The notes under the pieces: generated by a model | Seen by the model: only the letters and a program-made list of their open reading frames with translations | Told to the model about the DNA's origin: nothing | The model's database searches: none | Source of the DNA: Phycisphaerales bacterium | GTDB taxonomy: Bacteria > Planctomycetota > Phycisphaerae > Sedimentisphaerales > Anaerobacaceae | NCBI GenBank assembly: GCA_039679525.1 | Contig: JBDKUU010000806.1 | Span: 1-41,669 of the forward strand | Direction of reading: 5' to 3' | Length of the DNA: 41,669 bases | Position numbers and translations under genes: made by a program | In this document: piece by piece, positions 1-41,669 of the stretch | How the letters are laid out: every line of letters starts with the position of its first letter | Position numbering within the stretch: position 1 is the first letter of the stretch

Positions 1-501
1 GTGTTCGATGAGCGGATACTTTCTGACTCTGGATCGACTCGGTTTCTTGCACGCCTTGATCCGCCGCGTCTCGTCCGCACTCAAACCTACCCAATTGATG
101 TATCGCGACAGGCCCATAGACCGCAGAAAACGCCTGCATGGCTTCTGCTTCCATTCCGAGTTACACCATGTGCGCAGCTTGACAATCGGGCCATTGTCCC
201 GCTTCCGAAAGGCGGGGATTCGGATCAGACCCTTGTGATCCACACACGAGAGATCGGCCCCATATTCCCTCGACGACACGACATGCAGCGTGACCCCTGC
301 ATCAGCCAATCGATCCCACAGAACATTGCGGACATACTGCATCGTGCGGGTGCTCTCATAGCCACAATCCATCATCACGGCGACATCGGGTTTTGGGAGT
401 AGACCTTGACACACCATCAGGGCGATTGCGGTGCTGTCAACCCCGCCACCGCAGGCAAAGACGATCTCCGATGGCAGCGTTATGGATTCCCTCCGCCTCA
501 T
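1..501 (-). CDS. PP-loop ATP-pyrophosphatase / PAPS-reductase-like protein, N-terminal part; the ORF runs off the left edge
   Basis: Own minus-strand translation from ATG (501-499): MRRRESITLPSEIVFACGGGVDSTAIALMV...RTWCNSEWKQKPCRRFL...; open to position 1. It has an SGGxDS-type PP-loop (ACGGGVDST). It is absent from the ORF track because no stop falls in the window. Confidence 0.6.
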   Translation of the reverse strand, partial: MRRRESITLPSEIVFACGGGVDSTAIALMVCQGLLPKPDVAVMMDCGYESTRTMQYVRNVLWDRLADAGVTLHVVSSREYGADLSCVDHKGLIRIPAFRKRDNGPIVKLRTWCNSEWKQKPCRRFLRSMGLSRYINWVGLSADETRRIKACKKPSRSRVRKYPLIEH

Positions 502-608
502 CGCAGACAATTGATTACTGCATCTCCTCGAACAGAATCGCGTCTTCCGGCGCCTCGTCTCAAAGAGACCGTGAGGCCTGGGACATGCGGTATTTTCACA
601 TATGGACA

Positions 609-1010
609 TCATCCTCGACGTGTCCTCCCATGCCGCTTCTCGTGGCATGGGCGACAGACCAGACGGAGGTTGCTTGGATCGTCCATGCCTTGTGGTTTGG
701 GAACGATGTGATCTACCACCCAATCGCCTCGGACTTGGCCACAATGGCTTCCGCAGAGCGTGCACGTCCCTCCATCCCGCCTGTAGACCATGCCACGCAG
801 ACCCCCGTAGCCTCGCCGCTTCCTCGCTCCAACCCACCGCTTGCCACCGTATCCGCGGCGGTAGGAGTTGGGGCGGGCCAGCAGCTCATAGCTGGTAGCC
901 GAGCCGATCGTACTGCTGGGCCGATACGTGATCGCTGCCATTGGCATGCGATCAGCATCACTCCACACAGCGGCCAGCCAAACCCCCCAGTTTACGTATC
1001 CGTAAACCAC
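609..1010 (-). CDS. HNH homing-type endonuclease (phage packaging-associated type)
   Basis: CTLCG...DHIVPKPQG...NLRLVCRPCHEKRH is a classic HNH/zinc motif. Its position near the presumed packaging end matches HK97-like phages. Confidence 0.85.
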   Translation of the reverse strand: MVYGYVNWGVWLAAVWSDADRMPMAAITYRPSSTIGSATSYELLARPNSYRRGYGGKRWVGARKRRGYGGLRGMVYRRDGGTCTLCGSHCGQVRGDWVVDHIVPKPQGMDDPSNLRLVCRPCHEKRHGRTRRG

Positions 1011-1125
1011 TCAGCAAAATAGCAGCGACCGCTCCGCCAGCCACCACAGGCACAGACCGATGGCGTCCGACATATCGCCACCCGGGTCTTCCCCCATGTG
1101 CCGTGCGTAATCAGGCACCTCGCAG

Positions 1126-1329
1126 TCACACCCGCCATCCAAGCACCTTATACGTCAGCCCGCATTTCCGACACCGCCGATACTGGAACGGCGGCTGGGT
1201 CGAGACCTGCTCCGTGTCCAGCGATCCGCACAGACAGCGGCTCTTCGTCGGGAACGCCCACTGCGGCGGCTCCTGCAATGGGGCCTTATCCTTGGGCACC
1301 GGACTCTCATCGTCGTCACGTCGATCCAT
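1126..1329 (-). CDS. Small zinc-ribbon protein (Ogr/Delta-like arrangement?)
   Basis: Internal ATG at 1329 gives MDRRDDDESP...RCLCGSLDTEQ...YRRCRKCGLTYKVLGWRV with CxCG...CxxCG. The upstream part of the 131-aa ORF is repeat-array translation. Confidence 0.4.
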   Translation of the reverse strand: MDRRDDDESPVPKDKAPLQEPPQWAFPTKSRCLCGSLDTEQVSTQPPFQYRRCRKCGLTYKVLGWRV

Positions 1330-1363
1330 CTGCCTGCTCCACGATCCGTCAACCAAACTACAG

Positions 1364-1414
1364 GTGGGCCCGCGTGCCGGAATCGAACCATCCTGTCCCA
1401 AACCACGAGCCCAC
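1364..1414 (-). other. tRNA-like acceptor/T-arm minihelix (about 51 nt); not a complete tRNA
   Basis: Minus strand reads GTGGGCT-CGTG...GGTTCGATTCC...CACG-C-GGCCCAC. There is a 7-bp acceptor-like stem and a GGTTCGATTCC T-loop consensus, but no D arm or anticodon arm. Confidence 0.25.
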
Positions 1415-1628
1415 CTTAGCCTTGCCTGCGTTGCCTTGCCCAGCCCCGCCCTGCCAAGCCTCGCCAGGCCGCGCCCGGCCACGCCTGGCCCGGCCCAGCC
1501 TGCGTTGACGTGCCCGACCAAGCCCGACCACGCCGGACCCTGCCTCGCCCAGCCGCGCCATGCCTGCGTTGCCTTGCCTCGCCAGGCCTCGCCGGGCCAA
1601 GCCCGGCCCGGCCCTGCCGGGCCTGCCT
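1415..1628. repeat. Pentanucleotide array (GCCNN)n, left copy
   Basis: About 40 consecutive 5-nt units, such as GCCTT GCCCA GCCCC GCCCT GCCAA GCCTC GCCAG. The punctuation 'CCTGCGTTG(C/A)C' occurs at 1425, 1499 and 1563. All six frames are open and give Ala/Arg/Pro/Gly-rich translations. Confidence 0.85.
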
Positions 1629-1630
1629 AA

Positions 1631-2161
1631 TCACGTCAGCATGGCTTCGAGTCCCTCCCGGATGGCCTTGAGTTCGTCGATATCCGTCACGGACCGGCAC
1701 CAGCCACGGAGCACGGAGAGCTTCCGCTCCACGAGCGACTTGCGGGCCTCTTCATCCGCCAGGACGTCGGACCGCTCGCGGAACCCGGCCTCCGAAAAGG
1801 CAGGCAGCCAGCGGCGCACCTGGACGGAGGACGAGGCGCCGGCTATGGCCTTCTGCGTCTTCCCTTTGCCCCGGCGCTCGACGAGCGAGCAGACGTACTT
1901 CGTCCCGATGATCATGGCCACGGCCTGCGTCAACCGGAACTTGCGGGCCGCCTCCGAGTCATCCCATTCGAAGAACTCATGCAGCGGATGGCTCTCGTCG
2001 GCAGCCTCCGTCACCACGTCCGCCGCCGTGATCGTGCCCTTGCGGCTGACGATCTCGGCCAGTGACTGCTCGATGACCACCGTCTTTCTCTTGCGCACTA
2101 CCTGACTCTCGGATCGCGAGAGATACTGCAATACCTGGTCGGCCATGATGTCACTCTTCAT
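1631..2161 (-). CDS. Conserved phage protein of unknown function
   Basis: The ORF reads like a real protein (HPLHEFFEWDDSEAARKFRLTQAVAMII...). Start is uncertain (2194, 2161 or 2146). It overlaps or abuts the stop of the upstream gene at 2151. Confidence 0.55.
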   Translation of the reverse strand: MKSDIMADQVLQYLSRSESQVVRKRKTVVIEQSLAEIVSRKGTITAADVVTEAADESHPLHEFFEWDDSEAARKFRLTQAVAMIIGTKYVCSLVERRGKGKTQKAIAGASSSVQVRRWLPAFSEAGFRERSDVLADEEARKSLVERKLSVLRGWCRSVTDIDELKAIREGLEAMLT

Positions 2162-2891
2162 CCTTTCCGCCTGCGATCTTCTGCAGGATTTCATCGGATA
2201 GTTCCACGTTCATCGCCCAGTCGGGGATCATCAGGGCCTTCACCGGCGGCCGGCATCGTTTGCGAACTGCCGCAATCTCCTTGGCGTCCGCGATGCTCCG
2301 GCTGACGATGAACGTGCCGTAATTTCCATCCTTCTCCGGCCGCCATTCCCCAATGCCCACCTTGCCCGCCCGATTGAGCAGATCGACCACCGTCTCGGGC
2401 GGCATGGACTCCGGGAAGGAGATCACCATCGCCGCCTTCCAGTCCTCGAAGCTCGGCCGGAATCTAACGTCGGGCACGCGACCCATGCCAGACGTGCGAA
2501 CCATGTCCATCCGCGGGACCATCCGGGAGAACGTGATCGGGACCGATCCCCCCTCGATGAAGAGACTCGACCGCAACGCCGTCTTCTTGAGCCCTTTGAC
2601 CGACGTCGAGGCGGTCAACATCGCCTTCTTGAACGCCGTCGGCGGGATACAGATCTCGTCCACCGTGTTGCGGATGATCGCCCGGTCGACGCACTCCGAA
2701 GGGACCTTCTTCTCCCGCTGCGTGGGCAGGCCCATGTGCTTGCGGAGCATCTCCTCGATGGCCTTCTGACTGAAGCAATTCTGGATCATGGGGGCAGTGC
2801 CCTCCACCTCCAGGCACAAAATGAGTTCCCGTGGCTGCTCGATAATCACACTGGCTGAAGTTTTCTTCGACATACCGTTCCTTCCGTTCAT
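2151..2891 (-). CDS. Conserved phage protein of unknown function
   Basis: A 246-aa ORF with balanced composition (…FRPSFEDWKAAMVISFPES…GIGEWRPEKDGNYGTFIV…). No family recognised with certainty. Confidence 0.55.
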   Translation of the reverse strand: MNGRNGMSKKTSASVIIEQPRELILCLEVEGTAPMIQNCFSQKAIEEMLRKHMGLPTQREKKVPSECVDRAIIRNTVDEICIPPTAFKKAMLTASTSVKGLKKTALRSSLFIEGGSVPITFSRMVPRMDMVRTSGMGRVPDVRFRPSFEDWKAAMVISFPESMPPETVVDLLNRAGKVGIGEWRPEKDGNYGTFIVSRSIADAKEIAAVRKRCRPPVKALMIPDWAMNVELSDEILQKIAGGKDEE

Positions 2892-2959
2892 CGTTGCGTT
2901 TCACTGCATGTCACTCGATCATCGCTTCTATCGTCCGTCGCCTCCTTTCTCGGCAAAAC

Positions 2960-3445
2960 TCCAATGTCGCCAAACCTGCGTTGCCCAGCCGTGCCACGCC
3001 CAGCCCCGCCACGCCGCGCCGTGCCTGCCTTGCCTTGCCTCGCCTGCGTTGCCTTGCCTCGCCGCGCCGCGCCAGGCCTCGCCAAGCCGTGCCGCGCCGC
3101 GCCGTGCCTGCCTTGCCTTGCCTGGCCGGGCCCGGCCATGCCGAGCCGAGCCATGCCGTGCCCAGCCTGCGTTGCCCTGCCCGGCCATGCCGAGCCTCGC
3201 CATGCCTTGCCCCGCAACGCCTGGCCGCGCCGCGCCGCGCCGAGCCGCGCCGCGCCAAGCCGCGCCGGGCCCTGCCTCGCCGGTCCACGCCTGCGTTGCC
3301 TTGTCCAGCCGTGCCGTGCCGAGCCAGGCCGTGCCCCGCCACGCCTCGCCGTGCCTCGCCTCGCCTGGCCAGGCCCAGCCTGCGTTGCCCTGCCCGGCCA
3401 TGCCTCGCCTTGCCTCGCCGTGCTATGCCGTGCCTTGCCCATTGT
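2960..3445. repeat. Pentanucleotide array (GCCNN)n, right copy
   Basis: About 90 consecutive NNGCC units in the same orientation as the left array. 'CCTGCGTTGCC' punctuation occurs at 2975, 3043, 3166, 3290 and 3379. Several overlapping stop-free ORFs lie on both strands. Confidence 0.85.
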
Positions 3446-3809
3446 CTTCAACATCCTCAGTCCTGTACCTCGGCGTCCAGCGATCACAGCCTCCGGCCAC
3501 GCGCGGCGAGCAGCCGAGGACGCATTGCGTCCGCTCCAACAAGCCGATCTCCAACTCCTCATGCAGGCAGAATCCACAGACGGCCGGCAACTGCCGCGGA
3601 CCACGGGCCATGCCTTTCTCCTGCTCTTCCCGAAAGGCCGCCAGCCGGGCCCGCATCGTCCCCTCGTCGAGCGGTTTCACCGCACCGGGCACAGGGCCAC
3701 GAGGCTTGCCGATGCGATGGGGATTGTGGAGGCAGTAGTGCCTGCGGTTGTACGCCCGCTTGCGGGCTTTGCGTCCTTGTTCCTCAGTGGTCACGGCTGC
3801 CCCCCGCAC
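3423..3809 (-). CDS. Hypothetical small basic protein
   Basis: ORF includes RKRAYNRRHYCLHNPHRIGKPRG...CGFCLHEE. Its C-terminal codons run into the pentamer array, and it overlaps the upstream gene end by 19 nt. Confidence 0.4.
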   Translation of the reverse strand: MRGAAVTTEEQGRKARKRAYNRRHYCLHNPHRIGKPRGPVPGAVKPLDEGTMRARLAAFREEQEKGMARGPRQLPAVCGFCLHEELEIGLLERTQCVLGCSPRVAGGCDRWTPRYRTEDVEDNGQGTA

Positions 3810-4249
3810 AGACTCGGAGGCCGATTCGTCCGCGTCCGGATCGCTATAGTCCCCGTCCGCACCGCGATGCCGTCCGTCGCCGACACGGTCTCGTAGTGCC
3901 AGCCATCCGACGTGTAACTCACCGTGAACTGCCAGAGCCCGTTCGGATCGACGGCCAACTCCGTCAGACCTGCACCCTCCTGCCGCCAGACCTTCAACTC
4001 CTGCGGCAGGGCGTTCGGCTCCTCGTTATCCGGATCGCAGACCCGGCCGTCGACGAGGATCATCTGACCCGTCCAGCCCGCCAGTCGCTTGAAGACCAGC
4101 TTCTCACCGCTCGCCGGGTCCGTCGCGACCCGATTCGGATCGAGGTCGTCGAGCGAGAGGAACGGCTGCTCGGGACACACCGCAAAGACCATCGGCGCCA
4201 CAACTACCAATACACACATCGCCATCATCCATCGATTCATCGTTTTCAC
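3791..4249 (-). CDS. Secreted protein with a signal peptide, function unknown
   Basis: N-terminus MKTMNRWMMAMCVLVVVAPMVFAVCPE is a hydrophobic signal-like segment. Confidence 0.55.
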   Translation of the reverse strand: MKTMNRWMMAMCVLVVVAPMVFAVCPEQPFLSLDDLDPNRVATDPASGEKLVFKRLAGWTGQMILVDGRVCDPDNEEPNALPQELKVWRQEGAGLTELAVDPNGLWQFTVSYTSDGWHYETVSATDGIAVRTGTIAIRTRTNRPPSLCGGQP

Positions 4250-4316
4250 CCTTCAAAAAGCCGCATGTCCCGTCCTGCCTCCCGTCTCCATGTGCCCCCC
4301 TGCCCGGGGGCCTGCG

Positions 4317-4529
4317 TCAGCCGTCCGCCGTCCATTGCTTCATCAGAAGCGGATACCGCAGCGTGTCATTGATCTGAACCGCGTCCGGGGCAGCGGACGC
4401 GGCCTGGTCTGTCACGGGCCAGTAGAGTTTTACCCACAGGTATGCTCTGATCCACGTGCACCACGTCCAACCATACACGGCCCCGAGCAGTTCATCTATC
4501 GCTGTGATTTGGAGCATGGACGCCGCCAT
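4317..4529 (-). CDS. Hypothetical protein, possibly the frameshifted continuation of the PnuC-like ORF
   Basis: Trp-rich hydrophobic ORF overlapping the 3' end of 4496..4729 in another frame. Confidence 0.3.
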   Translation of the reverse strand: MAASMLQITAIDELLGAVYGWTWCTWIRAYLWVKLYWPVTDQAASAAPDAVQINDTLRYPLLMKQWTADG

Positions 4530-4729
4530 CGCAACCAGCCCTCAATACTCAACACGATGAACACGACGTCACGAACTGCCAACGACCACAGGCCCGCATG
4601 GGCATACAGGCCACAGCAGAGGCTATTCGACACCAGCCACACGGGGAAACACCAGATCAGCCTGCGGTTGTTCAAAAGCACACCCACGATGGCCAACACT
4701 CCTGCGATACCACCGATCCATTCAGTCAT
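4496..4729 (-). CDS. Small membrane protein resembling the N-terminal half of PnuC-type transporters
   Basis: MTEWIGGIAGVLAIVGVLLNNRRLIWCFPVWLVSN...SIEGWLRW has two or three TM segments with a PnuC-like pattern (recalled from memory). Confidence 0.4.
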   Translation of the reverse strand: MTEWIGGIAGVLAIVGVLLNNRRLIWCFPVWLVSNSLCCGLYAHAGLWSLAVRDVVFIVLSIEGWLRWRRPCSKSQR

Positions 4730-6012
4730 CCCGTAGCACTCCTATGCGCCCGCTTCCTGTCGCGGATCTCATTCTGCATCGTCCGCTCCAGGTACGCCTG
4801 GGGCGAATCGCACCGCTGCTGCCCCGACCTGATCCGACCGGCGATCCGCAGGACCTTCGCACGCACCCGCGACATCCCGATCTCCGTCAGCTCGCAGCGG
4901 CATTGCTCCCAGAGCTTCGCCCAGTGGGCGACCTCGTTGACGTACTCACCCCGGTCACAGGTCGCGTACCCGGCCGCCGCACAGACCTGCTCCCCGAACG
5001 CATTCGCCTCGGCACTGTACCTGTGCCCCTGGGCCGCCAGGATGTCGGCCAACCGCACCCGGCTCGGCTCAGGCCGGATATCCGAGACGGGGAGGGCTTT
5101 CGGACCAGGATCACCGCCAGGCCTGTCCTGGGGGCTGCCTGGACCCTCCCCGCCGTCGGGACTCGTCGAGGGGGTCGGGGATCTCGGGATCGGGGTTTGC
5201 CCGATGGCGGTTACGTGACCGCATTGCGTGCATTGCATCGCCTTGCCCCCCCAGCCCTTGGCCGCCTTTCGGGGATTGCCGACGTGGCCGCATTGCGGGC
5301 ACGTCAGGCTTTGCGGGCCTTGGCCCGTTTGTCCGACGGCGCAAGCCGGCGGACCTTGGGCCGCACGAAGTGCGTCGAGGTCTTCGGACCTTCGATCTTC
5401 GATCTTTGCTTGCGCAGCAAGCCTTCTCGATTGCTTCGACTTAAAGGGCGGACCCTCGTTTTGACCCCGTAAAGGCCGTTTTCCACCCCCTTTTCCTACC
5501 CCCGGACCCCATCGTGACATTGGGGATTGTGGAGGCGATTTCTGAGAATGTTTTCCGACTACTATTTCCGGAATATCGTCGCACGAGTCCGGCGAAGGCT
5601 CTTCGACTCGCTCCAGGATGCCGACCGCTTCAAGGCGGTTGAGCAGGACGCTTGCACGCTTGGCCTTCACGCGCAGCAATCCGGCCACATCCGATGCCGT
5701 CATCGGCACTTTCGACCCGGTCACGAGAAGCCCTTGATATTCCAACCCCTGGTTCGTCGCGACCGTGAGAAGCTCCACGACCGCACCGACGAGCCACACA
5801 TAATCCGGATACGCGCGGAGGCGGTTCATCGAGACGAGCCACTCGGCCCCCGCCCCCTTCCACGCATTCACATACCACTTGAGATACTGATGCATCTCCA
5901 CGTTCGGCGGCATTCTCTCCGCCCCGAACCGCTCCGCGTAGCCGACGAACCGCCAGACTTTGACCCCTCTGGTCCCTGTGTCTGAATCGGATTGCCGCCT
6001 GGCCTTAGTCAT
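4726..6012 (-). CDS. Replisome-organiser-like (winged-helix, DnaD-like) replication protein with a central zinc ribbon
   Basis: Start chosen at MTKARRQ (ATG 6012) to couple with the upstream ORF. The N-terminal region YLKWYVNAWKG...MTASDVAGLLRVKAKRASVLLNRLEAVGILERV looks like Phage_rep_org_N. It also has CPQCGH...CTQCGH. Confidence 0.4.
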   Translation of the reverse strand: MTKARRQSDSDTGTRGVKVWRFVGYAERFGAERMPPNVEMHQYLKWYVNAWKGAGAEWLVSMNRLRAYPDYVWLVGAVVELLTVATNQGLEYQGLLVTGSKVPMTASDVAGLLRVKAKRASVLLNRLEAVGILERVEEPSPDSCDDIPEIVVGKHSQKSPPQSPMSRWGPGVGKGGGKRPLRGQNEGPPFKSKQSRRLAAQAKIEDRRSEDLDALRAAQGPPACAVGQTGQGPQSLTCPQCGHVGNPRKAAKGWGGKAMQCTQCGHVTAIGQTPIPRSPTPSTSPDGGEGPGSPQDRPGGDPGPKALPVSDIRPEPSRVRLADILAAQGHRYSAEANAFGEQVCAAAGYATCDRGEYVNEVAHWAKLWEQCRCELTEIGMSRVRAKVLRIAGRIRSGQQRCDSPQAYLERTMQNEIRDRKRAHRSATG

Positions 6013-6199
6013 GTTTCCGCCGCTTCCGCGCTGCATAACACGACCCATGGGCGAACCCGTCAGATAAATCGCCCATGACGCTTTCCCATTCTTCGGCTGG
6101 CACGAATTGTGGGGAACAGTCACCGGGAGGCGTACAGAAGCACGGGACCACGCATTCATCCGGCGCAACTCTTTTATGACAGAGAACGCAAGTTTCCAT
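6005..6199 (-). CDS. Small Cys-rich protein
   Basis: A 64-aa ORF with CVLCHK...CVVPCFC. Its stop overlaps the ATG at 6012 by 8 nt. Confidence 0.4.
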   Translation of the reverse strand: METCVLCHKRVAPDECVVPCFCTPPGDCSPQFVPAEEWESVMGDLSDGFAHGSCYAARKRRKHD

Positions 6200-6212
6200 A
6201 CCTTGAACTCCT

Positions 6213-6275
6213 ATTTCTAAATCTGAACCGCTTTCTAAATCCGAACCGATCCGCGTAGCCGACGAACCGCCAGAC
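6213..6275. repeat. Tandem 18/19-bp iteron-like repeat plus a duplicated 33-bp segment
   Basis: ATTTCTAAATCTGAACCGC / TTTCTAAATCCGAACCGAT is followed by CCGCGTAGCCGACGAACCGCCAGAC. The latter recurs inside the replication gene at 5925..5958. Confidence 0.7.
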
Positions 6276-6313
6276 GTTGCGTGGGAGTGTTGAAGCGTTG
6301 GAGCGTGGATGCG

Positions 6314-7030
6314 TCATAGAACCGTCCCCCGTGACCCGTCGCTCGTGGCCCGTTCGTTGCTGCTGTCGAACAAACCCAACTGGCCCGCCCTGGCCTCTGT
6401 GCGGGCCTCCCTGCCCTGGAACTGCCGGACAATGTGCCACGAATCATTGCGCACAAACGAGGCCGAGTCTACACTGTCTGCTTCCATTGCAGCAGCGCGA
6501 TCCAAAGCCCGTAGTGTGCCGCACCGCCCGATATGGCACTTCATGCCGTGGTCGTGGGCCACCTTTACCCACATAGCAGCCGTCTCCCACTTCCACTCCA
6601 CCGTACCACCGACAAACAGATGGGTGAATGTTCCGTCGAGGACGGCACTACGGACCGCGTTCTCCATCATGCCGTCCTGTACCGCCAAAGCCAGCCGTGG
6701 AGCCGTGGACAGCGACTCAGACGCATATCGCAAGGAAAATCGCAACGAATCACAACCACGCGCCACAATATCCGGGCAGACAATGAAGTCCAGACTCAGA
6801 TCAAGCACATAGCATTTGCGAAGGGTCCCAAGGAAAAACTCCTCCATGAACGGGAAACCCCGCCGCCAACACTGGAATGCCCCATTATCCAAGGCGCAAG
6901 GAATGCCTCGATACATCTTGCTCGGGGTTCGGTTGGGACTCGATGCGATCATTATGCCAATACCCAAGTCGCGTACAATCTGAACCTTGTCTCCGCCTGG
7001 GTTGCTGGTATAGATCCTCATTCTACCCAC
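6314..7030 (-). CDS. TGT-fold / DpdA-like DNA (7-deazaguanine) transglycosylase candidate
   Basis: ALDNGAF near the N-terminus, LFVGGT, and HIGRCGT...ADSVDSASFVRN near the C-terminus resemble DpdA/archaeosine-TGT strand motifs (from memory). Size is 238 aa. Confidence 0.45.
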   Translation of the reverse strand: MGRMRIYTSNPGGDKVQIVRDLGIGIMIASSPNRTPSKMYRGIPCALDNGAFQCWRRGFPFMEEFFLGTLRKCYVLDLSLDFIVCPDIVARGCDSLRFSLRYASESLSTAPRLALAVQDGMMENAVRSAVLDGTFTHLFVGGTVEWKWETAAMWVKVAHDHGMKCHIGRCGTLRALDRAAAMEADSVDSASFVRNDSWHIVRQFQGREARTEARAGQLGLFDSSNERATSDGSRGTVL

Positions 7031-7118
7031 CCCCGCATGACCTCCAGGCAGTCTCCTTCGATGATCGTATTGACAGGCAATCCGTTGCTCACTTCACAGT
7101 CCTATTGGCGTTAGGCCG

Positions 7119-7166
7119 ATCTGCGTTCATCCGCGTCCATCTGCGGTTCCATCCTCTGTGCCTACA
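7119..7166. repeat. Intergenic mini-repeat of the GTTCATC(C/T)GC family plus a CTCTGTG remnant
   Basis: ATCTGCGTTCATCCGCGTCCATCTGCGGTTCCATCCTCTGTGCC. Confidence 0.7.
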
Positions 7167-7995
7167 TCTTCCGATTGCTGCCGGGACACCGCTTGTCCCG
7201 CTCGCCGCTCTTGCCCGTGAAGATCATGCCGTCCGTGTCGTGCGGCATGAGGCCCTTGGCACTCACCGGGATCGCGTGCCCGCAGTCCGGGCATGCAACG
7301 CGGGGGCGGCTGCCCTGCCGCGGCGACTTCGCCTGTGGCATGGATGCAGCCGGTGGGTGACGGAAGACATGCTGATTGCACACATTCGCCATGCCGACCA
7401 CCATATCCCTCTTCGGGCTGCTCAAGCAGCGGCACAGGTTCGATGCCGCCCTGTGCATGCACGTCTCACAGGTCCGCCTTTGCGCGGGCTGAGGACCCGC
7501 AGGAGCTGGGGGGCACGGCGGTAGTTTGCTGCGAAGTGCCTCCTGCTCCTGTGCCAGATCCCCGATCATCGGCTCCGGGGATGGAGTCGCGCCGGCCGCC
7601 TGGTCGAACGGACTGGCGAGGTCCACGATGATCGAGCCGTCGATCCACCGCTCGGCCTCGTAGCTCACCGGCTCCTTCGGGATCAGGCCAAGATCCTTGA
7701 ACCCGCCCACCGTCCCCACCCGGGCACTTACGCCCTGGCCCTTGCCCGGCATCATCATCTTGAGCGAGCCGTTCACGGCACCGGCGGACGGCATCAGCCG
7801 CAGGATGCGGACCTGATCGTGATGCTCGATCCGCAGGTACGGCTTGTCCTTCGGGATCTCCCGCGTCAGTTCCGCACTGATCGTCAGATTGCCCACCGGC
7901 GTGATCGTGACGAACCGGCCCTTGATCGACCGCCCGCCCTTGCCGCGGTTCGGGTACAGCGTCCAGCCATCCTCGGGAATCGTGATCTGCCTCAT
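7162..7995 (-). CDS. Hypothetical protein with a C-terminal Cys-rich region
   Basis: A 277-aa ORF with CETCMH...CRC...CNQH...CPDCGH. No family recognised. Confidence 0.5.
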   Translation of the reverse strand: MRQITIPEDGWTLYPNRGKGGRSIKGRFVTITPVGNLTISAELTREIPKDKPYLRIEHHDQVRILRLMPSAGAVNGSLKMMMPGKGQGVSARVGTVGGFKDLGLIPKEPVSYEAERWIDGSIIVDLASPFDQAAGATPSPEPMIGDLAQEQEALRSKLPPCPPAPAGPQPAQRRTCETCMHRAASNLCRCLSSPKRDMVVGMANVCNQHVFRHPPAASMPQAKSPRQGSRPRVACPDCGHAIPVSAKGLMPHDTDGMIFTGKSGERDKRCPGSNRKM

Positions 7996-8014
7996 ACGGT
8001 CAGTCCTTTCGGCT

Positions 8015-9163
8015 TCACGCCTTCCAACTGAGATATACCTGTTTCATCCCACATGCCTTTGCCGCGATCCGTGCCAATTCGTCCCGACTGACCCGGCAAA
8101 TCACCCCTTTATGATGAATAGCTACATTGTCCCCAACCTGGTCCATGCAGGTGATCGCCAGCGAGAACTTCACCTTCAGATTTCCCCGCTTCTTCCGATC
8201 CCCTCGAACCGCCTCCCCAATCAGATCGATGTCCAAACAGCCGAACCGAAGAGACCCCTGCCATTCGTTCTCTACGTTCGTTGCGTCCTTGTAACTCAGG
8301 CTCGCATCTTCCGTTGGCAGGGGCCCGTGCCCGTGCCGTGTCGTGTACGCTCTCGTGACGTAGACCACGTCGAGTTCCGATATCCCCGCAGATTCGCAGA
8401 TCGTGACGATGTTCGGCAAGCCCGTCCTGCTCCGTGTGACGTGCGGGAAAAAACGAAACGTCTCGTCGAGACAGAGCCCCTGAGAACCTTCGAAGATAAC
8501 CGTGTTCCACCGCTCGAGTTCCGATGCCAGCATTGGCCTGGCCGCCGTGTGGAACGCGGCAGCGCTGTCCATGAACTCGTCGAATAATAGCGAAGATGCA
8601 CATGCCTGCCGCAGGTTGTCCGAAGGAACCAAACCCAAAGACGCCAATCGATTCGGAAGGTAGACGTCGCGGATCGCCCGCACTTTTTCGGCAAAGTCTT
8701 TACACTCCATGTTCCACGCGAACAGTGGAAATTTTCCCTCGCACAATCTGACTACAGTCTCATTCACCCCGTAGCCGCAGGACCCGTGCCGTTGTGATCC
8801 GCGAGCGCGCTCCACTTCCCGATTGATGAGCATATCGTAAGGCGTCGTGATCGGGCTTGCGGGGTCCACGTAGAATTTCGGTTCGACGTATTGCCCAAGG
8901 TCCTTGTTCTCTCCGATCCACAGGAGTGGGTTGCAGATGAAGAACCGGGATAGATAAGTCGCAGAACCGTCCAGCGTCCCGCTGCCGAAGTGATGAAAGA
9001 CGTGCCCCACGCCGTCCTCTCGCACGACGGTGTGGCCGGCCTGGGGGCCGCCGTTGTAGCGAACCACAACGGACGGCCCTTTGGCCTGTGACGCAAAGAC
9101 GTGCGTCATTCTGCCTTTGCCCTCGTCACCGAACGCACTACCGATGATCGCCATAGCTTTCAT
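8015..9163 (-). CDS. Adenylosuccinate-synthetase family protein (PurA/PurZ-like)
   Basis: MKAMAIIGSAFGDEGKGRM (GDEGKG P-loop), YNGGPQAGHTV (AGHT His), FEGSQG and TRHGHGPLPTE. The ATG at 9163 forms an ATGA overlap with the vWA gene stop. The Asp/IMP loops diverge from E. coli PurA. Confidence 0.75.
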   Translation of the reverse strand: MKAMAIIGSAFGDEGKGRMTHVFASQAKGPSVVVRYNGGPQAGHTVVREDGVGHVFHHFGSGTLDGSATYLSRFFICNPLLWIGENKDLGQYVEPKFYVDPASPITTPYDMLINREVERARGSQRHGSCGYGVNETVVRLCEGKFPLFAWNMECKDFAEKVRAIRDVYLPNRLASLGLVPSDNLRQACASSLLFDEFMDSAAAFHTAARPMLASELERWNTVIFEGSQGLCLDETFRFFPHVTRSRTGLPNIVTICESAGISELDVVYVTRAYTTRHGHGPLPTEDASLSYKDATNVENEWQGSLRFGCLDIDLIGEAVRGDRKKRGNLKVKFSLAITCMDQVGDNVAIHHKGVICRVSRDELARIAAKACGMKQVYLSWKA

Positions 9164-10071
9164 ACATCGACCACCGTGATTCCTCCGCACGCCGTTCGCT
9201 TGGACAGCCCGGAAATCGCCTGTCTCACCACGACGCCGGTGCTGCCGTCCCATGAGGCCGCCACATTCTCGGCATTTTGCCCCTCATTCACCTGCATGAT
9301 CGAAACGATGACCTCTCCGAGACGGTTATGATCGGACACTTCAATGGCCCGCTCCCCCAGCAACTCCCTCCATTTCGCGATGGCATTCTGCTGTCTCGTC
9401 GCCGAAGTCGGCGTGATGAGGTGGAACACGTTCCAGTCACACGAGACTTCATCCAGGAGATCCTCGATGGCAACATCCGCTTCAACTGTCCCAGCCATGA
9501 ACCTTTGGATTTCTTCGCGAGTCAGGACCGGCAAAGGGGATTCATCTCCCACCGTGAAGAGATACCCCATCCGATTTCTCTTGATGATCGCGTCACACTT
9601 CGTCTTGTGGGCGGCGAACCACCACAGGATCGGGTACGATTCCCCCCCATTTCCGCCGCCGTTCCCTTCGATGAAGAACTTCTCGATCTGTTGGGCGAGA
9701 CGGATGTCTGCCTCGAATTGCGTGGTCTGAATCGGCGCATCGTCGCATGTGGCATCTCCGATCGCGGCCAACAACACATGCGGGTCCGTCACCGGTTTTC
9801 GGTCGTAGATGCCTTGGATGATGATTCCCAGCGACTTCTTGATGATCGTCGTAGCGAGCATCCCCATCGAACCCGTCTCATCCACCCCAATAATAACCGG
9901 GGTGGATTGCGGATTGGCTGGCGAATCACACGATTCCCGCACGCCGAACTTCGCCGGGTTCAGGTCATCGTGACAACCCGAACGATTGGTGAAGATGTCC
10001 TCTTGCGACTTGCCTGCGATGGACTTCGAATAATCCGTGTACACACTGTCATTCCATGTTGCATTTCCCAT
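9160..10071 (-). CDS. von Willebrand factor A (vWA) domain protein
   Basis: MIDAS-like VIIGVDETGSMG followed by a Rossmann-like alternation pattern. Size is 303 aa. Confidence 0.6.
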   Translation of the reverse strand: MGNATWNDSVYTDYSKSIAGKSQEDIFTNRSGCHDDLNPAKFGVRESCDSPANPQSTPVIIGVDETGSMGMLATTIIKKSLGIIIQGIYDRKPVTDPHVLLAAIGDATCDDAPIQTTQFEADIRLAQQIEKFFIEGNGGGNGGESYPILWWFAAHKTKCDAIIKRNRMGYLFTVGDESPLPVLTREEIQRFMAGTVEADVAIEDLLDEVSCDWNVFHLITPTSATRQQNAIAKWRELLGERAIEVSDHNRLGEVIVSIMQVNEGQNAENVAASWDGSTGVVVRQAISGLSKRTACGGITVVDV

Positions 10072-10110
10072 GTTTGTCCCTTTCGTAAATCGTTTCCGTT
10101 CACCTGTTCG

Positions 10111-11136
10111 TCACAATGTCAGCCCTTTCGGCTTCTCCTGCACGCGGCAGGACTCGGGGAAGTCCAAGACGTCGTGCGTCACTCGTCGCCAGTCGCTCGT
10201 TGGTCCCTGCTTCATCCAGACCGCGACCCCTGCATTCTGGCACTGCTCCACCATTTCCGCGGCCGCCGCCCACCAGCCCCCAGGGTCTTCCGCCGCCCAT
10301 CGGCCCGGCCTGCCGCCCGGCAGCTTCTCGCAGCCGATCACAACCCAGTCGAGGCGTGGATCTGGGCCGAACGGGTTGTGTACGGCGGAATAGTCGTGGA
10401 CACAGCCATCCTCACTCGCGCCGCAGTTGGGACATTCCCAGTGGCCGTCCACGTCGTCAGGCCCATCATACTCTTTGGCCAGCCCACCCTCCGGCGTATC
10501 GTTGTCACGAAATCCGAGCCAGCCGCAATCGCTGCACTGGACGTCGGCCAGGTATTTCAATAATCCGTTGCCGATTGGCTCGATCAACGGCTCGAAGCTC
10601 ACGCCTCGCATCACCGCCGGAATCCGAACGAGTGTCTCGATCCGGTCCAGATGCTTCGGCGACTCGACCGAGACCATCAGGATCACATGGCGAAACGCAT
10701 CAGGCCACAGCCAGTATGGTGGGGGCCTGTGCTGGTACCACTTTATGAACTCCGCCATCCGCTCGACGCACTTCGTCAGGACCATGAACCGCTGCTCGGG
10801 ACACGTGGCCATCGTGTCGAAGACGCGGGCTATGTACTCCAACGGCACCCGCTCGTCGAACAGATCGGATTTGCTGTTCACGAAGATGAGCTGCGGACCT
10901 CGCCAATGGCGCGGCAGGTCAAGGTTGGACTCCAGCAACTCCACTTCGCCGGACCATCGCAACGCGCCATGCGAGTCTCGCGAGATAACCTTGGCCGCCG
11001 GGCCACCAGGGAACCGCCCCGCAATCCGGGCCAGGCTCGGCAAGGCCCAACAGTGCTCGCAACCCTCGGACCGCTTCTCGCAGCCCAAGGTCACGTCCCA
11101 GGTCTCGTCACAGTATGGAATCTCAGTATCAGCCAT
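10111..11136 (-). CDS. Phage Gp37/Gp68 (DUF5131) family protein with an inserted zinc ribbon
   Basis: N-terminus IPYCDETWDVTLGCEKRSEGCEHCWA is the family signature. Extra segment: CSDCGW...CPNCG. Confidence 0.7.
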   Translation of the reverse strand: MADTEIPYCDETWDVTLGCEKRSEGCEHCWALPSLARIAGRFPGGPAAKVISRDSHGALRWSGEVELLESNLDLPRHWRGPQLIFVNSKSDLFDERVPLEYIARVFDTMATCPEQRFMVLTKCVERMAEFIKWYQHRPPPYWLWPDAFRHVILMVSVESPKHLDRIETLVRIPAVMRGVSFEPLIEPIGNGLLKYLADVQCSDCGWLGFRDNDTPEGGLAKEYDGPDDVDGHWECPNCGASEDGCVHDYSAVHNPFGPDPRLDWVVIGCEKLPGGRPGRWAAEDPGGWWAAAAEMVEQCQNAGVAVWMKQGPTSDWRRVTHDVLDFPESCRVQEKPKGLTL

Positions 11137-11146
11137 TCAAACCCCT

Positions 11147-11178
11147 TTCACCATAGAGACACAGAGATCACAGAGATC
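11147..11178. repeat. Mini-repeat of the CACAGAG family (TTCACC...CAGAGA orientation on +)
   Basis: TTCACCATAGAGACACAGAGATCACAGAGATC, 10 nt upstream of the start at 11136. Confidence 0.75.
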
Positions 11179-11370
11179 GTAGATGTTTGAGAATCACGTC
11201 ATGGACCGCCGCCTTGCACCAACCACACCCCGGCCTCTCAGGGCCAAACGGACTATCCCTGTGCATCAGCATGAGACGGCTCGCCTTTTTTCCGTTGCCG
11301 CCATCCGTGAATAGTTCCTCTGTAATCTCGTCCGCAAGCCTGTCGTATTTTCGTTCCATCCTGTTCTGCA
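11168..11370 (-). CDS. Small hypothetical protein
   Basis: ATG at 11370 (MQNRMERKYDRLADEITEEL...CGWCKAAVHDV) directly abuts the repeat at 11371..11400. Confidence 0.4.
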
Positions 11371-11400
11371 TCTCCGTGTCCTCTGTGCCTCTGTGGTGAA
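11371..11400. repeat. Mini-repeat of the CTCTGTG family (…GGTGAA orientation on +)
   Basis: TCTCCGTGTCCTCTGTGCCTCTGTGGTGAA. It is the inverted partner of 11147..11178, and the pair flanks the small gene. Confidence 0.75.
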
Positions 11401-11495
11401 TCATTTCAGGCCGTCCTTGTTCCCCGGCCGAAGCCACCCGGCGACCGCCGCCGCCATCCACAAGACCGGCCAGACTATCGCCCCGATCAGCCGCT

Positions 11496-11888
11496 TCATC
11501 GTTCTTCGCTCGGCAACTTCATTGCCCGCAGACATTCGACCAGCCGCTTCCTTGCCGTGGCGGTATCCCCGTTCGTGATCTCCGTCACCGCCTGCTCGAT
11601 CTGACCGATGACAACGCCCTCTTCGACACCGAACAGCAGAAAGCCGTCAATCCACTCCACACCGTTGTCGTCCCAGAGTTGTTTTGTGCGCAGGGCGTCC
11701 TCCTGCTCAGCGACCCACTGCCGATACAGCCAGTCCCGACTCCGCCGGCCGTGGACCCCGGCCGCGTACTTGCCGCCCCAGATCCGGGGGGCCTGCCCGA
11801 GCAGCCAGAGGAACAGACCATTCCACGACCGCTGCCCGAGGAACACGCCCACAACCCTGAGTACCGCCCTACCGATCAAACCCCACAT
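11496..11888 (-). CDS. Membrane-anchored hypothetical protein
   Basis: The ATG at 11888 is preceded by GAAAGGAGTAACC (SD). N-terminal segment is hydrophobic (MWGLIGRAVLRVVGVFL). Confidence 0.5.
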   Translation of the reverse strand: MWGLIGRAVLRVVGVFLGQRSWNGLFLWLLGQAPRIWGGKYAAGVHGRRSRDWLYRQWVAEQEDALRTKQLWDDNGVEWIDGFLLFGVEEGVVIGQIEQAVTEITNGDTATARKRLVECLRAMKLPSEER

Positions 11889-11905
11889 GGTTACTCCTTT
11901 CAATT

Positions 11906-11936
11906 TCTCTCGCAGAGACGCGGAGACGCAGAGGTC
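11906..11936. repeat. Mini-repeat of the GAGACGC family
   Basis: CTCTCGCAGAGACGCGGAGACGCAGAGGTCA. Confidence 0.7.
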
Positions 11937-11991
11937 AAAGAGCCGCCGGACGGTTCACGCCGCCCGGCGGCTTCCGAGGAGGTGTATGAGA

Positions 11992-12501
11992 CTATGGATT
12001 CAGCCAGATCGTCACGCCGAACAGGGCGCGGACCTCCGGCTGCTCGTCCGCCGAGCCCTCCGGACGCACCCACTCGGCCCAGATCGTCGGCTGAACGAAC
12101 CGGTCGGGGAACAGCATGGCGCCCGTCGCCAGCAGGAAACTCATATCGGCGCTGTCGTTGATCTCCCACGTCACGCCGATCCGGCCGTAGGTCGTCAAGG
12201 GCACGTCCGGCAGGTCGATCGCGGGCAGAACTGTACCCAGGATCTTGCGGTAGGCCTCGTCCAATCGGAAGGTCGCCACGGGCCCGAGTGCAAAGTTCTC
12301 GCCCGTGTCCTCACTAACCGCCGAGTCCGTCACGAACAGCAATCCCACACCCCCGTTCGGATCGGGCCACCAACTTGCGGCGATCTGCACGTCCTCGTAG
12401 TCGAAAGCCCCGTCCACCGTCCATGTGCCCAGGTCCATCGAACCCCAGCACGGCACCACAACCAACAAACCGATAATCCACTGAAACGTCCTTGCTCTCA
12501 T
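11992..12501 (-). CDS. Secreted or envelope protein with a signal peptide, function unknown
   Basis: MRARTFQWIIGLLVVVPCWGS is signal-like. SD AAAGGA lies upstream. The protein has a beta-rich composition. Confidence 0.5.
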   Translation of the reverse strand: MRARTFQWIIGLLVVVPCWGSMDLGTWTVDGAFDYEDVQIAASWWPDPNGGVGLLFVTDSAVSEDTGENFALGPVATFRLDEAYRKILGTVLPAIDLPDVPLTTYGRIGVTWEINDSADMSFLLATGAMLFPDRFVQPTIWAEWVRPEGSADEQPEVRALFGVTIWLNP

Positions 12502-12520
12502 GTTCGAATCCTTTCTAAAG

Positions 12521-12630
12521 AAGTTTGAAGTTTCAAGTTTGAAGTTTGAAGGTTATCCTCTCGCAAAGACGCGGAGACACAGAGGTCACGAAGAAGATGG
12601 TGTCTCGTGACTCGTGATCCGTGACTCGTA
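12521..12630. repeat. Composite spacer made of three different mini-repeat families
   Basis: (AAGTTTGA)x4 at 12521-12552, CCTCTCGCAAAGACGCGGAGACACAGAGGTCAC at 12557-12589, and GTGACTCGTGATCCGTGACTCGTA at 12606-12630. Confidence 0.75.
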
Positions 12631-13011
12631 TACGACCACCCGGGCAAGCTGCATACCTGCGAACCATAGTTTGTAGGACTCGCAGGGAGGATCGTGTTCG
12701 CCGCATCCGCCGCACTCATGCGACTCACAGAATTCCTCTGGGTCGAGTGCCAATACCCCCTGCGAGTGGTCCCATCCCGCAGCCACCTTTTGCGACCAGT
12801 CAACCACTTTGTCACACCACATCACCTGCAGTACGTGCGGTTCGATGTCATCGTCATCGAGACGCCTACCCACGTTGCTGTTCAGGAATCGCTCGAAGGC
12901 CACATCAACGCCGATATCGTCACCGCTGCCGAGACAATCCGGGCAGGTCCCAATGTCTACAATGCCCTCACCACTGCAAGTCACGCATTCTCCAAGTTCC
13001 TCTTCTCTCAT
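12586..13011 (-). CDS. Zinc-finger protein with a DnaJ-type CxxCxGxG pair
   Basis: ATG at 13011: MREEELGECVTCSGEGIVDIGTCPDCLGSGDD... The C-terminal codons are repeat-derived. Confidence 0.5.
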   Translation of the reverse strand: MREEELGECVTCSGEGIVDIGTCPDCLGSGDDIGVDVAFERFLNSNVGRRLDDDDIEPHVLQVMWCDKVVDWSQKVAAGWDHSQGVLALDPEEFCESHECGGCGEHDPPCESYKLWFAGMQLARVVVYESRITSHETPSSS

Positions 13012-13292
13012 TTTTCTGTGTCCTCTGTGTCGTCTGTGCCTCTGTGGTGCATCTCTTCCGCGAACGCCACACACACATCGCAGCCGACCGGGCAGTCGTC
13101 ATCTACCTTGAGCGGGCAGGGCTCGACGCCGCCGGGCTCCGGGATCAGAACCCTCGGCCGCTCGATCCCGTCGCCGCATAGGTCGAGGTCGCGGCCGCTG
13201 AGGTCGGGATTCGTCGCTCGGCTCTCGTCGCTCGCCATATCGAGCCGGACCGTCAGCAGGTCATCCATCGTCAGGTCACTCATCGGGTCCAT
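13008..13292 (-). CDS. Small acidic hypothetical protein
   Basis: A 94-aa ORF whose last ~14 residues (HHRGTDDTEDTEK) are encoded by the CACAGAG repeat. Its stop overlaps the next ATG (ATGA). Confidence 0.45.
   Translation of the reverse strand: MDPMSDLTMDDLLTVRLDMASDESRATNPDLSGRDLDLCGDGIERPRVLIPEPGGVEPCPLKVDDDCPVGCDVCVAFAEEMHHRGTDDTEDTEK
13013..13050. repeat. Mini-repeat of the CTCTGTG family
   Basis: TTCTGTGTCCTCTGTGTCGTCTGTGCCTCTGTGGTGCA. Confidence 0.75.
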
Positions 13293-13364
13293 CGTTCGTC
13301 ACTCGTCCCTCGTCGCTCGTCGCTCGTTTCGTATCTGCGTTCATTCGCGTTCATCTGCGGTTCC
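13291..13364. repeat. Composite spacer: CGTCGCTCGT family plus GTTCATCTGC family
   Basis: TCGTTCGTCACTCGTCCCTCGTCGCTCGTCGCTCGTTTCG followed by TATCTGCGTTCATTCGCGTTCATCTGCGGTTCCC. Confidence 0.75.
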
Positions 13365-13366
13365 CT

Positions 13367-13687
13367 TCAGGTTCCGAACATGGTACAACACGATCCGATC
13401 CGCGAATTGCCCCCAGCATAGAGCATCGTGAGGTTCGGCACATGGGCGAGGCCCGCGTCCGTGATCCCCGAATTGCCCCATGCATCGAGCGTCGTGAGGT
13501 TCGGCACATGGGCGAGGCCCGCGTCCGTGATCCCCGAATTGCCCCCATCATAGAGCTTCGTGAGGTTCGGCACATGGGCGAGGCCCGCGTCCGTGATCCC
13601 CGAATTGCCCCCAGCATAGAGCGTCGTGAGGTTCGGCAACTCGGCGACCTCGACTCCAATCTGTCTGGCAAATTGTTCGGCTGTCAT
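13367..13687 (-). CDS. Mini leucine-rich-repeat (RNI-like LRR) protein
   Basis: Four near-identical 22-aa units of NSGITDAGLAHVPNLTxLYxGG. Size is 106 aa. Confidence 0.65.
   Translation of the reverse strand: MTAEQFARQIGVEVAELPNLTTLYAGGNSGITDAGLAHVPNLTKLYDGGNSGITDAGLAHVPNLTTLDAWGNSGITDAGLAHVPNLTMLYAGGNSRIGSCCTMFGT
13395..13640. repeat. 66-bp tandem repeat (about 3.7 copies) encoding the LRR units
   Basis: CACATGGGCGAGG recurs at 13439, 13505 and 13571. Confidence 0.85.
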
Positions 13688-13715
13688 AGTTACCCCTTAA
13701 AATGCAAGCAGCCAC

Positions 13716-13808
13716 TATCCCCGAATCCGTCCGATCCAGTTTCGTAGTCTTCTGAAAATCTGCCGCAGTAGACGTCTCATCATTTCCATCCTTCGCGTTC
13801 ATCTGCGG
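13716..13808. repeat. Direct duplication, copy 1: 5' region plus the first 24 codons of gene 13827..14114
   Basis: About 93 nt, nearly identical to 14041..14143. It encodes the truncated MEMMRRLLRQIFRRLRNWIGRIRG*. Confidence 0.85.
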
Positions 13809-13826
13809 TTCCCTTCCCCTTGTCAC

Positions 13827-14114
13827 TCACTTCCCGTCCAGAACGGCCTTAAGAACTTCGGGCCAGATCCCTTCATTCTGCCAGACCCGCTGAACCAGCT
13901 GCCAGTAGTATGGCAGCCGTTGCTCAGGAGACAGGTGTCCCCAGCATGTTTCACAGAGGGGGAAACAACCAATAGTACCGAAGTGAGTAGTATGGGGCTC
14001 GGCATGATCCCATGTATCCCCACAGCGCAAACAATAGCTATATCCCCGAATCCGTCCGATCCAGTTTCGTGGTCTTCTGAAAATCTGCCGCAGTAGACGT
14101 CTCATCATTTCCAT
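13827..14114 (-). CDS. Hypothetical Cys/Trp-rich protein
   Basis: 95-aa ORF: MEMMRRLLRQIFRRPRNWIGRIRGYSYCLRCGDTWDH...CETCWGH. Confidence 0.5.
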   Translation of the reverse strand: MEMMRRLLRQIFRRPRNWIGRIRGYSYCLRCGDTWDHAEPHTTHFGTIGCFPLCETCWGHLSPEQRLPYYWQLVQRVWQNEGIWPEVLKAVLDGK

Positions 14115-14143
14115 CCTTCGCGTTCATCCGCGTTCATCTGCGT
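14041..14143. repeat. Direct duplication, copy 2, with one extra GTTCATCCGC unit
   Basis: See 13716..13808. There is one substitution plus a 10-nt indel. Confidence 0.85.
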
Positions 14144-14447
14144 TTTGCCCCGTCTTGCGCACGAGAAGTTCCGCAACTGCCGCTTCAAGCAACTCCCGTG
14201 TAGCGTCCAGTCGCTTTCGCAGGTCGCCACGTTCCCGAATGACATCATCCAGCCTGCCCACCAGTACCTTGTTCCGTTTCTCGTACTCCTCTGCGATTAA
14301 CTTCCAATCCGTCCACTCCTCACGAACCACCAACAACCACCGCTCCCGGCATCGCGTACACTCGATCTCCAGGCAGGTGCGCGGTTGGGGTTCTGAAAAA
14401 CAAACGTCATACTCCGGCAAAAGTGCCTTCTCTTTGTACTTCATCAT
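14124..14447 (-). CDS. Hypothetical coiled-coil protein
   Basis: A 107-aa ORF with a helical, charged C-terminal half. Confidence 0.45.
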   Translation of the reverse strand: MMKYKEKALLPEYDVCFSEPQPRTCLEIECTRCRERWLLVVREEWTDWKLIAEEYEKRNKVLVGRLDDVIRERGDLRKRLDATRELLEAAVAELLVRKTGQNADERG

Positions 14448-14892
14448 TTCCTGGGCTCTCCGTGTCTCTGTGGCGCATCATCCGGACCTCTGCCGCCGTC
14501 GGCGGCCGCTCCACCTCGAACAGGTGCAGCTTCACCGCCACACCGAACTGGAGTTGCCGCAATGTCTCGATGGCCTTGGCCTGTGTCGCCGCAATCACCT
14601 TCTGAAACCGGCAGACCTCGTCCACATGGCCGCTCTCGTACTCCGACCGATACCAGATCGTCCAGGCGGCGATGTTGTCCTCGGAATACTCCTCGCCCCG
14701 CTGGATCGCGAGCCGGACCACGTGCCGACACCCGCAGTGCGGGCAGTCGCCGCGATGGTCCACGACCTCCGGCAGTGCCCGAGTCGCCGGGGCCAGCGAC
14801 CCGGCCCGAGGGCGGGCGTTCGGGTTGCGGATCGTCGAGGGATCAGCCCCGAGCGGGGTCCTCTTCGAACGGGATACCGCCTTCCTGCCCAT
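14407..14892 (-). CDS. Hypothetical protein
   Basis: A 161-aa ORF containing CPHCGC. Its tail reads through the CTCTGTG repeat at 14456..14477. Confidence 0.45.
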   Translation of the reverse strand: MGRKAVSRSKRTPLGADPSTIRNPNARPRAGSLAPATRALPEVVDHRGDCPHCGCRHVVRLAIQRGEEYSEDNIAAWTIWYRSEYESGHVDEVCRFQKVIAATQAKAIETLRQLQFGVAVKLHLFEVERPPTAAEVRMMRHRDTESPGNDEVQREGTFAGV

Positions 14893-15670
14893 CAGTCCCT
14901 TCCGTGTTTTCGTCCTCGATCTTGTCGGGGTCCTCGCAGATCTTCGCTTCGATCGCCGCCATCACCTGCTCCCGCATCTTCGTCCGCCGAGCGACCAACG
15001 CCCGCTTGCCGTCCGCCGTGCCCGTCATCGGGATCTCGTCCAGCCAGGCCGCGATCCCGAGCTGCACGGCGTTCAACGCCGCCGTGCGCGAGGTGAACGC
15101 CGGGCCCTCCTTGGCATCGTGCTCCTGCGTGTAATTGCCGAGCCGGGCCAGCCAGCCGCTACGCCACTGGCCGGGACCCTCGTAGATCAGATCGACCGTG
15201 AGCTCCGCCAACTTCAACCCCTTGCACTTGATCGCGAACGAGTCGGAGTGCGGAATCTGCTTCTCTGTGTCCTCTGTGACGGGCTTCGCCTTTCCGAACA
15301 TCGTCGGCTGGATCTCCGTGATCGTCAGCAGGATCGGCGTATCGGCCGCACTCATCCTCTTGATCGCCGTGGCCCGCTCGTCCGGACTGTGGAACCCGCT
15401 GATCCGGAGCTTCTGCCCCTTCGTCCTACAGGACATGCTCACGAGCTTCACAACGCTCGTGATCGGCTCGATCTGGAGCTTCTTCTGCTCCGGCGCCAGC
15501 GTGATCCGGACCTTGTCGTCGCCGTCCGCCCGGATCAGCCGATCCAGCTCGCCCACCTGGTCCGCGGAGAAGTCGCACAGGTCCAGGTCGAGCTTCTCCT
15601 TCTCGCCGGCCACGGCCCAGGCGAGGATCTTCGTCTTCGTCGTCACGTTCATCCGTTGGATTCCTTTCAT
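14843..15670 (-). CDS. Hypothetical early protein with two domains joined by a repeat-derived linker
   Basis: A 275-aa ORF. The ATG at 15670 abuts the repeat. An internal VTEDTEKQ is encoded by the CTCTGTG element at 15261..15280. Confidence 0.5.
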   Translation of the reverse strand: MKGIQRMNVTTKTKILAWAVAGEKEKLDLDLCDFSADQVGELDRLIRADGDDKVRITLAPEQKKLQIEPITSVVKLVSMSCRTKGQKLRISGFHSPDERATAIKRMSAADTPILLTITEIQPTMFGKAKPVTEDTEKQIPHSDSFAIKCKGLKLAELTVDLIYEGPGQWRSGWLARLGNYTQEHDAKEGPAFTSRTAALNAVQLGIAAWLDEIPMTGTADGKRALVARRTKMREQVMAAIEAKICEDPDKIEDENTEGTDGQEGGIPFEEDPARG

Positions 15671-15672
15671 TT

Positions 15673-15762
15673 TTCACCACAGAGACACGGAGGTCACAGA
15701 GGGCGCGGATAGCTTGACGTCACTCCCTTGTTTTCTCCGTGTTCTCCGTGTTTCTGTGGTGC
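15673..15762. repeat. Inverted pair of CACAGAG-family elements separated by about 28 nt
   Basis: TTCACCACAGAGACACGGAGGTCACAGAGGG (15673-15703) versus TTCTCCGTGTTCTCCGTGTTTCTGTGGTGCA (15732-15762). Confidence 0.7.
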
Positions 15763-15953
15763 ATTCCTCGTTCGAGCCCGACGTACATCTGCCGGCACTC
15801 GCGGAGGCGGTTCTGGTCCTCCTCGTCTTCACACTCGCCGCCCATGACCATGGCCGCGACGGTCAGGACGCCCACGCCCAGGCCGGCGAGACTACAGAGG
15901 ATCCCCACCCCGATCGCCAGCCACTTCACGATGACCCACATCACGACGGCCAT
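15720..15953 (-). CDS. Small membrane protein
   Basis: The ATG at 15953 is preceded by CGAAAGGAGTCTTGC. MAVVMWVIVKWLAIGVGILCSLAGLGVGVLTVAAMV has two TM segments. The tail is repeat-derived. Confidence 0.5.
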   Translation of the reverse strand: MAVVMWVIVKWLAIGVGILCSLAGLGVGVLTVAAMVMGGECEDEEDQNRLRECRQMYVGLERGMHHRNTENTEKTRE

Positions 15954-16173
15954 GCAAGACTCCTTTCGTCTCGATTCCATCGGGCGGCCGCGGCCTCCCT
16001 GCCGCGCTGTGCCGCCCGATCGTTCGCCGCCATCCTGGCGGTTCTAAACGCCGGGGCCCGCGACTCGTCACACGGGCGGCGGCACTGGTTTGCTTGCCGG
16101 CGGAGGCTGAAATCGCTGGATGCAGAGAGTGCCTTATGGACTATCTGGTTCTCCGCCGGCGACGATCTTTGTT

Positions 16174-16350
16174 CACCACAGAGACACAGAGAACACAGAG
16201 AATAGATGTGCGATGGTCCAGCTCGTTGCCCGGCTCGCCGCCCTGGCCGCACGTGCACGCATGCGGGATCAGGGGCCAGAACCCGTCGGCACAACAGGGG
16301 CGGTCGCGAACGGCCCTTTTCTTCTCTGTGCCCTCTGTGCCTCTGTGGTG
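16174..16350. repeat. 29-nt inverted pair of the CACAGAG family enclosing 119 nt
   Basis: CACCACAGAGACACAGAGAACACAGAGAA (16174-16202) matches the reverse complement of TTCTCTGTGCCCTCTGTGCCTCTGTGGTG (16322-16350) at 26 of 29 positions. Confidence 0.75.
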
Positions 16351-16770
16351 AAAAGGGCGGGCGGCTCGACTATGACGGTACTTCGATCCGGCAGCTACGT
16401 CGATCCGCCGCCGCATCGGGGCGATCCCCCGACATCGCGAATCGCAACCGGTGTGCTCACGGCCCGCCGCACGCCAAAGGATGCACTTCCCGCATGCCGC
16501 CCGCCTAAGAAATGAAACGGTGTTTCGTGAACCGTGGCCTGTGGCACGGATTGGCTGCAAAGTGCCGGTCTCTCCCGGCTGTCACGGACACTATTTCGCC
16601 GATTTGCTGCTCCGGACCACGGCCGGTCAGGGTCCGTCCAGACCTCTGCGTTGTAACCCGGCCAGGCGGCCAGTACCTGAGTCGCCGCCGGCCGGGGTTG
16701 ATGTCACGCCAGGCGGTTCGGGGAGCCTGTGCGAATGACGCCTGGCGATGGTTGAGAGGAGGTTTGAAGA

Positions 16771-16793
16771 GGGGCCGGGCGCGACCCGGCCCC
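16771..16793. terminator. GC-rich perfect hairpin (9-bp stem, 5-nt loop)
   Basis: GGGGCCGGG-CGCGA-CCCGGCCCC. No clear U-tract on either strand. Confidence 0.3.
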
Positions 16794-16863
16794 CGATCGA
16801 GATGTGATGCCTGAGCACTGTTATTACCGTGGGATAGCGGATTCGTACCATTGGATTCTACCA

Positions 16864-16910
16864 GGGGACTCATAATCCCTTGGTTCAAGGTTCGAATCCT
16901 TGTGGGCCCA
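16864..16910 (+). other. 3' fragment of tRNA-Met(CAU), anticodon arm to discriminator; attP/att core candidate
   Basis: GGGGA-CTCATAA-TCCCT, then TGGTT, then CAAGG-TTCGAAT-CCTTG, then TGGGCCC-A. No complementary 5' acceptor strand or proper D arm lies upstream. It sits 29 nt from the integrase gene. Confidence 0.6.
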
Positions 16911-16938
16911 GTCGGTGAAATCCCCTGCTCAGGGGACC

Positions 16939-17976
16939 TCACCATGAAACGGCGTTGAATGCCCGGCGGCCCTCGTCCAGGCATTTCCGCTGGTCTACCG
17001 CTGTGTAGACCTCTTTGGTCAGCCGATCAGTGGCGTGTCCGAGCAGCTCCTGGCAGAAGTGGCTCGGCACGCCCTGCTCGGCCAACTGCGTGGCCGCGTT
17101 CTTCCGCAACGTGTGGAACGTCCCCTCGGCGATCCGCTCAGCGCCCGCCGCAATCCGCAGGGCGTTCGCCGCCGCGAGGATCCGCCGCAGCTCCCTGTGA
17201 AAATTGTTGTACGGGTACTTTCTCTGTGTTTCGGACAGGCGCCCCACCTGCGACTGCTTGGCCCGACAGGTCCGCTCCTTCAGGAATGGATACCGCCACG
17301 GGGCCACCTGCCGCAGTCGCGACAGGACCGCCCAGAGATCGTCGCTCATCGGGACCTTGCGGTCTGACTTGCCCTTGGCCGTCCACCGCCAGAACTCCCC
17401 GAGCCGGTCCGGACGCGACTGGATCATAACGACCCCGGACTCGAGGTCGATATCGTCCCATCGCAGGTTCCAGACCTCGCCGATCCGAGGGCCTGTCAAG
17501 GCCATCAGGAAAAAGCCCGTCCACCGCAAGATCCCGGCCGCGTCCGGCCACGTCAGGGCCGCTACGCCATCGTCCGGATTGCCCCGCACGACGTCGAGCA
17601 TCGAGCCCAACTCCTCGTGCGTGTAGACGTGCACCTTCCGTCGCGTCGCCTTGACCCGGTGGCAGCGGGCCACCGGATTCGCCGCACAGATCCCGGCGTC
17701 GACGGACCAGGCGAAGACCTGGCCGACCGCCGCCGTATAGCTGAAGACGCTGTGCTCGCTGAAGCCCCGGCCGTAGCGGCTGGTCGCCTCATCCCGCATG
17801 TGACGCTGGTACGAGTCGATCTGCTCGGCCGTCACGGCGGCCGCCGGCGCCGAATCGCCCAGCAGCCGCCTCAGCAGCCGCCAGGCGGACCGGCACTTGG
17901 CGCGGGTCGTGCCCTGGGTCACGGAAGAACTCTCGAACTTGTCAAATAACTCAACGATCGTGCATCGCTCAGGCAT
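16939..17976 (-). CDS. int: Tyrosine integrase / site-specific recombinase
   Basis: LTGPRIGEV (Arg), HTLRKNAAT (HxxR), LLGHAT and KEVYTAV (catalytic Tyr). Size is 345 aa. Confidence 0.9.
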   Translation of the reverse strand: MPERCTIVELFDKFESSSVTQGTTRAKCRSAWRLLRRLLGDSAPAAAVTAEQIDSYQRHMRDEATSRYGRGFSEHSVFSYTAAVGQVFAWSVDAGICAANPVARCHRVKATRRKVHVYTHEELGSMLDVVRGNPDDGVAALTWPDAAGILRWTGFFLMALTGPRIGEVWNLRWDDIDLESGVVMIQSRPDRLGEFWRWTAKGKSDRKVPMSDDLWAVLSRLRQVAPWRYPFLKERTCRAKQSQVGRLSETQRKYPYNNFHRELRRILAAANALRIAAGAERIAEGTFHTLRKNAATQLAEQGVPSHFCQELLGHATDRLTKEVYTAVDQRKCLDEGRRAFNAVSW

Positions 17977-18167
17977 GTGATACCTCCTAACTCGGCCGCA
18001 GGCATCACACCCACGGCCATTATACCACAGACCCCATGCGCGACCGCTGATCTATGAGCTTATGCACTTGTCAAAGATCCGTCTTCGTCATCCATCCATC
18101 TTCGCCCTGGACCCGGGGGGCTCGCCGCAGCGATGCCGCCATGCCGTTGTAGTCCATCAGGCCATAA

Positions 18168-18264
18168 TCGTCGCTCGTCACCCGTCACTCGTCGCTCTGG
18201 ATCTGCGTTCATCCGCGTTCATCTGCGGTTCCATCCTCCGTGTCCTCTGTGCCTTTGTGGTGCA
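18168..18264. repeat. Composite spacer with three mini-repeat families in a row
   Basis: TCGTCGCTCGTCACCCGTCACTCGTCGCTC, then ATCTGCGTTCATCCGCGTTCATCTGCGGTTCC, then CCTCCGTGTCCTCTGTGCCTTTGTGGTGCA. Confidence 0.75.
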
Positions 18265-18469
18265 CTTCCCCCTCCTGCTGCGGCACGATCACGAATCCCG
18301 GACCCTGCCGCATCGGGAGGACGAGCATGCCCGCCTCCTCCGCCTGGCGGATGATCCGCTCGACGATCTCGCGATCCAAACCCTTTGCATGCCGCATCGC
18401 GATCCGCCGCCGGGCGTTCGCCGCCCGGGCCGCCCGATAGTCCACACAGTCCGGTCCGTGGCGTCTCAT
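18209..18469 (-). CDS. Small basic protein near int; function unknown, possibly regulator or excision-related
   Basis: ATG at 18469 after GAGAGGGGGG: MRRHGPDCVDYRAARAANARRRIAMRHAKGLDREIVERIIRQAEEAGM... The tail is repeat-derived. Confidence 0.35.
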   Translation of the reverse strand: MRRHGPDCVDYRAARAANARRRIAMRHAKGLDREIVERIIRQAEEAGMLVLPMRQGPGFVIVPQQEGEVHHKGTEDTEDGTADERG

Positions 18470-18478
18470 CGCGCCCCC

Positions 18479-18509
18479 CTCTCTGTGTTCTCTGTGACTC
18501 TGTGGTGAA
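18479..18509. repeat. Mini-repeat of the CTCTGTG family
   Basis: CTCTCTGTGTTCTCTGTGACTCTGTGGTGAA. Confidence 0.75.
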
Positions 18510-19139
18510 TCCTCCGCTCTTTGGGACTCGGCGTGGGGCCTCCCTGCCCTTTGCCGCAATCCCAGATGCGAAAGGGTAGCGTTGGCTTGAAAAAAGCGGG
18601 ACCGGCACCGGCGGACTGGCACTGCCGCCGAGTGTGGTTGGCCGGGTTCCCGCGTGGCTCGTCGAAAAAAGAAGCCCCGGCCATGCGGAGGGAGAGGAAG
18701 CGAGACTGTGCCGGGGCTCTATGAGCTGACAATAAGGCCCTGATCCTGGATGAGGGAGAGGGAGAGGAAGCGAGACGATCAGGGCCATGAAGTGCTTGCC
18801 TGTGTTCCATCCGTGCGAACTCCCTTGACATCACAACACTTTTGTGCTATCATCAAACCAGACAATCATGCCCAACGGAGGGGCAAGACCATCCAGATCA
18901 TTCGCGTGCGACCGCTATCGGCTCCTCGTGCTTAGCCGGCTCGTTCCGCCGCCAGAGGCCGCAACCCACACTCGATCTCTACATCCACAGGCCCCCATGC
19001 CGGGGCTTCGAAAACCACACTTCACTCATCTGGAATCAGGGTACAGGAGATATGCAGTGGCGTCAAGAACTTTCTCGGAAAAATCCGAGAGGTTCTCGGA
19101 TTAATTTGGGTCGTAGTGTCGCAAGTGTTTGTATAGGGT

Positions 19140-19787
19140 GTGGTTATGCCTCGACCTGAGAGTTTGAAAAATCTGAGCGGCGATATCCCGGAAACCCTCC
19201 ATAATGAGATCCTGGAATGGGTGGAGAACCACAAGGACGTCAAGATCCGGGGGGTCGTCGAGGCGATGGCGGAGTTGTGGCTGGCGTTGCCTTCACGGCT
19301 GCAGGCCCTCCTGCTGGTGAGTAGGCGGGACAGCGACGATTTCATGTGGACCACCGGCGAGATCGGGCAGAGGTATCTCGCGATCGAGGACGTGTTCTGC
19401 ACCAACTGCCAAACCGCCCCGGAGGTCGTCCACCGGTTGCTCACGATGCTCCGCGACTACTCGCTCACCGGGGTCGGTATAGCGAACGCTCATCAACTGG
19501 GATTGTTCCTGCGGTGTCTCACTGACCTGGTTCGGGGGATCAATCGCGAAACCCTGGCCATCGCCCCTGAAGCGGATCGCCTCGCCATCCAAGACATTAT
19601 GGCTGCAATGGATCGTCGCGCCGGGGTCAATCTCATGTCTGAAATCCCCGCAACCACCACGACTATGCCGGCTTCTCCTCCTGCCCGTTGCACCCCACAA
19701 TCTGTGGCAAGAGCACCTCTATCTCGTCGGCCAGCGCGGCGAGGTACCACGTCGGGAGAGCCGAAAACACGGTCCGCAGACGGCTGA
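19140..19787 (+). CDS. Hypothetical protein; first plus-strand gene, in the lysogeny/accessory region
   Basis: ORF M(V)MPRPESLKNLSGDIPETLHNEILEWVENH... The last ~45 residues are Pro/Arg/Ala-rich and overlap a minus ORF, so the true end is uncertain. Confidence 0.4.
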   Translation: MVMPRPESLKNLSGDIPETLHNEILEWVENHKDVKIRGVVEAMAELWLALPSRLQALLLVSRRDSDDFMWTTGEIGQRYLAIEDVFCTNCQTAPEVVHRLLTMLRDYSLTGVGIANAHQLGLFLRCLTDLVRGINRETLAIAPEADRLAIQDIMAAMDRRAGVNLMSEIPATTTTMPASPPARCTPQSVARAPLSRRPARRGTTSGEPKTRSADG

Positions 19788-19974
19788 GCTGCCGGGCCCG
19801 TTCGAAATTGATGATGCCGGGACGGCCGTCGATTGGCGAAGGGAGGTCACGAATCATACAGTACCCTTCCACTCCGACCTCCTCACCCACCGCCTTTCCA
19901 CAACAAAACCCTCGCCACAGGATAAGGCGCGCCGCGACGGGCGGATGTTGATGGAATTCCGGGAAAATCTGCAA
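19663..19974 (-). CDS. Hypothetical protein
   Basis: A 103-aa ORF convergent with 19140..19787. Confidence 0.3.
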   Translation of the reverse strand: MQIFPEFHQHPPVAARLILWRGFCCGKAVGEEVGVEGYCMIRDLPSPIDGRPGIINFERARQLSRLRTVFSALPTWYLAALADEIEVLLPQIVGCNGQEEKPA

Positions 19975-20144
19975 CCAAGAGCGTTTATCGCTTTGCAGGG
20001 TGCCAGCGGAGATGTTTGAGATCCGCCTGAGCCCTCCGTTCTCCGCTGGTACCCCAAATGCGAAAAACGCGGTGCTTCATCGGTTTACACACACAAGGTG
20101 ATGACTGTATCGATTGTATCGACTACCAACCCAACCGATCCCCT

Positions 20145-20174
20145 ATTCTCCGTGCCCTCTGTGCCTCCGTGGTG
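20145..20174. repeat. Left arm of the 30-bp inverted repeat flanking the SGNH cassette
   Basis: ATTCTCCGTGCCCTCTGTGCCTCCGTGGTG matches the reverse complement of 21271..21300 at 29 of 30 positions. Confidence 0.85.
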
Positions 20175-20365
20175 CACCCGCTCTTGCGTGTGGGGGAGGA
20201 ATTTGGTATACTTTGCTCAGTAGCCGAGGCACCTTTGATTTTTTCAGCGAGATAGGCGTCTGTAGGATAGAGGCAGCAGGCGGCAGACTGGAGGCCGGAG
20301 GGTCCGAGCGAGACCCCGATCCCCCACCCGCCTGCGACGCCGATAGATGAATCGAGGAGAGGAAC

Positions 20366-20509
20366 ATGATCGACTGCACCGTACTTTTTGCGTTCGCCGC
20401 ACCCGCCATCATTGCCGCTGCCTGGGGGATCTGGCTGGGCGTCTGGCTGCTCCACCGGCTGGCGAACCGGCTGGCCGATGGCCTGCTGGCGCACCTGGGA
20501 TTACTGTGA
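20366..20509 (+). CDS. 47-aa hydrophobic peptide
   Basis: Own translation: MIDCTVLFAFAAPAIIAAAWGIWLGVWLLHRLANRLADGLLAHLGLL*. SD GAGGAGAGG lies 5 nt upstream. It is below the ORF-track size cutoff. Confidence 0.45.
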   Translation: MIDCTVLFAFAAPAIIAAAWGIWLGVWLLHRLANRLADGLLAHLGLL

Positions 20510-20535
20510 TCGCGAGAGATTGGGAGGTGAGAGGT

Positions 20536-21267
20536 ATGAAGCGCTGGATGGTCTATGGGCTGGTGGCCCTGCTCGTTATCGAAAATGTCCTGGCGGCTGG
20601 CGTCGTGGCACGCAAGGGTGGCTGGCGGTGGCTGGCTCGGCAGTGGCACAGGGCGGCACACGGGGCCCCGAACACCGGACTGATGGTCGGCATCTTTGAG
20701 GCCTGCCCCAATTCGACCGAGGATGTCTACCTGGTCGGCGACTCCCTCACCGCGTTCGCCTGCTGGTCCGAACTGATCCCAGGGCACAGGGTCTGCAACC
20801 GTGGCGTGCCGGGCGATACGACAGCCGCCATCCTGGCCCGGCTCAACGAGGTGACGGAGGGCCGCCCCCGCGTCGTCGCCATTATGGCCGGGATCAATGA
20901 TCTGCTCGCCGGCCGGACTGCACCCGAGACGATCGACGGCCTGAGGGAGATCGTGCGGCGGATTCGGGAGGCGTGCCCCGAGACCCGGATCGTGCTCCAG
21001 AGCGTCCTGCCCGTCAATCCCGCTATCTACGACGCCGTAACTCGCCCGTACCACCCGGAGGCCTGCCAGCCTACCACGCAGCAGGTGTCCGCGATCAACG
21101 CCGCCCTGCAGGACCTGATGGGGCCGGGGATCGTCTATCTGGACCTCTGGCCCGCCATGACTCGGTGTGGAGAACTCCGCGAGGAGTACACGCTTGACGG
21201 CGTGCACGTCAACGGCGCCGGATACCTCGCCTGGGCGTCGGAAGTCCGGCCGATCATCGAGCCCTGA
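20536..21267 (+). CDS. SGNH/GDSL hydrolase with an N-terminal membrane anchor
   Basis: Blocks I, II, III and V are present: LVGDSLT, GVPGDTT, MAGINDL and DGVHVNGAGY. The ATG at 20536 follows GGGAGGTGAGAGG. Confidence 0.8.
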   Translation: MKRWMVYGLVALLVIENVLAAGVVARKGGWRWLARQWHRAAHGAPNTGLMVGIFEACPNSTEDVYLVGDSLTAFACWSELIPGHRVCNRGVPGDTTAAILARLNEVTEGRPRVVAIMAGINDLLAGRTAPETIDGLREIVRRIREACPETRIVLQSVLPVNPAIYDAVTRPYHPEACQPTTQQVSAINAALQDLMGPGIVYLDLWPAMTRCGELREEYTLDGVHVNGAGYLAWASEVRPIIEP

Positions 21268-21270
21268 TTT

Positions 21271-21300
21271 CACCACGGAGGCACGGAGGGCACGGAGAAT
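21271..21300. repeat. Right arm of the 30-bp inverted repeat flanking the SGNH cassette
   Basis: CACCACGGAGGCACGGAGGGCACGGAGAAT. Confidence 0.85.
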
Positions 21301-21421
21301 TGAGAAAAATGTTGTGATTTTGCGATTTTTCTTCGAAGAAAATCAGGTCGGGCGAGTCTATAATAGTAGAAGCAGGCCACAGGGGCCTGCTCAGGTCTGA
21401 ACCTTAAATCAGGAGTCGAAC

Positions 21422-22072
21422 ATGAGCCGTTACGCCTATCTCCAACCCATCACAGCGAACCCCCACCAACTTATTACCGATCTGGCTGTCGCCCGGCGCG
21501 GCAATCTCCAGGTCTCCAAACTGGCTGCCCTCGCCGCACGAGGCTGGGGCGATACCCTTGAGGCGATTCAAAAGACCGTGACCCGGCTCGACCAACTGCT
21601 GGCCGAGATGGCGAAGATCCCGCTGCTCACGGCCGACGACCCGCGGCGCGAGACCTATACAGATCACATGATCGCAGCCGGACTCCCGATCGAGCCGACC
21701 ACGATCCGGGCGTGGTTCGCCGCTGCTGAGCCGAACCGCCCGCATCTGCATCAAGAGGCGGATCGCCGACCCGCCGACTACTATGACCGCGTGCCGGTCC
21801 AATTGTTCGGCCTGGCCTGGATCGAGCTGCCACCCGACTGCCGGGTTGGCTCCTTCACGAAGGCCGTCACAAGGGCCCACAGTTCGCCCGCCGAGGCGGC
21901 CGACGAACTCAAGAGTCGCGGCCTGCCCGCTGGGGATCTGCTCTTGAAGAGCCTTTGGGACGGCCGCTGGCAGGTATTCCAACGTCGTCAGGTGACCGGC
22001 CGGGCCGCTACGCCGATGGGCAGCTACGCCAAGAAGGCCCCGCTGGGCACGGGCCGGCTGTTCATCCGGTGA
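21422..22072 (+). CDS. Hypothetical accessory protein
   Basis: A 216-aa ORF with SD AGGAG 7 nt upstream, followed by the repeat at 22077..22103. Confidence 0.5.
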   Translation: MSRYAYLQPITANPHQLITDLAVARRGNLQVSKLAALAARGWGDTLEAIQKTVTRLDQLLAEMAKIPLLTADDPRRETYTDHMIAAGLPIEPTTIRAWFAAAEPNRPHLHQEADRRPADYYDRVPVQLFGLAWIELPPDCRVGSFTKAVTRAHSSPAEAADELKSRGLPAGDLLLKSLWDGRWQVFQRRQVTGRAATPMGSYAKKAPLGTGRLFIR

Positions 22073-22076
22073 TTCC

Positions 22077-22103
22077 CCGCGTCTCCGCGTCTCTGCGTGA
22101 GAA
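22077..22103. repeat. Mini-repeat of the GCGTCTC family
   Basis: CCGCGTCTCCGCGTCTCTGCGTGAGAA. Confidence 0.7.
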
Positions 22104-22113
22104 TCTATTCCCA

Positions 22114-23733
22114 CTATGCACTCGCCGACGCTGAGGGGCTGGCGCTGACTGATTGGCTCGGCGTGCCTTCCGACGCGGACGCCGACGGACTGACGCTCGC
22201 CGATTGGCTCTGGCTCGTGGATGGGCTCGTGCTGAAGGACCCGCTCACCGGCTCGCCCGGCTCGACGGCGGGGCCCGGACCCGTCCCCTCCGTGATATAG
22301 CCGGCGACGAAGACGTCCTCGATGCACTCGATCACGCATTCCCCGCTCGTCAGGGATCCGCGGCTGATCTTCGTGACGCGGACCGCGAGGGCTGAGACCT
22401 TCAGGTCCGAGCAGGTGATCGTGATCGGGTCGCCAACTTTCAGGTGCGCCATGGTCCGCAGTGCCCGCAACACGAACGTGCGGGGCATCGCACTGACCGC
22501 CTGCTGCTCGCGGGCCGCGATCTCGACGGCCAGGTCCGGCAGGCAGATGAAATTCGAGTAGTCGATCTCCTGGACGACGGGCAGCCCCCCCTGCTTGGCG
22601 ATCATGGCCAGGTCCGGTCCGTAGGCGGGCCGCCGCTCCAGCGTCACCCGGTCCCAGTACCAGACCTTCGTGCGGGTTGGCAGCCGGCCGAGCGACGAGC
22701 AGGCCATGGACTCGACCCAGAAGTCACTCTCGTCGAACGATCCGACTGAAACATCCGATTCGCGGATCAGGGCAATCTCGAATTTGCCCGTCTCGGAATC
22801 GACGTAGAGCTTGCCCCGGATGATCTCCTCGATCTGCTCGACCATCTTCTCGATATCGTCGGCGTCCCAATCCCACACGCACGAAAGGCCGATCCCCTCC
22901 GTGTAGCACGTATCCGCGGCCGTCGTGAAGCTGTCCCCGATCAGGGCGGCGGACTTGCCCAGCCCGATCACGGAGCTGGTGAGCAGCTCGTACAGGATAT
23001 GGATCGCGTTCAGGTCCCCATCCGAGCCCACAGGGGCCTTCGCGATGTACCACATCGCCGTGCCGTCCGAAAGCTGGTTCACCCGCTTGCAGAGGAAGGA
23101 CCAGGGCTTCAGATACGCCTGGGTCCCGATGTACGTGAGCTTCAGGACGATGGATGTGAAGCCGCGGGAGGGCGGCTCCGTGGCGCCGAGCAGTGCGGAA
23201 AGATAGGAGTCGAGCGTCTGGGCCGATCCGCCGTAGAGGATGTGCAGGGCACCCCCGTAGTGGTAGATGCCTCCCTCTCGCTTGCCGCCCCCCCAGCACC
23301 ATTGGCATTCCGCCTGAAACTCGACGCTCGCCGCCGCGTCCCCCGCCATCTCCGTCGCATCGTTCAGCACGGGCCAGACGCAGGTGTCCGCCACCCAGAT
23401 CTGCTTGACCCCGTCGATATTGGCCTGGCAGATCCCCATCTGCAGTGAGATATAGTACAGCCAGGCCGCGTAGTCGCTGTGCGTCCAGTAGTAGCTGTTC
23501 AATTCCAGCAGCGGCGTGACCGCGTTGGGACTCTGGACCCGGCGAGTCCCGAAGACGACCGGATAGGGCCGGCCCTCCTCGGCCGTGGGCAGCTCGAAGG
23601 CATCCTTGCCCGCCGGTTTCGGCTTCGATGCCTTCTGGCGGAAGGCGTAGCTCACCGCGTAGGAGATGGCCACGGCGATGGCGATTTTGATCGCTGCAGA
23701 GATGATGAACGGGATGAATGCCCACGCCAACAT
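22114..23733 (-). CDS. Tail tip / host-specificity (gpJ/GTA g15-like N-terminal) protein with a Ser-rich C-terminal tag
   Basis: The ATG at 23733 shares one nt with the upstream stop (TGATG). [27 protein letters not shown]...EGRPYPVVFGTRRV... The protein is last in the tail module. The C-terminus is ...[25 protein letters not shown]. Confidence 0.6.
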   Translation of the reverse strand: MLAWAFIPFIISAAIKIAIAVAISYAVSYAFRQKASKPKPAGKDAFELPTAEEGRPYPVVFGTRRVQSPNAVTPLLELNSYYWTHSDYAAWLYYISLQMGICQANIDGVKQIWVADTCVWPVLNDATEMAGDAAASVEFQAECQWCWGGGKREGGIYHYGGALHILYGGSAQTLDSYLSALLGATEPPSRGFTSIVLKLTYIGTQAYLKPWSFLCKRVNQLSDGTAMWYIAKAPVGSDGDLNAIHILYELLTSSVIGLGKSAALIGDSFTTAADTCYTEGIGLSCVWDWDADDIEKMVEQIEEIIRGKLYVDSETGKFEIALIRESDVSVGSFDESDFWVESMACSSLGRLPTRTKVWYWDRVTLERRPAYGPDLAMIAKQGGLPVVQEIDYSNFICLPDLAVEIAAREQQAVSAMPRTFVLRALRTMAHLKVGDPITITCSDLKVSALAVRVTKISRGSLTSGECVIECIEDVFVAGYITEGTGPGPAVEPGEPVSGSFSTSPSTSQSQSASVSPSASASEGTPSQSVSASPSASASA

Positions 23734-26498
23734 CAGAGCACCCCCCACTGACTCCAGACGTCTTCGTCCGGGATATTTTTCTGGCCGCGGAAATTGGCCG
23801 AGTTCGCGAACTTCGAGGCACAGGTGGCCGCCAGGTGATCGCAGCCGGGCCAGATCGTGAAGGGCCGGCCTGTCACGTCCTCCGGCAGCGTCGGCCAGAT
23901 CGTCACCGTATCGCCGGACTGGGCGACGACCGTGCGGCGGTGACCTTTGACGAGGATGTCCCCGCCGAGCCACCAATCGGCGCCCTTGAGTCCGAAGGTC
24001 GCACTCGTCAGGACCCGGCCGGAAACCGATTCGATCGCCCCCTCGAAGGCATACTCGTCCCGGTCCACGCCGCACAGATCGCTGTAGAGGTCCACGCCGC
24101 ACAGACGGCTGTAGCAGTTCACCAGGCCGCTTCGGGCGGTCGCAGCGGAGGAAGGATCGATCGTGATCTCGGCGCAGCGGCCGTCCCCCTTGCGGGAGGT
24201 CTGCTTGAATGCGACTTGGATCACATCGCCCCGATAGATCGCACGGACCTGGTCCCCGTGCCCCCGATAGCGAACGTAGTGGACGATGGCCTCCGGCGGG
24301 TCCTGGAGCCAGCGGAGGGCCAGGGCGTTATTCCAGTTCACCTTGACGACGGTCTGATCCTTCAGGACCGTCGCCCCCTCCTGGATCTCCCCACCGAGGC
24401 AATAGCAGGCGGTGAACGTGTTGCCGCCGTAATCCACGTCGGCCGGTGCGTCCGCGTAGCGGTAATAGACCGCCGTCTCACCGATCTGGAACTCGTGCAG
24501 CTCGTACGGTTCCCCCGTATCGAGCGAGGCCTCGTACTCGTCATAGTCGGAGGACTCCGAAGGGGAGGCCGAAGGGGTTGCGGAGACCGAGGCGGAGAGG
24601 CTCGCGCTCGGCGAGCCGCTGAGGCTGGAGGATGGGGTCCCTTCACTGGCGGAAGCGGATGGTGATACACTGACCGATTGCGATGGACTTGCAGATGCGG
24701 TGCCCTCGCTCGACGAAGCGGAGGGTGAACCGCTCATACTGGCACTGGGCGAGGCCGAAAGACTACCGCTCGGTGAGCCGGATGCGGACGCAGAGGGACT
24801 GGCACTAATCGATTGTGATGGACTATGCGACAGGCTGGCACTCGGCGAGATGGAGACCGAGGCTGATGGAGTCGCGGATGCTGAGCCGCTCGGACTGGCG
24901 CTGACCGACTGGCTCGGCGTCCCCTCCGACGCCGACGCCGATGGGCTGGCGCTCGCCGACTGGCTCGGGCTCGTGGCTGGGGCTGACGCCGAGGGGCTGG
25001 CACTGGCCGATTGTGATGGGCTGTGCGAGAGGCTGGCACTCGGCGATACGGAGATCGAGGCTGATGGAGTCGCTGATGGCGAACCGCTCAGACTGGCGCT
25101 CATCGACTGGCTCGGCGTGCCCTCCGACGCGGACGCCGATGGGCTGGAGCTTTTCGAACCCGAGGGGCTTTGGCTGACCGACTGGCTCGGCGTGCCCTCC
25201 GAGGCGGATGCCGATGGGCTCGCACTTTTCGAACCCGAGGGGCTCTGACTGACCGACTGGCTCGGAGTCCCCTCCGACGCGGATGCTGATGGGCTCGCGC
25301 TTTTCGAACCCGATGGACTCTGGCTGACCGACTGGCTCGGCGTCCCTTCCGACGCCGAGGCCGATGGGCTGGCGCTGACCGAACCCGATGGACTCTGGCT
25401 GGCCGATTGGCTCGGCGTCCCTTCCGACGCCGAGGCCGATGGGGAGGCACTTTTCGAACCGCTCGGGCTGGCACTGATCGACTGGCTGGGACTGCTCGCC
25501 ACGCCGGAGGCGGAAGGCGATGCGGATTTCGAAGCGGACTTGCTCGCCGAAGGACTCGGACTCGGGGAAGAGGATATGTACTCGTCGTATCCCACGTCCC
25601 ACCCGGCGCCTGCAGGCCGGGCGTTGCCGTCCACATCTTCATCCGGGTCCATATCCGCCGATGCGTTGGTTCCGGCATCCTTCAAGGTTGACGAGTCCCC
25701 GATGTGCAGGTCCTCGCTGCCGGCCGTGACGTTCGTGAAGTAGGCCCCGCTGCTGGTCGAGAAGGCGGCCGTGGAAGTGGAAAGCGACCCATCCTCGCTG
25801 TAGCAGTTCGTCAGGGTCACCGCGCCGGCGTCCGCGTGCTTGGCGTAGTCCGCCGTCCCAGTGCCGCCGGCATAGCAGTTCTTGGCCGTCAGGGTCGAAT
25901 AGGCCCCAACGTAGATGCCGTAGACCGACTGATTCGCGAAACTGCAATTCAGGACGACCGTGCCGGTTTTTGAATTGGCGACGTTGACACCACGGGTTCC
26001 ACCAAAACAACCACAGTTCTGAATGAGCCAGTTGTTCCCGCCGACACTGATGCAGTAGGCGCCCGGCTGGCGGATCAGGCATCGCGTGACTCGAATCGAA
26101 GCATTGCTACTGACGATTCCGTTGCCGTCCGTCACATGGGCATAGACCTGCAAGCCCTCCAGGCGGGTGTAGGCCGGCATGGCGTTCAGGGTCGTCGCGT
26201 AGGCCGTGGTCCGGCCGATCCGGTACTTGCTCGTAGACCAGACGCCCGCGTGATTGTCCGCCGACACGATCCGCAGATAGTTCGAGGCCGAGGCATTGGT
26301 CCAGCCGCTGAAATCCACTGCGGTCGTGTCCGCCGTCGCTCCGCGGCAATAAACCGTGTGCTGCTTGCCGCCGTCCGCCGAGAGATCGCCGTCTTCCGCC
26401 GCACTCCAGGCCGATAGCGTCTTGTAGGCGGTCGCCCAGGAGGTCCCGTCTCCGCCCACCGCGATATCCGTATCGACATATCTGACGACTTCCGCCAT
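23733..26498 (-). CDS. Chimeric tail hub/fibre: beta-helix domain, ~340-aa Ser/Ala/Pro linker, then a DUF2163/BR0599 (GTA g13-like) domain
   Basis: The N-terminus has periodic xNC rungs ([10 protein letters not shown]...VLNCSFAN...AKNCYAGG...LTNCYSEDG). The middle carries [25 protein letters not shown] repeats. The C-terminus has [27 protein letters not shown]. Confidence 0.7.
24552..25574. repeat. Coding tandem repeats with triplet-periodic (AGC/GCC/CCG) units of about 66-75 bp
   Basis: Multiple near-identical copies encode [17 protein letters not shown]. Confidence 0.85.
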
Positions 26499-26499
26499 C

Positions 26500-28344
26500 T
26501 CAGAACACCCTCACGAGATCCACCTCGCAGGTCATTCGGCCCCGCCCCTGCCAATCGAATTGCACCTCCCCGCTCGCCAGTCGGCAGCGATCGACCCAGG
26601 ACAGGTATCCGCCGGCGGCCAGGCTCACGCCCAAGGCCGCATCAATGGTCACGAACTCCTCACTCGCCGAGACCGTCGCGATATCAGTCACCTTCCGCAC
26701 GATCAGCGATTCGCCGGACCTGTAGGCCACATAGGTCCGGATCGCGTCGCCGTCCAGATTGAGGGCGAAGCGTGCGGATTTGACGTACAACTCCACGGCG
26801 TCCGAAGTGGCGGCTCGGGTCAGCGAGAGGTCCCTGCGGAAGGTCGGGACGAGGAACGCCTTCTGCGGTCCACAGACGTAGTGCATGAACTGCCTCAGAG
26901 ACCAGCATTGGGCGGGAGTGCGGCAGACCCAGGAGTGGCCCTGGCCGGTCTCGTTATTGTCGCCCACCCGGACCACCTCGAAGGGCCCGGCCCCGGAATC
27001 CAATACCGCAACGTCCGGATCGTGATCGATCTTGCCCGTCCGGCCGGACCAGACAGCGGGGTCCGTGAGCACGGGCAGACTGTCGTATTCCAACGCGGCC
27101 GCGTAGCCTGTCACGCGGACCGGATCGACGATCCCGATCCGGACTTCCAGCAGGGCGCCGCCCCCCAGCCGCTCCTCGGCCGAGGCGGCCGTGATCCGAC
27201 CCTGGCGCAGCGGCATGATCCAGTCGGAGGCGGTCCAGGCCTTCGCCGTTACGATACTCAGACCCAGCGAATCATCCGCTACGGTCGCGATCCGCACGAT
27301 CTCGTGATCCGCCAGGTTCCAGAGCACGGCGTAGCCATCATCGCGGTAATCGGCGTATCGGGTATCGACCGGGATCGACGATGAGCCGGCCGGCAACACC
27401 GCCCCGAGCTGAGCAGACTCCGGCCAGATGGGCACCGGCCAGGTCCTCCGCAGCCAGCGGTTCACCGCCGACTCCATCGCCGCCACCTCGTCCTCGCCGA
27501 CGGCGAGGAGCTTCGTCTGATACGATTGGTTGGGGACCTTGCGCCGCAGTGCGATTCGCTGCTCCGTTCGATCCCCGCTCTGCAGGACGTTCGCCGGGAA
27601 GTGCAGGACCTCCGTCACCGGCCACGTCCACCGCTGCCAGGCGGGGGCCAAGGTCAGGCAGGTCATCACGGGGGTGAACTCGGCGAAGGCCGTGAAATGC
27701 CCGGACCATTCGAGCAACGGGTCATCGCCGGCGTCATACGTGATCGTACCCTGCTCCGTCAGGTCGTCGCCGACCAGGGCATCGGGGCCATCGACCAGCT
27801 TCCAGTAGCCGAGCAGGTGCGCCAATTGGACGTCCTGAATCGGCGTCGTCTTTGCGGCCAGGGACTCGATCTCGGCGTCGCTCAGCACCACGTCCCATAT
27901 CGCGACATGGGCGATCTTGCCGTCGAAGGGCTGCGGCGAGGAAGGGTTGAACAGGCTGCGGCCCACAACGATAAAGGTCATGGACTCCGTACCGGAGCCG
28001 GCCGTATAGGAATGTGTGATTTCGACCCCGTTGAGCCACAGCGCGCGGTCCACATTGTCGGCGGCAGTCAGGATGAAGTGGTTCCATTCATCGAGCGAGT
28101 ACTCCTCGGGATAGGAAGTGAACCCGGTTGCGGAGCCGAGATGATCGTAGATGTCGGCGAGATCACTAGCCACCAAGGAGAGTTTGAGAGCATAATCTGG
28201 ATCGTCGCGGCCGACTTCTACTACACCGCAATAATTGCCGCCCACAGTTTTCGGTTTCGCCCAAGCCATGATCGTGACAGGCCGGCCGGAGGTCAAGGCC
28301 AATTGTAGGTAGTTGTTCTTGTTGTCGTTGAACACTACAGACAT
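26500..28344 (-). CDS. LamG (Laminin_G_3)-domain fusion to a distal tail protein (GTA g12-like position)
   Basis: The ATG at 28344 gives [38 protein letters not shown] is the LamG_3 hallmark. Assignment of the rest is by position after the tape measure. Confidence 0.55.
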
Positions 28345-28348
28345 CGAA

Positions 28349-28753
28349 TCACTCCCACGGCAGGCTGAAGCGCAGGGCACCGGCCGCGAAGGTCGGCGGC
28401 GTACTGCCGTTGATTACTTCGACCACGGCCGGCAATGGGGCGGAGACCAGGATGTTCCCGCCGCTCGACGCATCAGCCAAAAAGACGTGGCTGATATTGC
28501 CCCAGTCGCCCGTGGGCGTGGCGAAGGCGACGGCCACGGCGTTCTCGATCGATCCATCGGCGGCCGCCGTCCAGTCGGCGGCGTCCATTTCGATCCTGGC
28601 ATACGAGCCACCGGAGGGCTCGGAGAGGCCGCTGCCGTCCGCAGTCGGGTCCGCCAGGGACAGGCCCACGTAGATGTGGGCCGGGACGGAATAGGCCCCC
28701 TTGCCGAACGTGTGATTCAGCCATGCGTTCGCGAGATAAGTACTCAAACCCAT
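28349..28753 (-). CDS. Small conserved virion/tail-associated protein
   Basis: YLANAWLNHTFG...HIYVGLSLADPTADGSGLSEPSGGSYARIEM...WGNISHVFLADASSGGNIL. The pattern is recalled from phage tail-region proteins. Confidence 0.45.
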   Translation of the reverse strand: MGLSTYLANAWLNHTFGKGAYSVPAHIYVGLSLADPTADGSGLSEPSGGSYARIEMDAADWTAAADGSIENAVAVAFATPTGDWGNISHVFLADASSGGNILVSAPLPAVVEVINGSTPPTFAAGALRFSLPWE

Positions 28754-28786
28754 TGGATCTCCAAGCCATGCGGGACCTTACTGACC

Positions 28787-28828
28787 GCGTTGACTTTAAT
28801 GTCAACGAAGTCAATTCGGTCAATGTGG
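28787..28828. repeat. TTGAC/GTCAA mini-repeat spacer including the hairpin GTTGAC-TTTAAT-GTCAAC
   Basis: GCGTTGACTTTAATGTCAACGAAGTCAATTCGGTCAATGTGG. Confidence 0.7.
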
Positions 28829-28850
28829 TTCCTTCCCTTTCGTTCTTTCT

Positions 28851-30839
28851 TCATTGGTTCCTCGACGCATGGTATTGCCACGCCTGCTCGCCGCTGCGGC
28901 TCTGGAACCACTCCTGCGGGCTCTGCCGCTTGTCGAGGATCGTCACGGCCGTCGTCTGGCGCCGCGTGGCGATCCGCTCCAGGAGCGTCACCATGCGGCC
29001 CATCAGGCGGCCCTCCGTTGCGACGCCGCTTCGGCTCGTGATCCGCTCCCCCCGCTGGCCGATGAACCGGAACTCGTCCGGCCGCAGGCCATCGTGCAGG
29101 CGGGGGGCCCCGATCCAGTTCGCCGGCGAGTCCCGGCGCGAGGCGAACGCCGTCTGGCCAATCACGCCGCCGCTGTGCCCGACGTTGGCCTCGCCGAAGT
29201 TGGGCAGCATCGCGCTCATCGCCTGCATCACGGCCCACTTGACCACCATGTGGGCGATCTCCTGAGCCACCTGCTTGAGCGACTCCTTCAGGTCCTCACC
29301 GTAGACCGCAGCATCCGCGATCGATTCGGCCACGCCGTCGAACCCCTTCTTCACCACGTCTGACGCCAAATCCCCGACCGTCTGCATCTGATCCTTGATC
29401 TCGGCGAAGGCACCTTTGATCCCATCGCCGAGCGACTGATAATGCTCCTGCAATTGCCGGACCCGCTTGATCTGCTCGCCGATCGCGTCCTTCTCCTCCG
29501 GCGTGAGTTTGAGGCCCTGTCGCTTCGTCTCGTTCACGATCTCCTGGAGCCGGGCCTGGTCCTTCAGCCCGGCCCGCTGCAATTCGAGGATGTCCCCCTC
29601 CTCCTTCAGTTGTTGCAGGTACTCGGAGGCTGCCGCACGGGACCGCAGCTCGTTGAGCATCTCCATGGCCGAATTGTATTTGACCATCGCCCCTTGGGCC
29701 TCTTTCGTCCCCTTGCCGTAGGTCTCCTCCACCGTTGCGAGGTACTTCACCGTCTCCGCCGCCTGGAGATTGCCGGCATTCGCCTCCCTCTGGATCGCGA
29801 TCTGCTCCTTGATCTGCTCGTTGAGCCGGACGATCTGCTCCCGCTGCGCGGCCGTGGCCCCGGCCGCCGCCGATGCGCCGTCCCCGCCTTTTATTTTGGC
29901 CTGGACTTGGCCGCTCCGCTCGTAGGCTGCCGTCAACTTCGCGAGATATGCCGGATCTTCCCGCCAGTCATTCCGAGTCGCTGTGTATCCGTTCGGCATG
30001 CGAGCCTGAGCCTGCTCCTGCAGCCGCTGCTCGTAGGCCTGGAATAGGGACGCCTGCTGCTGCTCGCTCAAGGATTGAGTCTTGTACCAGGTAGTCTGCC
30101 CCCCCTGCCCGCCCTCCAACTCCTGGCGGATGAACCGCATCGCCCTCTTCAACGCCGGTGTCAGCGGCTTGGCCATTGATTCCTTGGTCTGTTCCCATTC
30201 GTTGCGGAGCTGGGCAATCGCCCCTCCCAGCGTCTCTGTATCCGCGCGGGCCTTGTCGAAATTCGCACGGCCGGCCGCCATCACCTGGAGGAACTGCTGC
30301 TGCTTGCTCTTCGTTCGATCAACGACGATCCCCATCTCCTTGAGCTGGCCCGTCTCCCCCTGGCGGGCCAGGGCAACCGTTCGCATCGTCTGGGACAGGT
30401 CCTTTTTGTACGCCGAGGCCAAGCCGACCGCCGCCTCCGTCATGGCGCCGATCTCCGGTACGGACGCCCCCATCGTCAAGGCCAGTGCCTGCTGCTGCTT
30501 GATCGCGTTACGGCTGTAGACCGTGAGGTCCTCCATGCCGTCCGCCTGCCGGCGGAGCATCTCGACGTTCTGCTCGCTGTATTGACCGCGGATCCGCAGG
30601 GCCGCGATCATGCCGCGATCCGCGGACTCGGCCTCGATCCCGGCGGCCGTGACGCTCTTGATAGCGGAGACCAGACCGCGAGCGCTCAGATAGGCCCCGG
30701 CCAGACCGGCTACCGTACGCTGTAGGGCGAGGGACCCCGACATCATACCGCGCATCGTCTGACTTGCGGACTTGCCACCCCGGTCGAAGGCGGTCGAGTC
30801 CATCGTGAGACGGGCAACGAGATTCTGGATCAGGCTCAT
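28851..30839 (-). CDS. Tape measure protein
   Basis: A 662-aa Ala/Gln/Glu/Leu-rich helical protein, placed immediately after the G/GT chaperone. Its ATG overlaps the stop of the frameshift product. Confidence 0.85.
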   Translation of the reverse strand: MSLIQNLVARLTMDSTAFDRGGKSASQTMRGMMSGSLALQRTVAGLAGAYLSARGLVSAIKSVTAAGIEAESADRGMIAALRIRGQYSEQNVEMLRRQADGMEDLTVYSRNAIKQQQALALTMGASVPEIGAMTEAAVGLASAYKKDLSQTMRTVALARQGETGQLKEMGIVVDRTKSKQQQFLQVMAAGRANFDKARADTETLGGAIAQLRNEWEQTKESMAKPLTPALKRAMRFIRQELEGGQGGQTTWYKTQSLSEQQQASLFQAYEQRLQEQAQARMPNGYTATRNDWREDPAYLAKLTAAYERSGQVQAKIKGGDGASAAAGATAAQREQIVRLNEQIKEQIAIQREANAGNLQAAETVKYLATVEETYGKGTKEAQGAMVKYNSAMEMLNELRSRAAASEYLQQLKEEGDILELQRAGLKDQARLQEIVNETKRQGLKLTPEEKDAIGEQIKRVRQLQEHYQSLGDGIKGAFAEIKDQMQTVGDLASDVVKKGFDGVAESIADAAVYGEDLKESLKQVAQEIAHMVVKWAVMQAMSAMLPNFGEANVGHSGGVIGQTAFASRRDSPANWIGAPRLHDGLRPDEFRFIGQRGERITSRSGVATEGRLMGRMVTLLERIATRRQTTAVTILDKRQSPQEWFQSRSGEQAWQYHASRNQ

Positions 30840-31755
30840 TCCGTCACACCCAACCGCAATTTGATCTGGTCGAACATCTGCTGCTCTTCTTCTTCCGTAC
30901 GCTCGGCCGGCTCGTCACCCTCCGGCGGCTGACTGACGCCCACCATGCCGCCGATCGGCTCGATGCCGGCGTAGATCTCGATCTCACGCTGCTGCCTGTA
31001 GGAAAGGACCGCCAGCAGCCGATCCGGATGCGCGTAGCCCTGGTCCAGGGCTAATCGCCACCAGAATCGACGCCGGAAGTCCCCACGGAGTTTTTTTCAA
31101 ACGCATCGGCCGACTGTTTCGTCGCGAGGTTCACCTCGACCGCCGCCCGGTACACCCGCAGCAGGGCCGCCGGGCTCTTGGACCCGAGGGCCTCGATCTG
31201 CTCGTCCGTGAAGGCCCGCTGCCGCGTCTTGGGGTCCAGGATGCAGGCGGCGCACCAGCGGACCATGACGGCCGTGTTCTCCTCGCTGGAATACTCCTTC
31301 TCAGATTCCGTCGCGTGCAGCCCGCGGAGGCCACGGATCACGTTCTCGATCACCTTTGGGTCGATCCCATGCTTGGTCATCTGCTCGGACAGCAGCGTCG
31401 AGAGCCGGGTCCACGTCTCGGGCGAGGCATGCTTGAACTCCTCCACAGCCGTCACTGTCGCCGCCGCCGTGCCCTGCGACTCGGCATCGTCCGTTGGGCT
31501 CGCCGGCTCATTTTCCGTTGGCGCATCGTCACAAGTCACGATGTCCTCCGTCGCCGAATCGGTGGCCTGGCTCTCGGATTGGCCTGACGGCTTCGGCTTA
31601 CGGCCGAGGGAATCAATCCAGTCGTCCAGCCGGGCACGGTCCAGGGCGCCCATCGAGCCGACGAGAACCTTGGCGCCCTGGCCCCATTCGGGAACGGGAA
31701 CCTTGCGGACCTGCTTATCCTCGGCCGCGAGGATCTGTTCTGCGTTGAGAAGCAT
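30836..31755 (-). CDS. Tail assembly chaperone GT-type fusion produced by a -1 frameshift
   Basis: After the slip at A_AAA_AAC, the -1 frame stays open for about 84 codons (KKLRGDFRRRFWWRLALDQGYAHPDRLLAVLSYRQQREIEIYAGIEPIGG...QIKLRLGVTE*) and stops in ATGA with the tape-measure start. Confidence 0.7.
31051..31755 (-). CDS. Tail assembly chaperone (G-type, zero frame)
   Basis: Sits between the major tail and tape measure genes. It has an acidic middle, and SD AAAGGAG lies upstream. Confidence 0.7.
   Translation of the reverse strand: MLLNAEQILAAEDKQVRKVPVPEWGQGAKVLVGSMGALDRARLDDWIDSLGRKPKPSGQSESQATDSATEDIVTCDDAPTENEPASPTDDAESQGTAAATVTAVEEFKHASPETWTRLSTLLSEQMTKHGIDPKVIENVIRGLRGLHATESEKEYSSEENTAVMVRWCAACILDPKTRQRAFTDEQIEALGSKSPAALLRVYRAAVEVNLATKQSADAFEKNSVGTSGVDSGGD
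31090..31096 (-). promoter_or_regulatory. -1 programmed ribosomal frameshift slippery heptamer A_AAA_AAC
   Basis: Minus strand reads GCG TTT GAA AAA AAC TCC. The plus strand shows a T7 run at 31091-31097. Confidence 0.7.
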
Positions 31756-31780
31756 CTGACTCCTTTCATCATTGGGACCT

Positions 31781-31841
31781 GATTGACCCCCTTGACCCCA
31801 TTGACGCCATCGTCAATCCGGTCAACAAGGTCAATGCGGTC
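31781..31841. repeat. Palindromic array: 3 x TTGAC(C) then 3 x (G)GTCAA at 9-bp spacing
   Basis: GATTGACCCCCTTGACCCCATTGACGCCATCGTCAATCCGGTCAACAAGGTCAATGCGGTC, between the major tail and chaperone genes. Confidence 0.75.
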
Positions 31842-31851
31842 CCTCTGCCGG

Positions 31852-32352
31852 TTACGCGCTCGCGCTGGAACTCGGGCTGGCGCTGGCGCTCGTGCTGGTG
31901 CTGATCGAACTGGACTCCGTGCCGCCGCCCTCGTGCGCGAAGCTCTTCTTGCCCAGCGTCTTGAACGTCACCGTCGCCATCTTCGCGTCCCGCGGCGTCC
32001 CGAAGCCCGGCCAGGAGAGCGTCAGGATCATCGCCTGCACCGTGATCGAGCTGGTCGTCCCGGCGCGGTTCTTGTACGTCACAACCAGATTGCCCCGCAC
32101 CTTCGCCCGCCACTTGTTGTGCAGGGCGTGGTAATTGGCGTTCTGGGCCCCATTGTAGATGAACTGGAACGATGGGGAGCCCTCATTGAACGCCCCTTCG
32201 AGGAAGTCGGCCGTCTCGTCGGCGCTGTCGCAGGTCAGGATGTCCTGGCCGTCCAGCTCCGAAGACACCTCGGGGAATCCGAGGACCTCCCCGATCGTGA
32301 CGCCGTCGAACACGAACGTCGTGCCGAACCCTTTACTCGCTGCCGTAGTCAT
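31852..32352 (-). CDS. Major tail (tube) protein, TP901-1/GTA g9-like, with a Ser-rich C-terminal extension
   Basis: The motif FGTTFVFDGVTIGEVLGFPEVSSELDGQDILTCDS and its position support the call. The tail is EGGGTESSSISTSTSASASPSSSASA. Confidence 0.75.
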   Translation of the reverse strand: MTTAASKGFGTTFVFDGVTIGEVLGFPEVSSELDGQDILTCDSADETADFLEGAFNEGSPSFQFIYNGAQNANYHALHNKWRAKVRGNLVVTYKNRAGTTSSITVQAMILTLSWPGFGTPRDAKMATVTFKTLGKKSFAHEGGGTESSSISTSTSASASPSSSASA

Positions 32353-32365
32353 CGAAAAACTCCTT

Positions 32366-32393
32366 TCTCTGTGGCCCGTGGCCCGTGGCCCGC
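32366..32393. repeat. Mini-repeat (GGCCCGT)x3
   Basis: CTCTGTGGCCCGTGGCCCGTGGCCCGCG, followed on the minus strand by AAAGGAG and the ATG at 32352. Confidence 0.7.
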
Positions 32394-32394
32394 G

Positions 32395-32814
32395 TCACAC
32401 ATAGCTGATTTCCCAATCCTGCCGCTTCCCGTAGCGGGTCAGGGTCTCATTGTCGGCGGGGATACTGATCGCGTCCCCTTCATCGTCGATACTGCAATAC
32501 TGCACTGTCACGCCCCCGTGCGAGCCGCGGGCACCCGCCGCCTGCATCGCGGTCCGGACCGCCTCCGCCAGCGTCCGGGCCCCGTCCGGATCATCGTCCC
32601 AACAGGTGATCTGCACCCGGTCCGTCCGCAGATCGCCGTCTCCCTCGCACGTGAACTCCACATCGCTCGTGATCTGCTGATAGACCACGGCGGGCATGGC
32701 CTTGCCCTGGGGGATGCCGATGGGATAGATCCGGGGACTGGCCGCACCGCCCACCAGGGCCGTCACGCCGGCGGCGGACTCCAGGATGTGGTAAATTGCG
32801 GCCTCAAGGGACAT
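32395..32814 (-). CDS. DUF3168-like tail terminator / tail completion protein
   Basis: LEAAIYHILESAAGVTALVGGAASPRIYPIGIPQGKAMPAVVY is the family-typical N-terminus. Confidence 0.65.
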   Translation of the reverse strand: MSLEAAIYHILESAAGVTALVGGAASPRIYPIGIPQGKAMPAVVYQQITSDVEFTCEGDGDLRTDRVQITCWDDDPDGARTLAEAVRTAMQAAGARGSHGGVTVQYCSIDDEGDAISIPADNETLTRYGKRQDWEISYV

Positions 32815-32998
32815 CGCCGTACCCCCACATTTGCAGGAAATTCCTGACGGTTTGTGCCGCCGACTCGGCCACCTGGCCCGGTGTTTGCCCGTTCAGATCG
32901 TCGTCGTAGACCGTACAATCCTCTGCTGCGTCGAATCGATGCGGATGCCGATTCGAACGCTTTGGACCGACCTCGTCGATCGTGATCGTGATCTTCAT
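32804..32998 (-). CDS. Small structural-module protein
   Basis: A 64-aa ORF with an ATGA overlap to the upstream gene and an 11-nt overlap downstream. Confidence 0.45.
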   Translation of the reverse strand: MKITITIDEVGPKRSNRHPHRFDAAEDCTVYDDDLNGQTPGQVAESAAQTVRNFLQMWGYGDVP

Positions 32999-33567
32999 CC
33001 GTTTCTCCCCTTGATCGCTTCCCGCAGTAGACCCACACGAAGTTCCGTCACGAGTTTCTGGATCACGAGTCCCTTCGACCGCTCGGCCGCCTGGCGCATG
33101 AAGGGCCGGGCGGCACTTTCCTTGTCCGCGCCATGGCCATATTCGATGGCCGCTGGAATGTAAGTCACTCCACGCGTAGCCCCGATTTTCGTCGGATAGA
33201 ACCCCCGCGGCGTCGTAACGTTGAATTCGATCTCCGTATGCGCCCCCCGTGCTGTGTGCGTGAATTCCGGAACGTTCCTTCTCAGTTGAACGTGCAGGGA
33301 ATAACTCCCGGCAATCTGGCGATAGGGAGAAGCGATCACGATGTTCCTGGCGATCAACTCCGCCATGCGAATGTCATCTTTTCCTTTCGCGAAAAGCACC
33401 TTCTCCGATCTGGGAAGCGCCCGGGCATTGGCGATGGCGGCTTTGAGCATGATCTTCTGCGAATCGCGGACTGCCGAACGGATCACATTTTTCGCCAAAC
33501 GGCTGCCCAGTGAATCAAGGTTCCTTCGCAACTCTTCGGCCCCATCGAGATAAAAGCCAATTCTCAT
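32995..33567 (-). CDS. HK97 gp10-family head-tail joining protein
   Basis: ATG at 33567 (MRIGFYLDGAEEL). YIPAAIEYGHG...ARPFMRQAAE is the family motif. Confidence 0.7.
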   Translation of the reverse strand: MRIGFYLDGAEELRRNLDSLGSRLAKNVIRSAVRDSQKIMLKAAIANARALPRSEKVLFAKGKDDIRMAELIARNIVIASPYRQIAGSYSLHVQLRRNVPEFTHTARGAHTEIEFNVTTPRGFYPTKIGATRGVTYIPAAIEYGHGADKESAARPFMRQAAERSKGLVIQKLVTELRVGLLREAIKGRNG

Positions 33568-33597
33568 TCTCTGTGTCCTCTGTGTCTCCGTGGTGAA
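33568..33597. repeat. Mini-repeat of the CTCTGTG family, abutting the start codon
   Basis: TCTCTGTGTCCTCTGTGTCTCCGTGGTGAA. Confidence 0.75.
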
Positions 33598-33601
33598 TCG
33601 A

Positions 33602-34003
33602 TCACGCCGAACTGCTCGCTGAAGGCGAGGCCGATACACTCGTGCTGGCCGATGGGCTCGGGCTCGAAGCCGGGCCGGCCGCCAGGACCTCCGTGCAGAG
33701 CATCCGCGTCTCGACGTTCAATTCATCCACGTTCCGAACGTCCTTGATATCGAAGGTCCTCGTACCCCAGACGATCCGGTGACCCGGCTGCACGTCCACC
33801 CCGTGGCGGATCGTGATCTCGTGCGTCAGGACGGTCGACGCCTGCTGGGCCGCGATCCGCTCGTTGCCGCTGAGCGTTCGGAACCTGGACCAGACGGAGA
33901 CGTACGTGGACCAGGTCTGCGTCGCGTGACCGCTCGCCGAGCGGGTCTCCACGTACGATTGCAGCGAGATCAGATTCCGCAGTTCGCCGGCCCTCAGTCT
34001 CAT
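33602..34003 (-). CDS. Head closure / head-tail adaptor (Phage_H_T_join, SPP1 gp16-like) with a Ser-rich C-terminal tag
   Basis: The ATG at 34003 is in an ATGA overlap. LRNLISLQ...WSTYVSVWSRFRTLSGNE...THEITIRH...FDIKDVRNVDE. The tail is [26 protein letters not shown]. Confidence 0.7.
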   Translation of the reverse strand: MRLRAGELRNLISLQSYVETRSASGHATQTWSTYVSVWSRFRTLSGNERIAAQQASTVLTHEITIRHGVDVQPGHRIVWGTRTFDIKDVRNVDELNVETRMLCTEVLAAGPASSPSPSASTSVSASPSASSSA

Positions 34004-34641
34004 ACGCCCCCCATCCTGTCCAGCCCGAGCAGGGTCTTGGCACCATATGGGATCTCCGCCAGACTCAGATCGGTCACTACCTCGCGGTTCGCATACCAAT
34101 GGGCCACGATCAGCAAGATCGCCGTGCGGATATACCCCGGCACATCGTCCTCGTCGCTGCCGTACCCGGCGGTGTAGGTAACGATGATGCCGTTGATATC
34201 GCCCCGGATCGACGGCCAGTCGCAATCGTAGGCCGGGACGATCCGGCCAGGCTGCTTGTCCACGTCCACGTCGTACTGGTCCGCCGCCAGTGTCTGGAGC
34301 ACGCCGGATTCGTCGATGTACTGAATGCTCGTCACGGCGATCAGCGGGCACCAGCGGGGCCGGATTGCGGAAGGCCAGGAATCGAAGTAGTCCACGCAGG
34401 TCTGCGTGAGGTACTTGCGGCCCTGGTAGACCTGTGCCCATTCTGTGGCGGCGTCGATATAGGAATCGATCAGGGCATCCTCATTCGTGTTCGTCACCCG
34501 CAGGCGCAACTTCGCCTCGGCCAGGGTGACCACCTGCTCGGCGTCGCGTTCCACACTGGGGGAGGCGGACTCTGTCGCCGACGCGGAGCTGGAGGTGCTG
34601 CTGCTGATCGACTGGCTCGGACTGCTCGATGGCGTTCCCAT
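34000..34641 (-). CDS. gp6-like head-tail connector (QLRG/phiE125 gp8-type) with a Ser-rich N-terminal tag
   Basis: The N-terminus is [29 protein letters not shown]. This is followed by TLAEAKLRLRVTNTNEDALIDSYIDAATEWAQ. Confidence 0.7.
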   Translation of the reverse strand: MGTPSSSPSQSISSSTSSSASATESASPSVERDAEQVVTLAEAKLRLRVTNTNEDALIDSYIDAATEWAQVYQGRKYLTQTCVDYFDSWPSAIRPRWCPLIAVTSIQYIDESGVLQTLAADQYDVDVDKQPGRIVPAYDCDWPSIRGDINGIIVTYTAGYGSDEDDVPGYIRTAILLIVAHWYANREVVTDLSLAEIPYGAKTLLGLDRMGGV

Positions 34642-34642
34642 A

Positions 34643-34924
34643 TCAGATCCCCGTCAATACCTTCAAGATCCATCCGCCCAACAAAGAGCCCCCCGTCGTC
34701 ACAACCAGAAACACCGCCGCCACGCCGGCCAGGAACCAGCGGGACTCCAGCAGCTTGCGGCCGTGGGGACAGGTAGCCTGATGATTTTCAATCATCATCT
34801 GAACCGCCTGACGCTGGGATTCAGCCATCTTCTCCAGTGCCTCGGATTGCGATTCCGCAAACCGCTCTCCGATTTCGAAGGCCAGCAGCTTGATCGTGTC
34901 CCGGTCCTGTTCCGTCAGCGCCAT
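34643..34924 (-). CDS. Small C-terminally membrane-anchored protein
   Basis: A 93-aa ORF with a helical N-terminus and the TM segment WFLAGVAAVFLVVTTGGSLLGGWIL. Confidence 0.45.
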   Translation of the reverse strand: MALTEQDRDTIKLLAFEIGERFAESQSEALEKMAESQRQAVQMMIENHQATCPHGRKLLESRWFLAGVAAVFLVVTTGGSLLGGWILKVLTGI

Positions 34925-35614
34925 CTATCCCGCCTTTCCACCGATGAAATACGTCGTCATCACGTCCTCGACCGTTCCCCAAGGGTCCAGCCGTTTGACC
35001 AGTCGGCCGCTGTGCCGCTTGCACGGGGCGTAGTTGCCCCCGTGATTGACCAGGTCCAGGATGCCGGGGCCCGGAGCCGCGAGCATCTCGTATTCGATCT
35101 TCGCAATGCCGAGCGTCTCAGAGCCCTTGCCCGGCTCAAACGCATCGTGAAAATCCTCGTCGAAAAAGCAGCGAACGAGCTTGGCGACCGCGTCCATCAG
35201 CAGGACCGCCCGCTCGGCGATCACAAGCTGCATGGACCGGCCGCCCCGGTCCACGGAGAACCGGCGGCAATCCATCAGGGCCCGATGGCGATTCTGATCG
35301 AAGACGACCTCCCCTTTCACCGGACGCAGAAAGAAATGCTCCGGTGGGTAGAGGACATCGTGCTCGCACAACGCGACGAACTCGGTCTCGCACGCCAGGC
35401 ACCCGGCGGCGATCTGGCGGAGGATGGAGCGATAGGACCGGCCGATGTCCCCGAGGCAGACGTTGTGCCCGAAGTCGATCGGCCGCTGCGAGATACTGAC
35501 GATCGGAATCCCCCCGGCCTTCCCGGCACTCGCGATGAGATGGGCCCTCACTGCCGCAGCGAACCGGCTCGGAAGACTGTTGTCCGTATAATAGAGGATC
35601 GTCAGATCGGTCAT
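34925..35614 (-). CDS. Putative GT-A-like glycosyltransferase (weak call)
   Basis: ILYYTDNSL...VALCEHDVLYPPEHF pattern. It lies adjacent to the large GT ORF with a 4-nt overlap. Confidence 0.35.
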   Translation of the reverse strand: MTDLTILYYTDNSLPSRFAAAVRAHLIASAGKAGGIPIVSISQRPIDFGHNVCLGDIGRSYRSILRQIAAGCLACETEFVALCEHDVLYPPEHFFLRPVKGEVVFDQNRHRALMDCRRFSVDRGGRSMQLVIAERAVLLMDAVAKLVRCFFDEDFHDAFEPGKGSETLGIAKIEYEMLAAPGPGILDLVNHGGNYAPCKRHSGRLVKRLDPWGTVEDVMTTYFIGGKAG

Positions 35615-38600
35615 GGGGCCCTCTGGATGAAGACGATGTTGTGGTACCAGTGGATCTCGCGAACGTCGCGAGGGGCATAGATCCTGTTTTCCAATCCAAT
35701 GTGGAGACAGCGAAATTCGTCATCCTCCAGTTCATTGTCCTCCACCTCGGGATCATCTTGATCGAACGATCGGTGGATGTCCTCGATCACGTACCAGCCG
35801 AAGGGCCGAACGCTCGGCCAGAGCCAGTCGAACAACCGCCGCTGGTCCTCGGGCGCGTGCGAGGCGTCGTCCACGATCAGATCGTAGGGCCCCGCGGCGA
35901 TGAGCTTCTGGACGTCGTCGAGCCTCGTCTCGTCCCCGACGATGACCTGGGTATTCGGCAGGTCACCCGCGAACTTCTTCCACCGATCCGGATCGCAGTC
36001 GAAGCCGATGACATGTGTCCGCTCGGGGAAATATGCTCGCCAGATGGCCAGGGAGGAACCGTGCGCCAGGCCGCACTCCAGGACCCGTCGGGCACGCTTG
36101 CGGATCGCGGACAGGTGCCTGTCGTAGTGCACGTGGTAGTTATGGACCCAGTGCTTGTCCGTCGCGTTCCCGCGGTGTACGACGTACTGCTGCTCCATCA
36201 ACTTCTGGATCGGGCCCGCCTCGGGCGGCGCCATCCGGTGCAGATGGTATTGTGGTGAGAGGATCATCGCACTGCGTGCATCGCCGAGCAGCCGGCCGAT
36301 GGCCCGCTTGCCCTGAATAGTCCCCAGACGCTGGAGGATCACGAGTCGGCGATACCCCTTCCACAGGATCAACCGGCCCTCGTGCTCGTAGAATTCCAGC
36401 GGGCTCTTGAGACCGTTGTCGCGGATGTCGAGGACGAGCCGTGCGGCCTTTTGCATCTTGCCCTTCACGGTCCGCAGCTCCTGCCGCGTCGGGATCCGAA
36501 CGCTGCCCCGGCGGATGTGACTGATGAGGTACTCGCGATAGCGACCCTCATAGTCCGGCTTGCCGGCCAGGACGGAATCGACGAACTCGCCGAACGCCGG
36601 CCAGAAGATGTCCAGCCGGAAGGACTTCGCCGGTTCGCTGATCCGGTGCCGGCCCACCCAAAGATCCTCCACACTCACGCGGACCGCCTTGCAGGCGTTG
36701 TGATGGTGAGGGGCCTGGATCGCGGGGCCGTAGTCGGCCGCAGGCCACCCCGGCGGATGAAACCGCTCCAGCAGCCAGGCGAAACTGTATTTCTGGAACC
36801 GCCATTTGTCCCCGAGCCAGAGGTCGTGACTATGCTCGATGCTCCTGGGCTTGACCGTCGCGCCCATCGCGTAGGGGGCCTTGCCCCGGTTCCAATGGGC
36901 GTACCAGGTCCGCTTATTCTCCAGGAGGCGACCGCCCGAGAGCCATACTTTACAGGCGAGTTCCGCCCCTTCCTGGCCGAAATGGCCGTGGCCCTCGTCC
37001 CAGCCGCCCCAATAGGTCCACAGGTCCCGCTCGATCAGGAAGCAGCTGCCCGAGCAGGTCATCGTCTCGGAGACCTCTTCGTCCTTGTGGGCCTCGGCCC
37101 ATTCGGGCCAGGCCATCGAGCGAAGGCCGATCCCATCCTCCGTGACGTGCGTCAGACGCCGGCAGTCGGTCTTACTGTGTTCCCGCCGCTGCCAGGAGAC
37201 CGTATCCAGATCGTACCGGCTGCCCACGACGGCGCCGCCCGGTTCCCATGCCCGGATCAATTCGGCATCCATGTCATCCGCGACGGCGCAGTGGGCGTCG
37301 AGCTTTAAGATGAATTGGCCCTTGGCTTCCTTCAGCAGGCGATTCAGCGTGGGACGCATGCCTAACTTCGGACCGGGCAAGACGCGAACTCGCTCGTCAT
37401 CGAATCGCGGGACCGGCTGATCCTCACCATCGAGGCCAATGAGGATCTCGAAGTCATTATACAGATGGGCCAAGAGGTCTTTGACTGTAGCCTCTAGGAA
37501 CTGCTCATTGCGGGCCGGGATCAGAACGGAGATCGTCGGAGCCTCGGGGACAAGGGGGGCGAGTTTCTTGAGGCCAGTCTTGACGGCCTCCACTTGCCGC
37601 TCTGCACGCTCTATGCCTTCTTCAAATGCCTTCTGTTCTGCAGATAGAAAGGACCCCATTGACCTCGTTGACCTTGTTAACCTTTTCGACTTGACCGCTG
37701 GAGCCTGGATTACCCGCCTGGCCTTTGCATCGACCCTGTCGATATCGTTTTCCGTCATCCTTGGCTCATTCTTTCTCTGTGTCCTCTGTGGCTCTGTGGT
37801 GATTTTCCTCTTTGGCCAGGTGGGGACCGGTGCGAATCTGTCGGCGATCCACTCGAGCGGCCGTGTCTGCAGCGGCCAGCGACCACCGGTCCATAGATCG
37901 ATCGAGTACTGGCGTGCCTTCTCCTGGTCGCTGCCGTGGATCTTGTACGGGAAGCTCTCCCCGTCCCCGCAGCGAAACAGGTGTGCAAACCACGTATTGC
38001 GGTTCACCACATGCCGGCCGCCGGAGAGCCACGCCTTGCACGCCATTTCCACACCCATCTGACCCCAGGACCCATGCCCTTCGTCCAGCCCTCCAAGCTC
38101 CCAGAATCGATCCCAGTGCATGAACCAGCAGGCGCCCTGGCCCGTCATTACGTCCGCGATCTCGCCCTGCCGCTTGGCCCAGGCCTTGAATTGGCGATAC
38201 TCGTCTTCGTATTCGCGACCACCCCTGCGGAAGTCCCTTGCCCCACACTGCCCGCAGTTTGCATCCCCGGCGTCCGGATCCTTCGCCGCTCCACACTGAT
38301 TGCAGATGTGCGTTCCCTGACCCCAGTACTGGACCCGCAGGGGCCGCTCCTTCGCCTCGGGAGACCGGAAGAACATCCAATCCGTTTTTCGCTTCCAGTT
38401 CGGCTCAAAGACGATGTCGTACTCGTAGTCCGTGACGCCGCATGTCGGGCACGGCCGGTGACTCCCGCGATTATAGAACCGGCCCTTGCACTTGCGGCAG
38501 ATGAGGTCGTGGGCGTGCAGATTGTACATCGTCGGGATGACGGTCCAGTCGTACTCGCAGTCCCGCATGAGCTTGACGTCGAAGCCGTCCTCCAGCATCG

Positions 38601-38856
38601 AGTGGCCGTCCGTCTTCAAGATAAACTTCGCCGTCGAGAGCCGGGCGGCCTCATTGACGCTCTGCCGCTGACCCATCGGCTCGGCGTGGCGGATCACGCG
38701 AACACCCGGTAGATCGGGCACGACCGGCCCGGACTCCTGGCCGTCGATCACGACGATGATCTCCGTCTCACCGCGAATGGCGTTGTGGATCGATTCCACC
38801 GTGTGGGCCAGGTACGCCTCCGCCCTGGCCGGGATGATGACGCTAACATCGGGCAT
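35611..38856 (-). CDS. Multidomain glycosyltransferase-glycosyltransferase-methyltransferase (2 x DxH GT-A plus a class-I SAM MTase)
   Basis: GT-A 1 (aa 1-345): VSVIIPARAE, KTDGHS, WGQMGVEMACKAWLSGG..WFAH, with CxxC x4 inserts. GT-A 2 (aa 441-705): ISVLIPARNE, KLDAHC, FGQEGAELACKVWLSGG..WYAH. MTase (aa ~890-1081): VLECGLAHGSS, GFDCDP, DLIVDDASH, GWYVIED. Confidence 0.75.
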   Translation of the reverse strand: MPDVSVIIPARAEAYLAHTVESIHNAIRGETEIIVVIDGQESGPVVPDLPGVRVIRHAEPMGQRQSVNEAARLSTAKFILKTDGHSMLEDGFDVKLMRDCEYDWTVIPTMYNLHAHDLICRKCKGRFYNRGSHRPCPTCGVTDYEYDIVFEPNWKRKTDWMFFRSPEAKERPLRVQYWGQGTHICNQCGAAKDPDAGDANCGQCGARDFRRGGREYEDEYRQFKAWAKRQGEIADVMTGQGACWFMHWDRFWELGGLDEGHGSWGQMGVEMACKAWLSGGRHVVNRNTWFAHLFRCGDGESFPYKIHGSDQEKARQYSIDLWTGGRWPLQTRPLEWIADRFAPVPTWPKRKITTEPQRTQRKNEPRMTENDIDRVDAKARRVIQAPAVKSKRLTRSTRSMGSFLSAEQKAFEEGIERAERQVEAVKTGLKKLAPLVPEAPTISVLIPARNEQFLEATVKDLLAHLYNDFEILIGLDGEDQPVPRFDDERVRVLPGPKLGMRPTLNRLLKEAKGQFILKLDAHCAVADDMDAELIRAWEPGGAVVGSRYDLDTVSWQRREHSKTDCRRLTHVTEDGIGLRSMAWPEWAEAHKDEEVSETMTCSGSCFLIERDLWTYWGGWDEGHGHFGQEGAELACKVWLSGGRLLENKRTWYAHWNRGKAPYAMGATVKPRSIEHSHDLWLGDKWRFQKYSFAWLLERFHPPGWPAADYGPAIQAPHHHNACKAVRVSVEDLWVGRHRISEPAKSFRLDIFWPAFGEFVDSVLAGKPDYEGRYREYLISHIRRGSVRIPTRQELRTVKGKMQKAARLVLDIRDNGLKSPLEFYEHEGRLILWKGYRRLVILQRLGTIQGKRAIGRLLGDARSAMILSPQYHLHRMAPPEAGPIQKLMEQQYVVHRGNATDKHWVHNYHVHYDRHLSAIRKRARRVLECGLAHGSSLAIWRAYFPERTHVIGFDCDPDRWKKFAGDLPNTQVIVGDETRLDDVQKLIAAGPYDLIVDDASHAPEDQRRLFDWLWPSVRPFGWYVIEDIHRSFDQDDPEVEDNELEDDEFRCLHIGLENRIYAPRDVREIHWYHNIVFIQRAP
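37658..37802. repeat. Intergenic-type repeat module (TTGACC family plus CTCTGTG family) embedded in frame in the 1081-aa ORF
   Basis: ATTGACCTCGTTGACCTTGTTAACCTTTTCGACTTGACC (37658-37696) and TCTCTGTGTCCTCTGTGGCTCTGTGGTGA (37774-37802). Confidence 0.8.
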
Positions 38857-39055
38857 GGATTTGCACTTTCATCTCGTTGATCCGGAGTGCTGCCATATGG
38901 CAGCAATGCTCCAAGTATTCCGTTCTCGCGACATCCACGTCAGGATATGCGTTGGGTAACAGCGATTCGATCTCATCGAGGTACCGTTTCACGATTCGAA
39001 GGTAATCGGCGAGGTCCTCTTTTGTCTCTGTAACGTAACTTGCCACATCGGGCAT
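38843..39055 (-). CDS. Small hypothetical protein in a lower-GC patch
   Basis: A 70-aa amphipathic ORF overlapping the GT start by 14 nt. It contains the 16-bp palindrome GCTGCCATATGGCAGC (38889-38904). Confidence 0.4.
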   Translation of the reverse strand: MPDVASYVTETKEDLADYLRIVKRYLDEIESLLPNAYPDVDVARTEYLEHCCHMAALRINEMKVQIHARC

Positions 39056-39174
39056 AACAACCCTTTCGATCCATCTGGTTGACCGGCCGGGCTACGTCCC
39101 AGGCCGGCGTCAACGGAGGCCGGCAGTGATACCCCATCGCCGCCAGCAGATCCGACATGTTCATCCGCCGCCCC

Positions 39175-39645
39175 TTACGCCGAGGCGCTCGCGCTCGGGG
39201 ACGCCGATACGCTCGAACTGGCGGAGGCGGAAATGCTCGACGATGGACTCTCGGATCTCGATTCAGCCTCGGTCCAGCCCTCTACGATCACACTGACCTT
39301 CCCGGCCCCGCTCGCGTCCATACACAGGGAATTGTTCTCGTTCAGCCGCATGGGGGTCTCGCCGAAGTCGATAGGGCAGAAGGTCCCCGCCGCCCCGCCG
39401 AGCGAACCGATCAAGGTCCGCAACAATGCACCGGAGTCCTTGCCTTCCCCGATCGTCACGGTGACCGCCGCAGTGATGGAGATCCACAATCGCTCGACGT
39501 GCAGGGCGAAGCCCACTCCCGGAGACGGCACGATCACCTCGCACCCGCTTGCGTCGTCGCTGGCCACGTTGAACCGCCACGCCGTCTTTCTCTGGGGGTC
39601 CGTGCTCCGCACGGCCTGCGCGATGGGAATGATTTCAACGGACAT
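39175..39645 (-). CDS. Beta-rich virion-associated protein (decoration-like?) with a Ser-rich C-terminal tag
   Basis: A 156-aa ORF with tail [29 protein letters not shown]. Confidence 0.45.
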   Translation of the reverse strand: MSVEIIPIAQAVRSTDPQRKTAWRFNVASDDASGCEVIVPSPGVGFALHVERLWISITAAVTVTIGEGKDSGALLRTLIGSLGGAAGTFCPIDFGETPMRLNENNSLCMDASGAGKVSVIVEGWTEAESRSESPSSSISASASSSVSASPSASASA

Positions 39646-39887
39646 CAGTCACCGTCCTTTTCGCCGGTCTGCGGGGTCACGACGGCCCGTTCGGCGACCG
39701 GATTCACAACCGCCGTCTCGGCGGCCGGGCCCCGGCTGAATGGTTTCTTCTTCCGCTCGGGCTCCTTGTACTCCACCCCGTAGCCCTTGCGGATCATGCT
39801 CTCGACGCACGGGGCGTCCTCTTCAACGATCTCACCCGGCTGGTGACCGTCCCACAGCCGCGTCAACCGAATCTTCTTCTTTTCCAT
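39645..39887 (-). CDS. Small hypothetical protein
   Basis: An 80-aa ORF abutting the next gene's start (39645). Confidence 0.4.
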   Translation of the reverse strand: MEKKKIRLTRLWDGHQPGEIVEEDAPCVESMIRKGYGVEYKEPERKKKPFSRGPAAETAVVNPVAERAVVTPQTGEKDGD

Positions 39888-39899
39888 GCTCGAACCCTT

Positions 39900-41444
39900 T
39901 CACTTCCAGCACTTGGCCGGTTTGCCCTTGTCGTGAAACTCGCCCGGCGACTGATAGACCGGCTGCATGTCCTCGCCCGGCCAGGCCGCCATCAGCTCCA
40001 GGTGACCGATCACAATGCGATTGGCCAGGAGCACCTTCTTCCGTACCTTCTCCAGTTGCCTCCAGAACCAGATATCGTCGTCGATCCGGCCGGGACCCCA
40101 CTGGTTGTCGATGTTCGGCTGGCCCCAGAACCAGGGATGCGGCACGTCGAGCATGTCGGACACACGGAGCAGCGTCAGGCCGAAGTGGCCCGTAGCCACG
40201 GGGATCGTCTCGGCCTTCAATTCCGCCTGCGGGACGTCCGACCTCGGCTGGCCGGACCGGGTCTTGAGGCTCGTCAGGATCTTGTGCGCAACCCGACCCG
40301 TCTGAATGGGCACGACCGCCGCCGCCTCCGGATGCTGACACATCAGGCGAATCAGACCCTCGACGTCGGCTCGCGTGAACAGCGTGTCATAGTCCACCGT
40401 CAGCACATAATCCGCCCCGGAGTCGATCATCGATTGAATGCCCCGCTCCAGGCACTGACCCCAGAAGGCACCCTGCACATTGATGAGCGGAATTCGCATG
40501 GGCCAAAGCACCTGCTGGGCACAGGTCATATTGTCCTGGAATCCCAGCCGCGGGACACTCATCACTGCGGCGATCCGAAGGCCCTGGGGCGGCTTGAGCG
40601 ACGCGACCTCCGGCGGCCGGCAGGCGGGCTCCCTCGCCGGGTCCTTCGTCCCCGAGGCGAAGCCGCGGCATTCGGAAAGCCCCTTCGGCGATTCCGTCAG
40701 CGGCCAGGCGTCCACGTCCACGAAACCAACCGCTTGCAGCATCGATCCGAGACATTGCAGCGTCGGGGCCCACCAGTTGGAGGGGTTGTTCCCGTACTCC
40801 GCGCCGGGATAGAACTCCATCACCATCTCGTTGTCCGCGAAGCCCTTGCCCAGTCCACCGCGATAGGGACTGTACACGTCGAGGGACGCGGTCTCGACAT
40901 AGATCGAGCCGTCGCACACCGCCGCGATCCGCTCCAGGGCCAGCAGAGGATGTCGCAGGTGGTAGATCGTGCCGAAGAAAAAGACGACATCAAATCTCCC
41001 ATACAACGTCGCGTAAATGTCGTAGACCGATGCCTCTTTGCGGAGGACCGCCTGGTTGGCATTATTCAGCCATCGGTTCTTGATGCCCCCGTCCGTCTGC
41101 GTGAATCCCAAGGCCTCACGGCACAGGTCAAACGTCGCCCACTTGCTCTTGCGATCGATTGCCAGGCCGGCCTCATCGCTGAAATCGTCTATCGCGACGA
41201 CCTCGCGGGCCCCCCGCTTCAGGGCCTCCCAGGTCCAGTAGCCGTCCCATGCCCCGATATCGAGCACCCGTTTGCCCCTTAGATCGGCCGGGATCGAGTA
41301 CCGCTCGGCGCACAGGGGCGAGAAACCCGGCGTCACGATCCCGCCGGGCAGCTCGATCTTGTGATACCAGAAGGGAATCGCATCGACTTTCGCTTGTAGC
41401 TCTTGCACATCCATCGTTCGTTCTCCGTTCATCCCTGCATCCAT
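39900..41444 (-). CDS. SAM-methyltransferase / GT-A-like glycosyltransferase fusion
   Basis: N-terminus: IPFWYHKIELPGGIVTPG, VLDIGAWDGYW and FFFGTIYHLRHP (CmoB/TIGR04290-like MTase). C-terminus: VDYDTLF, HFGLTLLR and DDDIWFWRQL...VIGHL (GT-A-like). Start may be 41444 or 41414. Confidence 0.65.
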   Translation of the reverse strand: MDAGMNGERTMDVQELQAKVDAIPFWYHKIELPGGIVTPGFSPLCAERYSIPADLRGKRVLDIGAWDGYWTWEALKRGAREVVAIDDFSDEAGLAIDRKSKWATFDLCREALGFTQTDGGIKNRWLNNANQAVLRKEASVYDIYATLYGRFDVVFFFGTIYHLRHPLLALERIAAVCDGSIYVETASLDVYSPYRGGLGKGFADNEMVMEFYPGAEYGNNPSNWWAPTLQCLGSMLQAVGFVDVDAWPLTESPKGLSECRGFASGTKDPAREPACRPPEVASLKPPQGLRIAAVMSVPRLGFQDNMTCAQQVLWPMRIPLINVQGAFWGQCLERGIQSMIDSGADYVLTVDYDTLFTRADVEGLIRLMCQHPEAAAVVPIQTGRVAHKILTSLKTRSGQPRSDVPQAELKAETIPVATGHFGLTLLRVSDMLDVPHPWFWGQPNIDNQWGPGRIDDDIWFWRQLEKVRKKVLLANRIVIGHLELMAAWPGEDMQPVYQSPGEFHDKGKPAKCWK

Positions 41445-41446
41445 CG

Positions 41447-41475
41447 TCTCTGTGTTCTCTGTGGCTCTCTGTGGC
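41447..41475. repeat. Mini-repeat of the CTCTGTG family
   Basis: TCTCTGTGTTCTCTGTGGCTCTCTGTGGC, 2 nt upstream of the ATG at 41444. Confidence 0.7.
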
Positions 41476-41548
41476 TATTCTCTTTCGAAAAAACTTCATC
41501 CGACCGGGCCCGTGGGGGCACCGGCCGGATGAACGGTTAGACGTTGGG

Positions 41549-41668
41549 TCATCCACTGACGATCAATCGGGCCCCGGCGACCGTCGTGGCCGCCGTTTCC
41601 ATGGCCGGGTCGACATTGCTCTTGAACAGCAGGGCATGAGCCGAGACGCCCACGGTCTGTTTCTCCGG
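41549..41668 (-). CDS. C-terminal end of an upstream structural protein (capsid?); runs off the right edge
   Basis: Own translation: ...PEKQTVGVSAHALLFKSNVDPAMETAATTVAGARLIVSG*. The identity is inferred from gene order only. Confidence 0.3.
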   Translation of the reverse strand, partial: PEKQTVGVSAHALLFKSNVDPAMETAATTVAGARLIVSG

Positions 41669-41669
41669 C

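What the first reader, a model, noticed from the sequence alone, without database searches (positions are those of the whole stretch)
1409..3445. Two arrays with strict 5-nt periodicity, (GCCNN)n punctuated by CCTGCGTTGCC, bracket a two-gene module
Regions 1415..1628 and 2960..3445 consist almost entirely of consecutive pentamers with GCC fixed and two variable bases, about 40 and about 90 units by eye. They share the same orientation. An 11-mer, CCTGCGTTGCC, recurs at 1425, 1499 (variant), 1563, 2975, 3043, 3166, 3290 and 3379, and each occurrence shifts the register by one. The period is 5 rather than 3, and the register shifts break any single reading frame. The many long ORFs here are therefore artefacts, and the arrays are most likely non-coding. 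The arrays flank two conserved genes of unknown function (1631..2161, 2151..2891) and sit just upstream of the HNH/packaging end. Arrays of contiguous 4-7-bp units are known as centromere, operator or packaging sites for RHH-type or similar proteins. I do not recognise this particular motif. Possible roles include a protein-coating or partition site, a pac/cos-accessory site, a recombination hotspot, a modification target, or a structured (G-rich minus strand) RNA or DNA.
Basis: seen in the sequence. Interest (0 to 1): 0.75.

Follow-up and report, generated by a model that had tools for sequence, protein, structure and literature searches.

The report
Phage VIPR guide-RNA arrays
The two 5-base-periodic arrays are the guide-RNA genes of a phage-encoded VIPR system, an RNA-guided DNA-recognition system related to CRISPR and first described in 2026, and the two genes between them encode its Vipr protein and an accessory protein; this is a new example of a recently described kind.

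Summary
Windows 1409-1630 and 2960-3445 are the only places in 41.7 kb with strong 5-nt periodicity. They hold 129 pentamer units, and all eight copies of CCTGCGTTG lie in them on one strand. Read on the minus strand, which is the gene strand, the units are GGCNN: GGC is nearly invariant and NN is close to random. This is the signature of vrRNAs of VIPR systems (bioRxiv 10.64898/2026.04.26.720920 and .720927).

The 246-aa gene between the arrays is a Vipr homologue. It matches SUSP1 Vipr (PDB 36pp), it keeps the thumb Arg and the G-loop E-W-R, and its predicted fold matches Csm3/Cas7. The 187-aa gene is the syntenic accessory gene (vap), but it is unrelated to SUSP1 vap1.

The "11-mer" marks a vrRNA boundary: penultimate unit GGCAA, then terminal unit CGCAG, whose last G is the first G of the next guide. 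This is the "staggered array" architecture, which is also found in Cluster F mycobacteriophages and in 70 of 80 Vipr loci from bacterial genomes.

I infer about 10 guides that direct Vipr filaments to foreign DNA by the one-nucleotide-skip code. No natural target was found and there is no self-target. Verdict: a new member of a known kind.

The parts
2960..3445 (-). Upstream vrRNA array, transcribed before vipr. It holds about 94 GGCNN units in 7 register runs, which are the candidate vrRNAs (minus strand, 5'->3'): 3439->3380 (12 units including the terminal CGCAG), 3380->3291 (18), 3291->3167 (25), 3167->3108 (12, ending GGCAG), 3108->3044 (13), 3044->3025 (4, ending GGCAG; probably a remnant) and 3025->2976 (10). 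Adjacent runs share one G.
2151..2891 (-). vipr gene, encoding a minimal RAMP protein. The ORF is 246 aa from the ATG at 2891. The start is probably at 2873 (240 aa, preceded by GGAAGGAA), as in the 88%-identical homologue P0001. Thumb R145 and G-loop G179-x-G-E182-W183-R184-P185 are invariant in 43 homologues.
1631..2194 (-). vap-like accessory gene. The ORF is 187 aa. The gene caller gives 176 aa from 2161, and homologues suggest 171 aa from 2146. It is all-alpha, with a conserved HPLHxxFEWDDSxAA core. It lies directly downstream of vipr in relatives from many phyla. It is not homologous to SUSP1 vap1.
1409..1630 (-). Downstream vrRNA array, about 44 GGCNN units. The candidate vrRNAs are 1623->1564 (12 units), 1564->1500 (13; its penultimate unit is degenerate, GTCAA) and 1500->1426 (15), followed by a short degenerate stretch 1426->~1407 that runs into the hairpin.
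1355..1419 (-). Strong hairpin directly 3' of the last repeat, followed by a U-rich stretch. Its loop region carries a tRNA T-loop-like GGTTCGATTCC. It may be a 3' cap or terminator of the array transcript. That assignment is inferred, not shown.
   Evidence: dG -38.6 kcal/mol, z -3.5; terminator-like site 1373-1360
3379..3389 (-). The other copies are at 1425, 1499, 1563, 2975, 3043, 3166 and 3290. The variant boundary GGCAG|GC occurs at 3108, 3025 and 1623.

Best explanation
This is a VIPR (Viral Interference Programmable Repeat) locus of the 'staggered array' architecture, carried by a temperate phage.

The minus strand is transcribed through array 2, vipr, vap and array 1. The GGCNN tracts are vrRNAs.

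By analogy with the SUSP1 and P. fulva systems, one Vipr protomer binds each pentamer. It buries G-G-Y using the thumb Arg and the G-loop E-W-R, and it presents the two variable bases. The filament then pairs those NN dinucleotides with DNA that has the form xNNxNNxNN, skipping one target base per repeat, usually the codon wobble position. It holds the DNA in an R-loop triplex. The result is silencing of genes of a competing phage, prophage or satellite, with Vap assisting.

The conserved GGCAA-CGCAG (or GGCAG) unit ends each guide and overlaps the next guide by one G. It therefore acts as the boundary or processing signal, and it explains the -1 register shift.

Shown here: the repeat anatomy, homology to Vipr, the RAMP fold, conserved RNA-binding residues, conserved synteny and strand across phyla, hypervariable NN between close relatives, and the absence of self-targets.

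Inferred: transcription, processing at SGCAG, filament formation, the one-nucleotide-skip rule in this subtype, and the identity of the targets.
For: 1. Repeat anatomy. GGC is nearly invariant and NN carries about 1.95 bits per position over 129 units. This matches the published vrRNA definition of alternating GGY/NN, i.e. YNNGG tandem repeats.

2. Vipr homology. The enclosed 246-aa protein hits PDB 36pp 'SUSP1 Vipr protein' with phmmer E 2.8e-4, with a profile E 2.3e-6, and with hhalign probability 96.8%. SUSP1 R138 aligns with R145, and D177-W178-R179 aligns with E182-W183-R184. All four are invariant in 43 homologues, and these are the residues the cryo-EM paper shows binding GGY.

3. Fold. 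The AF2 model has pLDDT 85.7. All of the 50 listed Foldseek PDB matches are CRISPR effector-complex subunits, mostly type III Csm/Cmr and type VII; the best is E 1.2e-7.

4. Conserved module. Cluster F1 mycobacteriophages have the same order, array then a 248-aa homologue (31% identity, E 4e-22) then a 151-aa homologue (29% identity, E 4e-16). Metagenomic relatives have arrays on both sides of vipr-vap.

5. Strand association. In 80 bacterial-genome loci with a Vipr relative, 70 have at least 5 GGYNNGGYNNGGY on the vipr strand and none has that many on the other strand. A vap-like gene follows vipr in 68 of the 80.

6. Hypervariable guides. The closest relative (Vipr 88% identical) keeps the GGC scaffold and the GGCA[A/T/G]CGCA boundary but has entirely different NN.

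7. Boundaries. Register shifts of -1 are preceded by [C/G]GCA. Family-wide, 246 of 371 register runs end in GGCAG and 135 of 296 adjacent runs overlap by exactly 1 nt. Run lengths peak at 10-12 units. This matches the paper's 'staggered arrays'.

8. No self-target. No site in the window scores above the shuffled-guide null, as the paper reports for VIPR guides searched against their own source contigs.
Against: No natural target was found. Ten exact-seed scans (8 of IMG/VR, 2 of metagenomes) gave only chance-like hits. These hits fell in unrelated genes (SecA, a GNAT acetyltransferase, a levivirus replicase, a tail protein), and the rest of each guide matched at chance level.

There is no expression or processing data for this locus or this subtype. 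According to the paper, staggered arrays were not among the architectures confirmed by sRNA-seq.

There is no ~40-nt structured 3' tail like that of type II vrRNAs.

One run has 25 units and one has 4, both outside the published range of 9-16.

Vap has no detectable similarity to SUSP1 vap1 and no confident fold.

Only the C-terminal third of Vipr aligns to SUSP1 Vipr at the sequence level.
Confidence: 0.88

Rival explanations
1. The arrays act as DNA: iterated binding sites (centromere, operator, or pac/cos accessory site) that the enclosed proteins coat on double-stranded DNA.
For: Contiguous short repeats flanking the genes of their putative binders resemble par, omega or ParR-type sites (general knowledge). 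An HNH gene lies nearby at 609-1010.
Against: The enclosed protein has a RAMP/RRM fold with the RNA-binding G-loop and thumb residues of Vipr, not an RHH or HTH fold.

The repeats are strictly co-oriented with vipr: 70 of 80 loci against 0 of 80. That fits a transcript, whereas symmetric DNA sites would not need it.

NN is hypervariable between close relatives. That is unexpected for a binding site, where the whole unit usually co-evolves with its binder.

In homologous loci the module sits in unrelated neighbourhoods: the early region next to the antirepressor and excisionase in mycobacteriophages, and next to recombination genes elsewhere. It is not near packaging genes.

For SUSP1, the RNA was shown to be the bound species.
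Confidence: 0.04
2. The arrays encode Arg/Gly/Ala-rich pentapeptide-repeat proteins. A 5-nt repeat gives the same cyclic pentapeptide in all three frames, and some mycobacteriophage annotations call a CDS there.
For: All six frames are open. Donkeykong gp48 and several other phage records annotate a hypothetical protein over the array.
Against: The invariant bases GGC fall in every codon position, and the variable bases do not follow third-position wobble.

The -1 register shifts are spaced at 64-124 nt with no consistent frame.

The translations have no significant Pfam match.

The arrays of an 88%-identical relative are not alignable as protein.
Confidence: 0.02
3. The arrays are Vipr-bound RNAs but not DNA guides. 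They might, for example, target RNA, act as scaffolds or decoys, or autoregulate the operon. The one-nucleotide-skip DNA rule of type II systems would then not apply to this subtype.
For: No natural DNA target could be found. Vap is a different family from vap1. The array architecture and the tail differ from type II. The cryo-EM paper shows that Vipr-vrRNA can also pair with ssRNA.
Against: The GGY-binding residues are conserved.

NN entropy is near 2 bits and guides turn over completely between close relatives. That pattern is typical of arms-race targeting.

The paper reports that all seven VIPR types share the repeat code.

The target search here was exact-seed only and covered limited databases, so a negative result is weak evidence.
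Confidence: 0.06

Closest known systems
Type II VIPR systems of Escherichia phage SUSP1 and a Pseudomonas fulva prophage (bioRxiv 10.64898/2026.04.26.720920; .720927; PDB 36pp)
   Same: Both have a Vipr protein with a RAMP fold and a conserved thumb Arg and G-loop [D/E]-W-R. Both have guide RNAs made of GGY+NN pentamers on the vipr strand. Both have arrays upstream of vipr and downstream of the accessory gene. Both are minimal two-gene loci carried by phages. Neither shows self-targets.
   Different: In SUSP1 the repeats are GGT and each vrRNA is a separate unit with a ~40-nt structured tail (pseudoknot) and spacer sequence. Here the repeats are GGC and the guides abut head to tail with only a GGCAA-CGCAG end and a 1-nt overlap.

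This Vipr is about 45 aa longer. It has a 17-residue longer thumb insertion and a C-terminal helical extension.

Vap is unrelated to vap1.

Sequence similarity is confined to about 65 C-terminal residues.
Staggered-array VIPR loci of Cluster F1 mycobacteriophages (Cheoctovirus: Donkeykong gp49/gp50, Saal gp51/gp52 and others) and Gordonia phages
   Same: The Vipr family (31% identity) and the Vap family (29% identity) are the same. Both have GGCNN arrays directly upstream of vipr on the gene strand, and guides that overlap by one G after a terminal GGCAG unit.
   Different: The mycobacteriophages have a single upstream array of 4-5 guides of 9-12 units. The boundary there is GGCAG only, not GGCAA-CGCAG. 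No downstream array is seen in the stretches examined. Host and genome are different.
Class 1 CRISPR-Cas backbone filaments (Cas7/Csm3/Cmr4)
   Same: Both use the RAMP fold. In both, one protomer binds per fixed number of guide nucleotides, and thumb insertion flips bases periodically. The best structural matches of the model are Csm3 chains (the mechanism is).
   Different: This locus has no CRISPR repeat-spacer array, no cas1/cas2 and no other cas genes. The guide is discontinuous: 2 of every 5 nt pair, against 5 of every 6 in CRISPR. The target is read with a 3-nt period.
TRAP (trp RNA-binding attenuation protein) binding to (G/U)AG repeats separated by 2-3 nt (from my own knowledge, not tested here)
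   Same: In both, a protein oligomer reads a conserved trinucleotide repeated with a ~5-nt period on single-stranded RNA, and the spacer bases are free.
   Different: TRAP is a closed 11-mer ring with an unrelated fold. Its spacers carry no information, and it regulates its own operon rather than guiding DNA recognition.

Membership tests
VIPR system | The Vipr protein is a minimal RAMP with an RRM core, a glycine-rich loop and a thumb. | tested here: met
   The AF2 model has pLDDT 85.7. The listed Foldseek PDB hits are CRISPR effector-complex subunits, mostly type III Csm/Cmr and type VII; best E 1.2e-7. A profile hits SUSP1 Vipr 36pp_D at E 2.3e-6, and hhalign gives probability 96.8%.
VIPR system | The residues that grip GGY are conserved: the thumb Arg (SUSP1 R138) and the G-loop D177-W178-R179. 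| tested here: met
   These residues align with R145 and with E182-W183-R184. All four are invariant in 43 homologues, with D replaced by E as a conservative change. The N-terminal contacts (H17, K33, R39, K82) could not be aligned.
VIPR system | The vrRNA consists of tandem pentamers with conserved GGY and hypervariable NN. | tested here: met
   Over 129 units, 124 are GGY. Entropy is 0.18, 0.07 and 0.29 bits for G, G and C, against 1.93 and 1.98 bits for the two N positions. The NN content is completely different in a relative whose Vipr is 88% identical.
VIPR system | The repeats lie in the intergenic regions flanking vipr/vap, on the coding strand. | tested here: met
   In the window, arrays lie upstream of vipr and downstream of vap, both on the minus strand like the genes. 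Family-wide, 70 of 80 loci have arrays on the vipr strand and 0 of 80 on the opposite strand.
VIPR system | Each vrRNA has 9-16 repeats. | tested here: inconclusive
   The register runs are 12, 18, 25, 12, 13, 4 and 10 units in array 2 and 12, 13 and 15 units in array 1. Most are in or near the range, and two are outliers. The true ends are unknown without RNA data. Family run lengths peak at 10-12 units.
VIPR system | An accessory gene (vap) lies adjacent to vipr. | tested here: met
   A 171-187-aa gene lies immediately downstream of vipr. Its homologues follow vipr in 68 of 80 genome loci and in the mycobacteriophages. Its function is unknown.
VIPR system | vrRNAs are expressed, processed and co-purify with Vipr. 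| not testable with these tools
   This needs sRNA-seq and an RNP pull-down. No sigma-70-like promoter was found at 1000-4400, which is consistent with read-through transcription but not informative.
VIPR system | Guides decode, with a 1-nt skip, to targets in competing mobile elements, and there is no self-targeting. | tested here: inconclusive
   There is no self-target above the shuffled-guide null. Ten exact-seed scans of the collections gave only chance-like hits. No cross-targets were found among the relatives held.
VIPR type II (SUSP1 / P. fulva clade) | Each repeat tract is followed by an invariant ~40-nt structured 3' tail (pseudoknot), and the vrRNA units are separate. | tested here: not met
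   Guides abut with only a 5-10-nt GGCAA-CGCAG or GGCAG end. The array RNA is not more structured than shuffles (z -0.8). Compare the SUSP1 locus.
VIPR type II (SUSP1 / P. fulva clade) | The accessory protein is vap1. | tested here: not met
   BLASTP gives E 2.7 and hhalign gives probability 0.1%.
VIPR with staggered vrRNA arrays (paper fig. S18) | Adjacent vrRNAs overlap by 1 nt, so the end of one marks the start of the next. | tested here: met
   Every run boundary shares one G (GGCAG|GC or CGCAG|GC). Family-wide, 135 of 296 adjacent runs overlap by exactly 1 nt and 246 of 371 runs end in GGCAG. The paper's figure itself could not be viewed; only its legend was read, and the type number (I-VII) could not be assigned.
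CRISPR-Cas | A repeat-spacer array with ~25-40-nt direct repeats, plus the adaptation genes cas1/cas2. | tested here: not met
   No such array appears in the TRF or repeat output. No cas family appeared among the ORFs scanned. Not every ORF of the window was scanned.

The most novel reading that the evidence does not exclude
The staggered subtype seen here may mature its guides by a mechanism that has not been described. In this reading a contiguous polycistronic GGCNN transcript is cut, or Vipr filaments are phased, at the terminal SGCAG unit. The shared G and the -1 register shift then act as the ruler that separates neighbouring filaments. The whole array is capped by a tRNA-like (T-loop) hairpin that recruits host tRNA-processing enzymes. 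Internal duplications (2983-3044 against 3066-3127; identical 3' ends of guides 1 and 3) would then record how new guides arise without Cas1/Cas2.
Probability: 0.25. Interest if true: 0.6.

Novelty: new member of a known kind. Interest (0 to 1): 0.4.

Why it matters
VIPR was described only in 2026, and only type II systems (SUSP1, P. fulva) have been studied functionally and structurally.

This window provides a compact natural example of the untested "staggered" architecture. It has about 10 guides in two arrays, a clean boundary motif, a distinct accessory protein, and a temperate-phage host genome that also carries a PurZ-like gene. The same Vipr-Vap family reaches well-studied Cluster F mycobacteriophages, where experiments are easy.

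It is useful for three purposes:
1. Correcting annotation. Several phage records call a CDS over the arrays.
2. Working out guide biogenesis and the role of Vap in this subtype.
3. Predicting which mobile elements such phages fight.

It does not reveal a new principle.

Tried and rejected
1. tRNA/tmRNA and Rfam. ARAGORN found nothing. Rfam found nothing at E<=1 over 1-6000, including no hammerhead ribozymes between guides.

2. Coding hypothesis. Pfam on six array ORFs gave nothing significant.

3. Structured-RNA hypothesis. The 135-nt guide 3 folds no better than shuffles (z -0.8), although it contains a GCGUUGC...GCAACGC pair.

4. attP idea for the T-loop-like hairpin at 1355-1419. I rejected this as the integration site, because the integrase (16939-17976) has its own tRNA-Met 3' fragment next to it.

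5. Target hunt. This consisted of 8 IMG/VR scans and 2 metagenome scans with 10-11-unit exact seeds decoded by the 1-nt-skip rule.
   - Guide 3 (units 1-10) hit 5 contigs. The genes are unrelated (tail protein, SecA, GNAT and others), and the other 14 units match at chance level, 5-9 of 28 bases. The in-frame placement is explained by the G-rich first-codon-position pattern of the seed.
   - Guide 4 hit a levivirus replicase with the skip at codon position 1.
   - All of these hits were judged to be chance.

6. Cross-targeting between the guides of relatives and the window, and the reverse: nothing above the null.

7. Vap function. NCBIfam, PADLOC and Pfam gave nothing. The AF2 model is of low confidence (pLDDT 67.6) and has no fold match.

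8. Type number (I-VII). It could not be assigned, because the paper's type tables and figures are not held as text.

9. Early ideas dropped once the Vipr hit appeared: Chi-site arrays, G-quadruplex or switch-region-like R-loop DNA, and TRAP-like attenuation.
Full report
**1. Observation**

The region was read directly. Lag-5 base autocorrelation is 0.58 for 1409-1630 and 0.66 for 2960-3445, against about 0.22-0.28 in control regions. A sliding scan of the whole 41,669-nt window finds values above 0.55 only at these two places. Successive GCC triplets are 5 nt apart in 28 of 36 intervals in array 1 and in 74 of 85 intervals in array 2. TRF reports periods of 5, 10 and 15.

All copies are on the + strand and all lie inside the arrays. 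Each produces a GCC-to-GCC spacing of 9, a register shift of -1. Three more -1 shifts occur at GCCTGCC (3023/3027, 3106/3110, 1621/1625). GCCNNGCCNNGCC occurs 89 times in the arrays and twice elsewhere in the window.

**2. Anatomy on the relevant strand**

The neighbouring genes are all on the minus strand. They are an HNH gene at 609-1010, a 187-aa ORF at 1631-2194, a 246-aa ORF at 2151-2891 and a 128-aa ORF at 3423-3809.

Read on the minus strand, the arrays are GGCNN units. Over 129 units, entropy is 0.18, 0.07 and 0.29 bits for G, G and C, and 1.93 and 1.98 bits for the two N positions. All 16 dinucleotides occur.

The other three shifts are GGCAG|GC.

Array 2, upstream of the 246-aa gene, therefore splits into runs of 12, 18, 25, 12, 13, 4 and 10 units. 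Array 1, downstream of the 187-aa gene, splits into runs of 12, 13 and 15 units plus a short degenerate end.

**3. The lead from related sequences**

A distant blastn of 1-8000 against GenBank phages hit only the array, and only in Cluster F1 mycobacteriophages such as Donkeykong and Saal. These phages carry the same GCCNN/GGCNN tract. The tract lies immediately upstream, in the sense direction, of a 248-aa gene that is 31% identical to the window's 246-aa protein (E 4e-22). That gene is followed by a 151-aa gene that is 29% identical to the 187-aa protein (E 4e-16).

So the order array, gene A, gene B is a conserved module, even though the genomes are otherwise unrelated.

**4. Identification**

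phmmer of the 246-aa protein against PDB sequences hit 36pp_D, 'SUSP1 Vipr protein', at E 2.8e-4. A profile of 43 homologues raised this to E 2.3e-6, and hhalign gives probability 96.8%.

A literature search led to two 2026 preprints that describe VIPR systems. They report the following:
- Vipr is a minimal RAMP protein.
- vrRNAs consist of 9-16 YNNGG repeats in which GGY is conserved and NN is hypervariable.
- An accessory gene, vap, is present.
- The vrRNA genes lie in the intergenic regions flanking the protein genes.
- Targets are dsDNA, read by pairing only the NN bases and skipping one target base per repeat, usually the codon wobble position.
- Natural targets lie in competing phages, prophages and satellites.
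- There are no self-targets.
- There are seven types, including 'staggered arrays' whose adjacent vrRNAs overlap by 1 nt.

The window's arrays fit this description exactly.

**5. Membership tests**

Sequence: SUSP1 thumb R138 and G-loop D177-W178-R179 are shown by cryo-EM and mutagenesis to hold the two guanines and the pyrimidine. They align with R145 and E182-W183-R184, which are invariant in the 43 homologues.

Fold: the AF2 model has pLDDT 85.7. Its listed Foldseek PDB matches are CRISPR effector-complex subunits, mostly type III Csm/Cmr and type VII; best E 1.2e-7.

Association: a scan of GTDB species genomes returned 80 loci with Vipr relatives in many phyla. The best, at 60% identity, is in a Ca. 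Sulfotelmatobacter (Acidobacteriota) MAG. Of these loci, 70 have at least 5 GGYNNGGYNNGGY on the vipr strand and none has that many on the opposite strand. In 68 of the 80, a homologue of the 187-aa protein follows vipr.

Guide turnover: the closest relative, with Vipr 88% identical, keeps GGC and the boundary GGCA[A/T/G]CGCA|GGC but has entirely different NN.

Boundaries: -1 shifts are preceded by [C/G]GCA in the window and its relatives. Across the 80 loci, 246 of 371 runs end in GGCAG and 135 of 296 adjacent runs overlap by exactly one nucleotide. Run lengths peak at 10-12 units. The mycobacteriophage guides have 9-12 units ending in GGCAG. This is the staggered architecture named in the paper.

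**6. Differences from the characterised type II systems**

The SUSP1 locus was fetched. Its vrRNAs are GGTNN tracts, each followed by a long tail and separated by spacer sequence. In the window, guides abut and no ~40-nt tail exists.

The array RNA is not unusually structured (z -0.8), and Rfam finds no ribozyme.

The 187-aa protein is unrelated to SUSP1 vap1. It has no family or fold match and only a low-confidence all-alpha model. It is therefore a 'vap' by position and conservation only.

This Vipr is longer than SUSP1 Vipr, with a larger thumb insertion and a C-terminal helical extension.

The paper says that staggered arrays, unlike the ribozyme-interspersed and single-guide architectures, were not confirmed by sRNA-seq. 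The type number could not be assigned from the text held.

**7. Targets**

No guide matches the window itself better than shuffled guides do. This agrees with the no-self-targeting rule.

Guides decoded by the 1-nt-skip rule were searched as exact 10-11-unit seeds in IMG/VR (8 scans) and in JGI metagenomes (2 scans). Most gave nothing.

Guide 3 (units 1-10) hit five contigs. The hits lie in unrelated genes (a tail protein, SecA, a GNAT acetyltransferase and others), and the remaining 14 units match at chance level. Guide 4 hit a levivirus replicase with the skip at codon position 1. I treat all of these as chance.

Guides of relatives do not target the window, and the window's guides do not target the parts of those relatives that I hold.

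The natural targets therefore remain unknown. The search was limited to exact seeds.

**8. Mechanism (inferred)**

- Read-through transcription of the minus strand yields a GGCNN polycistron. No sigma-70-like promoter was found at 1000-4400.
- Vipr protomers bind one per pentamer through R145 and E182-W183-R184.
- The SGCAG unit, with its shared G, delimits guides.
- The filaments pair their NN bases with xNN-patterned DNA of a competitor and block its transcription.
- Vap enhances this in an unknown way.
- A strong hairpin with a T-loop-like GGTTCGATTCC and a U-rich 3' side directly follows array 1. It may cap or terminate the transcript.

**9. Rivals**

DNA-level binding sites are disfavoured by the RAMP fold of the partner protein, by strict co-orientation with the gene, by NN hypervariability and by the variable genomic neighbourhoods.

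Coding repeats are disfavoured because the invariant bases fall in all codon positions, because of the frame-breaking shifts, and because the translations have no homologues.

A non-guide RNA role cannot be fully excluded while no target is known.

**10. Context and verdict**

The window is a temperate phage genome. It has an integrase at 16939-17976 with a tRNA-Met 3' fragment beside it, tail genes at 22-28 kb, and a PurZ-like gene at 8015-9253.

The finding is real, non-coding and functionally coherent. It belongs to a kind described in 2026: a VIPR locus of the staggered-array architecture with a non-vap1 accessory gene. It is a new member of a known kind. It is interesting as a specimen of an uncharacterised subtype, but it is not a new principle.

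Noticed in passing
window 8015-9253 (-): This is an adenylosuccinate-synthetase homologue (PF00709, E 1e-39; phrog_1211, E 3e-56). It resembles PurZ, which would suggest that the phage replaces adenine with 2-aminoadenine (a Z-genome). DatZ and MazZ partners were not looked for.
   Followed up: no
window 11371, 13022, 14448, 15262, 15734, 16323, 18235, 18480, 20147, 33568, 37774, 41447 (+); inverse copies at 11141, 15667, 16166, 21263: This is a dispersed repeat of about 30 nt made of three 8-nt units (CTCTGTGn CCTCTGTG CCTCTGTG GTG). It has 12 copies in one orientation and 4 in the other, spread over the genome. It could be a promoter, operator or start-associated element.
   Followed up: no
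window 7118-7160, 13332, 13780, 14115, 18200: A second dispersed repeat family, GATCTGCGTTCATCCGCGTTCATCTGCGGTTCC, has 5 copies. Some lie next to the CTCTGTG repeats.
   Followed up: no
window ~16845-16920 (+) and 16939-17976 (-): A tRNA-Met-like 3' fragment (anticodon loop CTCATAA, T-arm, acceptor end) lies directly beside a tyrosine integrase (phrog_1, E 3e-38). This is probably attP, so the phage is temperate and integrates into a tRNA-Met gene. A similar fragment occurs in relative L005.
   Followed up: partly
window 1355-1419 (-): A hairpin (dG -38.6 kcal/mol, z -3.5) with a tRNA T-loop-like GGTTCGATTCC lies immediately 3' of the downstream array and is followed by a U-rich stretch. ARAGORN does not call it a tRNA, and it is not the attP. 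Its role is unexplained; it may be a 3' cap or terminator.
   Followed up: partly
L001 3987-4373 (Donkeykong gene 48); also BobaPhett 51, Gorge 53, DRBy19 51, Philus 52: Several GenBank mycobacteriophage records annotate a 'hypothetical protein' CDS over the GGCNN array, while others (Saal, Mattes, SwagPigglett, James) leave it unannotated. These CDS calls are probably artefacts laid over vrRNA genes.
   Followed up: partly
window 2983-3044 vs 3066-3127; 3166-3197 vs 3379-3410: There are internal segmental duplications within array 2. One pair is 84% identical over 62 nt. The 3' ends of guides 1 and 3, plus the start of the following guide, are identical over about 32 nt. This suggests that arrays grow by duplication and then diverge in NN.
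   Followed up: partly
window 3172-3291 (-): Guide 3 has 25 units. This exceeds the family maximum seen here (21) and the published range of 9-16. It contains a degenerate unit, GGCGT-TGCGG, whose GCGUUGC is complementary to the GCAACGC of its own terminal motif about 40 nt downstream. It may be two guides fused after loss of a boundary.
   Followed up: partly
window 2151-2891 (-): The gene call on record for this contig (P0002, 212 aa) starts at an internal Met and removes the conserved N-terminal beta-strand (residues 22-31; I17 and E28 are invariant). Homologues support a protein of about 240 aa starting at 2873.
   Followed up: partly
window 13397-13638 and 24787-25533: A 66-nt tandem repeat with 3.7 copies (93% matches) lies at 13397-13638. 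Repeats of 75, 150 and 225 nt lie inside the 921-aa tail gene (23733-26498).
   Followed up: no
window 1126-1330 (-): A small ORF of about 68 aa with two CxxC pairs (CLCGS...CRKCG) lies between the array-1 hairpin and the HNH gene. It looks like a zinc ribbon. The longer 131-aa ORF call that extends into the array is probably an artefact.
   Followed up: no

Follow-up and report, generated by a model that had tools for sequence, protein, structure and literature searches.

A probable mosaic of accessory genes in an incomplete phage genome: a DpdA-like candidate beside a vWA–PurA-like gene pair

The window, meaning the whole stretch of 41,669 nt that was analysed, carries five co-directional ORFs on its minus strand, at the positions given for them in an earlier note. 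Read in the direction of the genes, they encode a DUF5131 protein, a vWA-fold protein, a PurA homologue, a Cys-rich protein, and a TGT-fold protein. The four family assignments of the earlier note all hold, except that the PurA homologue does not sustain a PurZ-like reading. Translational coupling, proposed for the whole block, is seen at one junction only, where the stop of the vWA gene and the start of the PurA-like gene overlap as ATGA (9160–9163); the remaining spacers measure 39, 19, and ~131–140 nt. No terminator signal above chance was found within the block. The five genes may be co-transcribed, and in this particular phage they may also interact functionally to some extent.

The surroundings are those of a phage, with integrase, tail, and connector genes present in the window. 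Circular closure of the contig was not found, and the contig is an incomplete phage genome whose host is possibly a Planctomycetota bacterium. The gene beside the block (4726–6168), formerly called a replication gene, has no family match in support of that name and shows a weak match to MarR_2 only. At the contig end, a truncated minus-strand ORF (1..600, previously delimited as 1..501) encodes a PAPS-reductase-like protein (phrog_424 at 8.1e-26) with a weak PADLOC match to SspD. Its designation as a PP-loop enzyme stands. Its suggested contribution to the chemistry of the five-gene cluster is conjectural, and the ORF is not enriched near DpdA-like genes.

The first gene of the block (10111..11136, minus strand) encodes a 341-aa member of the DUF5131 (Gp37/Gp68) family of the radical-SAM superfamily. 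It matches PF07505 at 7.9e-48 with 163.5 bits (cut-off 28.9), and also phrog_2045 and the PADLOC models PDC-M41B/M30B. The cluster motif CX6CX2C, reported for the DUF5131 radical-SAM subgroup (PMC9477430), is found near the N-terminus of the translation as C19-X6-C26-X2-C29, in agreement with the earlier description. Both the strong Pfam match and the motif are shared with the DUF5131 subgroup of RadicalSAM.org Megacluster-5-2. The protein differs from that subgroup by an insert of ~50 aa (~aa 195–243), which lies within ~90 residues that are extra relative to the Pfam model. The insert had been described as an extra zinc ribbon; an extra element is indeed present, but its PDB matches are to rubredoxin (E ~0.01), and it is better termed rubredoxin-like.

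The last gene of the block (6314..7030, minus strand) encodes a minimal TGT-fold, DpdA-like protein of 238 aa, or of 235 aa if translation begins, as is probable, at the ATG at 7021. The assignment comes from phrog_15826, fold, and motifs. The AlphaFold (AF2) model is a (beta/alpha)8 TIM barrel with a pLDDT of 93.7 and a pTM of 0.86, and its best 50 Foldseek matches in the PDB are all TGT or archaeosine TGT (E ~1e-6, probability 1.0, TM (query) ~0.55–0.60). The earlier note had staked its reading on a TGT barrel, and a barrel is what is modelled. In BFVD, the matches include phage queuine tRNA-ribosyltransferases and a protein of Vibrio phage nt-1; phage DpdA, too, is among the Foldseek matches. 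The sequence is 26–36% identical to actinophage proteins named "DpdA-like tRNA-guanine transglycosylase"; HMMER detects neither PF01702 nor DUF6610 in it, and its hhalign comparison with Rosebush DpdA is not significant. The family comprises at least 1251 homologues.

Conserved residues of this family fall where a DpdA active site would be expected. In an alignment of 57 sequences, D48 (ALDNGAF), D87 (CPDIV), and D188 (ADSVDS) are invariant, F52 is nearly so (90% or more), and G141/G142 are also conserved. The active-site residues of Salmonella DpdA are Asp95/Phe99, Asp130, and Asp256 (PMC10164549), which D48/F52, D87, and D188 match in order, spacing, and motifs, a correspondence assigned by motif and not by superposition. 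The window protein shares with bacterial DpdA, phage DpdA1–DpdA4, and TGT the TIM-barrel fold, the order of the three aspartates, the D-x-x-x-F gate motif, and the GG motif, and it is phage-borne like the characterised phage DpdAs. In contrast to TGT and bacterial DpdA, in which a structural zinc site is conserved (PMC10164549), the family has no conserved CxCxxC...H motif for structural Zn2+ and lacks the C-terminal zinc subdomain, its members ending at ~aa 210, one helix past the last barrel strand. The 6314–7030 product is a good DpdA candidate, a putative DNA guanine/7-deazaguanine transglycosylase without the zinc subdomain. From the characterised phage DpdAs only, we infer that DNA, and not tRNA, would be its target. 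If it works as the characterised DpdA enzymes do, guanine in the phage DNA would be displaced by Asp188, with Asp48 as the general acid/base and Asp87 as the reader of the base edge, and its place would be taken by a 7-deazaguanine base, for example preQ0.

Genomic neighbourhoods of the relatives strengthen the DpdA-like assignment. Homologues of QueD, QueE-like, QueC, or FolE proteins abut the DpdA-like gene in 24 of 92 loci (18 of 55 lineages), on the same strand and at a distance of 0–830 bp. As in Mycobacterium phage Rosebush, the relatives lie by these genes, often just before the terminase. The window gene differs from such DpdA systems in being a singleton; preQ0 genes were searched for in the window and none was found, as the earlier note had remarked. 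In the DpdA-only Mycobacterium phage Orion, no 7-deazaguanine was present at all (PMC6884629), and for this reason the DNA of the present phage may be unmodified. A 7-deazaguanine, if one is inserted, would have to be supplied by the host or encoded in the part of the phage genome that the contig lacks. The family adds a minimal, zinc-less form (~210 aa) with clear genomic ties to preQ0 synthesis, and it would widen the range over which 7-deazaguanine modification of DNA is known, among others to temperate phages of poorly studied hosts. Several phages that bear relatives (ReqiPine5, R6L, Majeke, and Sonali) are absent from those lists in the supplement of the 2019 census of DpdA that were available for comparison.

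The second gene of the block (9160..10071, minus strand) encodes a vWA-fold protein of 303 aa, recognised by its AF2 fold, a MIDAS-like motif, and phrog_2971. It has no Pfam match and no PDB sequence match. The AF2 model has a pLDDT of 89.3, and in the PDB it matches vWA domains only (Foldseek, E 2e-6 to 2e-4). The MIDAS-like motif, D64-x-T66-x-S68 with D176, is invariant in the family, which bears out the earlier vWA/MIDAS designation. At least 2385 homologues exist, one of them named YegL by JGI. The protein resembles TerY/YegL-type bacterial vWA proteins in its fold and conserved MIDAS-like motif; unlike them, it matches no Pfam vWA model, and the partner of its family is a PurA-like ligase, joined at many loci by a J-domain/kinase-like protein.

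The third gene (8015..9163, minus strand), with its start most likely at 9163 and not at 9253, encodes a divergent PurA-superfamily ligase of 382 aa (PF00709 at 1.1e-39). Its fold matches PurA over ~290 residues. Asp13, in the GDEGKG P-loop, is present in 82/82 members of its clade, and the P-loop Lys16, His41, and Gln224 in 81–82 of the 82; Thr239 and Asp333, the latter in a TKLD-type guanine-recognition motif, are also conserved. Scores against the NCBIfam PurA models are 108.9 bits for NF002223 (cut-off 402) and 99.4 for TIGR00184 (cut-off 395.6), and, relative to PurA, the last third of the chain has diverged and is shorter. The L-aspartate loop of E. coli PurA (298–305, GATTGRRR) is altered, with a four-residue deletion over positions 302–305 and the change G298Q in 82/82 clade members. 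Arg303 and Arg305, which bind aspartate in the E. coli enzyme, lie in the deleted segment. Further active-site changes are V273H, again in 82/82, N38Q, and T129C/V (T129C in the window protein). The enzyme retains what is needed to phosphorylate a 6-oxopurine nucleotide at 6-O with GTP. Since the aspartate loop is remodelled, ordinary adenylosuccinate is probably not what it makes. Nor would it make the dZ precursor, the product of PurZ.

The protein is not PurZ-like, PurZ being the succino-amino-deoxyadenylate synthase of Z-genome phages, whose DNA contains 2-aminoadenine. Phage PurZ has Ser at the Asp13 position in all 147 sequences (PMC12884076), and where PurZ of phiVC8 reads FGSTGKG, the window protein reads FGDEGKG. 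It scores 39.6 bits against the PurZ model NF038379 (cut-off 300). A PDB search at E <= 0.001 returned bacterial PurA chains and no PurZ chains. The likeness to PurZ lies in being a phage-encoded PurA-superfamily member and in a Phe at the position of PurZ F12; the differences are the Asp in place of Ser14, the retained Asp333, and an obligate vWA partner, which phiVC8 PurZ does not have. Families of the DatZ, MazZ/DUF550, DpoZ, or DutZ/DmtZ type were absent among the ORFs of the incomplete contig scanned with Pfam and PHROG, consistent with the earlier remark that no DatZ/MazZ is visible. One close relative (L030) encodes a DUF550 protein 2 kb downstream. Judged by its sequence, the PurA-like protein is neither a canonical PurA nor a PurZ and belongs to a separate clade, defined by its active-site signature and strict vWA linkage. 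A phage PurA homologue is by itself no evidence for 2-aminoadenine DNA, and an attractive inference is corrected here.

The vWA and PurA-like genes travel as a unit. Of 83 other contigs with the vWA gene, 82 have the PurA-like gene directly downstream of it, the lone exception being cut by a contig end. The pair is found in many unrelated phages, adjacent also in Vibrio, Rhizobium, and Mycobacterium phages, and in some bacterial chromosomes. Elsewhere it is often joined by a J-domain/kinase-like gene. In TinyTim, the gene neighbouring the vWA homologue is annotated as a Ser/Thr kinase, an arrangement that recalls TerY-kinase-phosphatase triads; no PP2C phosphatase was seen. Tentatively, the pair may lie at the centre of an uncharacterised system whose product is a non-canonical N6-substituted purine nucleotide, or which modifies a macromolecular purine. 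The PurA-fold ligase, probably GTP-dependent and with a remodelled loop for the third substrate, would then yield a product that is neither AMP nor the dZ precursor, and this product might act as a signal or as a counter-defence metabolite, or be the precursor of a modification.

An ordinary adenylosuccinate synthetase, encoded by an auxiliary metabolic gene to raise the supply of AMP, with the vWA protein as regulator or scaffold, is an unlikely alternative for the pair. It would account for the conservation of Asp13, Lys16, His41, Gln224, Thr239, and Asp333, for bacterial PurA enzymes being the closest solved relatives, and for the position of the pair among nucleotide-metabolism genes in large phages. 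It is opposed by a score of 109 bits against an equivalog cut-off of 402, by the loss of the 302–305 segment and the N38Q, T129C/V, and V273H changes described above, and by gene linkage, as purA is not strictly linked to a vWA gene or to the J-domain/kinase-like protein that is often linked here.

Between the PurA-like and DpdA-like genes lies a Cys-rich ORF of 277 aa (7162..7995, minus strand) with no match in Pfam, PHROG, NCBIfam, or PADLOC. A search of 5.8 billion proteins gave a single homologue, encoded in a Phycisphaerales MAG, and the ORF is absent from all related vWA/PurA-like (n = 83) and DpdA-like (n = 92) loci. It is a lineage-specific orphan between modules and a conserved part of neither.

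The explanation we favour, with a probability of about 0.6, is that the five genes are a mosaic of accessory genes, with at least two independent modules side by side, in the early region of a temperate, siphovirus-like phage whose genome assembly is incomplete. One module would be the DpdA-like gene (6314–7030) and the other the translationally coupled vWA–PurA-like pair (8015–10071). Because the pair is kept in 82/83 contigs, a DpdA-like gene occurs in 0/83 of these contigs, and vWA or PurA-like genes occur in 0/92 DpdA-like loci (counts over loci that are not phylogenetically independent), the block is best described as juxtaposed modules of independent distribution, and not as one demonstrated pathway. 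The folds, motifs, and gene linkage are observed; the substrates, DNA as the target, and actual modification of the phage DNA are inferred.

The DUF5131 protein may assist this subclade of DpdA-like proteins as an accessory partner. Of the 12 lineages in which the DpdA-like protein has 45% or more identity to that of the window, 4 carry a DUF5131 gene within 0.08–6 kb, compared with 3 of 83 vWA loci (Fisher p = 0.004, for loci that are not phylogenetically independent), a modest enrichment near the closest DpdA-like relatives. As a secondary possibility, DUF5131 and the zinc-less DpdA-like enzyme would together install some base that is not preQ0. That the two form a two-gene DNA-modification module, in which the radical-SAM enzyme makes or tailors a non-preQ0 base or acts directly on DNA, is distinctly improbable. 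Beyond the enrichment, this proposal draws on the two genes being adjacent, 80 nt apart, in L025–L027 and within 0.65–6 kb in L113, L116, and L003/L004, on these phages having no other tested window protein in common, on lineages that carry both genes without preQ0 genes, and on the RadicalSAM.org megacluster common to DUF5131 and spore photoproduct lyase, an enzyme that acts on DNA. Identity is only 27–31% for the DUF5131 proteins, versus 56–60% for the DpdA-like proteins, which argues that the two are not inherited as a unit. In addition, DUF5131 is common in phages generally, both genes occur in 5/55 lineages only, and three other genes lie between them in the window.

The single purine/DNA hypermodification pathway proposed in the earlier note, combining PurZ-type and DpdA-type chemistry, is highly improbable: the genes do lie closely spaced on one strand, with no terminators detected, and the DUF5131–vWA–PurA-like–Cys block recurs on a second assembly, but the modules never occur together elsewhere (0/83 and 0/92 loci), the hallmark Ser of PurZ is absent, no DatZ-, MazZ-, or DpoZ-type family was found among the window ORFs scanned, and the Cys-rich gene is an orphan. 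What most deserves to be followed up is the vWA–PurA-like pair, as a tractable system of two genes, or three with the additional gene, whose chemistry is uncharacterised. Its large clade is at present mislabelled in databases: PHROG 1211 and RefSeq put the PurZ name on these Asp13-keeping proteins, which include those of Mycobacterium cluster C, Rhizobium, and Vibrio phages.

The five co-directional genes on the minus strand between 6314 and 11136 are all present, and the families that the earlier note assigned to them are largely right. The gene at 10111-11136 encodes a DUF5131 protein (Pfam match, 7.9e-48) with the motif C19-X6-C26-X2-C29, and the gene at 8015-9163 encodes a PurA homologue (PF00709, 1.1e-39). 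The product of 9160-10071, the vWA protein, has no Pfam match and no PDB sequence match, and sequences and profiles of both this and the DpdA-like protein found nothing useful in PDB, Pfam, NCBIfam, or PADLOC. Structure prediction alone resolved the identity of these two. The AlphaFold model of the vWA protein (pLDDT 89.3) matches vWA domains only, with invariant MIDAS-like residues (DxTxS...D). The DpdA-like product of 6314-7030, whose modeling had been set beforehand as a test, forms a TIM barrel (pLDDT 93.7), and its best 50 PDB matches are all tRNA-guanine transglycosylases. The Cys-rich gene at 7162-7995 is an orphan with no Pfam, PHROG, NCBIfam, or PADLOC match. Two features of the proposed layout fare less well. 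Translational coupling holds at the vWA/PurA-like junction (an ATGA overlap) and not elsewhere, where the spacers are 39, 19, and ~131-140 nt, and the call of a replication gene downstream of the block is backed by no family match.

The block had been read as one candidate purine/DNA hypermodification module, uniting PurZ, the PurA homologue of Z-genome phages, with DpdA, which exchanges guanine in DNA for 7-deazaguanines. The distribution of the genes speaks against this. Vibrio phage phiKT1024, Rhizobium phage RHph_Y65, Mycobacterium phage TinyTim, and one IMG/VR contig all have a vWA homologue directly upstream of a PurA-like gene, and Bxz1-type Mycobacterium phages are further carriers of the pair. 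Of 83 additional contigs collected via the vWA protein, 82 show the PurA-like gene next in line downstream, in the same orientation, and the lone exception ends 33 bp past the vWA gene. DpdA-like genes are missing from all 83, and neither a vWA nor a PurA-like gene occurs in any of 92 DpdA-like loci. The vWA/PurA-like pair is a module of its own, and the five-gene block is best explained by modules that move independently and have ended up next to each other in the mosaic early region of a phage.

The pair often has a third member. Directly upstream of vWA in 49 of 88 loci (L013, L016, L032, and L035 among them) is a protein of ~342 aa that combines the HPD motif of a J-domain with a C-terminal half resembling a kinase; the TinyTim copy carries a Ser/Thr kinase annotation, and the window has no such gene. 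Two contigs of bacterial MAGs have the J-domain/vWA/PurA-like cassette too, with housekeeping genes around it; the J-domain/kinase-like protein is encoded at 8928-9995 of contig L201 and 8944-9996 of contig L202. A literature search found no paper on the vWA/PurA-like pair, and this uncharacterized system, with its J-domain protein, is worth pursuing. The closest relatives of the window's pair are held by contigs L030 and L031. Classical Radical_SAM genes are near the pair in both, and L030 encodes a DUF550 (dATP/dGTP pyrophosphohydrolase, MazZ-like) protein 2 kb downstream; the notable neighbors are at L030 12250-13827 and 16326-16933 and at L031 6557-7540.

The PurA-like protein is not a PurZ. 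The catalytic Asp13 of PurA is Ser in all 147 phage PurZ and is kept in 99% of PurA, according to a 2026 survey (PMC12884076), and PurZ loses its substrate selectivity when Ser14 is changed back to Asp (bioRxiv 10.1101/2025.10.22.683976). The window protein has FGDEGKG at the place of FGSTGKG in phiVC8 PurZ. With the NCBIfam PurZ model it reaches 39.6 bits (cut-off 300), and with the PurA model only 109 bits (cut-off 402). A PDB search (E <= 0.001) matched bacterial PurA structures and none of the solved PurZ structures. Across 82 relatives, Asp13, Lys16, and Gln224 are retained in all, His41 and Thr239 in 81, and Asp333 in 94%. Other positions have changed: Asn38 is Gln in 95%, Thr129 is Cys or Val, and Val273 and Gly298 are His and Gln, respectively, in 100%. 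In contrast to E. coli PurA, every relative has also lost the segment at residues 302-305, which in that enzyme supplies the arginines for L-aspartate binding. The conserved residues together with the altered aspartate segment therefore indicate that this clade keeps its phosphotransfer machinery intact and has a remodeled third-substrate site. PHROG 1211 and RefSeq (NC_070967, NC_023737, and others) give the PurZ name to members of this clade. The product name "2-aminooxy adenylosuccinate synthetase" sits on Asp13-retaining proteins of Rhizobium, Vibrio, and Mycobacterium phages, where it is probably a mis-annotation.

The DpdA reading of 6314-7030 stands, and the small TGT-fold protein is a credible candidate DpdA, given its fold, invariant aspartates, and the preQ0-gene neighbors of its relatives. 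At least 1251 proteins of ~210 aa belong to the family. Asp48, Asp87, and Asp188 are invariant, a GG motif is conserved as well, and Phe52, four residues past Asp48, is present in at least 90% of the family. Their counterparts in Salmonella DpdA are Asp95/Phe99, Asp130, Asp256, and Gly206/207, and that enzyme cannot do without Asp95 and Asp256 (PMC10164549). Distant actinophage relatives are annotated "DpdA-like tRNA-guanine transglycosylase", and queuine tRNA-ribosyltransferases of phages and a protein of Vibrio phage nt-1 are among the structural matches of the model in BFVD. The strongest evidence is the genomic neighborhood: a QueD, QueE-like, QueC, or FolE homologue is encoded on the same strand at a distance of 0-830 bp in 24 of 92 loci, and a same-strand preQ0 gene is a neighbor in 18 of 55 lineages defined at 90% identity. 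As in Rosebush, the gene is often just before the terminase genes. Unlike known DpdA, the proteins of this family lack a zinc subdomain at the C-terminus. HMMER found no match of the protein to PF01702 or DUF6610, the hhalign comparison of its profile with Rosebush DpdA was not significant and so gave no placement among DpdA1-4, and phages carrying its relatives are missing from the accessible part of the 2019 census's supplementary lists. Cultivable phages with the small gene include Erythrobacter phage R6L/ZS04 and Mycobacterium phage Majeke. The best viral structural match, A0A0F7L9Z1 of an uncultured marine virus (499 aa; TM 0.76, 29% identity), is a minimal barrel fused to another domain of ~290 aa. 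One relative's locus, L005, holds a second, partial DpdA-like N-terminus at 11121-11285 (55 aa, 53% identity), 0.5 kb downstream of the full gene.

The DUF5131 protein may be a partner of the DpdA-like protein, which is a lead and not a result. DUF5131 occurs in 4 of 12 lineages of close DpdA-like relatives versus 3 of 83 vWA loci (p = 0.004). In the phage loci L025-L027 it precedes the DpdA-like gene by 80 nt, and in L113, L116, and L003/L004 the distances are ~0.65 kb, 3.6 kb, and 5.5 kb, respectively; these phages have no other tested window protein in common. The DUF5131 proteins near DpdA-like relatives are only 27-31% identical to that of the window. CX6CX2C is the motif of the DUF5131 radical-SAM subgroup in RadicalSAM.org (PMC9477430). 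The extra insert described as a zinc ribbon exists (aa ~195-243) and is instead rubredoxin-like, with a W-x-C-P-x-C-G signature and PDB rubredoxins at E ~0.01; such a domain could supply electrons to the radical-SAM cluster from within the protein itself. No paper on DUF5131 function was found. The zinc-less DpdA-like family and this possible partner form a secondary lead.

Whether the DNA of the window phage is modified is uncertain. The earlier note saw no preQ0 genes in the window, and tblastn searches with Rosebush QueC, QueD/E-like, and FolE and a metagenomic QueD found none either, with no match better than E = 0.14; the phage genome is, moreover, not complete. Among DpdA-only phages, Orion, whose host lacks preQ0 synthesis, has no 7-deazaguanine, and 7-11 has dADG at only 0.02% (Hutinet et al., PMC6884629). 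Two cultured phages, ReqiPine5 (gp02/gp03; L002 8709-9626) and Erythrobacter phage R6L (ORF7/ORF10; PMC5463345), have a PAPS-reductase-like gene adjacent or close to their small DpdA-like gene, and the window's own lies 5.7 kb away; a link was rejected, with no enrichment among 93 loci.

The window has a G+C content of 62%, with nearly all transcription from the minus strand; a promoter and terminator scan gave no signal exceeding shuffled expectation. A tyrosine integrase (16939-17976), lambda-like tail genes including tail-assembly and tail proteins (22114-28380), and head-tail connector genes (32.4-34.6 kb) identify it as a temperate siphovirus-like phage, in which no terminase or portal gene was recognized. 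Its leftmost gene, for a PAPS-reductase-like PP-loop protein (phrog_424), runs off the end of the contig, and circular closure gave neither a terminal repeat nor a sensible read-through, so the phage genome is incomplete. The sole homologue of the orphan at 7162-7995 comes from a Phycisphaerales MAG, which hints weakly at a Planctomycetota host. A public MAG has the DUF5131-vWA-PurA-like-Cys-rich block as well, on a contig of 5.9 kb (L184; GCA_039680185.1, JBDKTM010000267.1), where the Cys-rich protein is identical and the other three products are equal in length; the contig probably belongs to the same phage, binned together with its host. Upstream of the connector genes, at the expected head-gene position, are a 1081-aa protein with two GT2 glycosyltransferase domains and a Methyltransf_24 domain (35611-38856, minus strand) and a 514-aa protein with two class-I methyltransferase domains (Methyltransf_9/23; 39900-41444, minus strand). 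They could act in virion or surface glycosylation or another modification. A short minus-strand ORF at 13367-13687 encodes four leucine-rich-repeat-like units (GNSGITDAGLAHVPNLT), of a kind typical of Planctomycetota proteins.

Follow-up and report, generated by a model that had tools for sequence, protein, structure and literature searches.

What are the short tandem repeats that crowd the spacers of this phage DNA, and what keeps them there? The window, by which we mean the whole analysed stretch of 41,669 nt (contig JBDKUU010000806.1), had been described in an earlier note as carrying tandem mini-repeats in almost every intergenic spacer. We find that these repeats are real and non-random. 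From base 7000 onward, 31 arrays of period 6–11 were observed against 2.5 ± 1.8 expected from 60 second-order Markov simulations, and array bases are four-fold denser outside genes than inside them (126 vs 32 per kb, by our own gene model with 12% non-coding sequence). Most spacers carry an array, but "almost every" was somewhat generous, as 16 of the 23 spacers of at least 12 nt do so. The pattern CACCACRGAGNCACRGAGNNCACRGAG has 13 matches in the window at no more than two mismatches and none in 100 shuffles. Together with a spacing variant at 41448–41476, which is additional to these matches, and partial copies at 7154, 14458, 15263, 12578 and 32367, the main family comes to about 15 full and 4–5 partial loci in both text orientations, in keeping with the "about 17" reported before.

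An array is built of a short head (TTCACC, TTAACC or GGAACC) and three, sometimes four, tandem units of ~7 nt, separated by 1–3 free letters. The main form, aTTCACC-ACAGAG-R-CACAGAG-RR-CACAGAG-AA, is 27–33 nt long, and variant units are CGCRGAG, CACGAAG, GCAGATG+AAC and ATTGACC. The GAGACGC, GTTCATC and TTGACC families are built like the main family, with an ACC head and three units. All seven families that the earlier note had kept apart are present, but several belong to one superfamily, which is widespread and so far undescribed; the mini-repeats represent it in complete, half or decayed copies. The smaller families lie where they had been placed: GCGTCTC at 11911 and 22077 with a partial copy at 12557, GTTCATCYGC at 7119, 13335, 14118 and 18200 with a partial copy at 13795, CGTCGCTCGT/GTGACTCGT at 12600, 13292 and 18168–18193, TTGACC at 28773–28832, 31776–31848 and 37659, AAGTTTGA at 12520 and GGCCCGT at 32367–32392 (Table 1). 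The superfamily relation, the doublet architecture and the link to GxxExxY genes described below were missing from that note.

Table 1. Repeat arrays of the window, in order of position (SD, Shine-Dalgarno).
Feature	Position	Strand	Context
CACAGAG unit x1 + family-3 array (GGAACC-GCAGATGGAC-GCGGATGAAC-GCAGAT)	7119..7160	-	right after stop 7162
Main-family array	11149..11175	+	CACCATAGAG A CACAGAG AT CACAGAG on +; GGTGAA head points toward start of gene 10111-11136(-); with 11372-11398 a pair bracketing a 66-codon ORF
Main-family array	11372..11398	-	TGA of upstream ORF adjoins TTCACC head; third unit, then ATG at 0 nt
GAGACGC/GCGTCTC repeat (CGCAGAG A CGCGGAG A CGCAGAG)	11911..11933	+	upstream of ATG 11903
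AAACTTC heptamer x4.6	12520..12551	-	upstream of ATG 12501
30-mer related to 11911-11933 repeat	12557-12588		
CACGAGT/CACGGAT heptamers x4.3	12600..12629	-	
Main-family array, four units	13015..13049	-	final codons of ORF 13008-13292 (..HHRGTDDTEDTEK, stop); ATG 13011 directly after
Family-3 array (GGGAACC-GCAGATGAAC-GCGAATGAAC-GCAGAT)	13335..13361	-	then heptamers 13292-13327, then ATG 13292
Family-3 array	14118..14144	-	upstream of ATG 14114; partial duplicate 13795-13805
Two-unit partial main-family array (CGCCACAGAGACACGGAG)	14458..14475	-	ATG 14447 8 nt downstream
Two main-family units	15263..15279	-	within gene 14843-15670, reading ..TEDTEK..
Main-family inverted doublet	15675..15761	-	arms 15735-15761 and 15675-15701, 33 nt apart; RNA fold z = -6.6; GGTGAAAA head adjoins ATG 15670
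Main-family inverted doublet	16174..16350	-	arms 16324-16350 and 16174-16200; RNA fold z = -7.6; 123-nt interior with terminator-like hairpin 16302-16315 (+ strand)
Main-family array	18236..18262	-	final codons of ORF 18209-18469; then family-3 array 18200-18227, then heptamer repeats 18168-18193
Main-family array	18481..18507	-	ATG 18469 11 nt downstream
Main-family array	20148..20174	-	divergent region
Main-family array	21271..21297	+	begins 3 nt past stop of + gene 20347-21267
CGCRGAG variant (TTCTCAC-GCAGAG-A-CGCGGAG-A-CGCGGGG)	22077..22104	-	right after stop of tail gene 22114-23733
TTGACC-type inverted doublet, GGAACC/GGTCCC heads	28773..28832	-	
TTGACC-type inverted doublet, 3+3 units	31776..31848	-	between stop 31852 and SD of gene starting 31755; RNA fold z = -6.4
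GGGCCAC x3 + CACAGAG x1	32367..32392	-	between stop 32395 and SD of gene starting 32352
Main-family array	33569..33595	-	occupies 34-nt spacer, stop 33602 to ATG 33567
GGTCAA-type array, in-frame	37655..37700	-	protein linker shared with 37775 array
Main-family array, in-frame (..KITTEPQRTQRKN..)	37775..37801	-	linker of 1085-codon ORF 35611-38856
Main-family array, 9/10-nt spacing	41448..41476	-	follows conserved hairpin; ~30 nt before conserved start 41414

The roughly 15 copies of the window occur as empty doublets, as a doublet around the 66-codon ORF, or as singles spanning an entire stop-to-start spacer. Of 13 arrays, 9 have an ATG no more than 15 nt away, against a fraction of 0.19 at random positions. 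Direct abutment, as first noted, holds at 33567 (1 nt), 11371 (0 nt), 13011 and 15670; an ATG also follows at 41444, but a relative conserves 41414 as the start. Arrays 13015, 14458, 15735 and 18236 reach into the final ~18 codons of the gene upstream, and two arrays are intragenic (15263, and 37775, which is in-frame in a linker). The folding energy predicted for single arrays is 0 kcal/mol, and all nine unpaired copies present their purine-rich strand in the mRNA. Beside the array at 20148–20174, the + strand has a promoter-like TTGCGT-17-TATACT and, upstream of it, a TG.

The same arrays occur far beyond this phage. A search outside the window found the exact 27-mer pattern in at least 120 other viral stretches (IMG/VR) and at least 120 bacterial genome stretches (GTDB genomes), and another 16 viral stretches contain family 3, likewise as doublets. 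Array-bearing contigs of more than 250 kb belong to Planctomycetota, Acidobacteriota, Bacteroidota, Alphaproteobacteria and SAR324, one Gemmataceae contig measuring 2.2 Mb, and the isolates Geothrix limicola (174-kb contig) and Lyngbya (82-kb contig) also carry an array. The neighbour genes checked in bacteria are housekeeping genes (e.g., AcrB, Nuo, MiaB, Tgt), and some doublets stand between co-directional genes of an operon, as between nuo genes. Elsewhere the arrays are mostly inverted doublets at the edges of intergenic spacers with their heads toward the flanking genes (108 head-outward pairs vs 16 of the opposite arrangement among the matches listed), and doublet interiors range from 9 to 280 nt. 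At the bacterial and viral loci listed, which were selected by the exact pattern and have crude gene calls, the array lies at a median of 13 nt past the upstream stop when its purine-rich strand is co-transcriptional, and at a median of 28 nt ahead of the next start in the opposite orientation. The head and the 8-then-9 nt spacing are constant across hundreds of unrelated genomes.

In bacterial chromosomes of many phyla, doublets bracket a small uncharacterised gene, GxxExxY (PF13366). Four of the six pairs spaced 300–4000 nt apart enclose it, and those four, from Pyrinomonadaceae, Phycisphaerales and Flavobacteriales genomes and from locus L239, are 420–500 nt apart. At 76 GxxExxY loci collected by protein alone, an array in the right orientation stands upstream in 52 and downstream in 46, and wrongly oriented arrays in 10 and 9, respectively; in the isolate Kallotenue papyrolyticum, too, the gene lies between arrays. 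The upstream array is a median of 15 nt from the GxxExxY ATG, and many are at 0 nt, which is the same geometry as in the phage window. The catalytic residues E..D..ExK..Q show at least 99% conservation, and a confident structure model finds its best fold matches among PD-(D/E)XK nucleases. PF13366 has been described with multiple transfers between divisions (PMC3424549). As no GxxExxY gene was found in the window, its relatives or the 120 viral loci listed, any mobilising protein would need to come from the host. Protein identity is 57.9% within an array type and 56.3% between types and so gives no sign of cognate protein–site pairs.

In relatives of the phage at 70–82% nucleotide identity, arrays are absent or replaced by other repeats at the same junctions. 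The array at 33569–33595 is found in relative L241 and missing in L242; 41448–41476 corresponds to GATGAAC x2 in L241 and to CAAC repeats in L242; the doublet 31776–31848 is conserved in L241, with a short hairpin in its stead in L242; and 32367–32392 is matched by a hairpin in L241 and by nothing in L242. The array-bearing linker of ORF 35611–38856 differs across all three genomes. One metagenome phage variant lacks a 330-bp ORF-plus-array module, and a deletion joint falls within array 18481–18507 in a landfill-metagenome phage variant. The comparison yielded no mobility event, no target-site duplication and no clean pair of filled and empty sites, as the whole spacer differs in relatives.

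We lean, on slightly better than even terms, towards regarding the arrays as REPIN/MITE-like boundary modules, the unstructured, purine-rich strand of which acts as a leader for ribosome binding. The arrays would spread or be exchanged as DNA, either by mobilisation in trans, the obvious candidate being a host GxxExxY nuclease, or through recombination of one copy with another, and would persist only at sites where the harm is small: spacers, protein linkers and the final codons of genes. Within the tight spacers of this phage, selection may have favoured the orientation in which the T-free, purine-rich strand ends up in the mRNA. This strand presumably cannot fold and would offer GAGG/GGAG cores ~9–11 nt before the ATG, so we infer that it could act as a ribosome-binding leader, a role that it also appears to play at GxxExxY genes. 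On the other hand, SD-like cores at 9–11 nt, or 0 nt, from the ATG argue against placement as a leader, and the array-less genes of the window have a better placed AAAGGAG at 5–8 nt. Fifteen copies per 41 kb is also dense for a mere passenger. Among the functions that the earlier note had offered, which are partly supported overall, REP-like elements in common with the host come closest: the genome stretches of many phyla and the REPIN-like inverted doublets bear this out.

It is rather unlikely, in our judgement, that the arrays are instead leaders dedicated to translation initiation, much like the start-associated sequences (SAS) of Cluster K mycobacteriophages, a portable unstructured multi-SD module being selected and the other arrangements arising as by-products. 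The proximity to ATG codons in the window and at GxxExxY genes, the folding energy of 0 and the orientation of the nine unpaired copies speak for it, as do the tight spacers of other phages, where purine-strand-in-mRNA leads 10 to 4, and the location of 12 of 15 arrays in the non-structural region at 11–21 kb, where SAS are likewise concentrated (PMC3203893). Elsewhere, however, arrays with the purine-rich strand in the mRNA adjoin the upstream stop, with the next start at a median distance of 106 nt, and the array is followed by an ATG at chance level in the bacterial and viral loci (0.25 and 0.18 vs 0.19–0.22). Many copies are empty doublets around terminator-like hairpins, and one copy sits within a protein linker. 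The ribosome-binding leader proposed earlier is plausible, but not as a general role, because the orientation to flanking genes varies elsewhere and relatives keep the same genes without arrays. Distinctly unlikely is a set of sites for a DNA-binding protein (operators, stoperators or nucleoid/partition-type sites) that controls early-gene transcription of the phage. Tandem sites with a period of 8–9 bp do recall ribbon-helix-helix operators such as MetJ boxes, and array 20148 lies beside its promoter-like site. Unit cores are conserved and spacer letters free, and those of doublet arms are complementary at 0.40 vs 0.38 by chance; such a pattern is typical of protein sites and was argued likewise for extended SAS (PMC3203893). 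Conserved units with free spacers point to a sequence-specific reader, which could equally be a regulator, and this also weighs against the favoured reading. Yet the same sites adjoin unrelated housekeeping genes in many phyla, the neighbours have no protein family in common (a single cluster spans at most 10 of the 240 loci listed), ten small window genes that were scanned hold no DNA-binding domain, and close relatives do not conserve the arrays at syntenic junctions. If the phage DNA contains 2-aminoadenine, as the PurZ-like gene might indicate, groove recognition of A-rich sites would also differ from that in the host. The operator arrays of the earlier note found no support, as the loci share no regulator gene and their neighbours form no coherent regulon.

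We regard it as very unlikely that the doublets are RNA hairpins for processing, stabilising or insulating transcripts, with singles as decayed halves. The model would be the RNase III-cut stem that brackets a selfish ORF in 23S rRNA intervening sequences (IVS). The Coxiella IVS is such an ORF enclosed by a stem (PMC4990558). Doublets fold strongly (z -6.4 to -7.6), their interiors often contain GC hairpins flanked by A and T runs, and some stand between co-directional genes within operons such as nuo. A processing or terminator role fits the doublets, but only these. Against it, variable arm positions pair no more than in randomly paired arrays, the transcribed strand pairs no better than the antisense strand (4.34 vs 4.45 of 6 positions), most window copies are single and unstructured, and a need for pairing leaves the conservation of units across phyla unexplained. 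That the repeats reflect local slippage or composition without a shared origin is scarcely conceivable. Minor families without a counterpart in the other loci, such as AAACTTC at 12520 and the CAAC repeats of L242, could be read in this way, but the absence of matches in shuffles, the excess over simulated arrays and the identical head and spacing in unrelated genomes already refute such an origin for the main family and family 3.

Several known systems resemble the REPIN/MITE-like modules that we favor. The STRR heptamers of heterocystous cyanobacteria, reportedly described by Mazel et al. in 1990, are likewise intergenic tandem heptanucleotides with several unit families per genome and no assigned function. 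They form longer simple tandem runs and are limited to one lineage, and we know of no head, three-unit rule, doublet or gene association in them. Rickettsia palindromic elements and MITEs are, like the arrays, short non-autonomous inverted-repeat elements, and the former insert in-frame into coding genes, as would arrays 37775 and 37659; here, in contrast, there are no target-site duplications, discrete element length or identified transposase. The Coxiella 23S rRNA IVS (PMC4990558) is also a small ORF of unknown role bracketed by stem-forming inverted repeats, regarded as selfish and tolerated within an essential transcript, but its cargo is an S23p four-helix-bundle protein, its site is rRNA, and tandem-unit arms are not described. 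Stoperators of Cluster A mycobacteriophages (PMC9283540, PMC6550527) share the many asymmetric sites in short stop-to-start spacers and the orientation bias relative to transcription, but are single 13-mers, phage-group-specific and bound by the phage's own repressor, whereas here no repressor or cognate protein is evident and the sites are common to many phyla. SAS and ESAS of Cluster K mycobacteriophages (Pope et al., 2011, PMC3203893) likewise occur as short asymmetric copies, 11–19 in number, a few nt from mainly ATG starts, mainly in one orientation and mainly in the non-structural half of the genome, with an SD-like core that sometimes overlaps the upstream stop codon and with linked inverted repeats, the differences between which lend no support to RNA pairing. 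A SAS is a single 13-mer that is essentially missing from the host and from other phage clusters, whereas our arrays are triple repeats common to hundreds of unrelated phages and to bacterial chromosomes, and outside this window they are not tied to start codons. The REP/REPIN-RAYT system (Bertels and Rainey, 2011, PMC3116915; PMC3337134) shares short extragenic repeats that are active as an inverted doublet with the potential to fold into a long hairpin, many remnant-like singlets, intergenic sites including those within operons, and copies that flank a small nuclease-type gene amid far more copies without it. Mobility is putative for the present arrays, and their arms consist of a head and three tandem units, unlike the REP palindrome with its GTAG head. 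The protein linked to the arrays, GxxExxY, has a PD-(D/E)XK fold where RAYT is an HUH tyrosine transposase, and RAYTs are described as single-copy, whereas the GxxExxY family is very large and multiply transferred. REPIN-RAYT systems are further described as vertically inherited and lineage-specific, whereas the arrays described here retain a single consensus from phylum to phylum and occur densely in phages.

Arrays of short tandem repeats are far more frequent in this phage than chance would give, with 31 of period 6–11 from position 7000 on against 2.5 ± 1.8 in Markov simulations, and the earlier note was right to regard them as real. Read on the CACRGAG strand, the main repeat consists of a head and three tandem units at fixed spacing, TTCACC-ACRGAG-N-CACRGAG-NN-CACRGAG. 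This 27-nt pattern has 13 matches at two or fewer mismatches and none in 100 shuffles. With a spacing variant at 41448 and four to five partial copies, the total comes close to the roughly 17 loci that the note had claimed, and the remaining mini-repeat families that it named were all found in their places. By our own gene model, which leaves 12% non-coding, the density of array bases outside genes is about four times that within them, and 16 of the 23 spacers hold an array. The proximity to start codons also stands, as an ATG lies within 15 nt of the GAG end in 9 of 13 arrays, compared with 0.19 for random positions. Arrays that overlap genes are confined to the last ~18 codons, except those at 15263 and 37775; the latter, together with a GGTCAA array at 37659, lies in frame in an inter-domain linker of a 1085-codon ORF. 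The arrays account in this way for in-frame linker inserts and for odd C-terminal tails of the ..HHRGTEDTE.. kind, such as HHRGTEDTEK directly before the stop.

Although the families that the earlier note listed separately are all present, they largely form one superfamily. GAGACGC represents the main unit in its CGCRGAG variant, and some arrays elsewhere mix the two. On the gene strand, the GTTCATCYGC arrays read GGAACC-GCAGATG-AAC-GCGGATG-AAC-GCAGAT, and they are the main-family head and three units with a longer spacer; a further 16 viral stretches contain such arrays, in many cases as doublets, i.e., two arrays in inverted orientation. The TTGACC loci are likewise inverted doublets, with three ATTGACC units and GGAACC/GGTCCC heads.

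The arrays are not private to this phage. Searching other genomes gave the exact pattern in at least 120 IMG/VR and at least 120 GTDB species-genome matches; as these foreign loci were picked by exact pattern, the counts are lower bounds and not copies per genome, and the gene models used for them are our own and crude. Array-bearing contigs above 250 kb belong to Planctomycetota (including a 2.2-Mb Gemmataceae contig), Acidobacteriota, Bacteroidota, Alphaproteobacteria and SAR324, so that a single consensus spans at least five phyla on large contigs as well as phages. This is unusual, since REP-like elements are held to be lineage-specific. Isolates carrying the array include Geothrix limicola (174-kb contig) and Lyngbya sp. 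CCY1209 (82-kb contig). From 335 copies the consensus is aTTCACCACAGAG[A/G]CACAGAG[G/A][A/G]CACAGAGAA, with a frequent fourth unit 4–5 nt after the third and with the A/G choice correlated within each array. The bacterial neighbours that were checked are ordinary genes (AcrB, nuo subunits, MiaB, Tgt), and an all-against-all BLAST of the ORFs of 240 loci yielded no large family that could be a shared partner gene. Rfam gave no match in the window at the gathering score and, at E ≤ 1 in 11000–21500, nothing but a tRNA-like match. In the literature searched, no text contained any of six 15-mers of the main array in either orientation, and its 10-mers matched primers only. At three foreign loci, other palindromic repeats are nested in doublets (L141, L113) or adjoin arrays (L173), for example GTCATCCCGA..GGATCTGC.., GTCATGGCCGGGC.. 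and GTCATTGCGAGGAGCACAGCGACG.., and several repeat families therefore occupy the same spacers.

Among foreign pairs within 300 nt of each other, 108 are inverted with the heads outward and 16 have the opposite arrangement, and the window holds three head-outward pairs in addition to the TTGACC-type doublets. Doublet interiors elsewhere range from 9 to ~280 nt and often contain GC hairpins flanked by runs of A and T. The doublets of the window have strong predicted folding (z from −6.4 to −7.6), and single arrays are tandem direct repeats with a predicted folding energy of 0 kcal/mol. At free spacer positions the arms pair no better than chance (0.40 vs 0.38), and the transcribed strand of the doublets is no more pairable than the antisense strand; the conserved feature is therefore the unit sequence and not the helix. 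In co-directional spacers the head points to the nearer gene: arrays with the purine strand along transcription lie a median of 13 nt past the upstream stop, and those in the opposite orientation a median of 28 nt ahead of the next start.

The part of the window at 27–41 kb has syntenic counterparts in two IMG/VR contigs, L241 and L242, at 70–82% nucleotide identity, and these reveal a rapid turnover at the gene junctions. At 33569, L241 has an array and L242 an unrelated A-rich spacer; at 41448, GATGAAC occurs twice in L241 and CAAC-type repeats are found in L242; at 32367, the junction carries a hairpin in L241 and an SD alone in L242. L241 retains the TTGACC doublet at 31776–31848, where L242 has a small hairpin instead. 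In the linker of the 1085-codon ORF, L241 has a TTGACC doublet and L242 neither doublet nor arrays, and despite these differences the ORF is open in all three sequences. Arrays are thus present, absent or replaced, but the whole spacer differs, and no clean empty site was seen. A close variant of the phage, on a landfill contig, misses 330 bp (18163–18492) comprising the ORF 18209–18469 and its flanking arrays, with the deletion joint within the array at 18481–18507. The arrays are dispensable and fast-changing, tolerated only where harm is small, and we infer that they are mobile.

A candidate partner emerged from the more distant array pairs. Six pairs are 300–4000 nt apart, and four of these (420–500 nt apart), from Pyrinomonadaceae, Phycisphaerales and Flavobacteriales genomes and the foreign locus L239, enclose a gene for a protein of ~130 residues, the GxxExxY protein (Pfam PF13366, NCBIfam TIGR04256). 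We gathered 80 metagenome GxxExxY loci by protein similarity alone, 76 of them with usable flanks. An upstream array of the type described here lies within 160 nt of the gene in 52 of the 76, an inverted downstream array is present in 46, and 37 have arrays on both sides; wrong-orientation arrays number 10 upstream and 9 downstream. Between the end of the upstream array and the start codon there is a median of 15 nt, and in many cases 0 nt (..CACGGAGATG..). Exactly this geometry recurs in the window, whose arrays equal the GxxExxY-flanking arrays in sequence and architecture. We propose to group these elements as an ACC-type head plus at least two to three CRCRRAK units with 1–3-nt spacers, inverted around a GxxExxY gene. 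In the isolate Kallotenue papyrolyticum (JAGA01000003.1; L342, 1501–1905), the GxxExxY gene with its arrays lies between genes for an SNF2-family helicase and an MmeI-like methyltransferase/endonuclease, in an apparent defence operon; the start annotated for the gene is upstream of the array, which has consequently been annotated as the N-terminus MNHKDTKDTK.

The GxxExxY family comprises at least 7981 clusters, with 60–65% identity between phyla and the E..D..ExK..Q residues kept at 99% or more. Steczkiewicz et al. listed its function as unknown and described multiple transfers of the family from one division to another (PMC3424549); the literature searched on GxxExxY and PF13366 mentions no flanking repeats. 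Its structure was modelled with confidence (pLDDT 90.7), and the best-ranked Foldseek matches, none of them significant, are the PD-(D/E)XK nucleases Cas4, lambda exonuclease and AddAB; we found no solved structure related by sequence. The window, its relatives and the 120 viral loci examined all lack a GxxExxY gene, and co-variation between array type and GxxExxY clade is negligible. In four metagenome loci (L255, L265, L266, L287), a GxxExxY gene occupies the same site between two methylmalonyl-CoA-mutase-subunit-like genes, and the arrays are reversed, heads toward the gene. Doublets also surround different small ORFs at L124 (1686–2084) and L115 (1570–2007), one encoding a DUF6335 protein and the other without a family match, and GxxExxY is therefore the commonest but not the sole cargo.

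The suggestion of the earlier note that the repeats are REP-like holds in part. Like REPINs and their RAYT genes, the arrays form inverted doublets and many singlets and flank a small nuclease-fold gene (PMC3116915, PMC3337134). Three defining features of REPINs fail, however: the REPIN arm is an imperfect palindrome whereas the array arm consists of tandem direct repeats, RAYTs are IS200/IS605-like HUH tyrosine transposases whereas GxxExxY has a PD-(D/E)XK fold, and REPINs are vertical and lineage-specific whereas the array consensus spans phyla and phages. For these reasons we class the arrays as a new form within the REP/MITE kind, and not as REPINs. They share terminal inverted arms with MITEs, which have target-site duplications, but inspection of ~70 of 93 doublets by eye showed no direct repeats beyond the heads. 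Among phage repeats, the start-associated sequences (SAS) of Cluster K are the closest precedent in their position near starts and in copy number, but these are single 13-mers absent from the hosts (PMC3203893), whereas the arrays are abundant in bacterial chromosomes and unrelated phages. The stoperators of Cluster A phages depend on a cognate repressor, for which there is no evident candidate here; a Pfam scan of ten small window genes gave no DNA-binding domain, and most had no family match at all. The 23S rRNA IVS, with a selfish ORF in a stem that RNase III cuts so that the insert leaves the host transcript, may be a parallel to the doublets, which are predicted to fold strongly. As sigma-70 promoters (TTCACC as −35, GAGAAN as −10) the arrays would have a poor −10 at a spacing of 20 nt, and a promoter scan gave no excess (3 sites vs 3.3 expected). 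By eye, none of sigma-54, DnaA-box, parS-half, Rex, CRP, CsrA, TRAP or Chi sites fits the conserved positions and spacing.

We consider it possible, although doubtful as a whole, that the arrays are the cis sites of new REPIN-like non-autonomous elements that are moved or copied by GxxExxY proteins, cross phyla and are retained by phages as boundary modules. In such a scheme, GxxExxY proteins would act as minimal PD-(D/E)XK nucleases that recognise the head and three units and then move or copy the arrays; the elements would pass from phylum to phylum and settle in phage genomes, and phages would keep them as ready-made modules (leader, insulator and recombination linker) promoting a cassette-like exchange of small genes. 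This would give GxxExxY/PF13366, a family with no known role, a first testable function, namely to bind or cut DNA or RNA at a defined and conserved site, and cultivable carriers (G. limicola, K. papyrolyticum, Lyngbya sp. CCY1209) make experiments possible. Should the arrays prove to be portable leaders or linkers for recombination, they would have a bearing on the shuffling of small accessory genes among phages.

A second and weaker reading is that the arrays serve as ribosome-binding leaders in the phage, as the earlier note had also proposed. The unstructured, T-free purine strand is indeed in the mRNA for 9 of 9 unpaired window copies, and in tight spacers of other phages this orientation prevails by 10 to 4. 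The second unit places GAGG/GGAG ~9–11 nt ahead of an abutting ATG, a layout shared by the GxxExxY genes. On the other hand, array-free window genes have a better AAAGGAG 5–8 nt from the start, and relatives do without the arrays. For phage annotation, we point out that the arrays flag gene boundaries and likely true starts.

The window itself (41.7 kb, 62% G+C) resembles a temperate siphophage, with nearly all genes on the minus strand apart from a short plus-strand block at ~19.1–22.1 kb.

Principal phage genes of the window
Feature	Coordinates (strand)	Remarks
PurZ-like adenylosuccinate-synthetase homologue	8015–9253 (−)	best PHROG match phrog_1211 (PurZ-type), E 2.8e-56; PF00709
Tyrosine integrase	16939–17976 (−)	
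GTA-like tail genes	22114–28380	
Tape-measure gene	28851–30839	
Connector genes	32395–34641	
Glycosyltransferase/methyltransferase fusion	35611–38856	
DUF5131 gene		

Megablast found no near-identical phage in GenBank, and the sequence occurs only in DNA metagenomes, from wastewater and landfill, and in no RNA runs. The PurZ-type best match suggests that 2-aminoadenine may replace adenine in the phage DNA, which, if true, would alter how proteins read the A-rich arrays. No host assignment is on record for the integrase. Adjoining its gene, a weak Rfam tRNA match (32.8 bits) at 16839–16910 (+) looks like an attP core matching part of a host tRNA gene; ARAGORN gave no tRNA in the window, and metagenome contig depth is ~10-fold higher across 16739–17105. 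Promoter-like sites with an extended −10 are found upstream of the integrase at 18019–18027 (−; TGGTATAAT) and in the divergent region at 20185–20215 (+; TG before TTGCGT-17-TATACT), and a simple promoter scan adds TTGACA-17-TATCAT at 18825–18853 (+).

Other repeats of the window lie within genes or beside them. At 13397–13638 (−), inside the ORF 13367–13687, a 66-nt unit recurs 3.7 times at 93% identity and encodes a leucine-rich-repeat-like GNSGITDAGLAHVPNLT. Nearby is a ~100-nt duplication (−; 13720–13805 and 14040–14125), both copies preceded by GCAGATGAACGCG; here the gene at 13827–14114 (MEMMRRLLRQIFRR..) has its leader and initial ~30 codons repeated downstream as a truncated copy. The tail gene 23733–26498 (921 codons, with beta-helix and BR0599 domains) contains repeats of 75, 150 and 198–225 nt at 78–88% identity (24787–25533, −). 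Outside the array finding, ~40 units of GCCTT/GCCGC form a long repeat tract with a period of 5/10/15 over 2983–3439.

Follow-up and report, generated by a model that had tools for sequence, protein, structure and literature searches.

Six virion genes of an uncultured phage, all on the minus strand, carry strictly alternating Ser-X arrays of 18-342 aa. Because these tags co-occur with an enzyme resembling the animal enzymes that initiate mucin glycosylation, the virion is most likely sugar-coated, and most likely by a route without an earlier description. We favor the reading, with a probability of about 0.7, that the arrays are modular acceptor tags of a phage-encoded, cytoplasmic system of protein O-glycosylation; co-occurrence and homology make this the most likely reading. 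The window, that is the whole stretch of 41,669 nucleotides analysed, contains the following tagged genes and tags:

22114-23733, minus strand: tail-tip gene, 539 aa, with a lambda J / GTA g15-like N-terminal part (PHROG 1101 match, residues 16-481)
22117..22245, minus strand: C-terminal tag of the tail-tip protein, 43 aa, [43 protein letters not shown] (translation, six-frame scan)
23733-26498, minus strand: hub gene, 921 aa
24549..25574, minus strand: internal Ser-X block of the hub protein, 342 aa, residues 309-650 (translation, six-frame scan)
31852-32352, minus strand: tail tube gene, 166 aa
31855..31923, minus strand: C-terminal tag of the tail tube protein, 23 aa (translation, six-frame scan)
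33602-34003, minus strand: head-completion gene, 133 aa
33605..33682, minus strand: C-terminal tag of the head-completion protein, 26 aa, outside PF05521 (residues 7-108 only)
34000-34641, minus strand: gp6-like head-tail connector gene, 213 aa
34549..34641, minus strand: N-terminal Ser-rich tag of the connector, about 30 aa (best PF05135 stretch from residue 39)
39175-39645, minus strand: p156 gene, encoding a 156-aa beta-sandwich protein, a candidate head decoration or cement protein
39178..39261, minus strand: C-terminal tag of p156, 28 aa (homologues tagged; low AlphaFold2 confidence)

All six tags listed in an earlier note were thus located in frame on the minus strand, and the six-frame scan found no further in-frame Ser-rich segment of at least 23 aa in the window. 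The same scan bore out the statement that the tape measure, chaperone, gp10-like and tail completion (terminator) proteins lack tags. The period had been described as triplet; this is correct as far as it goes, but the full unit is the dipeptide Ser-X, or 6 nt. The hub block lies between an N-terminal right-handed beta-helix domain and a C-terminal BR0599/phrog_778 hub domain, contains tandem units of ~25 aa each and is interrupted seven times by EGTPS.

A search for the pattern (S.){8,} gave 16 occurrences in the window, each in one of the six tagged genes, and 0 across 200 mononucleotide shuffles of the window. When residues were shuffled, it arose in 0/2000 trials for five of the tagged proteins and in 5/2000 for the hub. 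Since shuffles almost never yield the pattern, a chance origin is excluded. AGC, AGT and TCN serine codons are intermixed in a single tag, and this mixture of AGY and TCN codons therefore indicates selection at the protein level. Threonine accounts for 3% of X positions, and the putative acceptors are almost pure serine. At the DNA level, the tip tag is 87% identical to the hub block over 87 nt, and the two proteins have a 20-aa peptide in common verbatim ([20 protein letters not shown]); the 22-mer that had been reported as shared by two genes is present in the tip only. A single 25-nt match joins the gp6 tag to the hub block, and apart from these two cases no DNA similarity was detected among the tags. 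The proposal that the tags spread through recombination consequently applies to the tip/hub pair, while the other tags are long-standing conserved features of their families and not recent transfers.

The tags are additions to virion proteins: in the head-completion and gp6-like proteins they fall outside the Pfam-matched part (the former model stops at residue 108 of 133, the latter begins at residue 39), and tag-free homologues exist. AlphaFold2 models of the tail tube protein and p156 both gave a pLDDT below 50 in the tag (residues 143-166 and 131-156, respectively), with a confident core in p156, and the tags are accordingly predicted to be disordered. That the 166-aa protein is the major tail protein, as first proposed, is favored by gene order and by Foldseek, whose best matches are tail tube proteins with lambda gpV first, a modest match; Pfam and PHROG searches with this protein returned no hit. 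For p156, the Foldseek matches were weak and comprised jelly-roll coat proteins and the KHP40 cement protein, and at locus L001 its homologue is encoded between the major capsid gene and the glycosyltransferase (GT), two small genes after the capsid.

Homologues retain the tags. Each of the 18 tail tube homologues in the protein database (33-87% identity) has a tag, of variable length, and so do 9/9 homologues of p156 (tag length about 18-104 aa); head-completion homologues bear tags of 22-73 aa, and N-terminal tags of gp6-like proteins recur in L001, L005 and L007. Tag presence is thus kept at the same termini while sequence and length vary, even between close relatives. In 57 cases a tagged ORF had family matches, and these were to virion families only: head closure, adaptors, tail and baseplate proteins, LamG and CBM5_12. 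Tagged proteins that can be assigned to a family thus all belong to the virion.

The enzyme that accompanies the tags, GT1081, and the other genes of its island are arranged as follows:

35611..38856, minus strand: GT1081, 1081-aa enzyme (PF00535 twice, PF13578)
GT1081 residues about 1-345: GT-A domain 1, with two inserted Cys4 zinc-ribbon-like motifs
GT1081 residues about 440-705: GT-A domain 2
GT1081 residues about 900-1081: sugar O-methyltransferase-like domain
34925..35614, minus strand: p229, 229 aa, always adjoining GT1081 (co-conserved in L001, L004, L005, L009 and L189)
39900..41444, minus strand: 514-aa protein (PF08003/PF13489, TIGR04290)

In a PDB profile search, both GT-A domains found their best matches among polypeptide GalNAc-transferases (GalNAc-T4/T10/T2 and others), a moderate and remote similarity (domain 2, E 7.5e-10; domain 1, E 2.6e-6). 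Both the DxH metal motif and the histidine-containing Gal/GalNAc-T motif are covered by the alignments, and D83/H85/H292 and D520/H522/H654 are invariant in four homologues. Over ~180 residues, the C-terminal domain matches MycE (3ssm, E 3e-24) and TylE (8ia9, E 1e-19). No membrane segment is predicted in GT1081, which should therefore be cytoplasmic. Pfam, PHROG, NCBIfam and PDB searches with p229 returned no match; the GT polyprotein of L004 has a p229-homologous segment fused into it (31% identity, E 9e-20). The 514-aa protein, present in the window island and in L005 (68% identical), combines an N-terminal class I SAM methyltransferase (residues about 47-246) with an uncharacterised C-terminal half. 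There are no nucleotide-sugar synthesis genes among the window ORFs scanned.

We then compared the distribution of tags and enzyme. All five tagged relatives with enough upstream DNA (the window, L001, L004, L005 and L009) encode GT1081 and p229; the earlier note had held that tagged homologues in GT-less phages would speak against its proposal, and the tagged relatives with context have the GT. In diverged lineages GT1081 lies between capsid and connector, within the late structural operon. A reverse search from the enzyme yielded 43 GT loci of 35-64% GC, many of them short and several duplicates or close relatives. Ser-X arrays are found at 15/15 loci whose two flanks each extend for 5 kb or more, a count that is non-independent because of these duplicates and relatives; each of the 8 array-free loci is cut no more than 2.8 kb downstream of the GT. 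Conversely, a sister clade of tail tube proteins (30-35% identity) is untagged in 11 metagenome loci; the tag-free homologues include 12 metagenome relatives. At L015, the one locus of this clade where GT absence is fully covered, the tail tube protein has 143 aa and no tag, and no GT1081-type enzyme occurs within 10 kb on each side, which includes a contiguous terminase-to-tail module; here a GT-less relative is also tag-less, as had been asked of the proposal. The L186 head-completion homologue (ending ...KEALD) and gp6-like adaptor are likewise untagged, and its tube protein, a distant relative, has a folded C-terminal extension where the tag would be. Lineage and GT presence are confounded in this comparison, since GC content (46-51% in the untagged clade) and the head module differ as well. 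The idea that the tags are mucin-like acceptors for the GT island is thus supported by the co-occurrence and by the GalNAc-transferase-like enzyme, from which we infer the modification itself. Two points of background weigh against it: GT2-like GT-A domains also make polysaccharides, and animal GalNAc-transferases generally prefer Thr, unlike the near-pure Ser tags here.

An alternative, which we regard as unlikely, is that the arrays stay unmodified and act as flexible spacers or 'entropic bristles' serving solubility, domain spacing or weak sticking to a matrix, with the GT modifying, for example, the host envelope (phage exclusion) or DNA. Ser/Pro/Ala low-complexity linkers are common and need no modification, the hub block is clearly an interdomain linker, and the substrate of GT1081 is putative. 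However, tails of 18-30 aa at an extreme C-terminus connect nothing, GT1081 lacks the membrane segment of envelope-modifying GtrB-type enzymes, and neither the joint gain and loss of tags and enzyme nor the position of the GT in the late structural operon is explained by spacers. Less probable still is modification by other chemistry or by host enzymes, such as Ser phosphorylation, phosphoglycosylation or host general O-glycosylation of Ser/Ala/Pro-rich low-complexity regions. In Neisseria and Burkholderia, general O-linked systems do target Ser in Ala/Pro-rich low-complexity regions; yet their oligosaccharyltransferases are periplasmic, while assembly of tailed-phage particles is cytoplasmic. 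The searches of the island turned up no kinase, and the phage supplies its own GT-A enzymes and sugar-methyltransferase-like domain, the co-occurrence being with this phage enzyme. That the arrays are functionless by-products of replication slippage or base composition is strongly disfavoured, for while tag length differs widely between close relatives and the hub block has tandem units, the arrays mix two unconnected Ser codon families, mostly lack DNA similarity, span 35-64% GC, keep the same termini across 33-87% identity, are confined to virion proteins and do not appear in shuffles.

The acceptor-tag reading can be compared with known systems. According to passages in PMC12363180 and PMC13445384, which cite Freeman et al. 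2023 (Cell Host Microbe 31:1216), mycobacteriophages Che8, Corndog and Myrna encode GTs that modify their own capsid and tail tube proteins. Judged from its sequence, Che8 gp108 appears to share the layout of GT1081, with a methyltransferase-like domain after a GT-A domain. However, a BLASTP comparison of Che8 gp108-110 with the enzymes of the window gave no significant similarity. In Che8 the GT genes are located at the extreme right of the genome instead of inside the structural operon, and its capsid and tail tube proteins finish in short ...NKTGS and ...YSDGS sequences without long Ser-X arrays; here at least six proteins are tagged, and the capsid would be reached via a separate small protein. 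GtfA and GtfB, which act on the serine-rich repeat (SRR) adhesins of Gram-positive bacteria, have a GT-B fold. The alternating-Ser repeats of these adhesins are acceptors of the intracellular GtfA/GtfB O-GlcNAc system, and further GTs extend the glycan (PMC6973325). An alternating-serine acceptor glycosylated intracellularly before final placement would be common to both, but GtfA/GtfB contain DUF1975 rather than GT-A PF00535 domains, and SRR proteins carry a long signal peptide, leave the cell by aSec export and are fixed by an LPXTG anchor (PMC6973325). The tagged proteins here are phage virion components.

Eukaryotic mucin-type GT27 enzymes are the closest solved-structure relatives of both GT domains of GT1081, and their acceptors are likewise dense, disordered, Ser/Pro-rich tracts. 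The similarity is remote (E about 1e-6 to 1e-9) and the acceptors here would be Ser-only; GT1081 has tandem catalytic domains, a fused methyltransferase and zinc-ribbon-like inserts in domain 1. It has neither the ricin-type lectin domain nor the membrane anchor found in true GT27 enzymes, an absence that counts against the acceptor-tag reading. MycE and TylE, macrolide sugar O-methyltransferases, methylate sugar hydroxyls, as the C-terminal domain of GT1081 presumably does, but act on macrolide-attached deoxysugars, whereas this domain is fused to putatively protein-directed GTs. By Foldseek, the tube tag is C-terminal to the tube fold, equivalent in position to the Ig-like domain of lambda gpV, which we take to face outward, and comparable to T4 Hoc; those domains are folded, in contrast to disordered Ser arrays that are presumably functional only after modification.

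We propose that, during late gene expression, the GT-A domains of GT1081 would place sugars from host-pool nucleotide sugars onto tag serines, one domain probably initiating on serine and the other extending the glycan. The fused MycE/TylE-like domain would O-methylate the sugars, and p229 and the 514-aa methyltransferase fusion may build or trim the glycan further. Because tags sit on termini or linkers in every exposed part, namely the head (through p156), neck, tail tube, hub and tip, the virion would carry a mucin-like glycan brush, and the 342-aa hub block may form a stiff glycosylated stalk that holds the beta-helix domain off the tail tip. Virion glycosylation is already known from the mycobacteriophages, and the Ser-X tag and GT1081 route is most likely a new form of it. 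Its benefit to the phage may be shielding, protease resistance, solubility or matrix adhesion.

Six virion proteins of the window phage carry long alternating Ser-X arrays, and the gene for a large glycosyltransferase lies among theirs. All belong to one late operon of siphovirus type, encoded on the minus strand of the window (41.7 kb, ~62% GC); the head genes lie outside the window, past its end.

Late operon of the window phage (coordinates, strand, product)
39900-41444, minus, 514-aa methyltransferase fusion
39645-39887, minus, 80-aa protein
39175-39645, minus, p156, 156-aa beta-sandwich protein
35611-38856, minus, 1081-aa enzyme GT1081, two Glycos_transf_2 domains and one Methyltransf_24 domain
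34925-35614, minus, p229, 229-aa protein
34643-34924, minus, 93-aa protein with one membrane segment
34000-34641, minus, gp6-like connector
33602-34003, minus, head-completion protein
32995-33567, minus, gp10-like protein
32395-32814, minus, tail completion protein
31852-32352, minus, tail tube protein
31051-31755, minus, chaperone
28851-30839, minus, tape measure
26500-28344, minus, LamG-containing distal tail protein
23733-26498, minus, 921-aa hub protein
22114-23733, minus, 539-aa tail-tip protein

The earlier note had described triplet-periodic, Ser-rich tags on p156 and the connector, head-completion, tube, hub and tip proteins. A six-frame scan recovered all six tagged genes where they had been placed and found long in-frame Ser-rich segments nowhere else, but the tags are more strictly described as alternating Ser-X arrays, such as [28 protein letters not shown]. 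There were 16 occurrences of (S.){8,} in the window, always within these six genes, and none in 200 shuffles of the window; when the residues of each protein were shuffled, it appeared in 0/2000 trials for five proteins and in 5/2000 for the hub. The Ser codons AGC, AGT and TCN are mixed inside single tags. Among the tags, DNA similarity was confined to two pairs: the tip tag and part of the hub block are 87% identical over 87 nt, and the gp6-like tag shares one 25-nt match with the hub block. The peptide said to be repeated verbatim in two genes is indeed common to tip and hub, its length being 20 aa rather than 22. The hub block covers residues 309-650 and bridges a beta-helix domain and the BR0599 hub domain. 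Long, gene-like ORFs with high GC3 overlie this block in other frames or on the other strand (24547-25743, plus; 24823-25638, minus) and are artefacts of the repeat; in relatives, too, these Ser-block regions are mis-called by gene callers, for example at 3105-3437 in locus L001 and 6890-7588 (minus) in locus L004.

The tags are additions to otherwise unrelated virion proteins, as had been proposed. In Pfam comparisons the head-completion model PF05521 covers residues 7-108 of 133 and the best PF05135 (gp6-like) stretch begins at residue 39, both leaving the tag outside the core. AlphaFold2 gave pLDDT values below 50 for the p156 and tube tags and confident or moderate cores. In Foldseek, the tube model matched tail tube proteins best, lambda gpV first; this match puts the tube tag in the position of the outward C-terminal domain of gpV. 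The p156 model gave weak Foldseek matches (TM 0.36-0.47), and its gene position and jelly-roll-like topology suggest a decoration or cement protein. The tape measure, which is internal to the tube, and the chaperone, which is not in the virion, are untagged, as the earlier note had stated.

The tags are kept in relatives. The tube protein has 18 homologues in the database (33-95% identity), and a C-terminal tag was present in each, with differing lengths and most ending in SASA; all nine p156 homologues were tagged (~18 to 104 aa), and the head-completion homologues had tags of 22-73 aa. The presence of a tag is therefore old and maintained, while its sequence and length are free to drift. In a scan of metagenomes, the tube family split cleanly into 15 tagged loci (34-87% identity, GC 0.55-0.65) and a sister clade of 11 untagged ones (30-35% identity, GC 0.46-0.51, C-terminus ...GKATFTDIPG), two groups that differ in lineage and GC as well as in the tag; one more untagged sequence had a high GC. 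The corresponding head-completion scan gave 7 loci only, too few for a 2x2 table. In the metagenome contig L197, a paralogue of the tail tube fold with a tag of ~140 aa (4444-5337) lies downstream of the gene for a tip protein whose own tag measures 138 aa; there the tube fold seems to have been reused as a tagged tail-end accessory. Three low-GC relatives have still larger arrays (>700 tag residues in one ORF at L042:14197-17919, 530 in a 1649-aa protein at L038:13160-18106, and 922 on the 8-kb contig L123), and their enormous size suggests very long glycosylated fibres.

Tags and enzyme occur together. Tagged homologues from phages without a glycosyltransferase, which the earlier note had named as evidence against its reading, were sought, and all tagged relatives with enough upstream DNA encode the enzyme. 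Homologues of the enzyme and of p229 lie between capsid and connector in L001, L004, L005 and L009, across which tube identity ranges from 37% to 86%; the order in L001 is protease, HK97-type capsid, two small genes, p156 homologue, enzyme. In L015, of the untagged clade, no GT1081-like enzyme was found in 10 kb on each side, and the terminase, portal, Mu-gpT-like capsid, neck and tail genes form a contiguous module. Neither tags nor enzyme were present in the 7 kb of L186, a distant connector/head-completion relative. The 93-aa protein (34643-34924, minus), encoded between the p229 and connector genes and with its membrane segment at the C-terminal end, is 94% identical to its L001 counterpart; since it also has relatives (29% identity) in the untagged, glycosyltransferase-less clade (L015, L016), it probably stands outside the glycosylation system.

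Besides one MAG, from an FCB-group bacterium, an alignment scan with the enzyme retrieved 42 viral contigs (37-76% identity, GC 35-64%). Heterogeneous Ser-X arrays lay on the enzyme strand in 34/43 of these loci, the longest comprising 458 aa uninterrupted and >700 residues in one ORF. Arrays were present in 15/15 loci whose enzyme is flanked on each side by 5 kb or more, which do not amount to 15 independent events because several enzyme loci are duplicates or close relatives; many contigs are short, and the eight array-less loci are all cut off at most 2.8 kb downstream of the enzyme. Often 14-320 bp separate the end of a tagged ORF from the enzyme gene downstream of it. Arrays of the form (S.){8,} were found in the six window proteins, and tagged ORFs numbered 65 overall; of 57 tagged ORFs, those with any family match had it to virion families only (head closure, adaptors, tail, baseplate, LamG, CBM5_12). 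Their presence at 35-64% GC rules out base composition as the cause of the arrays. When IMG/VR was scanned for (TCNNNN)x10 regardless of any glycosyltransferase, the matches were mostly poly-Ser tracts, microsatellites and giant-virus contigs; genuine-looking heterogeneous arrays appeared only in L078, which encodes a GT1081 homologue, and L123.

The two PF00535 (Glycos_transf_2) domains of GT1081 show that the phage encodes a glycosyltransferase. With a profile of four GT1081 homologues, the best glycosyltransferase matches in a PDB sequence search were polypeptide N-acetylgalactosaminyltransferases, with GalNAc-T4, T10, T9, T12, T1, T2 and T7 among the matches of domain 2 (best E 7.5e-10); domain 1 searched alone reached a best E of 2.6e-6. 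The alignments pass through the DxH motif, which aligns to 'fldsHc' of GalNAc-T2, and the Gal/GalNAc-T motif, which reads WGQMGVE.ACKAWLSGG...WFAHLFR in domain 1 and FGQEGAE.ACKVWLSGG...WYAHWNR in domain 2 and in both cases aligns to 2d7i, 2ffu and 5nqa. D83-x-H85 with H292 and D520-x-H522 with H654 are invariant in the four homologues. The C-terminal domain matches PF13578 (Methyltransf_24, 4e-8) and, at profile positions 866-1049, MycE (3ssm, E 3.2e-24) and TylE (8ia9, E 1.2e-19). Domain 1 retrieved 935 clusters (clustered at 50% identity) at E <=1e-3 and 219 at 1e-30 from 1.84 billion protein representatives; the enzyme family is small and specialised. Domain 1 (37807-38856, minus) also contains two zinc-ribbon-like Cys4 motifs, C120/C123/C136/C139 and C185/C188/C201/C204, again invariant in the four homologues. 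Inserted between its DxH and Gal/GalNAc-T motifs (residues 120-139 and 185-204), they could serve for acceptor binding or oligomerisation, in place of the lectin domain of the animal enzymes. In the diverged relative L004 the enzyme (347-4123) has a p229-homologous segment inserted at residues 650-789 (31% identity, E 9e-20), and it is this fusion alone that ties p229 functionally to the glycosyltransferase; L004 keeps a separate p229 gene besides. Neither p229 nor the C-terminal half of the 514-aa protein gave a match in Pfam, PHROGs, NCBIfam, PDB sequence and profile searches or hhalign against glycosyltransferase domain 1.

The best-supported reading of these data is that GT1081 O-glycosylates the Ser arrays in the cytoplasm and that the sugars are methylated. 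The particle would then bear a brush of glycans on its head (via p156), neck, tube, hub and tip. The data show the co-occurrence of tags and enzyme, the conservation of the tags, their confinement to virion proteins and the homology of the enzyme; we infer the modification, its sugar, a division of labour between the two glycosyltransferase domains and a selective advantage to the phage. The main rival is that the Ser arrays are unmodified linkers and the adjacent enzyme is unrelated to them; this accounts neither for the joint presence and absence of tags and enzyme nor for the fixed place of the enzyme inside a structural operon. Host periplasmic O-glycosylation of the tags is unlikely because phage particles assemble in the cytoplasm.

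By concept, the closest known system is the virion glycosylation of mycobacteriophages (Freeman 2023, as cited in PMC12363180, PMC13445384 and PMC13313380). In Che8 the C-termini of the capsid (...NKTGS) and tube (...YSDGS) proteins have no arrays, unlike the tagged window proteins, and the Che8 enzymes are encoded at the genome end; homology to them was rejected, as BLASTP of gp108, gp109 and gp110 against all window proteins gave a best E of 0.1. By acceptor, the closest are the serine-rich-repeat (SRR) adhesins, whose domains of 'alternating serine residues' are glycosylated by GtfA/GtfB (PMC6973325); window proteins likewise have long alternating-Ser arrays. Enzymes, export route and protein class nevertheless all differ: the GtfA/GtfB pair (DUF1975) was not among the island proteins, where Pfam, NCBIfam and PDB searches found only PF00535 GT-A domains and methyltransferases; no signal peptide, aSec or LPXTG features were seen in the translations of the tagged window proteins; and the tagged proteins here are head-completion, connector, tail tube, hub and tip proteins. 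By enzyme, the nearest relatives of known structure are the polypeptide GalNAc-transferases (GT27) that initiate mucin glycosylation in animals. GT1081 shares with them a GT-A catalytic domain with a DxH metal-binding motif, and both of its domains have the Gal/GalNAc-T motif (WGGE...W.CGG...H..R) and the third metal ligand His. It is without their C-terminal ricin-type lectin domain (no ricin/CBM13 domain in Pfam) and their N-terminal membrane anchor, its maximum 19-residue hydropathy of 0.96 indicating no membrane segment. Its SAM-dependent domain belongs by sequence with the MycE/TylE-type sugar O-methyltransferases (Methyltransf_24). On this comparison, the system would be a variant of phage self-glycosylation that falls in none of the three families.

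No isolated phage gave a megablast match; in siphophages of Xanthomonas and Pseudomonas the tip protein has relatives of 34% identity at most, and a GTDB scan with the tail tube alignment gave no match. A tyrosine integrase (16939-17976, minus; PF00589, 5e-22) suggests a temperate phage or prophage. Among early/replication-type genes, 8015-9253 (minus) encodes a 412-aa adenylosuccinate synthetase homologue (PF00709, 1e-39) that, within the PDB, matches bacterial PurA best (E 2e-23). Since the PurZ-type homologues of PurA in phages synthesise the 2-aminoadenine of Z-genomes, the window phage may modify its own DNA. A 341-aa DUF5131 protein (10111-11136, minus; phage Gp37/Gp68 family, PF07505, 8e-48), encoded ~860 bp away with one ORF in between, may form part of one nucleotide or DNA modification module with it. 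Past the tail-tip gene by 0.85 kb, and on the strand opposite to it, lies the gene for a GDSL/SGNH hydrolase (20347-21267, plus; PF13472, 9e-25). As a possible carbohydrate esterase, this hydrolase could attack glycans of the host surface or those of the phage itself; the neighbouring 216-aa ORF (21422-22072, plus) had no match.

No description of such a tag and enzyme system was found in the literature. To our knowledge, experimental evidence that a phage glycosylates its own particles exists only for mycobacteriophages, in which the modification alters recognition by antibodies. What the locus suggests is another and apparently far broader solution: a portable Ser-repeat acceptor tag, placed on every exposed part of the virion and paired with a dedicated enzyme. 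With a probability of roughly 0.4, the window phage belongs to a 'glyco-tag' system of uncultured tailed phages that is widespread and so far undescribed, in which a dedicated GalNAc-transferase-like tandem enzyme recognises portable tags and gives the particles a methylated mucin-like coat; on this tentative reading, tags of 18 to >700 aa would have been transferred to a wide variety of virion proteins, in lineages both siphovirus-like and baseplate-J-bearing (myovirus-like), with host GC from 35% to 64%. If this is true, the compact cytoplasmic pair of tag and enzyme would be a ready-made orthogonal tool for glycoengineering, specifically for site-directed protein O-glycosylation in bacteria, and the enzymes that start animal mucin glycosylation would have prokaryotic-virus relatives on which the origin of mucin-type O-glycosylation could be studied. 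Confirmation would also explain the recurrent 'low-complexity junk' in phage structural genes, and the virion surfaces of environmental phages would have to be rethought with respect to adsorption, aggregation, protease resistance and losses to grazing and particle adsorption.

Follow-up and report, generated by a model that had tools for sequence, protein, structure and literature searches.

A candidate phage-encoded O-glycosylation system for virion proteins in the structural operon of an uncultured phage

Virion glycosylation is already known in mycobacteriophages, as cited in two reports (PMC12363180, PMC12619734). Mycobacteriophage Omega has the layout capsid-GT-MT...GT-connector, where GT stands for glycosyltransferase and MT for methyltransferase. 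In the stretch analysed here (the window, 41,669 nucleotides of contig JBDKUU010000806.1), a virion-gene operon of an uncultured phage holds three enzyme ORFs with a total of four GT-A and two methyltransferase domains, and the largest of these ORFs ends in a methyltransferase that is homologous to that of Omega (36% identical to gp17). We consider it likely that with this island the phage O-glycosylates virion proteins of its own in the cytoplasm. The island and its small neighbours are laid out as follows.

34643-34924, minus strand: p93, 93 aa, with one C-terminal transmembrane helix (maximum hydropathy 2.08)
34925-35614, minus strand: stand-alone GT-A glycosyltransferase, 229 aa (AF2 model and Foldseek), with a 4-nt overlap between its start and the stop of the 1081-aa ORF
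35611-38856, minus strand: 1081-aa enzyme with the architecture GT-A / GT-A / linker domain / methyltransferase, its parts being the next four features
35614-36189, minus strand: SAM/metal-dependent sugar O-methyltransferase domain, MycE/TylE-like, aa 890-1081 (profile matches)
36190-36726, minus strand: middle domain, aa 711-889, conserved in the homolog alignment, motifs GLKSPLEF and LWKGYRRLVIL, no Pfam match
36727-37551, minus strand: GT domain 2, aa 436-710, DxH D520/H522, FGQEGAELACKVWLSGG...WYAH block, H654
37822-38856, minus strand: GT domain 1, aa 1-345, Pfam GT2, DxH D83/H85, WGQMGVEMACKAWLSGG...WFAH block
38843-39055, minus strand: 70-aa ORF, 14-nt overlap with the start of the 1081-aa ORF, no Pfam match
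39645-39899, minus strand: small conserved ORF, 80-84 aa, no Pfam match
39900-41444, minus strand: 514-aa fusion of a CmoB/EvdMO1-like class-I methyltransferase (N half) and a GT-A (C half, DYD motif)
41552-41668, minus strand: partial ORF (C-terminal 39 aa) running off the contig end, matching the C-terminus of ORF 6705-7253 of the relative L129

The first-pass annotation had placed this island at the junction of capsid and connector genes. This is the arrangement in five relatives (L001, L002, L004, L009 and L129). The window itself has no capsid gene, its contig stopping 225 bp upstream of the 514-aa ORF, and the assignment draws on that synteny and on the partial ORF, whose 182-aa counterpart in L129 directly follows the capsid gene (5304-6680). 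Homologs of the 80-84-aa ORF lie between the 514-aa and 156-aa genes in L002, L004, L009, L129 and L130. The enzyme genes adjoin or overlap structural genes, and no promoter- or terminator-like sites occur between the two on the coding strand. None of the island enzymes has a hydrophobic segment, which points to the cytoplasm as their site of action.

The 1081-aa ORF had been read from its translation as two tandem GT-A domains, each with a DxH metal motif and a block resembling the Gal/GalNAc-T motif of GT27 enzymes, followed by a class-I methyltransferase of the sugar O-methylation type, and this reading held throughout. Pfam Glycos_transf_2 matches two stretches of the protein (E 5e-28), and the two domains are paralogs (28% identity, E 3e-36). 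Both DxH motifs and the histidine after the WLSGG block (H292 and H654) are invariant in an alignment of 20 homologs; domain 1 also carries an insert of ~80 aa with two CxxC...CxxC zinc-ribbon-like motifs. With a family profile, the closest solved relatives of domain 2 are the eukaryotic GT27 polypeptide GalNAc-transferases, and GalNAc-T4, T3, T9, T1, T10, T12 and T2 are matched over ~260 residues (E 1e-11 to 6e-8). Here DaHC is aligned with DCHC, and 'fGQEGaElaCkvWLSGGrl..yaH' with 'WGGENlElSFRVWqCGGkl..GH', such that the DxH, the Gal/GalNAc-T block and the third histidine correspond; a lectin domain is absent. The kinship to GT27 fixes neither acceptor nor donor, GT2-type GT-A enzymes being functionally promiscuous. 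The C-terminal domain matches Pfam Methyltransf_24 (aa 926-1027) and the profiles of MycE (3ssm, 2e-33), TylE (8ia9, 1e-27) and CmcI (7e-8), the first two being macrolide sugar O-methyltransferases, and its residues D996/D997, H1000, E1025 and D1026 are invariant in the 20-homolog alignment. For the middle domain, a precomputed ParBc match exists in one homolog, P0073.

The two smaller enzymes complete the count, which the first-pass annotation had put at three or four GT-A and two methyltransferase domains; Pfam, profile and AF2/Foldseek searches place all six inside GT-A or methyltransferase folds. The 229-aa ORF has no match among sequence families including Pfam, and is confidently modelled as a GT-A: the AF2 model (pLDDT 91.8, pTM 0.90) retrieves SpsA, TarP, WrtF and AvpGT from the PDB with Foldseek (E 3e-6 to 1e-4, TM 0.41-0.54), its best BFVD match reaches 7e-12 (TM 0.67), and the motif E83-x-D85 is invariant. 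The 514-aa ORF, which probably begins at the gene caller's start M11 to give 504 aa, is indeed the methyltransferase-GT fusion that had been suspected. Its N half is assigned by Pfam (Methyltransf_9/23), NCBIfam (TIGR04290, 5.5e-24) and PDB matches, and in the AF2 model (pLDDT 86.5) the N half resembles CmoB (7e-12) and EvdMO1 (4e-10) and the C half the GT-As COLGALT1 (3e-9) and STIV A197; the fusion is conserved across at least 1513 homologs.

Hypermodification of DNA by phage GTs is well documented (cited in PMC12619734), and the window contains an adenylosuccinate-synthetase-like gene that hints at nucleotide metabolism. It is nevertheless highly improbable that phage DNA or a small molecule, and not protein, is what the enzymes glycosylate and methylate: their genes belong to the structural operon, far from the replication genes, they have no similarity to T4-type DNA glucosyltransferases, the structures nearest to them are those of protein O-GTs and sugar O-methyltransferases, and the coupling to serine-rich tags set out below would go unexplained.

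These tags are heterogeneous runs of Ser-x dipeptides. In the window they are borne by p156 and by proteins of the neck, tail tube and tail tip; in relatives the capsid subunit itself has none.

22114-24102, minus strand: tail protein, 662 aa from the first start, C-terminal Ser-x tag 22117-22203
23733-26498, minus strand: 921-aa tail protein with a beta-helix and a BR0599 domain (Pfam) and a ~340-aa internal Ser-x tract 24549-25577, predicted to be a heavily glycosylated stalk
31852-32352, minus strand: major tail (tube) protein candidate, upstream of chaperone and tape-measure genes, C-terminal Ser-x tag 31855-31929, predicted acceptor
33602-34006, minus strand: head closure/completion protein (Pfam Phage_HCP, PHROG Hc1), C-terminal Ser-x tag 33605-33679, predicted acceptor
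34000-34641, minus strand: gp6-like head-tail connector (Pfam Phage_connect_1, PHROG head-tail adaptor), N-terminal Ser-x tag 34552-34638, predicted acceptor
39175-39645, minus strand: 156-aa protein (p156), gene near the capsid gene, C-terminal Ser-x tag 39178-39249, candidate head-surface protein and predicted glycan acceptor

The pairing of enzymes and tags, a genomic association, extends to a sample of 99 non-redundant loci with a GalNAc-T-like GT (35-100% identity, from MAGs labelled as many phyla). Ser-x runs occur in 70 of these, the loci being related by descent and all counts standing without phylogenetic correction, and in 57 of the 66 that are at least 14 kb long. They sum to 24,194 residues, and all of them (414/414) share the strand of the GT; their median distance to the GT is 2.6 kb. 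At least six loci besides the 70 have TPSS-type S/T tracts instead; of the 29 without a Ser-x run, many are short and some have such tracts. GT-free relatives that share capsid, terminase or portal have no Ser-x tract (0/24, 306 kb; Fisher test against 70/99, p = 4e-11), and other GT-free viral loci, picked by a biased DNA pattern, have them in 2 of 78 cases (675 kb). Tagged ORFs belong to 34 PHROG and 12 Pfam families, and of the 25 PHROG families listed, those with a functional label are all virion proteins: head closure, head-tail adaptor, tail, tail tube, Dit and virion structural. Within the tracts 65% of serine codons are TCN and 35% AGY, a mixture that argues for selection at the protein level and not for DNA slippage.

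The same pattern is found among orthologs. Head-closure proteins are tagged in 6/6 loci with the GT versus 0/5 without, p156 in 6/6 versus 0/4, and the connector in 5/9 versus 0/7; the tail-tube protein is tagged in 5/5, all from GT-bearing loci. The p156 orthologs closest in core sequence (48-50%), those of L129 and L130, are untagged. One could still read the tracts as unglycosylated entropic bristles or spacers that are simply common in GT-bearing phage groups, given the shared descent, the uncorrected phylogeny and the limited number of GT-free controls. This seems very unlikely in view of the breadth of GT identity (35-100%), the occurrence of tags on at least 34 PHROG families and in contigs binned to many phyla, and the mosaic GT-free relatives, with terminase 93% and p93 92% identical, whose closest p156 orthologs have no tag.

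A host enzyme might also place the first sugar on the Ser-x serines and leave the phage GT-As to elaborate the glycan or to act on other virion sites; the four GT-A domains may act in any order, and the methyltransferase-GT fusions of the tag-free L129 and L130 imply that some island GTs have other acceptors. We regard this as unlikely, since hosts are diverse, tags were not seen without a GalNAc-T-like GT in the loci examined (tracts in 2/78 other viral loci), and the closest solved relatives of the GT are initiating protein O-glycosyltransferases.

The glycosyltransferases might instead mask receptors or bring about lysogenic conversion by altering glycans of the host envelope (O-antigen, capsule or S-layer glycan), with Ser-x as unrelated flexible linkers; GT2-type enzymes often build envelope polysaccharides. 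The phage is temperate, having an integrase (16939-17976), the small membrane protein p93 adjoins the island, and there are weak NCBIfam matches to PgaC, TuaG and HpnB. However, these scores fall well under the family cut-offs, the genes are within the late structural operon and not next to the integrase or an immunity region, membrane segments are absent from the enzymes, and neither a flippase nor a GtrA-like partner was found. Envelope modification would moreover leave unexplained the strand-consistent, ortholog-level coupling of GT and Ser-x on virion proteins, and appears distinctly unlikely. As for p93, which is 92-93% identical in L004, L113 and L129, it is present in 3 of the 99 GT-bearing loci and probably lies outside the glycosylation core.

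Modification of the phage's own virion proteins thus remains the favoured reading. Judging from conservation, the core set would consist of the soluble GalNAc-T-related GT-A, present as a tandem duplicate in the 1081-aa protein, and the 229-aa GT-A, which is found in 81 of the 99 loci. The presence of tags follows these two enzymes and not the 514-aa ORF, which occurs in 5/99 loci and also in the tag-free L129 and L130; it is an accessory module that is not linked to Ser-x tags and would have, at least in part, another target. The first-pass proposal of self-glycosylation on Ser-rich tags followed by glycan methylation finds strong comparative backing in the tight, strand-consistent co-occurrence and in the untagged orthologs of GT-free loci, but need not extend to the methyltransferase-GT fusion. 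Its methylation step agrees with the sugar O-methyltransferase kinship; the methyltransferases are lineage-specific, with a MycE-like domain in 17/99 loci, and methylation of the glycan appears to be an addition particular to certain lineages.

With the folds, the motifs, the place in the operon and the joint occurrence with tagged virion proteins established directly, the following course may be envisaged. When the late genes are expressed, the GalNAc-T-like domains would put a first sugar, donated by a host nucleotide sugar and with the metal held by DxH...H, on serines in disordered Ser-x dipeptide-repeat tracts (e.g. SPSASVSAS) that are appended to or inserted in p156, the connector, the head-closure, the tail-tube and two tail-tip proteins. 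The 229-aa GT-A would extend the glycan, and a sugar hydroxyl would, in this lineage, be O-methylated by the fused MycE/TylE-like domain, while the 514-aa fusion would act as a separate accessory module with an acceptor other than, or additional to, the Ser-x tag. The outcome would be a particle whose head, neck, tail tube and tail tip bear mucin-like glycan brushes. We infer the tag serines as acceptors, and likewise the order of the enzymes, the sugar identities and the benefit, be it shielding, stability or adhesion. Since GT and Ser-repeats on virion proteins are paired across roughly 100 further viral contigs, sugar-coating of the phage's own particle may well be common to many environmental phages.

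The island of glycosyltransferase (GT) and methyltransferase (MT) genes at 34925-41444 of the minus strand is embedded in the virion structural operon, a feature of mycobacteriophage-type glycosylation systems. Nearly all genes of the window lie on this strand (GC content about 62% over the whole 41,669-bp contig), with an integrase, a tRNA and non-structural genes to the left of the structural genes.

Genes of the island and its surroundings, in minus-strand order starting at the right
41552-41668, minus strand: partial ORF, the first gene
39900-41444, minus strand: 514-aa ORF (p514), after the partial ORF; 504 aa from the gene caller's start
Between the 514-aa and 156-aa ORFs, minus strand: 84-aa ORF
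39175-39645, minus strand: 156-aa ORF (p156), after the 84-aa ORF
Between the 156-aa and 1081-aa ORFs, minus strand: 70-aa ORF
35611-38856, minus strand: 1081-aa ORF, GT-GT-methyltransferase
34925-35614, minus strand: 229-aa ORF (p229), after the 1081-aa ORF
34643-34924, minus strand: 93-aa ORF (p93), after the 229-aa ORF; one C-terminal transmembrane helix
After p93, minus strand, in order: gp6-like connector, head-closure protein, two neck/tail-completion proteins, tail-tube candidate, chaperone, tape measure, tail-tip proteins

Because gene ends abut or overlap, no promoter- or terminator-like sites were found on the coding strand from 31 kb to the contig end, and base composition is uniform across the window, the island appears to belong integrally to the late operon. 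The capsid gene lies outside the window, and the first-pass annotation, which had placed the island at the capsid-to-connector junction, is correct by synteny with loci on other viral contigs. In L001, whose large GT is 72% identical, the genes run terminase, portal, protease, capsid, two small genes, GT-GT-MT, a 228-aa gene, a 93-aa gene and connector. In L002, L004, L009 and L129 some 0.6 kb lies between the capsid gene and the 514-aa homolog downstream of it, and the incomplete ORF on the right edge of the window matches the C-terminal end of an L129 182-aa protein whose gene follows the capsid gene. The small protein p93 is 92-93% identical in L004, L113 and L129 (92% in L129); the connector and head-closure proteins flanking it in L129 are only about 40% identical. 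Outside the island, the tRNA gene (16839-16910, plus strand; Rfam, 32.8 bits) lies 29 bp from a tyrosine integrase gene (16939-17976, minus strand), and this arrangement at 16839-17976 is typical of an attachment site. An adenylosuccinate-synthetase-like gene (8015-9253, minus strand; Pfam PF00709 at 1e-39), a possible PurZ-type enzyme for 2-aminoadenine DNA, scores far under the NCBIfam cut-offs for both PurA and PurZ, and related genes are present in 233 phage genomes; Pfam scans of the window revealed no nucleotide-sugar synthesis gene.

The centrepiece of the island is the 1081-aa protein, in which GT domain 1 (aa 1-345) and GT domain 2 (aa 436-710) precede a middle domain (aa 711-889) and a C-terminal methyltransferase domain (aa 890-1081). 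Pfam detects Methyltransf_24 and, above the gathering score and in two stretches, Glycos_transf_2 (PF00535, E 5e-28); the two GT domains are paralogous to each other, at 28% identity (E 3e-36), and profile matches place both among the predicted members of the GT-A clan. The positions of the acidic metal-binding DxH motif (D83-G-H85 and D520-A-H522) and the histidine after the Gal/GalNAc-T-like block (H292 and H654) show no variation among 20 homologs. Searched as a single sequence against all PDB sequences, the protein matched polypeptide GalNAc-transferases (6s22 at 4e-6), and with a 20-homolog profile about 260 residues of GT domain 2 align to GalNAc-T4, T3, T9, T1, T10, T12 and T2 (1e-11 to 6e-8); its best relatives of solved structure are the eukaryotic polypeptide GalNAc-transferases (CAZy GT27; e.g. 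5nqa, 6s22, 2d7i, 1xhb). The profile sets DxH on DxH, the 'GQEGxELACKVWLSGG' block on 'WGGENLELSFRVWQCGG' and the next His on the third metal ligand of the GalNAc-Ts, all three elements being aligned to both GalNAc-T4 and 6s22. The likeness to the GT27 Gal/GalNAc-T motif, originally remarked by eye, is thus real at the profile level, with the aligned residues invariant in both domains.

GT27 polypeptide GalNAc-transferases are Golgi-resident and act on Ser/Thr of disordered mucin-like repeats. The window enzyme shares their GT-A catalytic domain with DxH, Gal/GalNAc-T block and third His, but it is cytoplasmic and viral, is tandemly duplicated and carries a zinc-ribbon insert in domain 1. No C-terminal ricin-type lectin domain was matched in Pfam or PDB, GT domain 2 being followed by an unrelated domain and then by the methyltransferase, and there is no hydrophobic segment that could act as a signal anchor in the membrane (maximum 19-residue hydropathy 0.96). 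The protein is not assigned to GT27, since it lacks both features and resembles the enzymes of that family only distantly in sequence. The evidence that bears on a putative transfer of GalNAc from UDP-GalNAc to Ser/Thr of a polypeptide is the genomic coupling of the enzyme to serine tracts on virion proteins. The insert (38250-38510, minus strand; aa ~117-205, about 80 residues) holds two CxxC...CxxC zinc-ribbon-like motifs, is absent from GT domain 2 and is partly or wholly missing in the most divergent family members; one homolog owes to it the JGI name 'ribosomal protein L40E'.

The linker between the two GT domains also contains one copy of a 28-nt element, CACCACRGAGNCACAGAGRNCACAGAGA, which occurs 14 times in the window when up to 3 mismatches are allowed (0 expected), over a span of 11149-41474. 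Many copies directly precede a start codon, several copies are arranged in oppositely oriented pairs, and no family in Rfam reaches its gathering score on the element. The copy within the ORF encodes TTEPQRTQRK followed by an in-frame ATG, which suggests a former intergenic region, and hence a gene fusion, or else an internal start or regulatory site.

Examples of copies of the 28-nt element
33568-33595, minus strand
37774-37801, minus strand
41447-41474, minus strand
16174-16201, plus strand
16323-16350, minus strand

The C-terminal methyltransferase domain aligns end to end with MycE (3ssm, 2e-33) and TylE (8ia9, 1e-27), and more weakly with CmcI. MycE and TylE methylate the hydroxyls of macrolide sugars. 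The likeness resides in the catalytic domain, where D996/D997 and H1000 (DDxSH) and E1025 and D1026 (ED) are conserved, being invariant in 20 homologs; we take these positions to be the metal ligands and the catalytic histidine (base) of MycE. As regards the N-terminal auxiliary (oligomerisation) domain of MycE, the PDB match begins at about MycE residue 198, and no family was detectable for the preceding part of the phage protein, aa 711-889. Unlike MycE and TylE, the phage domain forms part of a fusion with two GTs, what precedes the catalytic domain appears to differ, and the substrate is presumably a protein-linked glycan.

The two remaining enzymes were characterised largely through structure prediction. 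Searches with the p229 sequence (Pfam, PHROGs, NCBIfam, and phmmer and profile searches of the PDB) gave no match, and its nature was resolved by structure prediction only: an AF2 model built from 25 homologs (pLDDT 91.8, pTM 0.90) retrieved with Foldseek the GT-A enzymes SpsA, TarP, WrtF, AvpGT and GlcAT from the PDB (E 3e-6 to 1e-4, probability 1.0, TM 0.41-0.54) and viral GT-A proteins from BFVD (best 7e-12, TM 0.67). An E83-x-D85 motif following a beta strand is invariant in the 25 homologs, and the model, a confident one, has a GT-A fold. The AF2 model of p514 (pLDDT 86.5) bears out the proposed fusion of a methyltransferase to a GT-A domain. Its N half resembles CmoB and the sugar O-methyltransferase EvdMO1; its C half resembles the collagen galactosyltransferase COLGALT1 and the viral GT-A protein A197 (STIV), matches PF00535 below threshold (E 0.009-0.017) and contains D341-Y-D343, invariant in 30 homologs. 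The JGI name for this protein, the tRNA-modifying enzyme CmoB, was rejected, the match being at fold level only and the domain being fused to GT-A. Taken over Pfam and PDB profiles, AF2 and Foldseek, the island holds four GT-A and two methyltransferase domains, which confirms the enzyme island that the first-pass annotation had described. The enzymes are cytoplasmic in character: hydrophobic segments are absent from all of them and occur in p93 only.

The predicted glycan acceptors are tracts of alternating serine (Ser-x tags). They were sought by a six-frame scan of stop-to-stop ORFs, since greedy longest-ORF calling loses genes to antisense ORFs at 62% GC, using a regular expression for alternating Ser followed by a heterogeneity filter and counting runs of at least 14 residues; a criterion of composition alone was dropped because it matched spurious frames with Arg in GT-free loci.

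Ser-x tracts in the window (six-frame scan)
156-aa protein, C-terminus
Connector, N-terminus
Head-closure protein, C-terminus
Tail-tube candidate, C-terminus
22117-22203: tail protein, C-terminus
24549-25577: 921-aa tail protein, internal, about 340 residues

The GalNAc-T-like GT belongs to a family of 607 protein clusters that is present on at least 264 IMG/VR contigs; among 185,579 reference genomes it occurs on 30 contigs only, all of them from MAGs, the closest carrying Planctomycetota labels and the others those of many phyla. The main comparison comprised 99 non-redundant loci with this GT (35-100% identity, up to ±10 kb around the gene). Heterogeneous Ser-x runs are present in 70 of these 99, and in 57 of the 66 loci of at least 14 kb, amounting to 24,194 residues; all 414 runs lie on the GT strand, their median distance to the GT being 2.6 kb. 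At least six further GT-bearing loci (L023, L068, L072, L087, L089 and L098) have (TPSS)n or SSTPS-type Ser/Thr/Pro repeats in place of alternating Ser-x runs, which suggests that the putative acceptor tags vary with the enzyme subfamily. In contrast, 24 GT-free control loci, retrieved with a relative's capsid, terminase or portal as query (single-protein searches with terminase or portal gave few loci), contained no Ser-x run in 306 kb. Fisher's test for 70/99 against 0/24 gives 4e-11, a value that overstates the evidence because the loci are not independent. The reverse scan of IMG/VR with (TCNNNN)x10 returned mostly unrelated period-6 repeats and simple SV, SN, SG or SK repeats. The heterogeneity filter left four loci, of which two carry the GT and two lack it. 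Ser-x occurs in 2 of the 78 GT-free TC-period-6 loci (40 residues in 675 kb), a biased set that serves as a negative control only, as against 416 Ser-x residues in the two pattern loci with the GT.

Clustering at 80% identity reduces the tagged ORFs to 140 clusters, of which 116 were scanned, yielding 34 PHROG and 12 Pfam families. Among the 25 PHROG families shown, every one with a functional label denotes a component of the virion (head closure, head-tail adaptor, tail, minor tail, virion structural), and Pfam adds tail tube, Dit and the carbohydrate-binding or lectin-like domains typical of fibres. Tract serines are encoded by a mixture of TCN and AGY codons, which points to selection for serine rather than to slippage of a DNA repeat.

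Comparison of orthologs reveals which enzymes accompany the tags. Head-closure proteins are tagged in 6/6 loci with the GT and 0/5 without it, p156 orthologs in 6/6 and 0/4, and connectors in 5/9 and 0/7; tail-tube orthologs are tagged in all five loci compared, all GT-bearing. Two close mosaic relatives, L129 and L130, have terminases that are 93% and 90% identical to that of L001. In both, the MT-GT fusion p514 and the 84-aa gene are retained along with a p156 that has no tag (L129:7346-10999 and L130:12733-14991), and both lack the large GT, p229 and any Ser-x tags. The core of their p156 is the closest of all to that of the window (48-50%), yet its end is untagged, as is the L129 connector. 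Tags therefore follow the GalNAc-T-like GT and p229, not p514 and not overall relatedness. A p229 homolog is found in 81 of the 99 loci, usually just downstream of the GT; the MycE-like domain is found in 17 and p514 in 5. On this gene content, the conserved core of the putative system is the GalNAc-T-like GT, the small GT-A protein p229 and the Ser-x tracts, and methylation is a lineage-specific elaboration. L129 encodes a second, 447-aa MT-GT fusion; two such fusions and no tags imply that the MT-GT module must have a presumptive acceptor other than Ser-x tags.

The proposal that the phage glycosylates its own virion proteins on serine-rich tags and methylates the glycans is supported computationally by the coupling of GT and tags on virion proteins, with some refinements. 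The tags go with the 1081-aa GT and p229 rather than with p514, the methyltransferases are accessory, and relatives' capsids are untagged: the tail-tube candidate of the window has a C-terminal tag, and none was found at the capsid C-terminal ends of L001 and L129. Readings of the island GTs as an envelope polysaccharide synthase or as DNA glycosyltransferases were rejected.

Known systems offer several points of reference. Virion glycosylation by phage GTs is established for the mycobacteriophages Che8, Corndog and Myrna, with glycans on terminal extensions of virion subunits, tail tube included (Freeman et al. 2023, Cell Host Microbe, via PMC12363180, PMC12619734). In Corndog, genes for three GTs and one O-methyltransferase separate the portal gene from the protease gene, and the glycosylation enzymes were not found in its particles (PMC4351075). 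These phages resemble the window in encoding GTs, and in Corndog an O-methyltransferase, among virion structural genes, but GT-domain similarity to the 1081-aa protein is not detectable: tblastn against 50,697 GenBank phage genomes (E<=1e-5) matched methyltransferase genes only. The predicted acceptors differ too, being here regular Ser-x dipeptide repeats of up to hundreds of residues that also occur N-terminally and inside tail proteins, with the capsid subunit untagged in the window's relatives; the hosts are probably Planctomycetota and many other phyla rather than Actinobacteria. Mycobacteriophage Omega has such genes in the same genomic slot, with GT gp16 and methyltransferase gp17 right after the capsid and GT gp23 before the head-tail connector. 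Omega gp17 is 36% identical to the window's C-terminal methyltransferase domain, whereas the Omega genes are separate, its GTs are unrelated in sequence and its locus has no Ser-x runs. No demonstration of virion glycosylation by phage-encoded enzymes outside mycobacteriophages was found in the accessible literature, nor any earlier account of Ser-x tag sequences or of a phage mucin-like or GalNAc-transferase system.

Beyond phages, staphylococcal SD-repeat proteins are Ser-x repeat acceptors that SdgA/SdgB O-glycosylate in the cytoplasm, and the initiating enzymes of the GtfA/GtfB and SdgA/SdgB types have a GT-B fold (GT4). Both systems resemble the island in having dedicated enzymes encoded next to their substrate, but the substrates are exported bacterial adhesins rather than virion proteins and the enzymes are not homologous to those of the window. 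The long Ser-x repeats of Gram-positive serine-rich-repeat adhesins are likewise O-glycosylated in the cytoplasm, with GtfA/GtfB (PMC6973325); in contrast to the GtfA/GtfB-aSec system, the window has GT-A domains only, no GT-B initiating complex and, in Pfam scans, no SecA2/SecY2-like genes. In domain layout the 1081-aa protein has an architectural analogue in chlorovirus PBCV-1 A064R, a multidomain GT-GT-methyltransferase involved in cytoplasmic building and O-methylation of the glycan on the virus's own capsid protein (PMC7826918), although that glycan is N-linked on the capsid protein of a eukaryotic virus, the GT domains are rhamnosyltransferases and there are no repeat-tag acceptors.

In the mechanism that we envisage, the GalNAc-T-like domains would initiate O-glycosylation on tract serines from a host nucleotide sugar, other GT-A domains would extend the glycan, and the MycE-like domain would O-methylate a sugar. 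The phage may benefit through shielding from proteases or antibodies, as in mycobacteriophages, through colloidal stability or through adhesion to host or environmental glycans. More broadly, and with the balance evenly poised for and against, a large family of soluble phage-borne relatives of polypeptide GalNAc-transferases, so far in viral and MAG contigs only, may initiate mucin-type O-glycosylation on portable Ser-x tags grafted onto head, neck, tail-tube and fibre proteins by phages of many bacterial, possibly archaeal, phyla; tag and enzyme would form a self-contained cytoplasmic glycosylation cassette, and glycan-brush virions would be widespread among environmental phages, a trait so far overlooked. 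If so, virion glycosylation would also be found in hundreds of uncultured phage lineages from many phyla, where it would rely on another enzyme family and on an acceptor tag that is simple and easy to recognise, and the combination of GalNAc-T-like GT, small GT-A protein and Ser-x tracts would predict glycosylated virions from metagenomes. A soluble enzyme with a short genetically encoded tag would also be attractive for bacterial glyco-engineering. How the viral enzymes relate to those of eukaryotic mucin-type O-glycosylation becomes an evolutionary question, and sugars of this kind on the virion could influence how stable the particles are, how they adsorb and aggregate, and whether the immune systems of hosts or animals recognise them.
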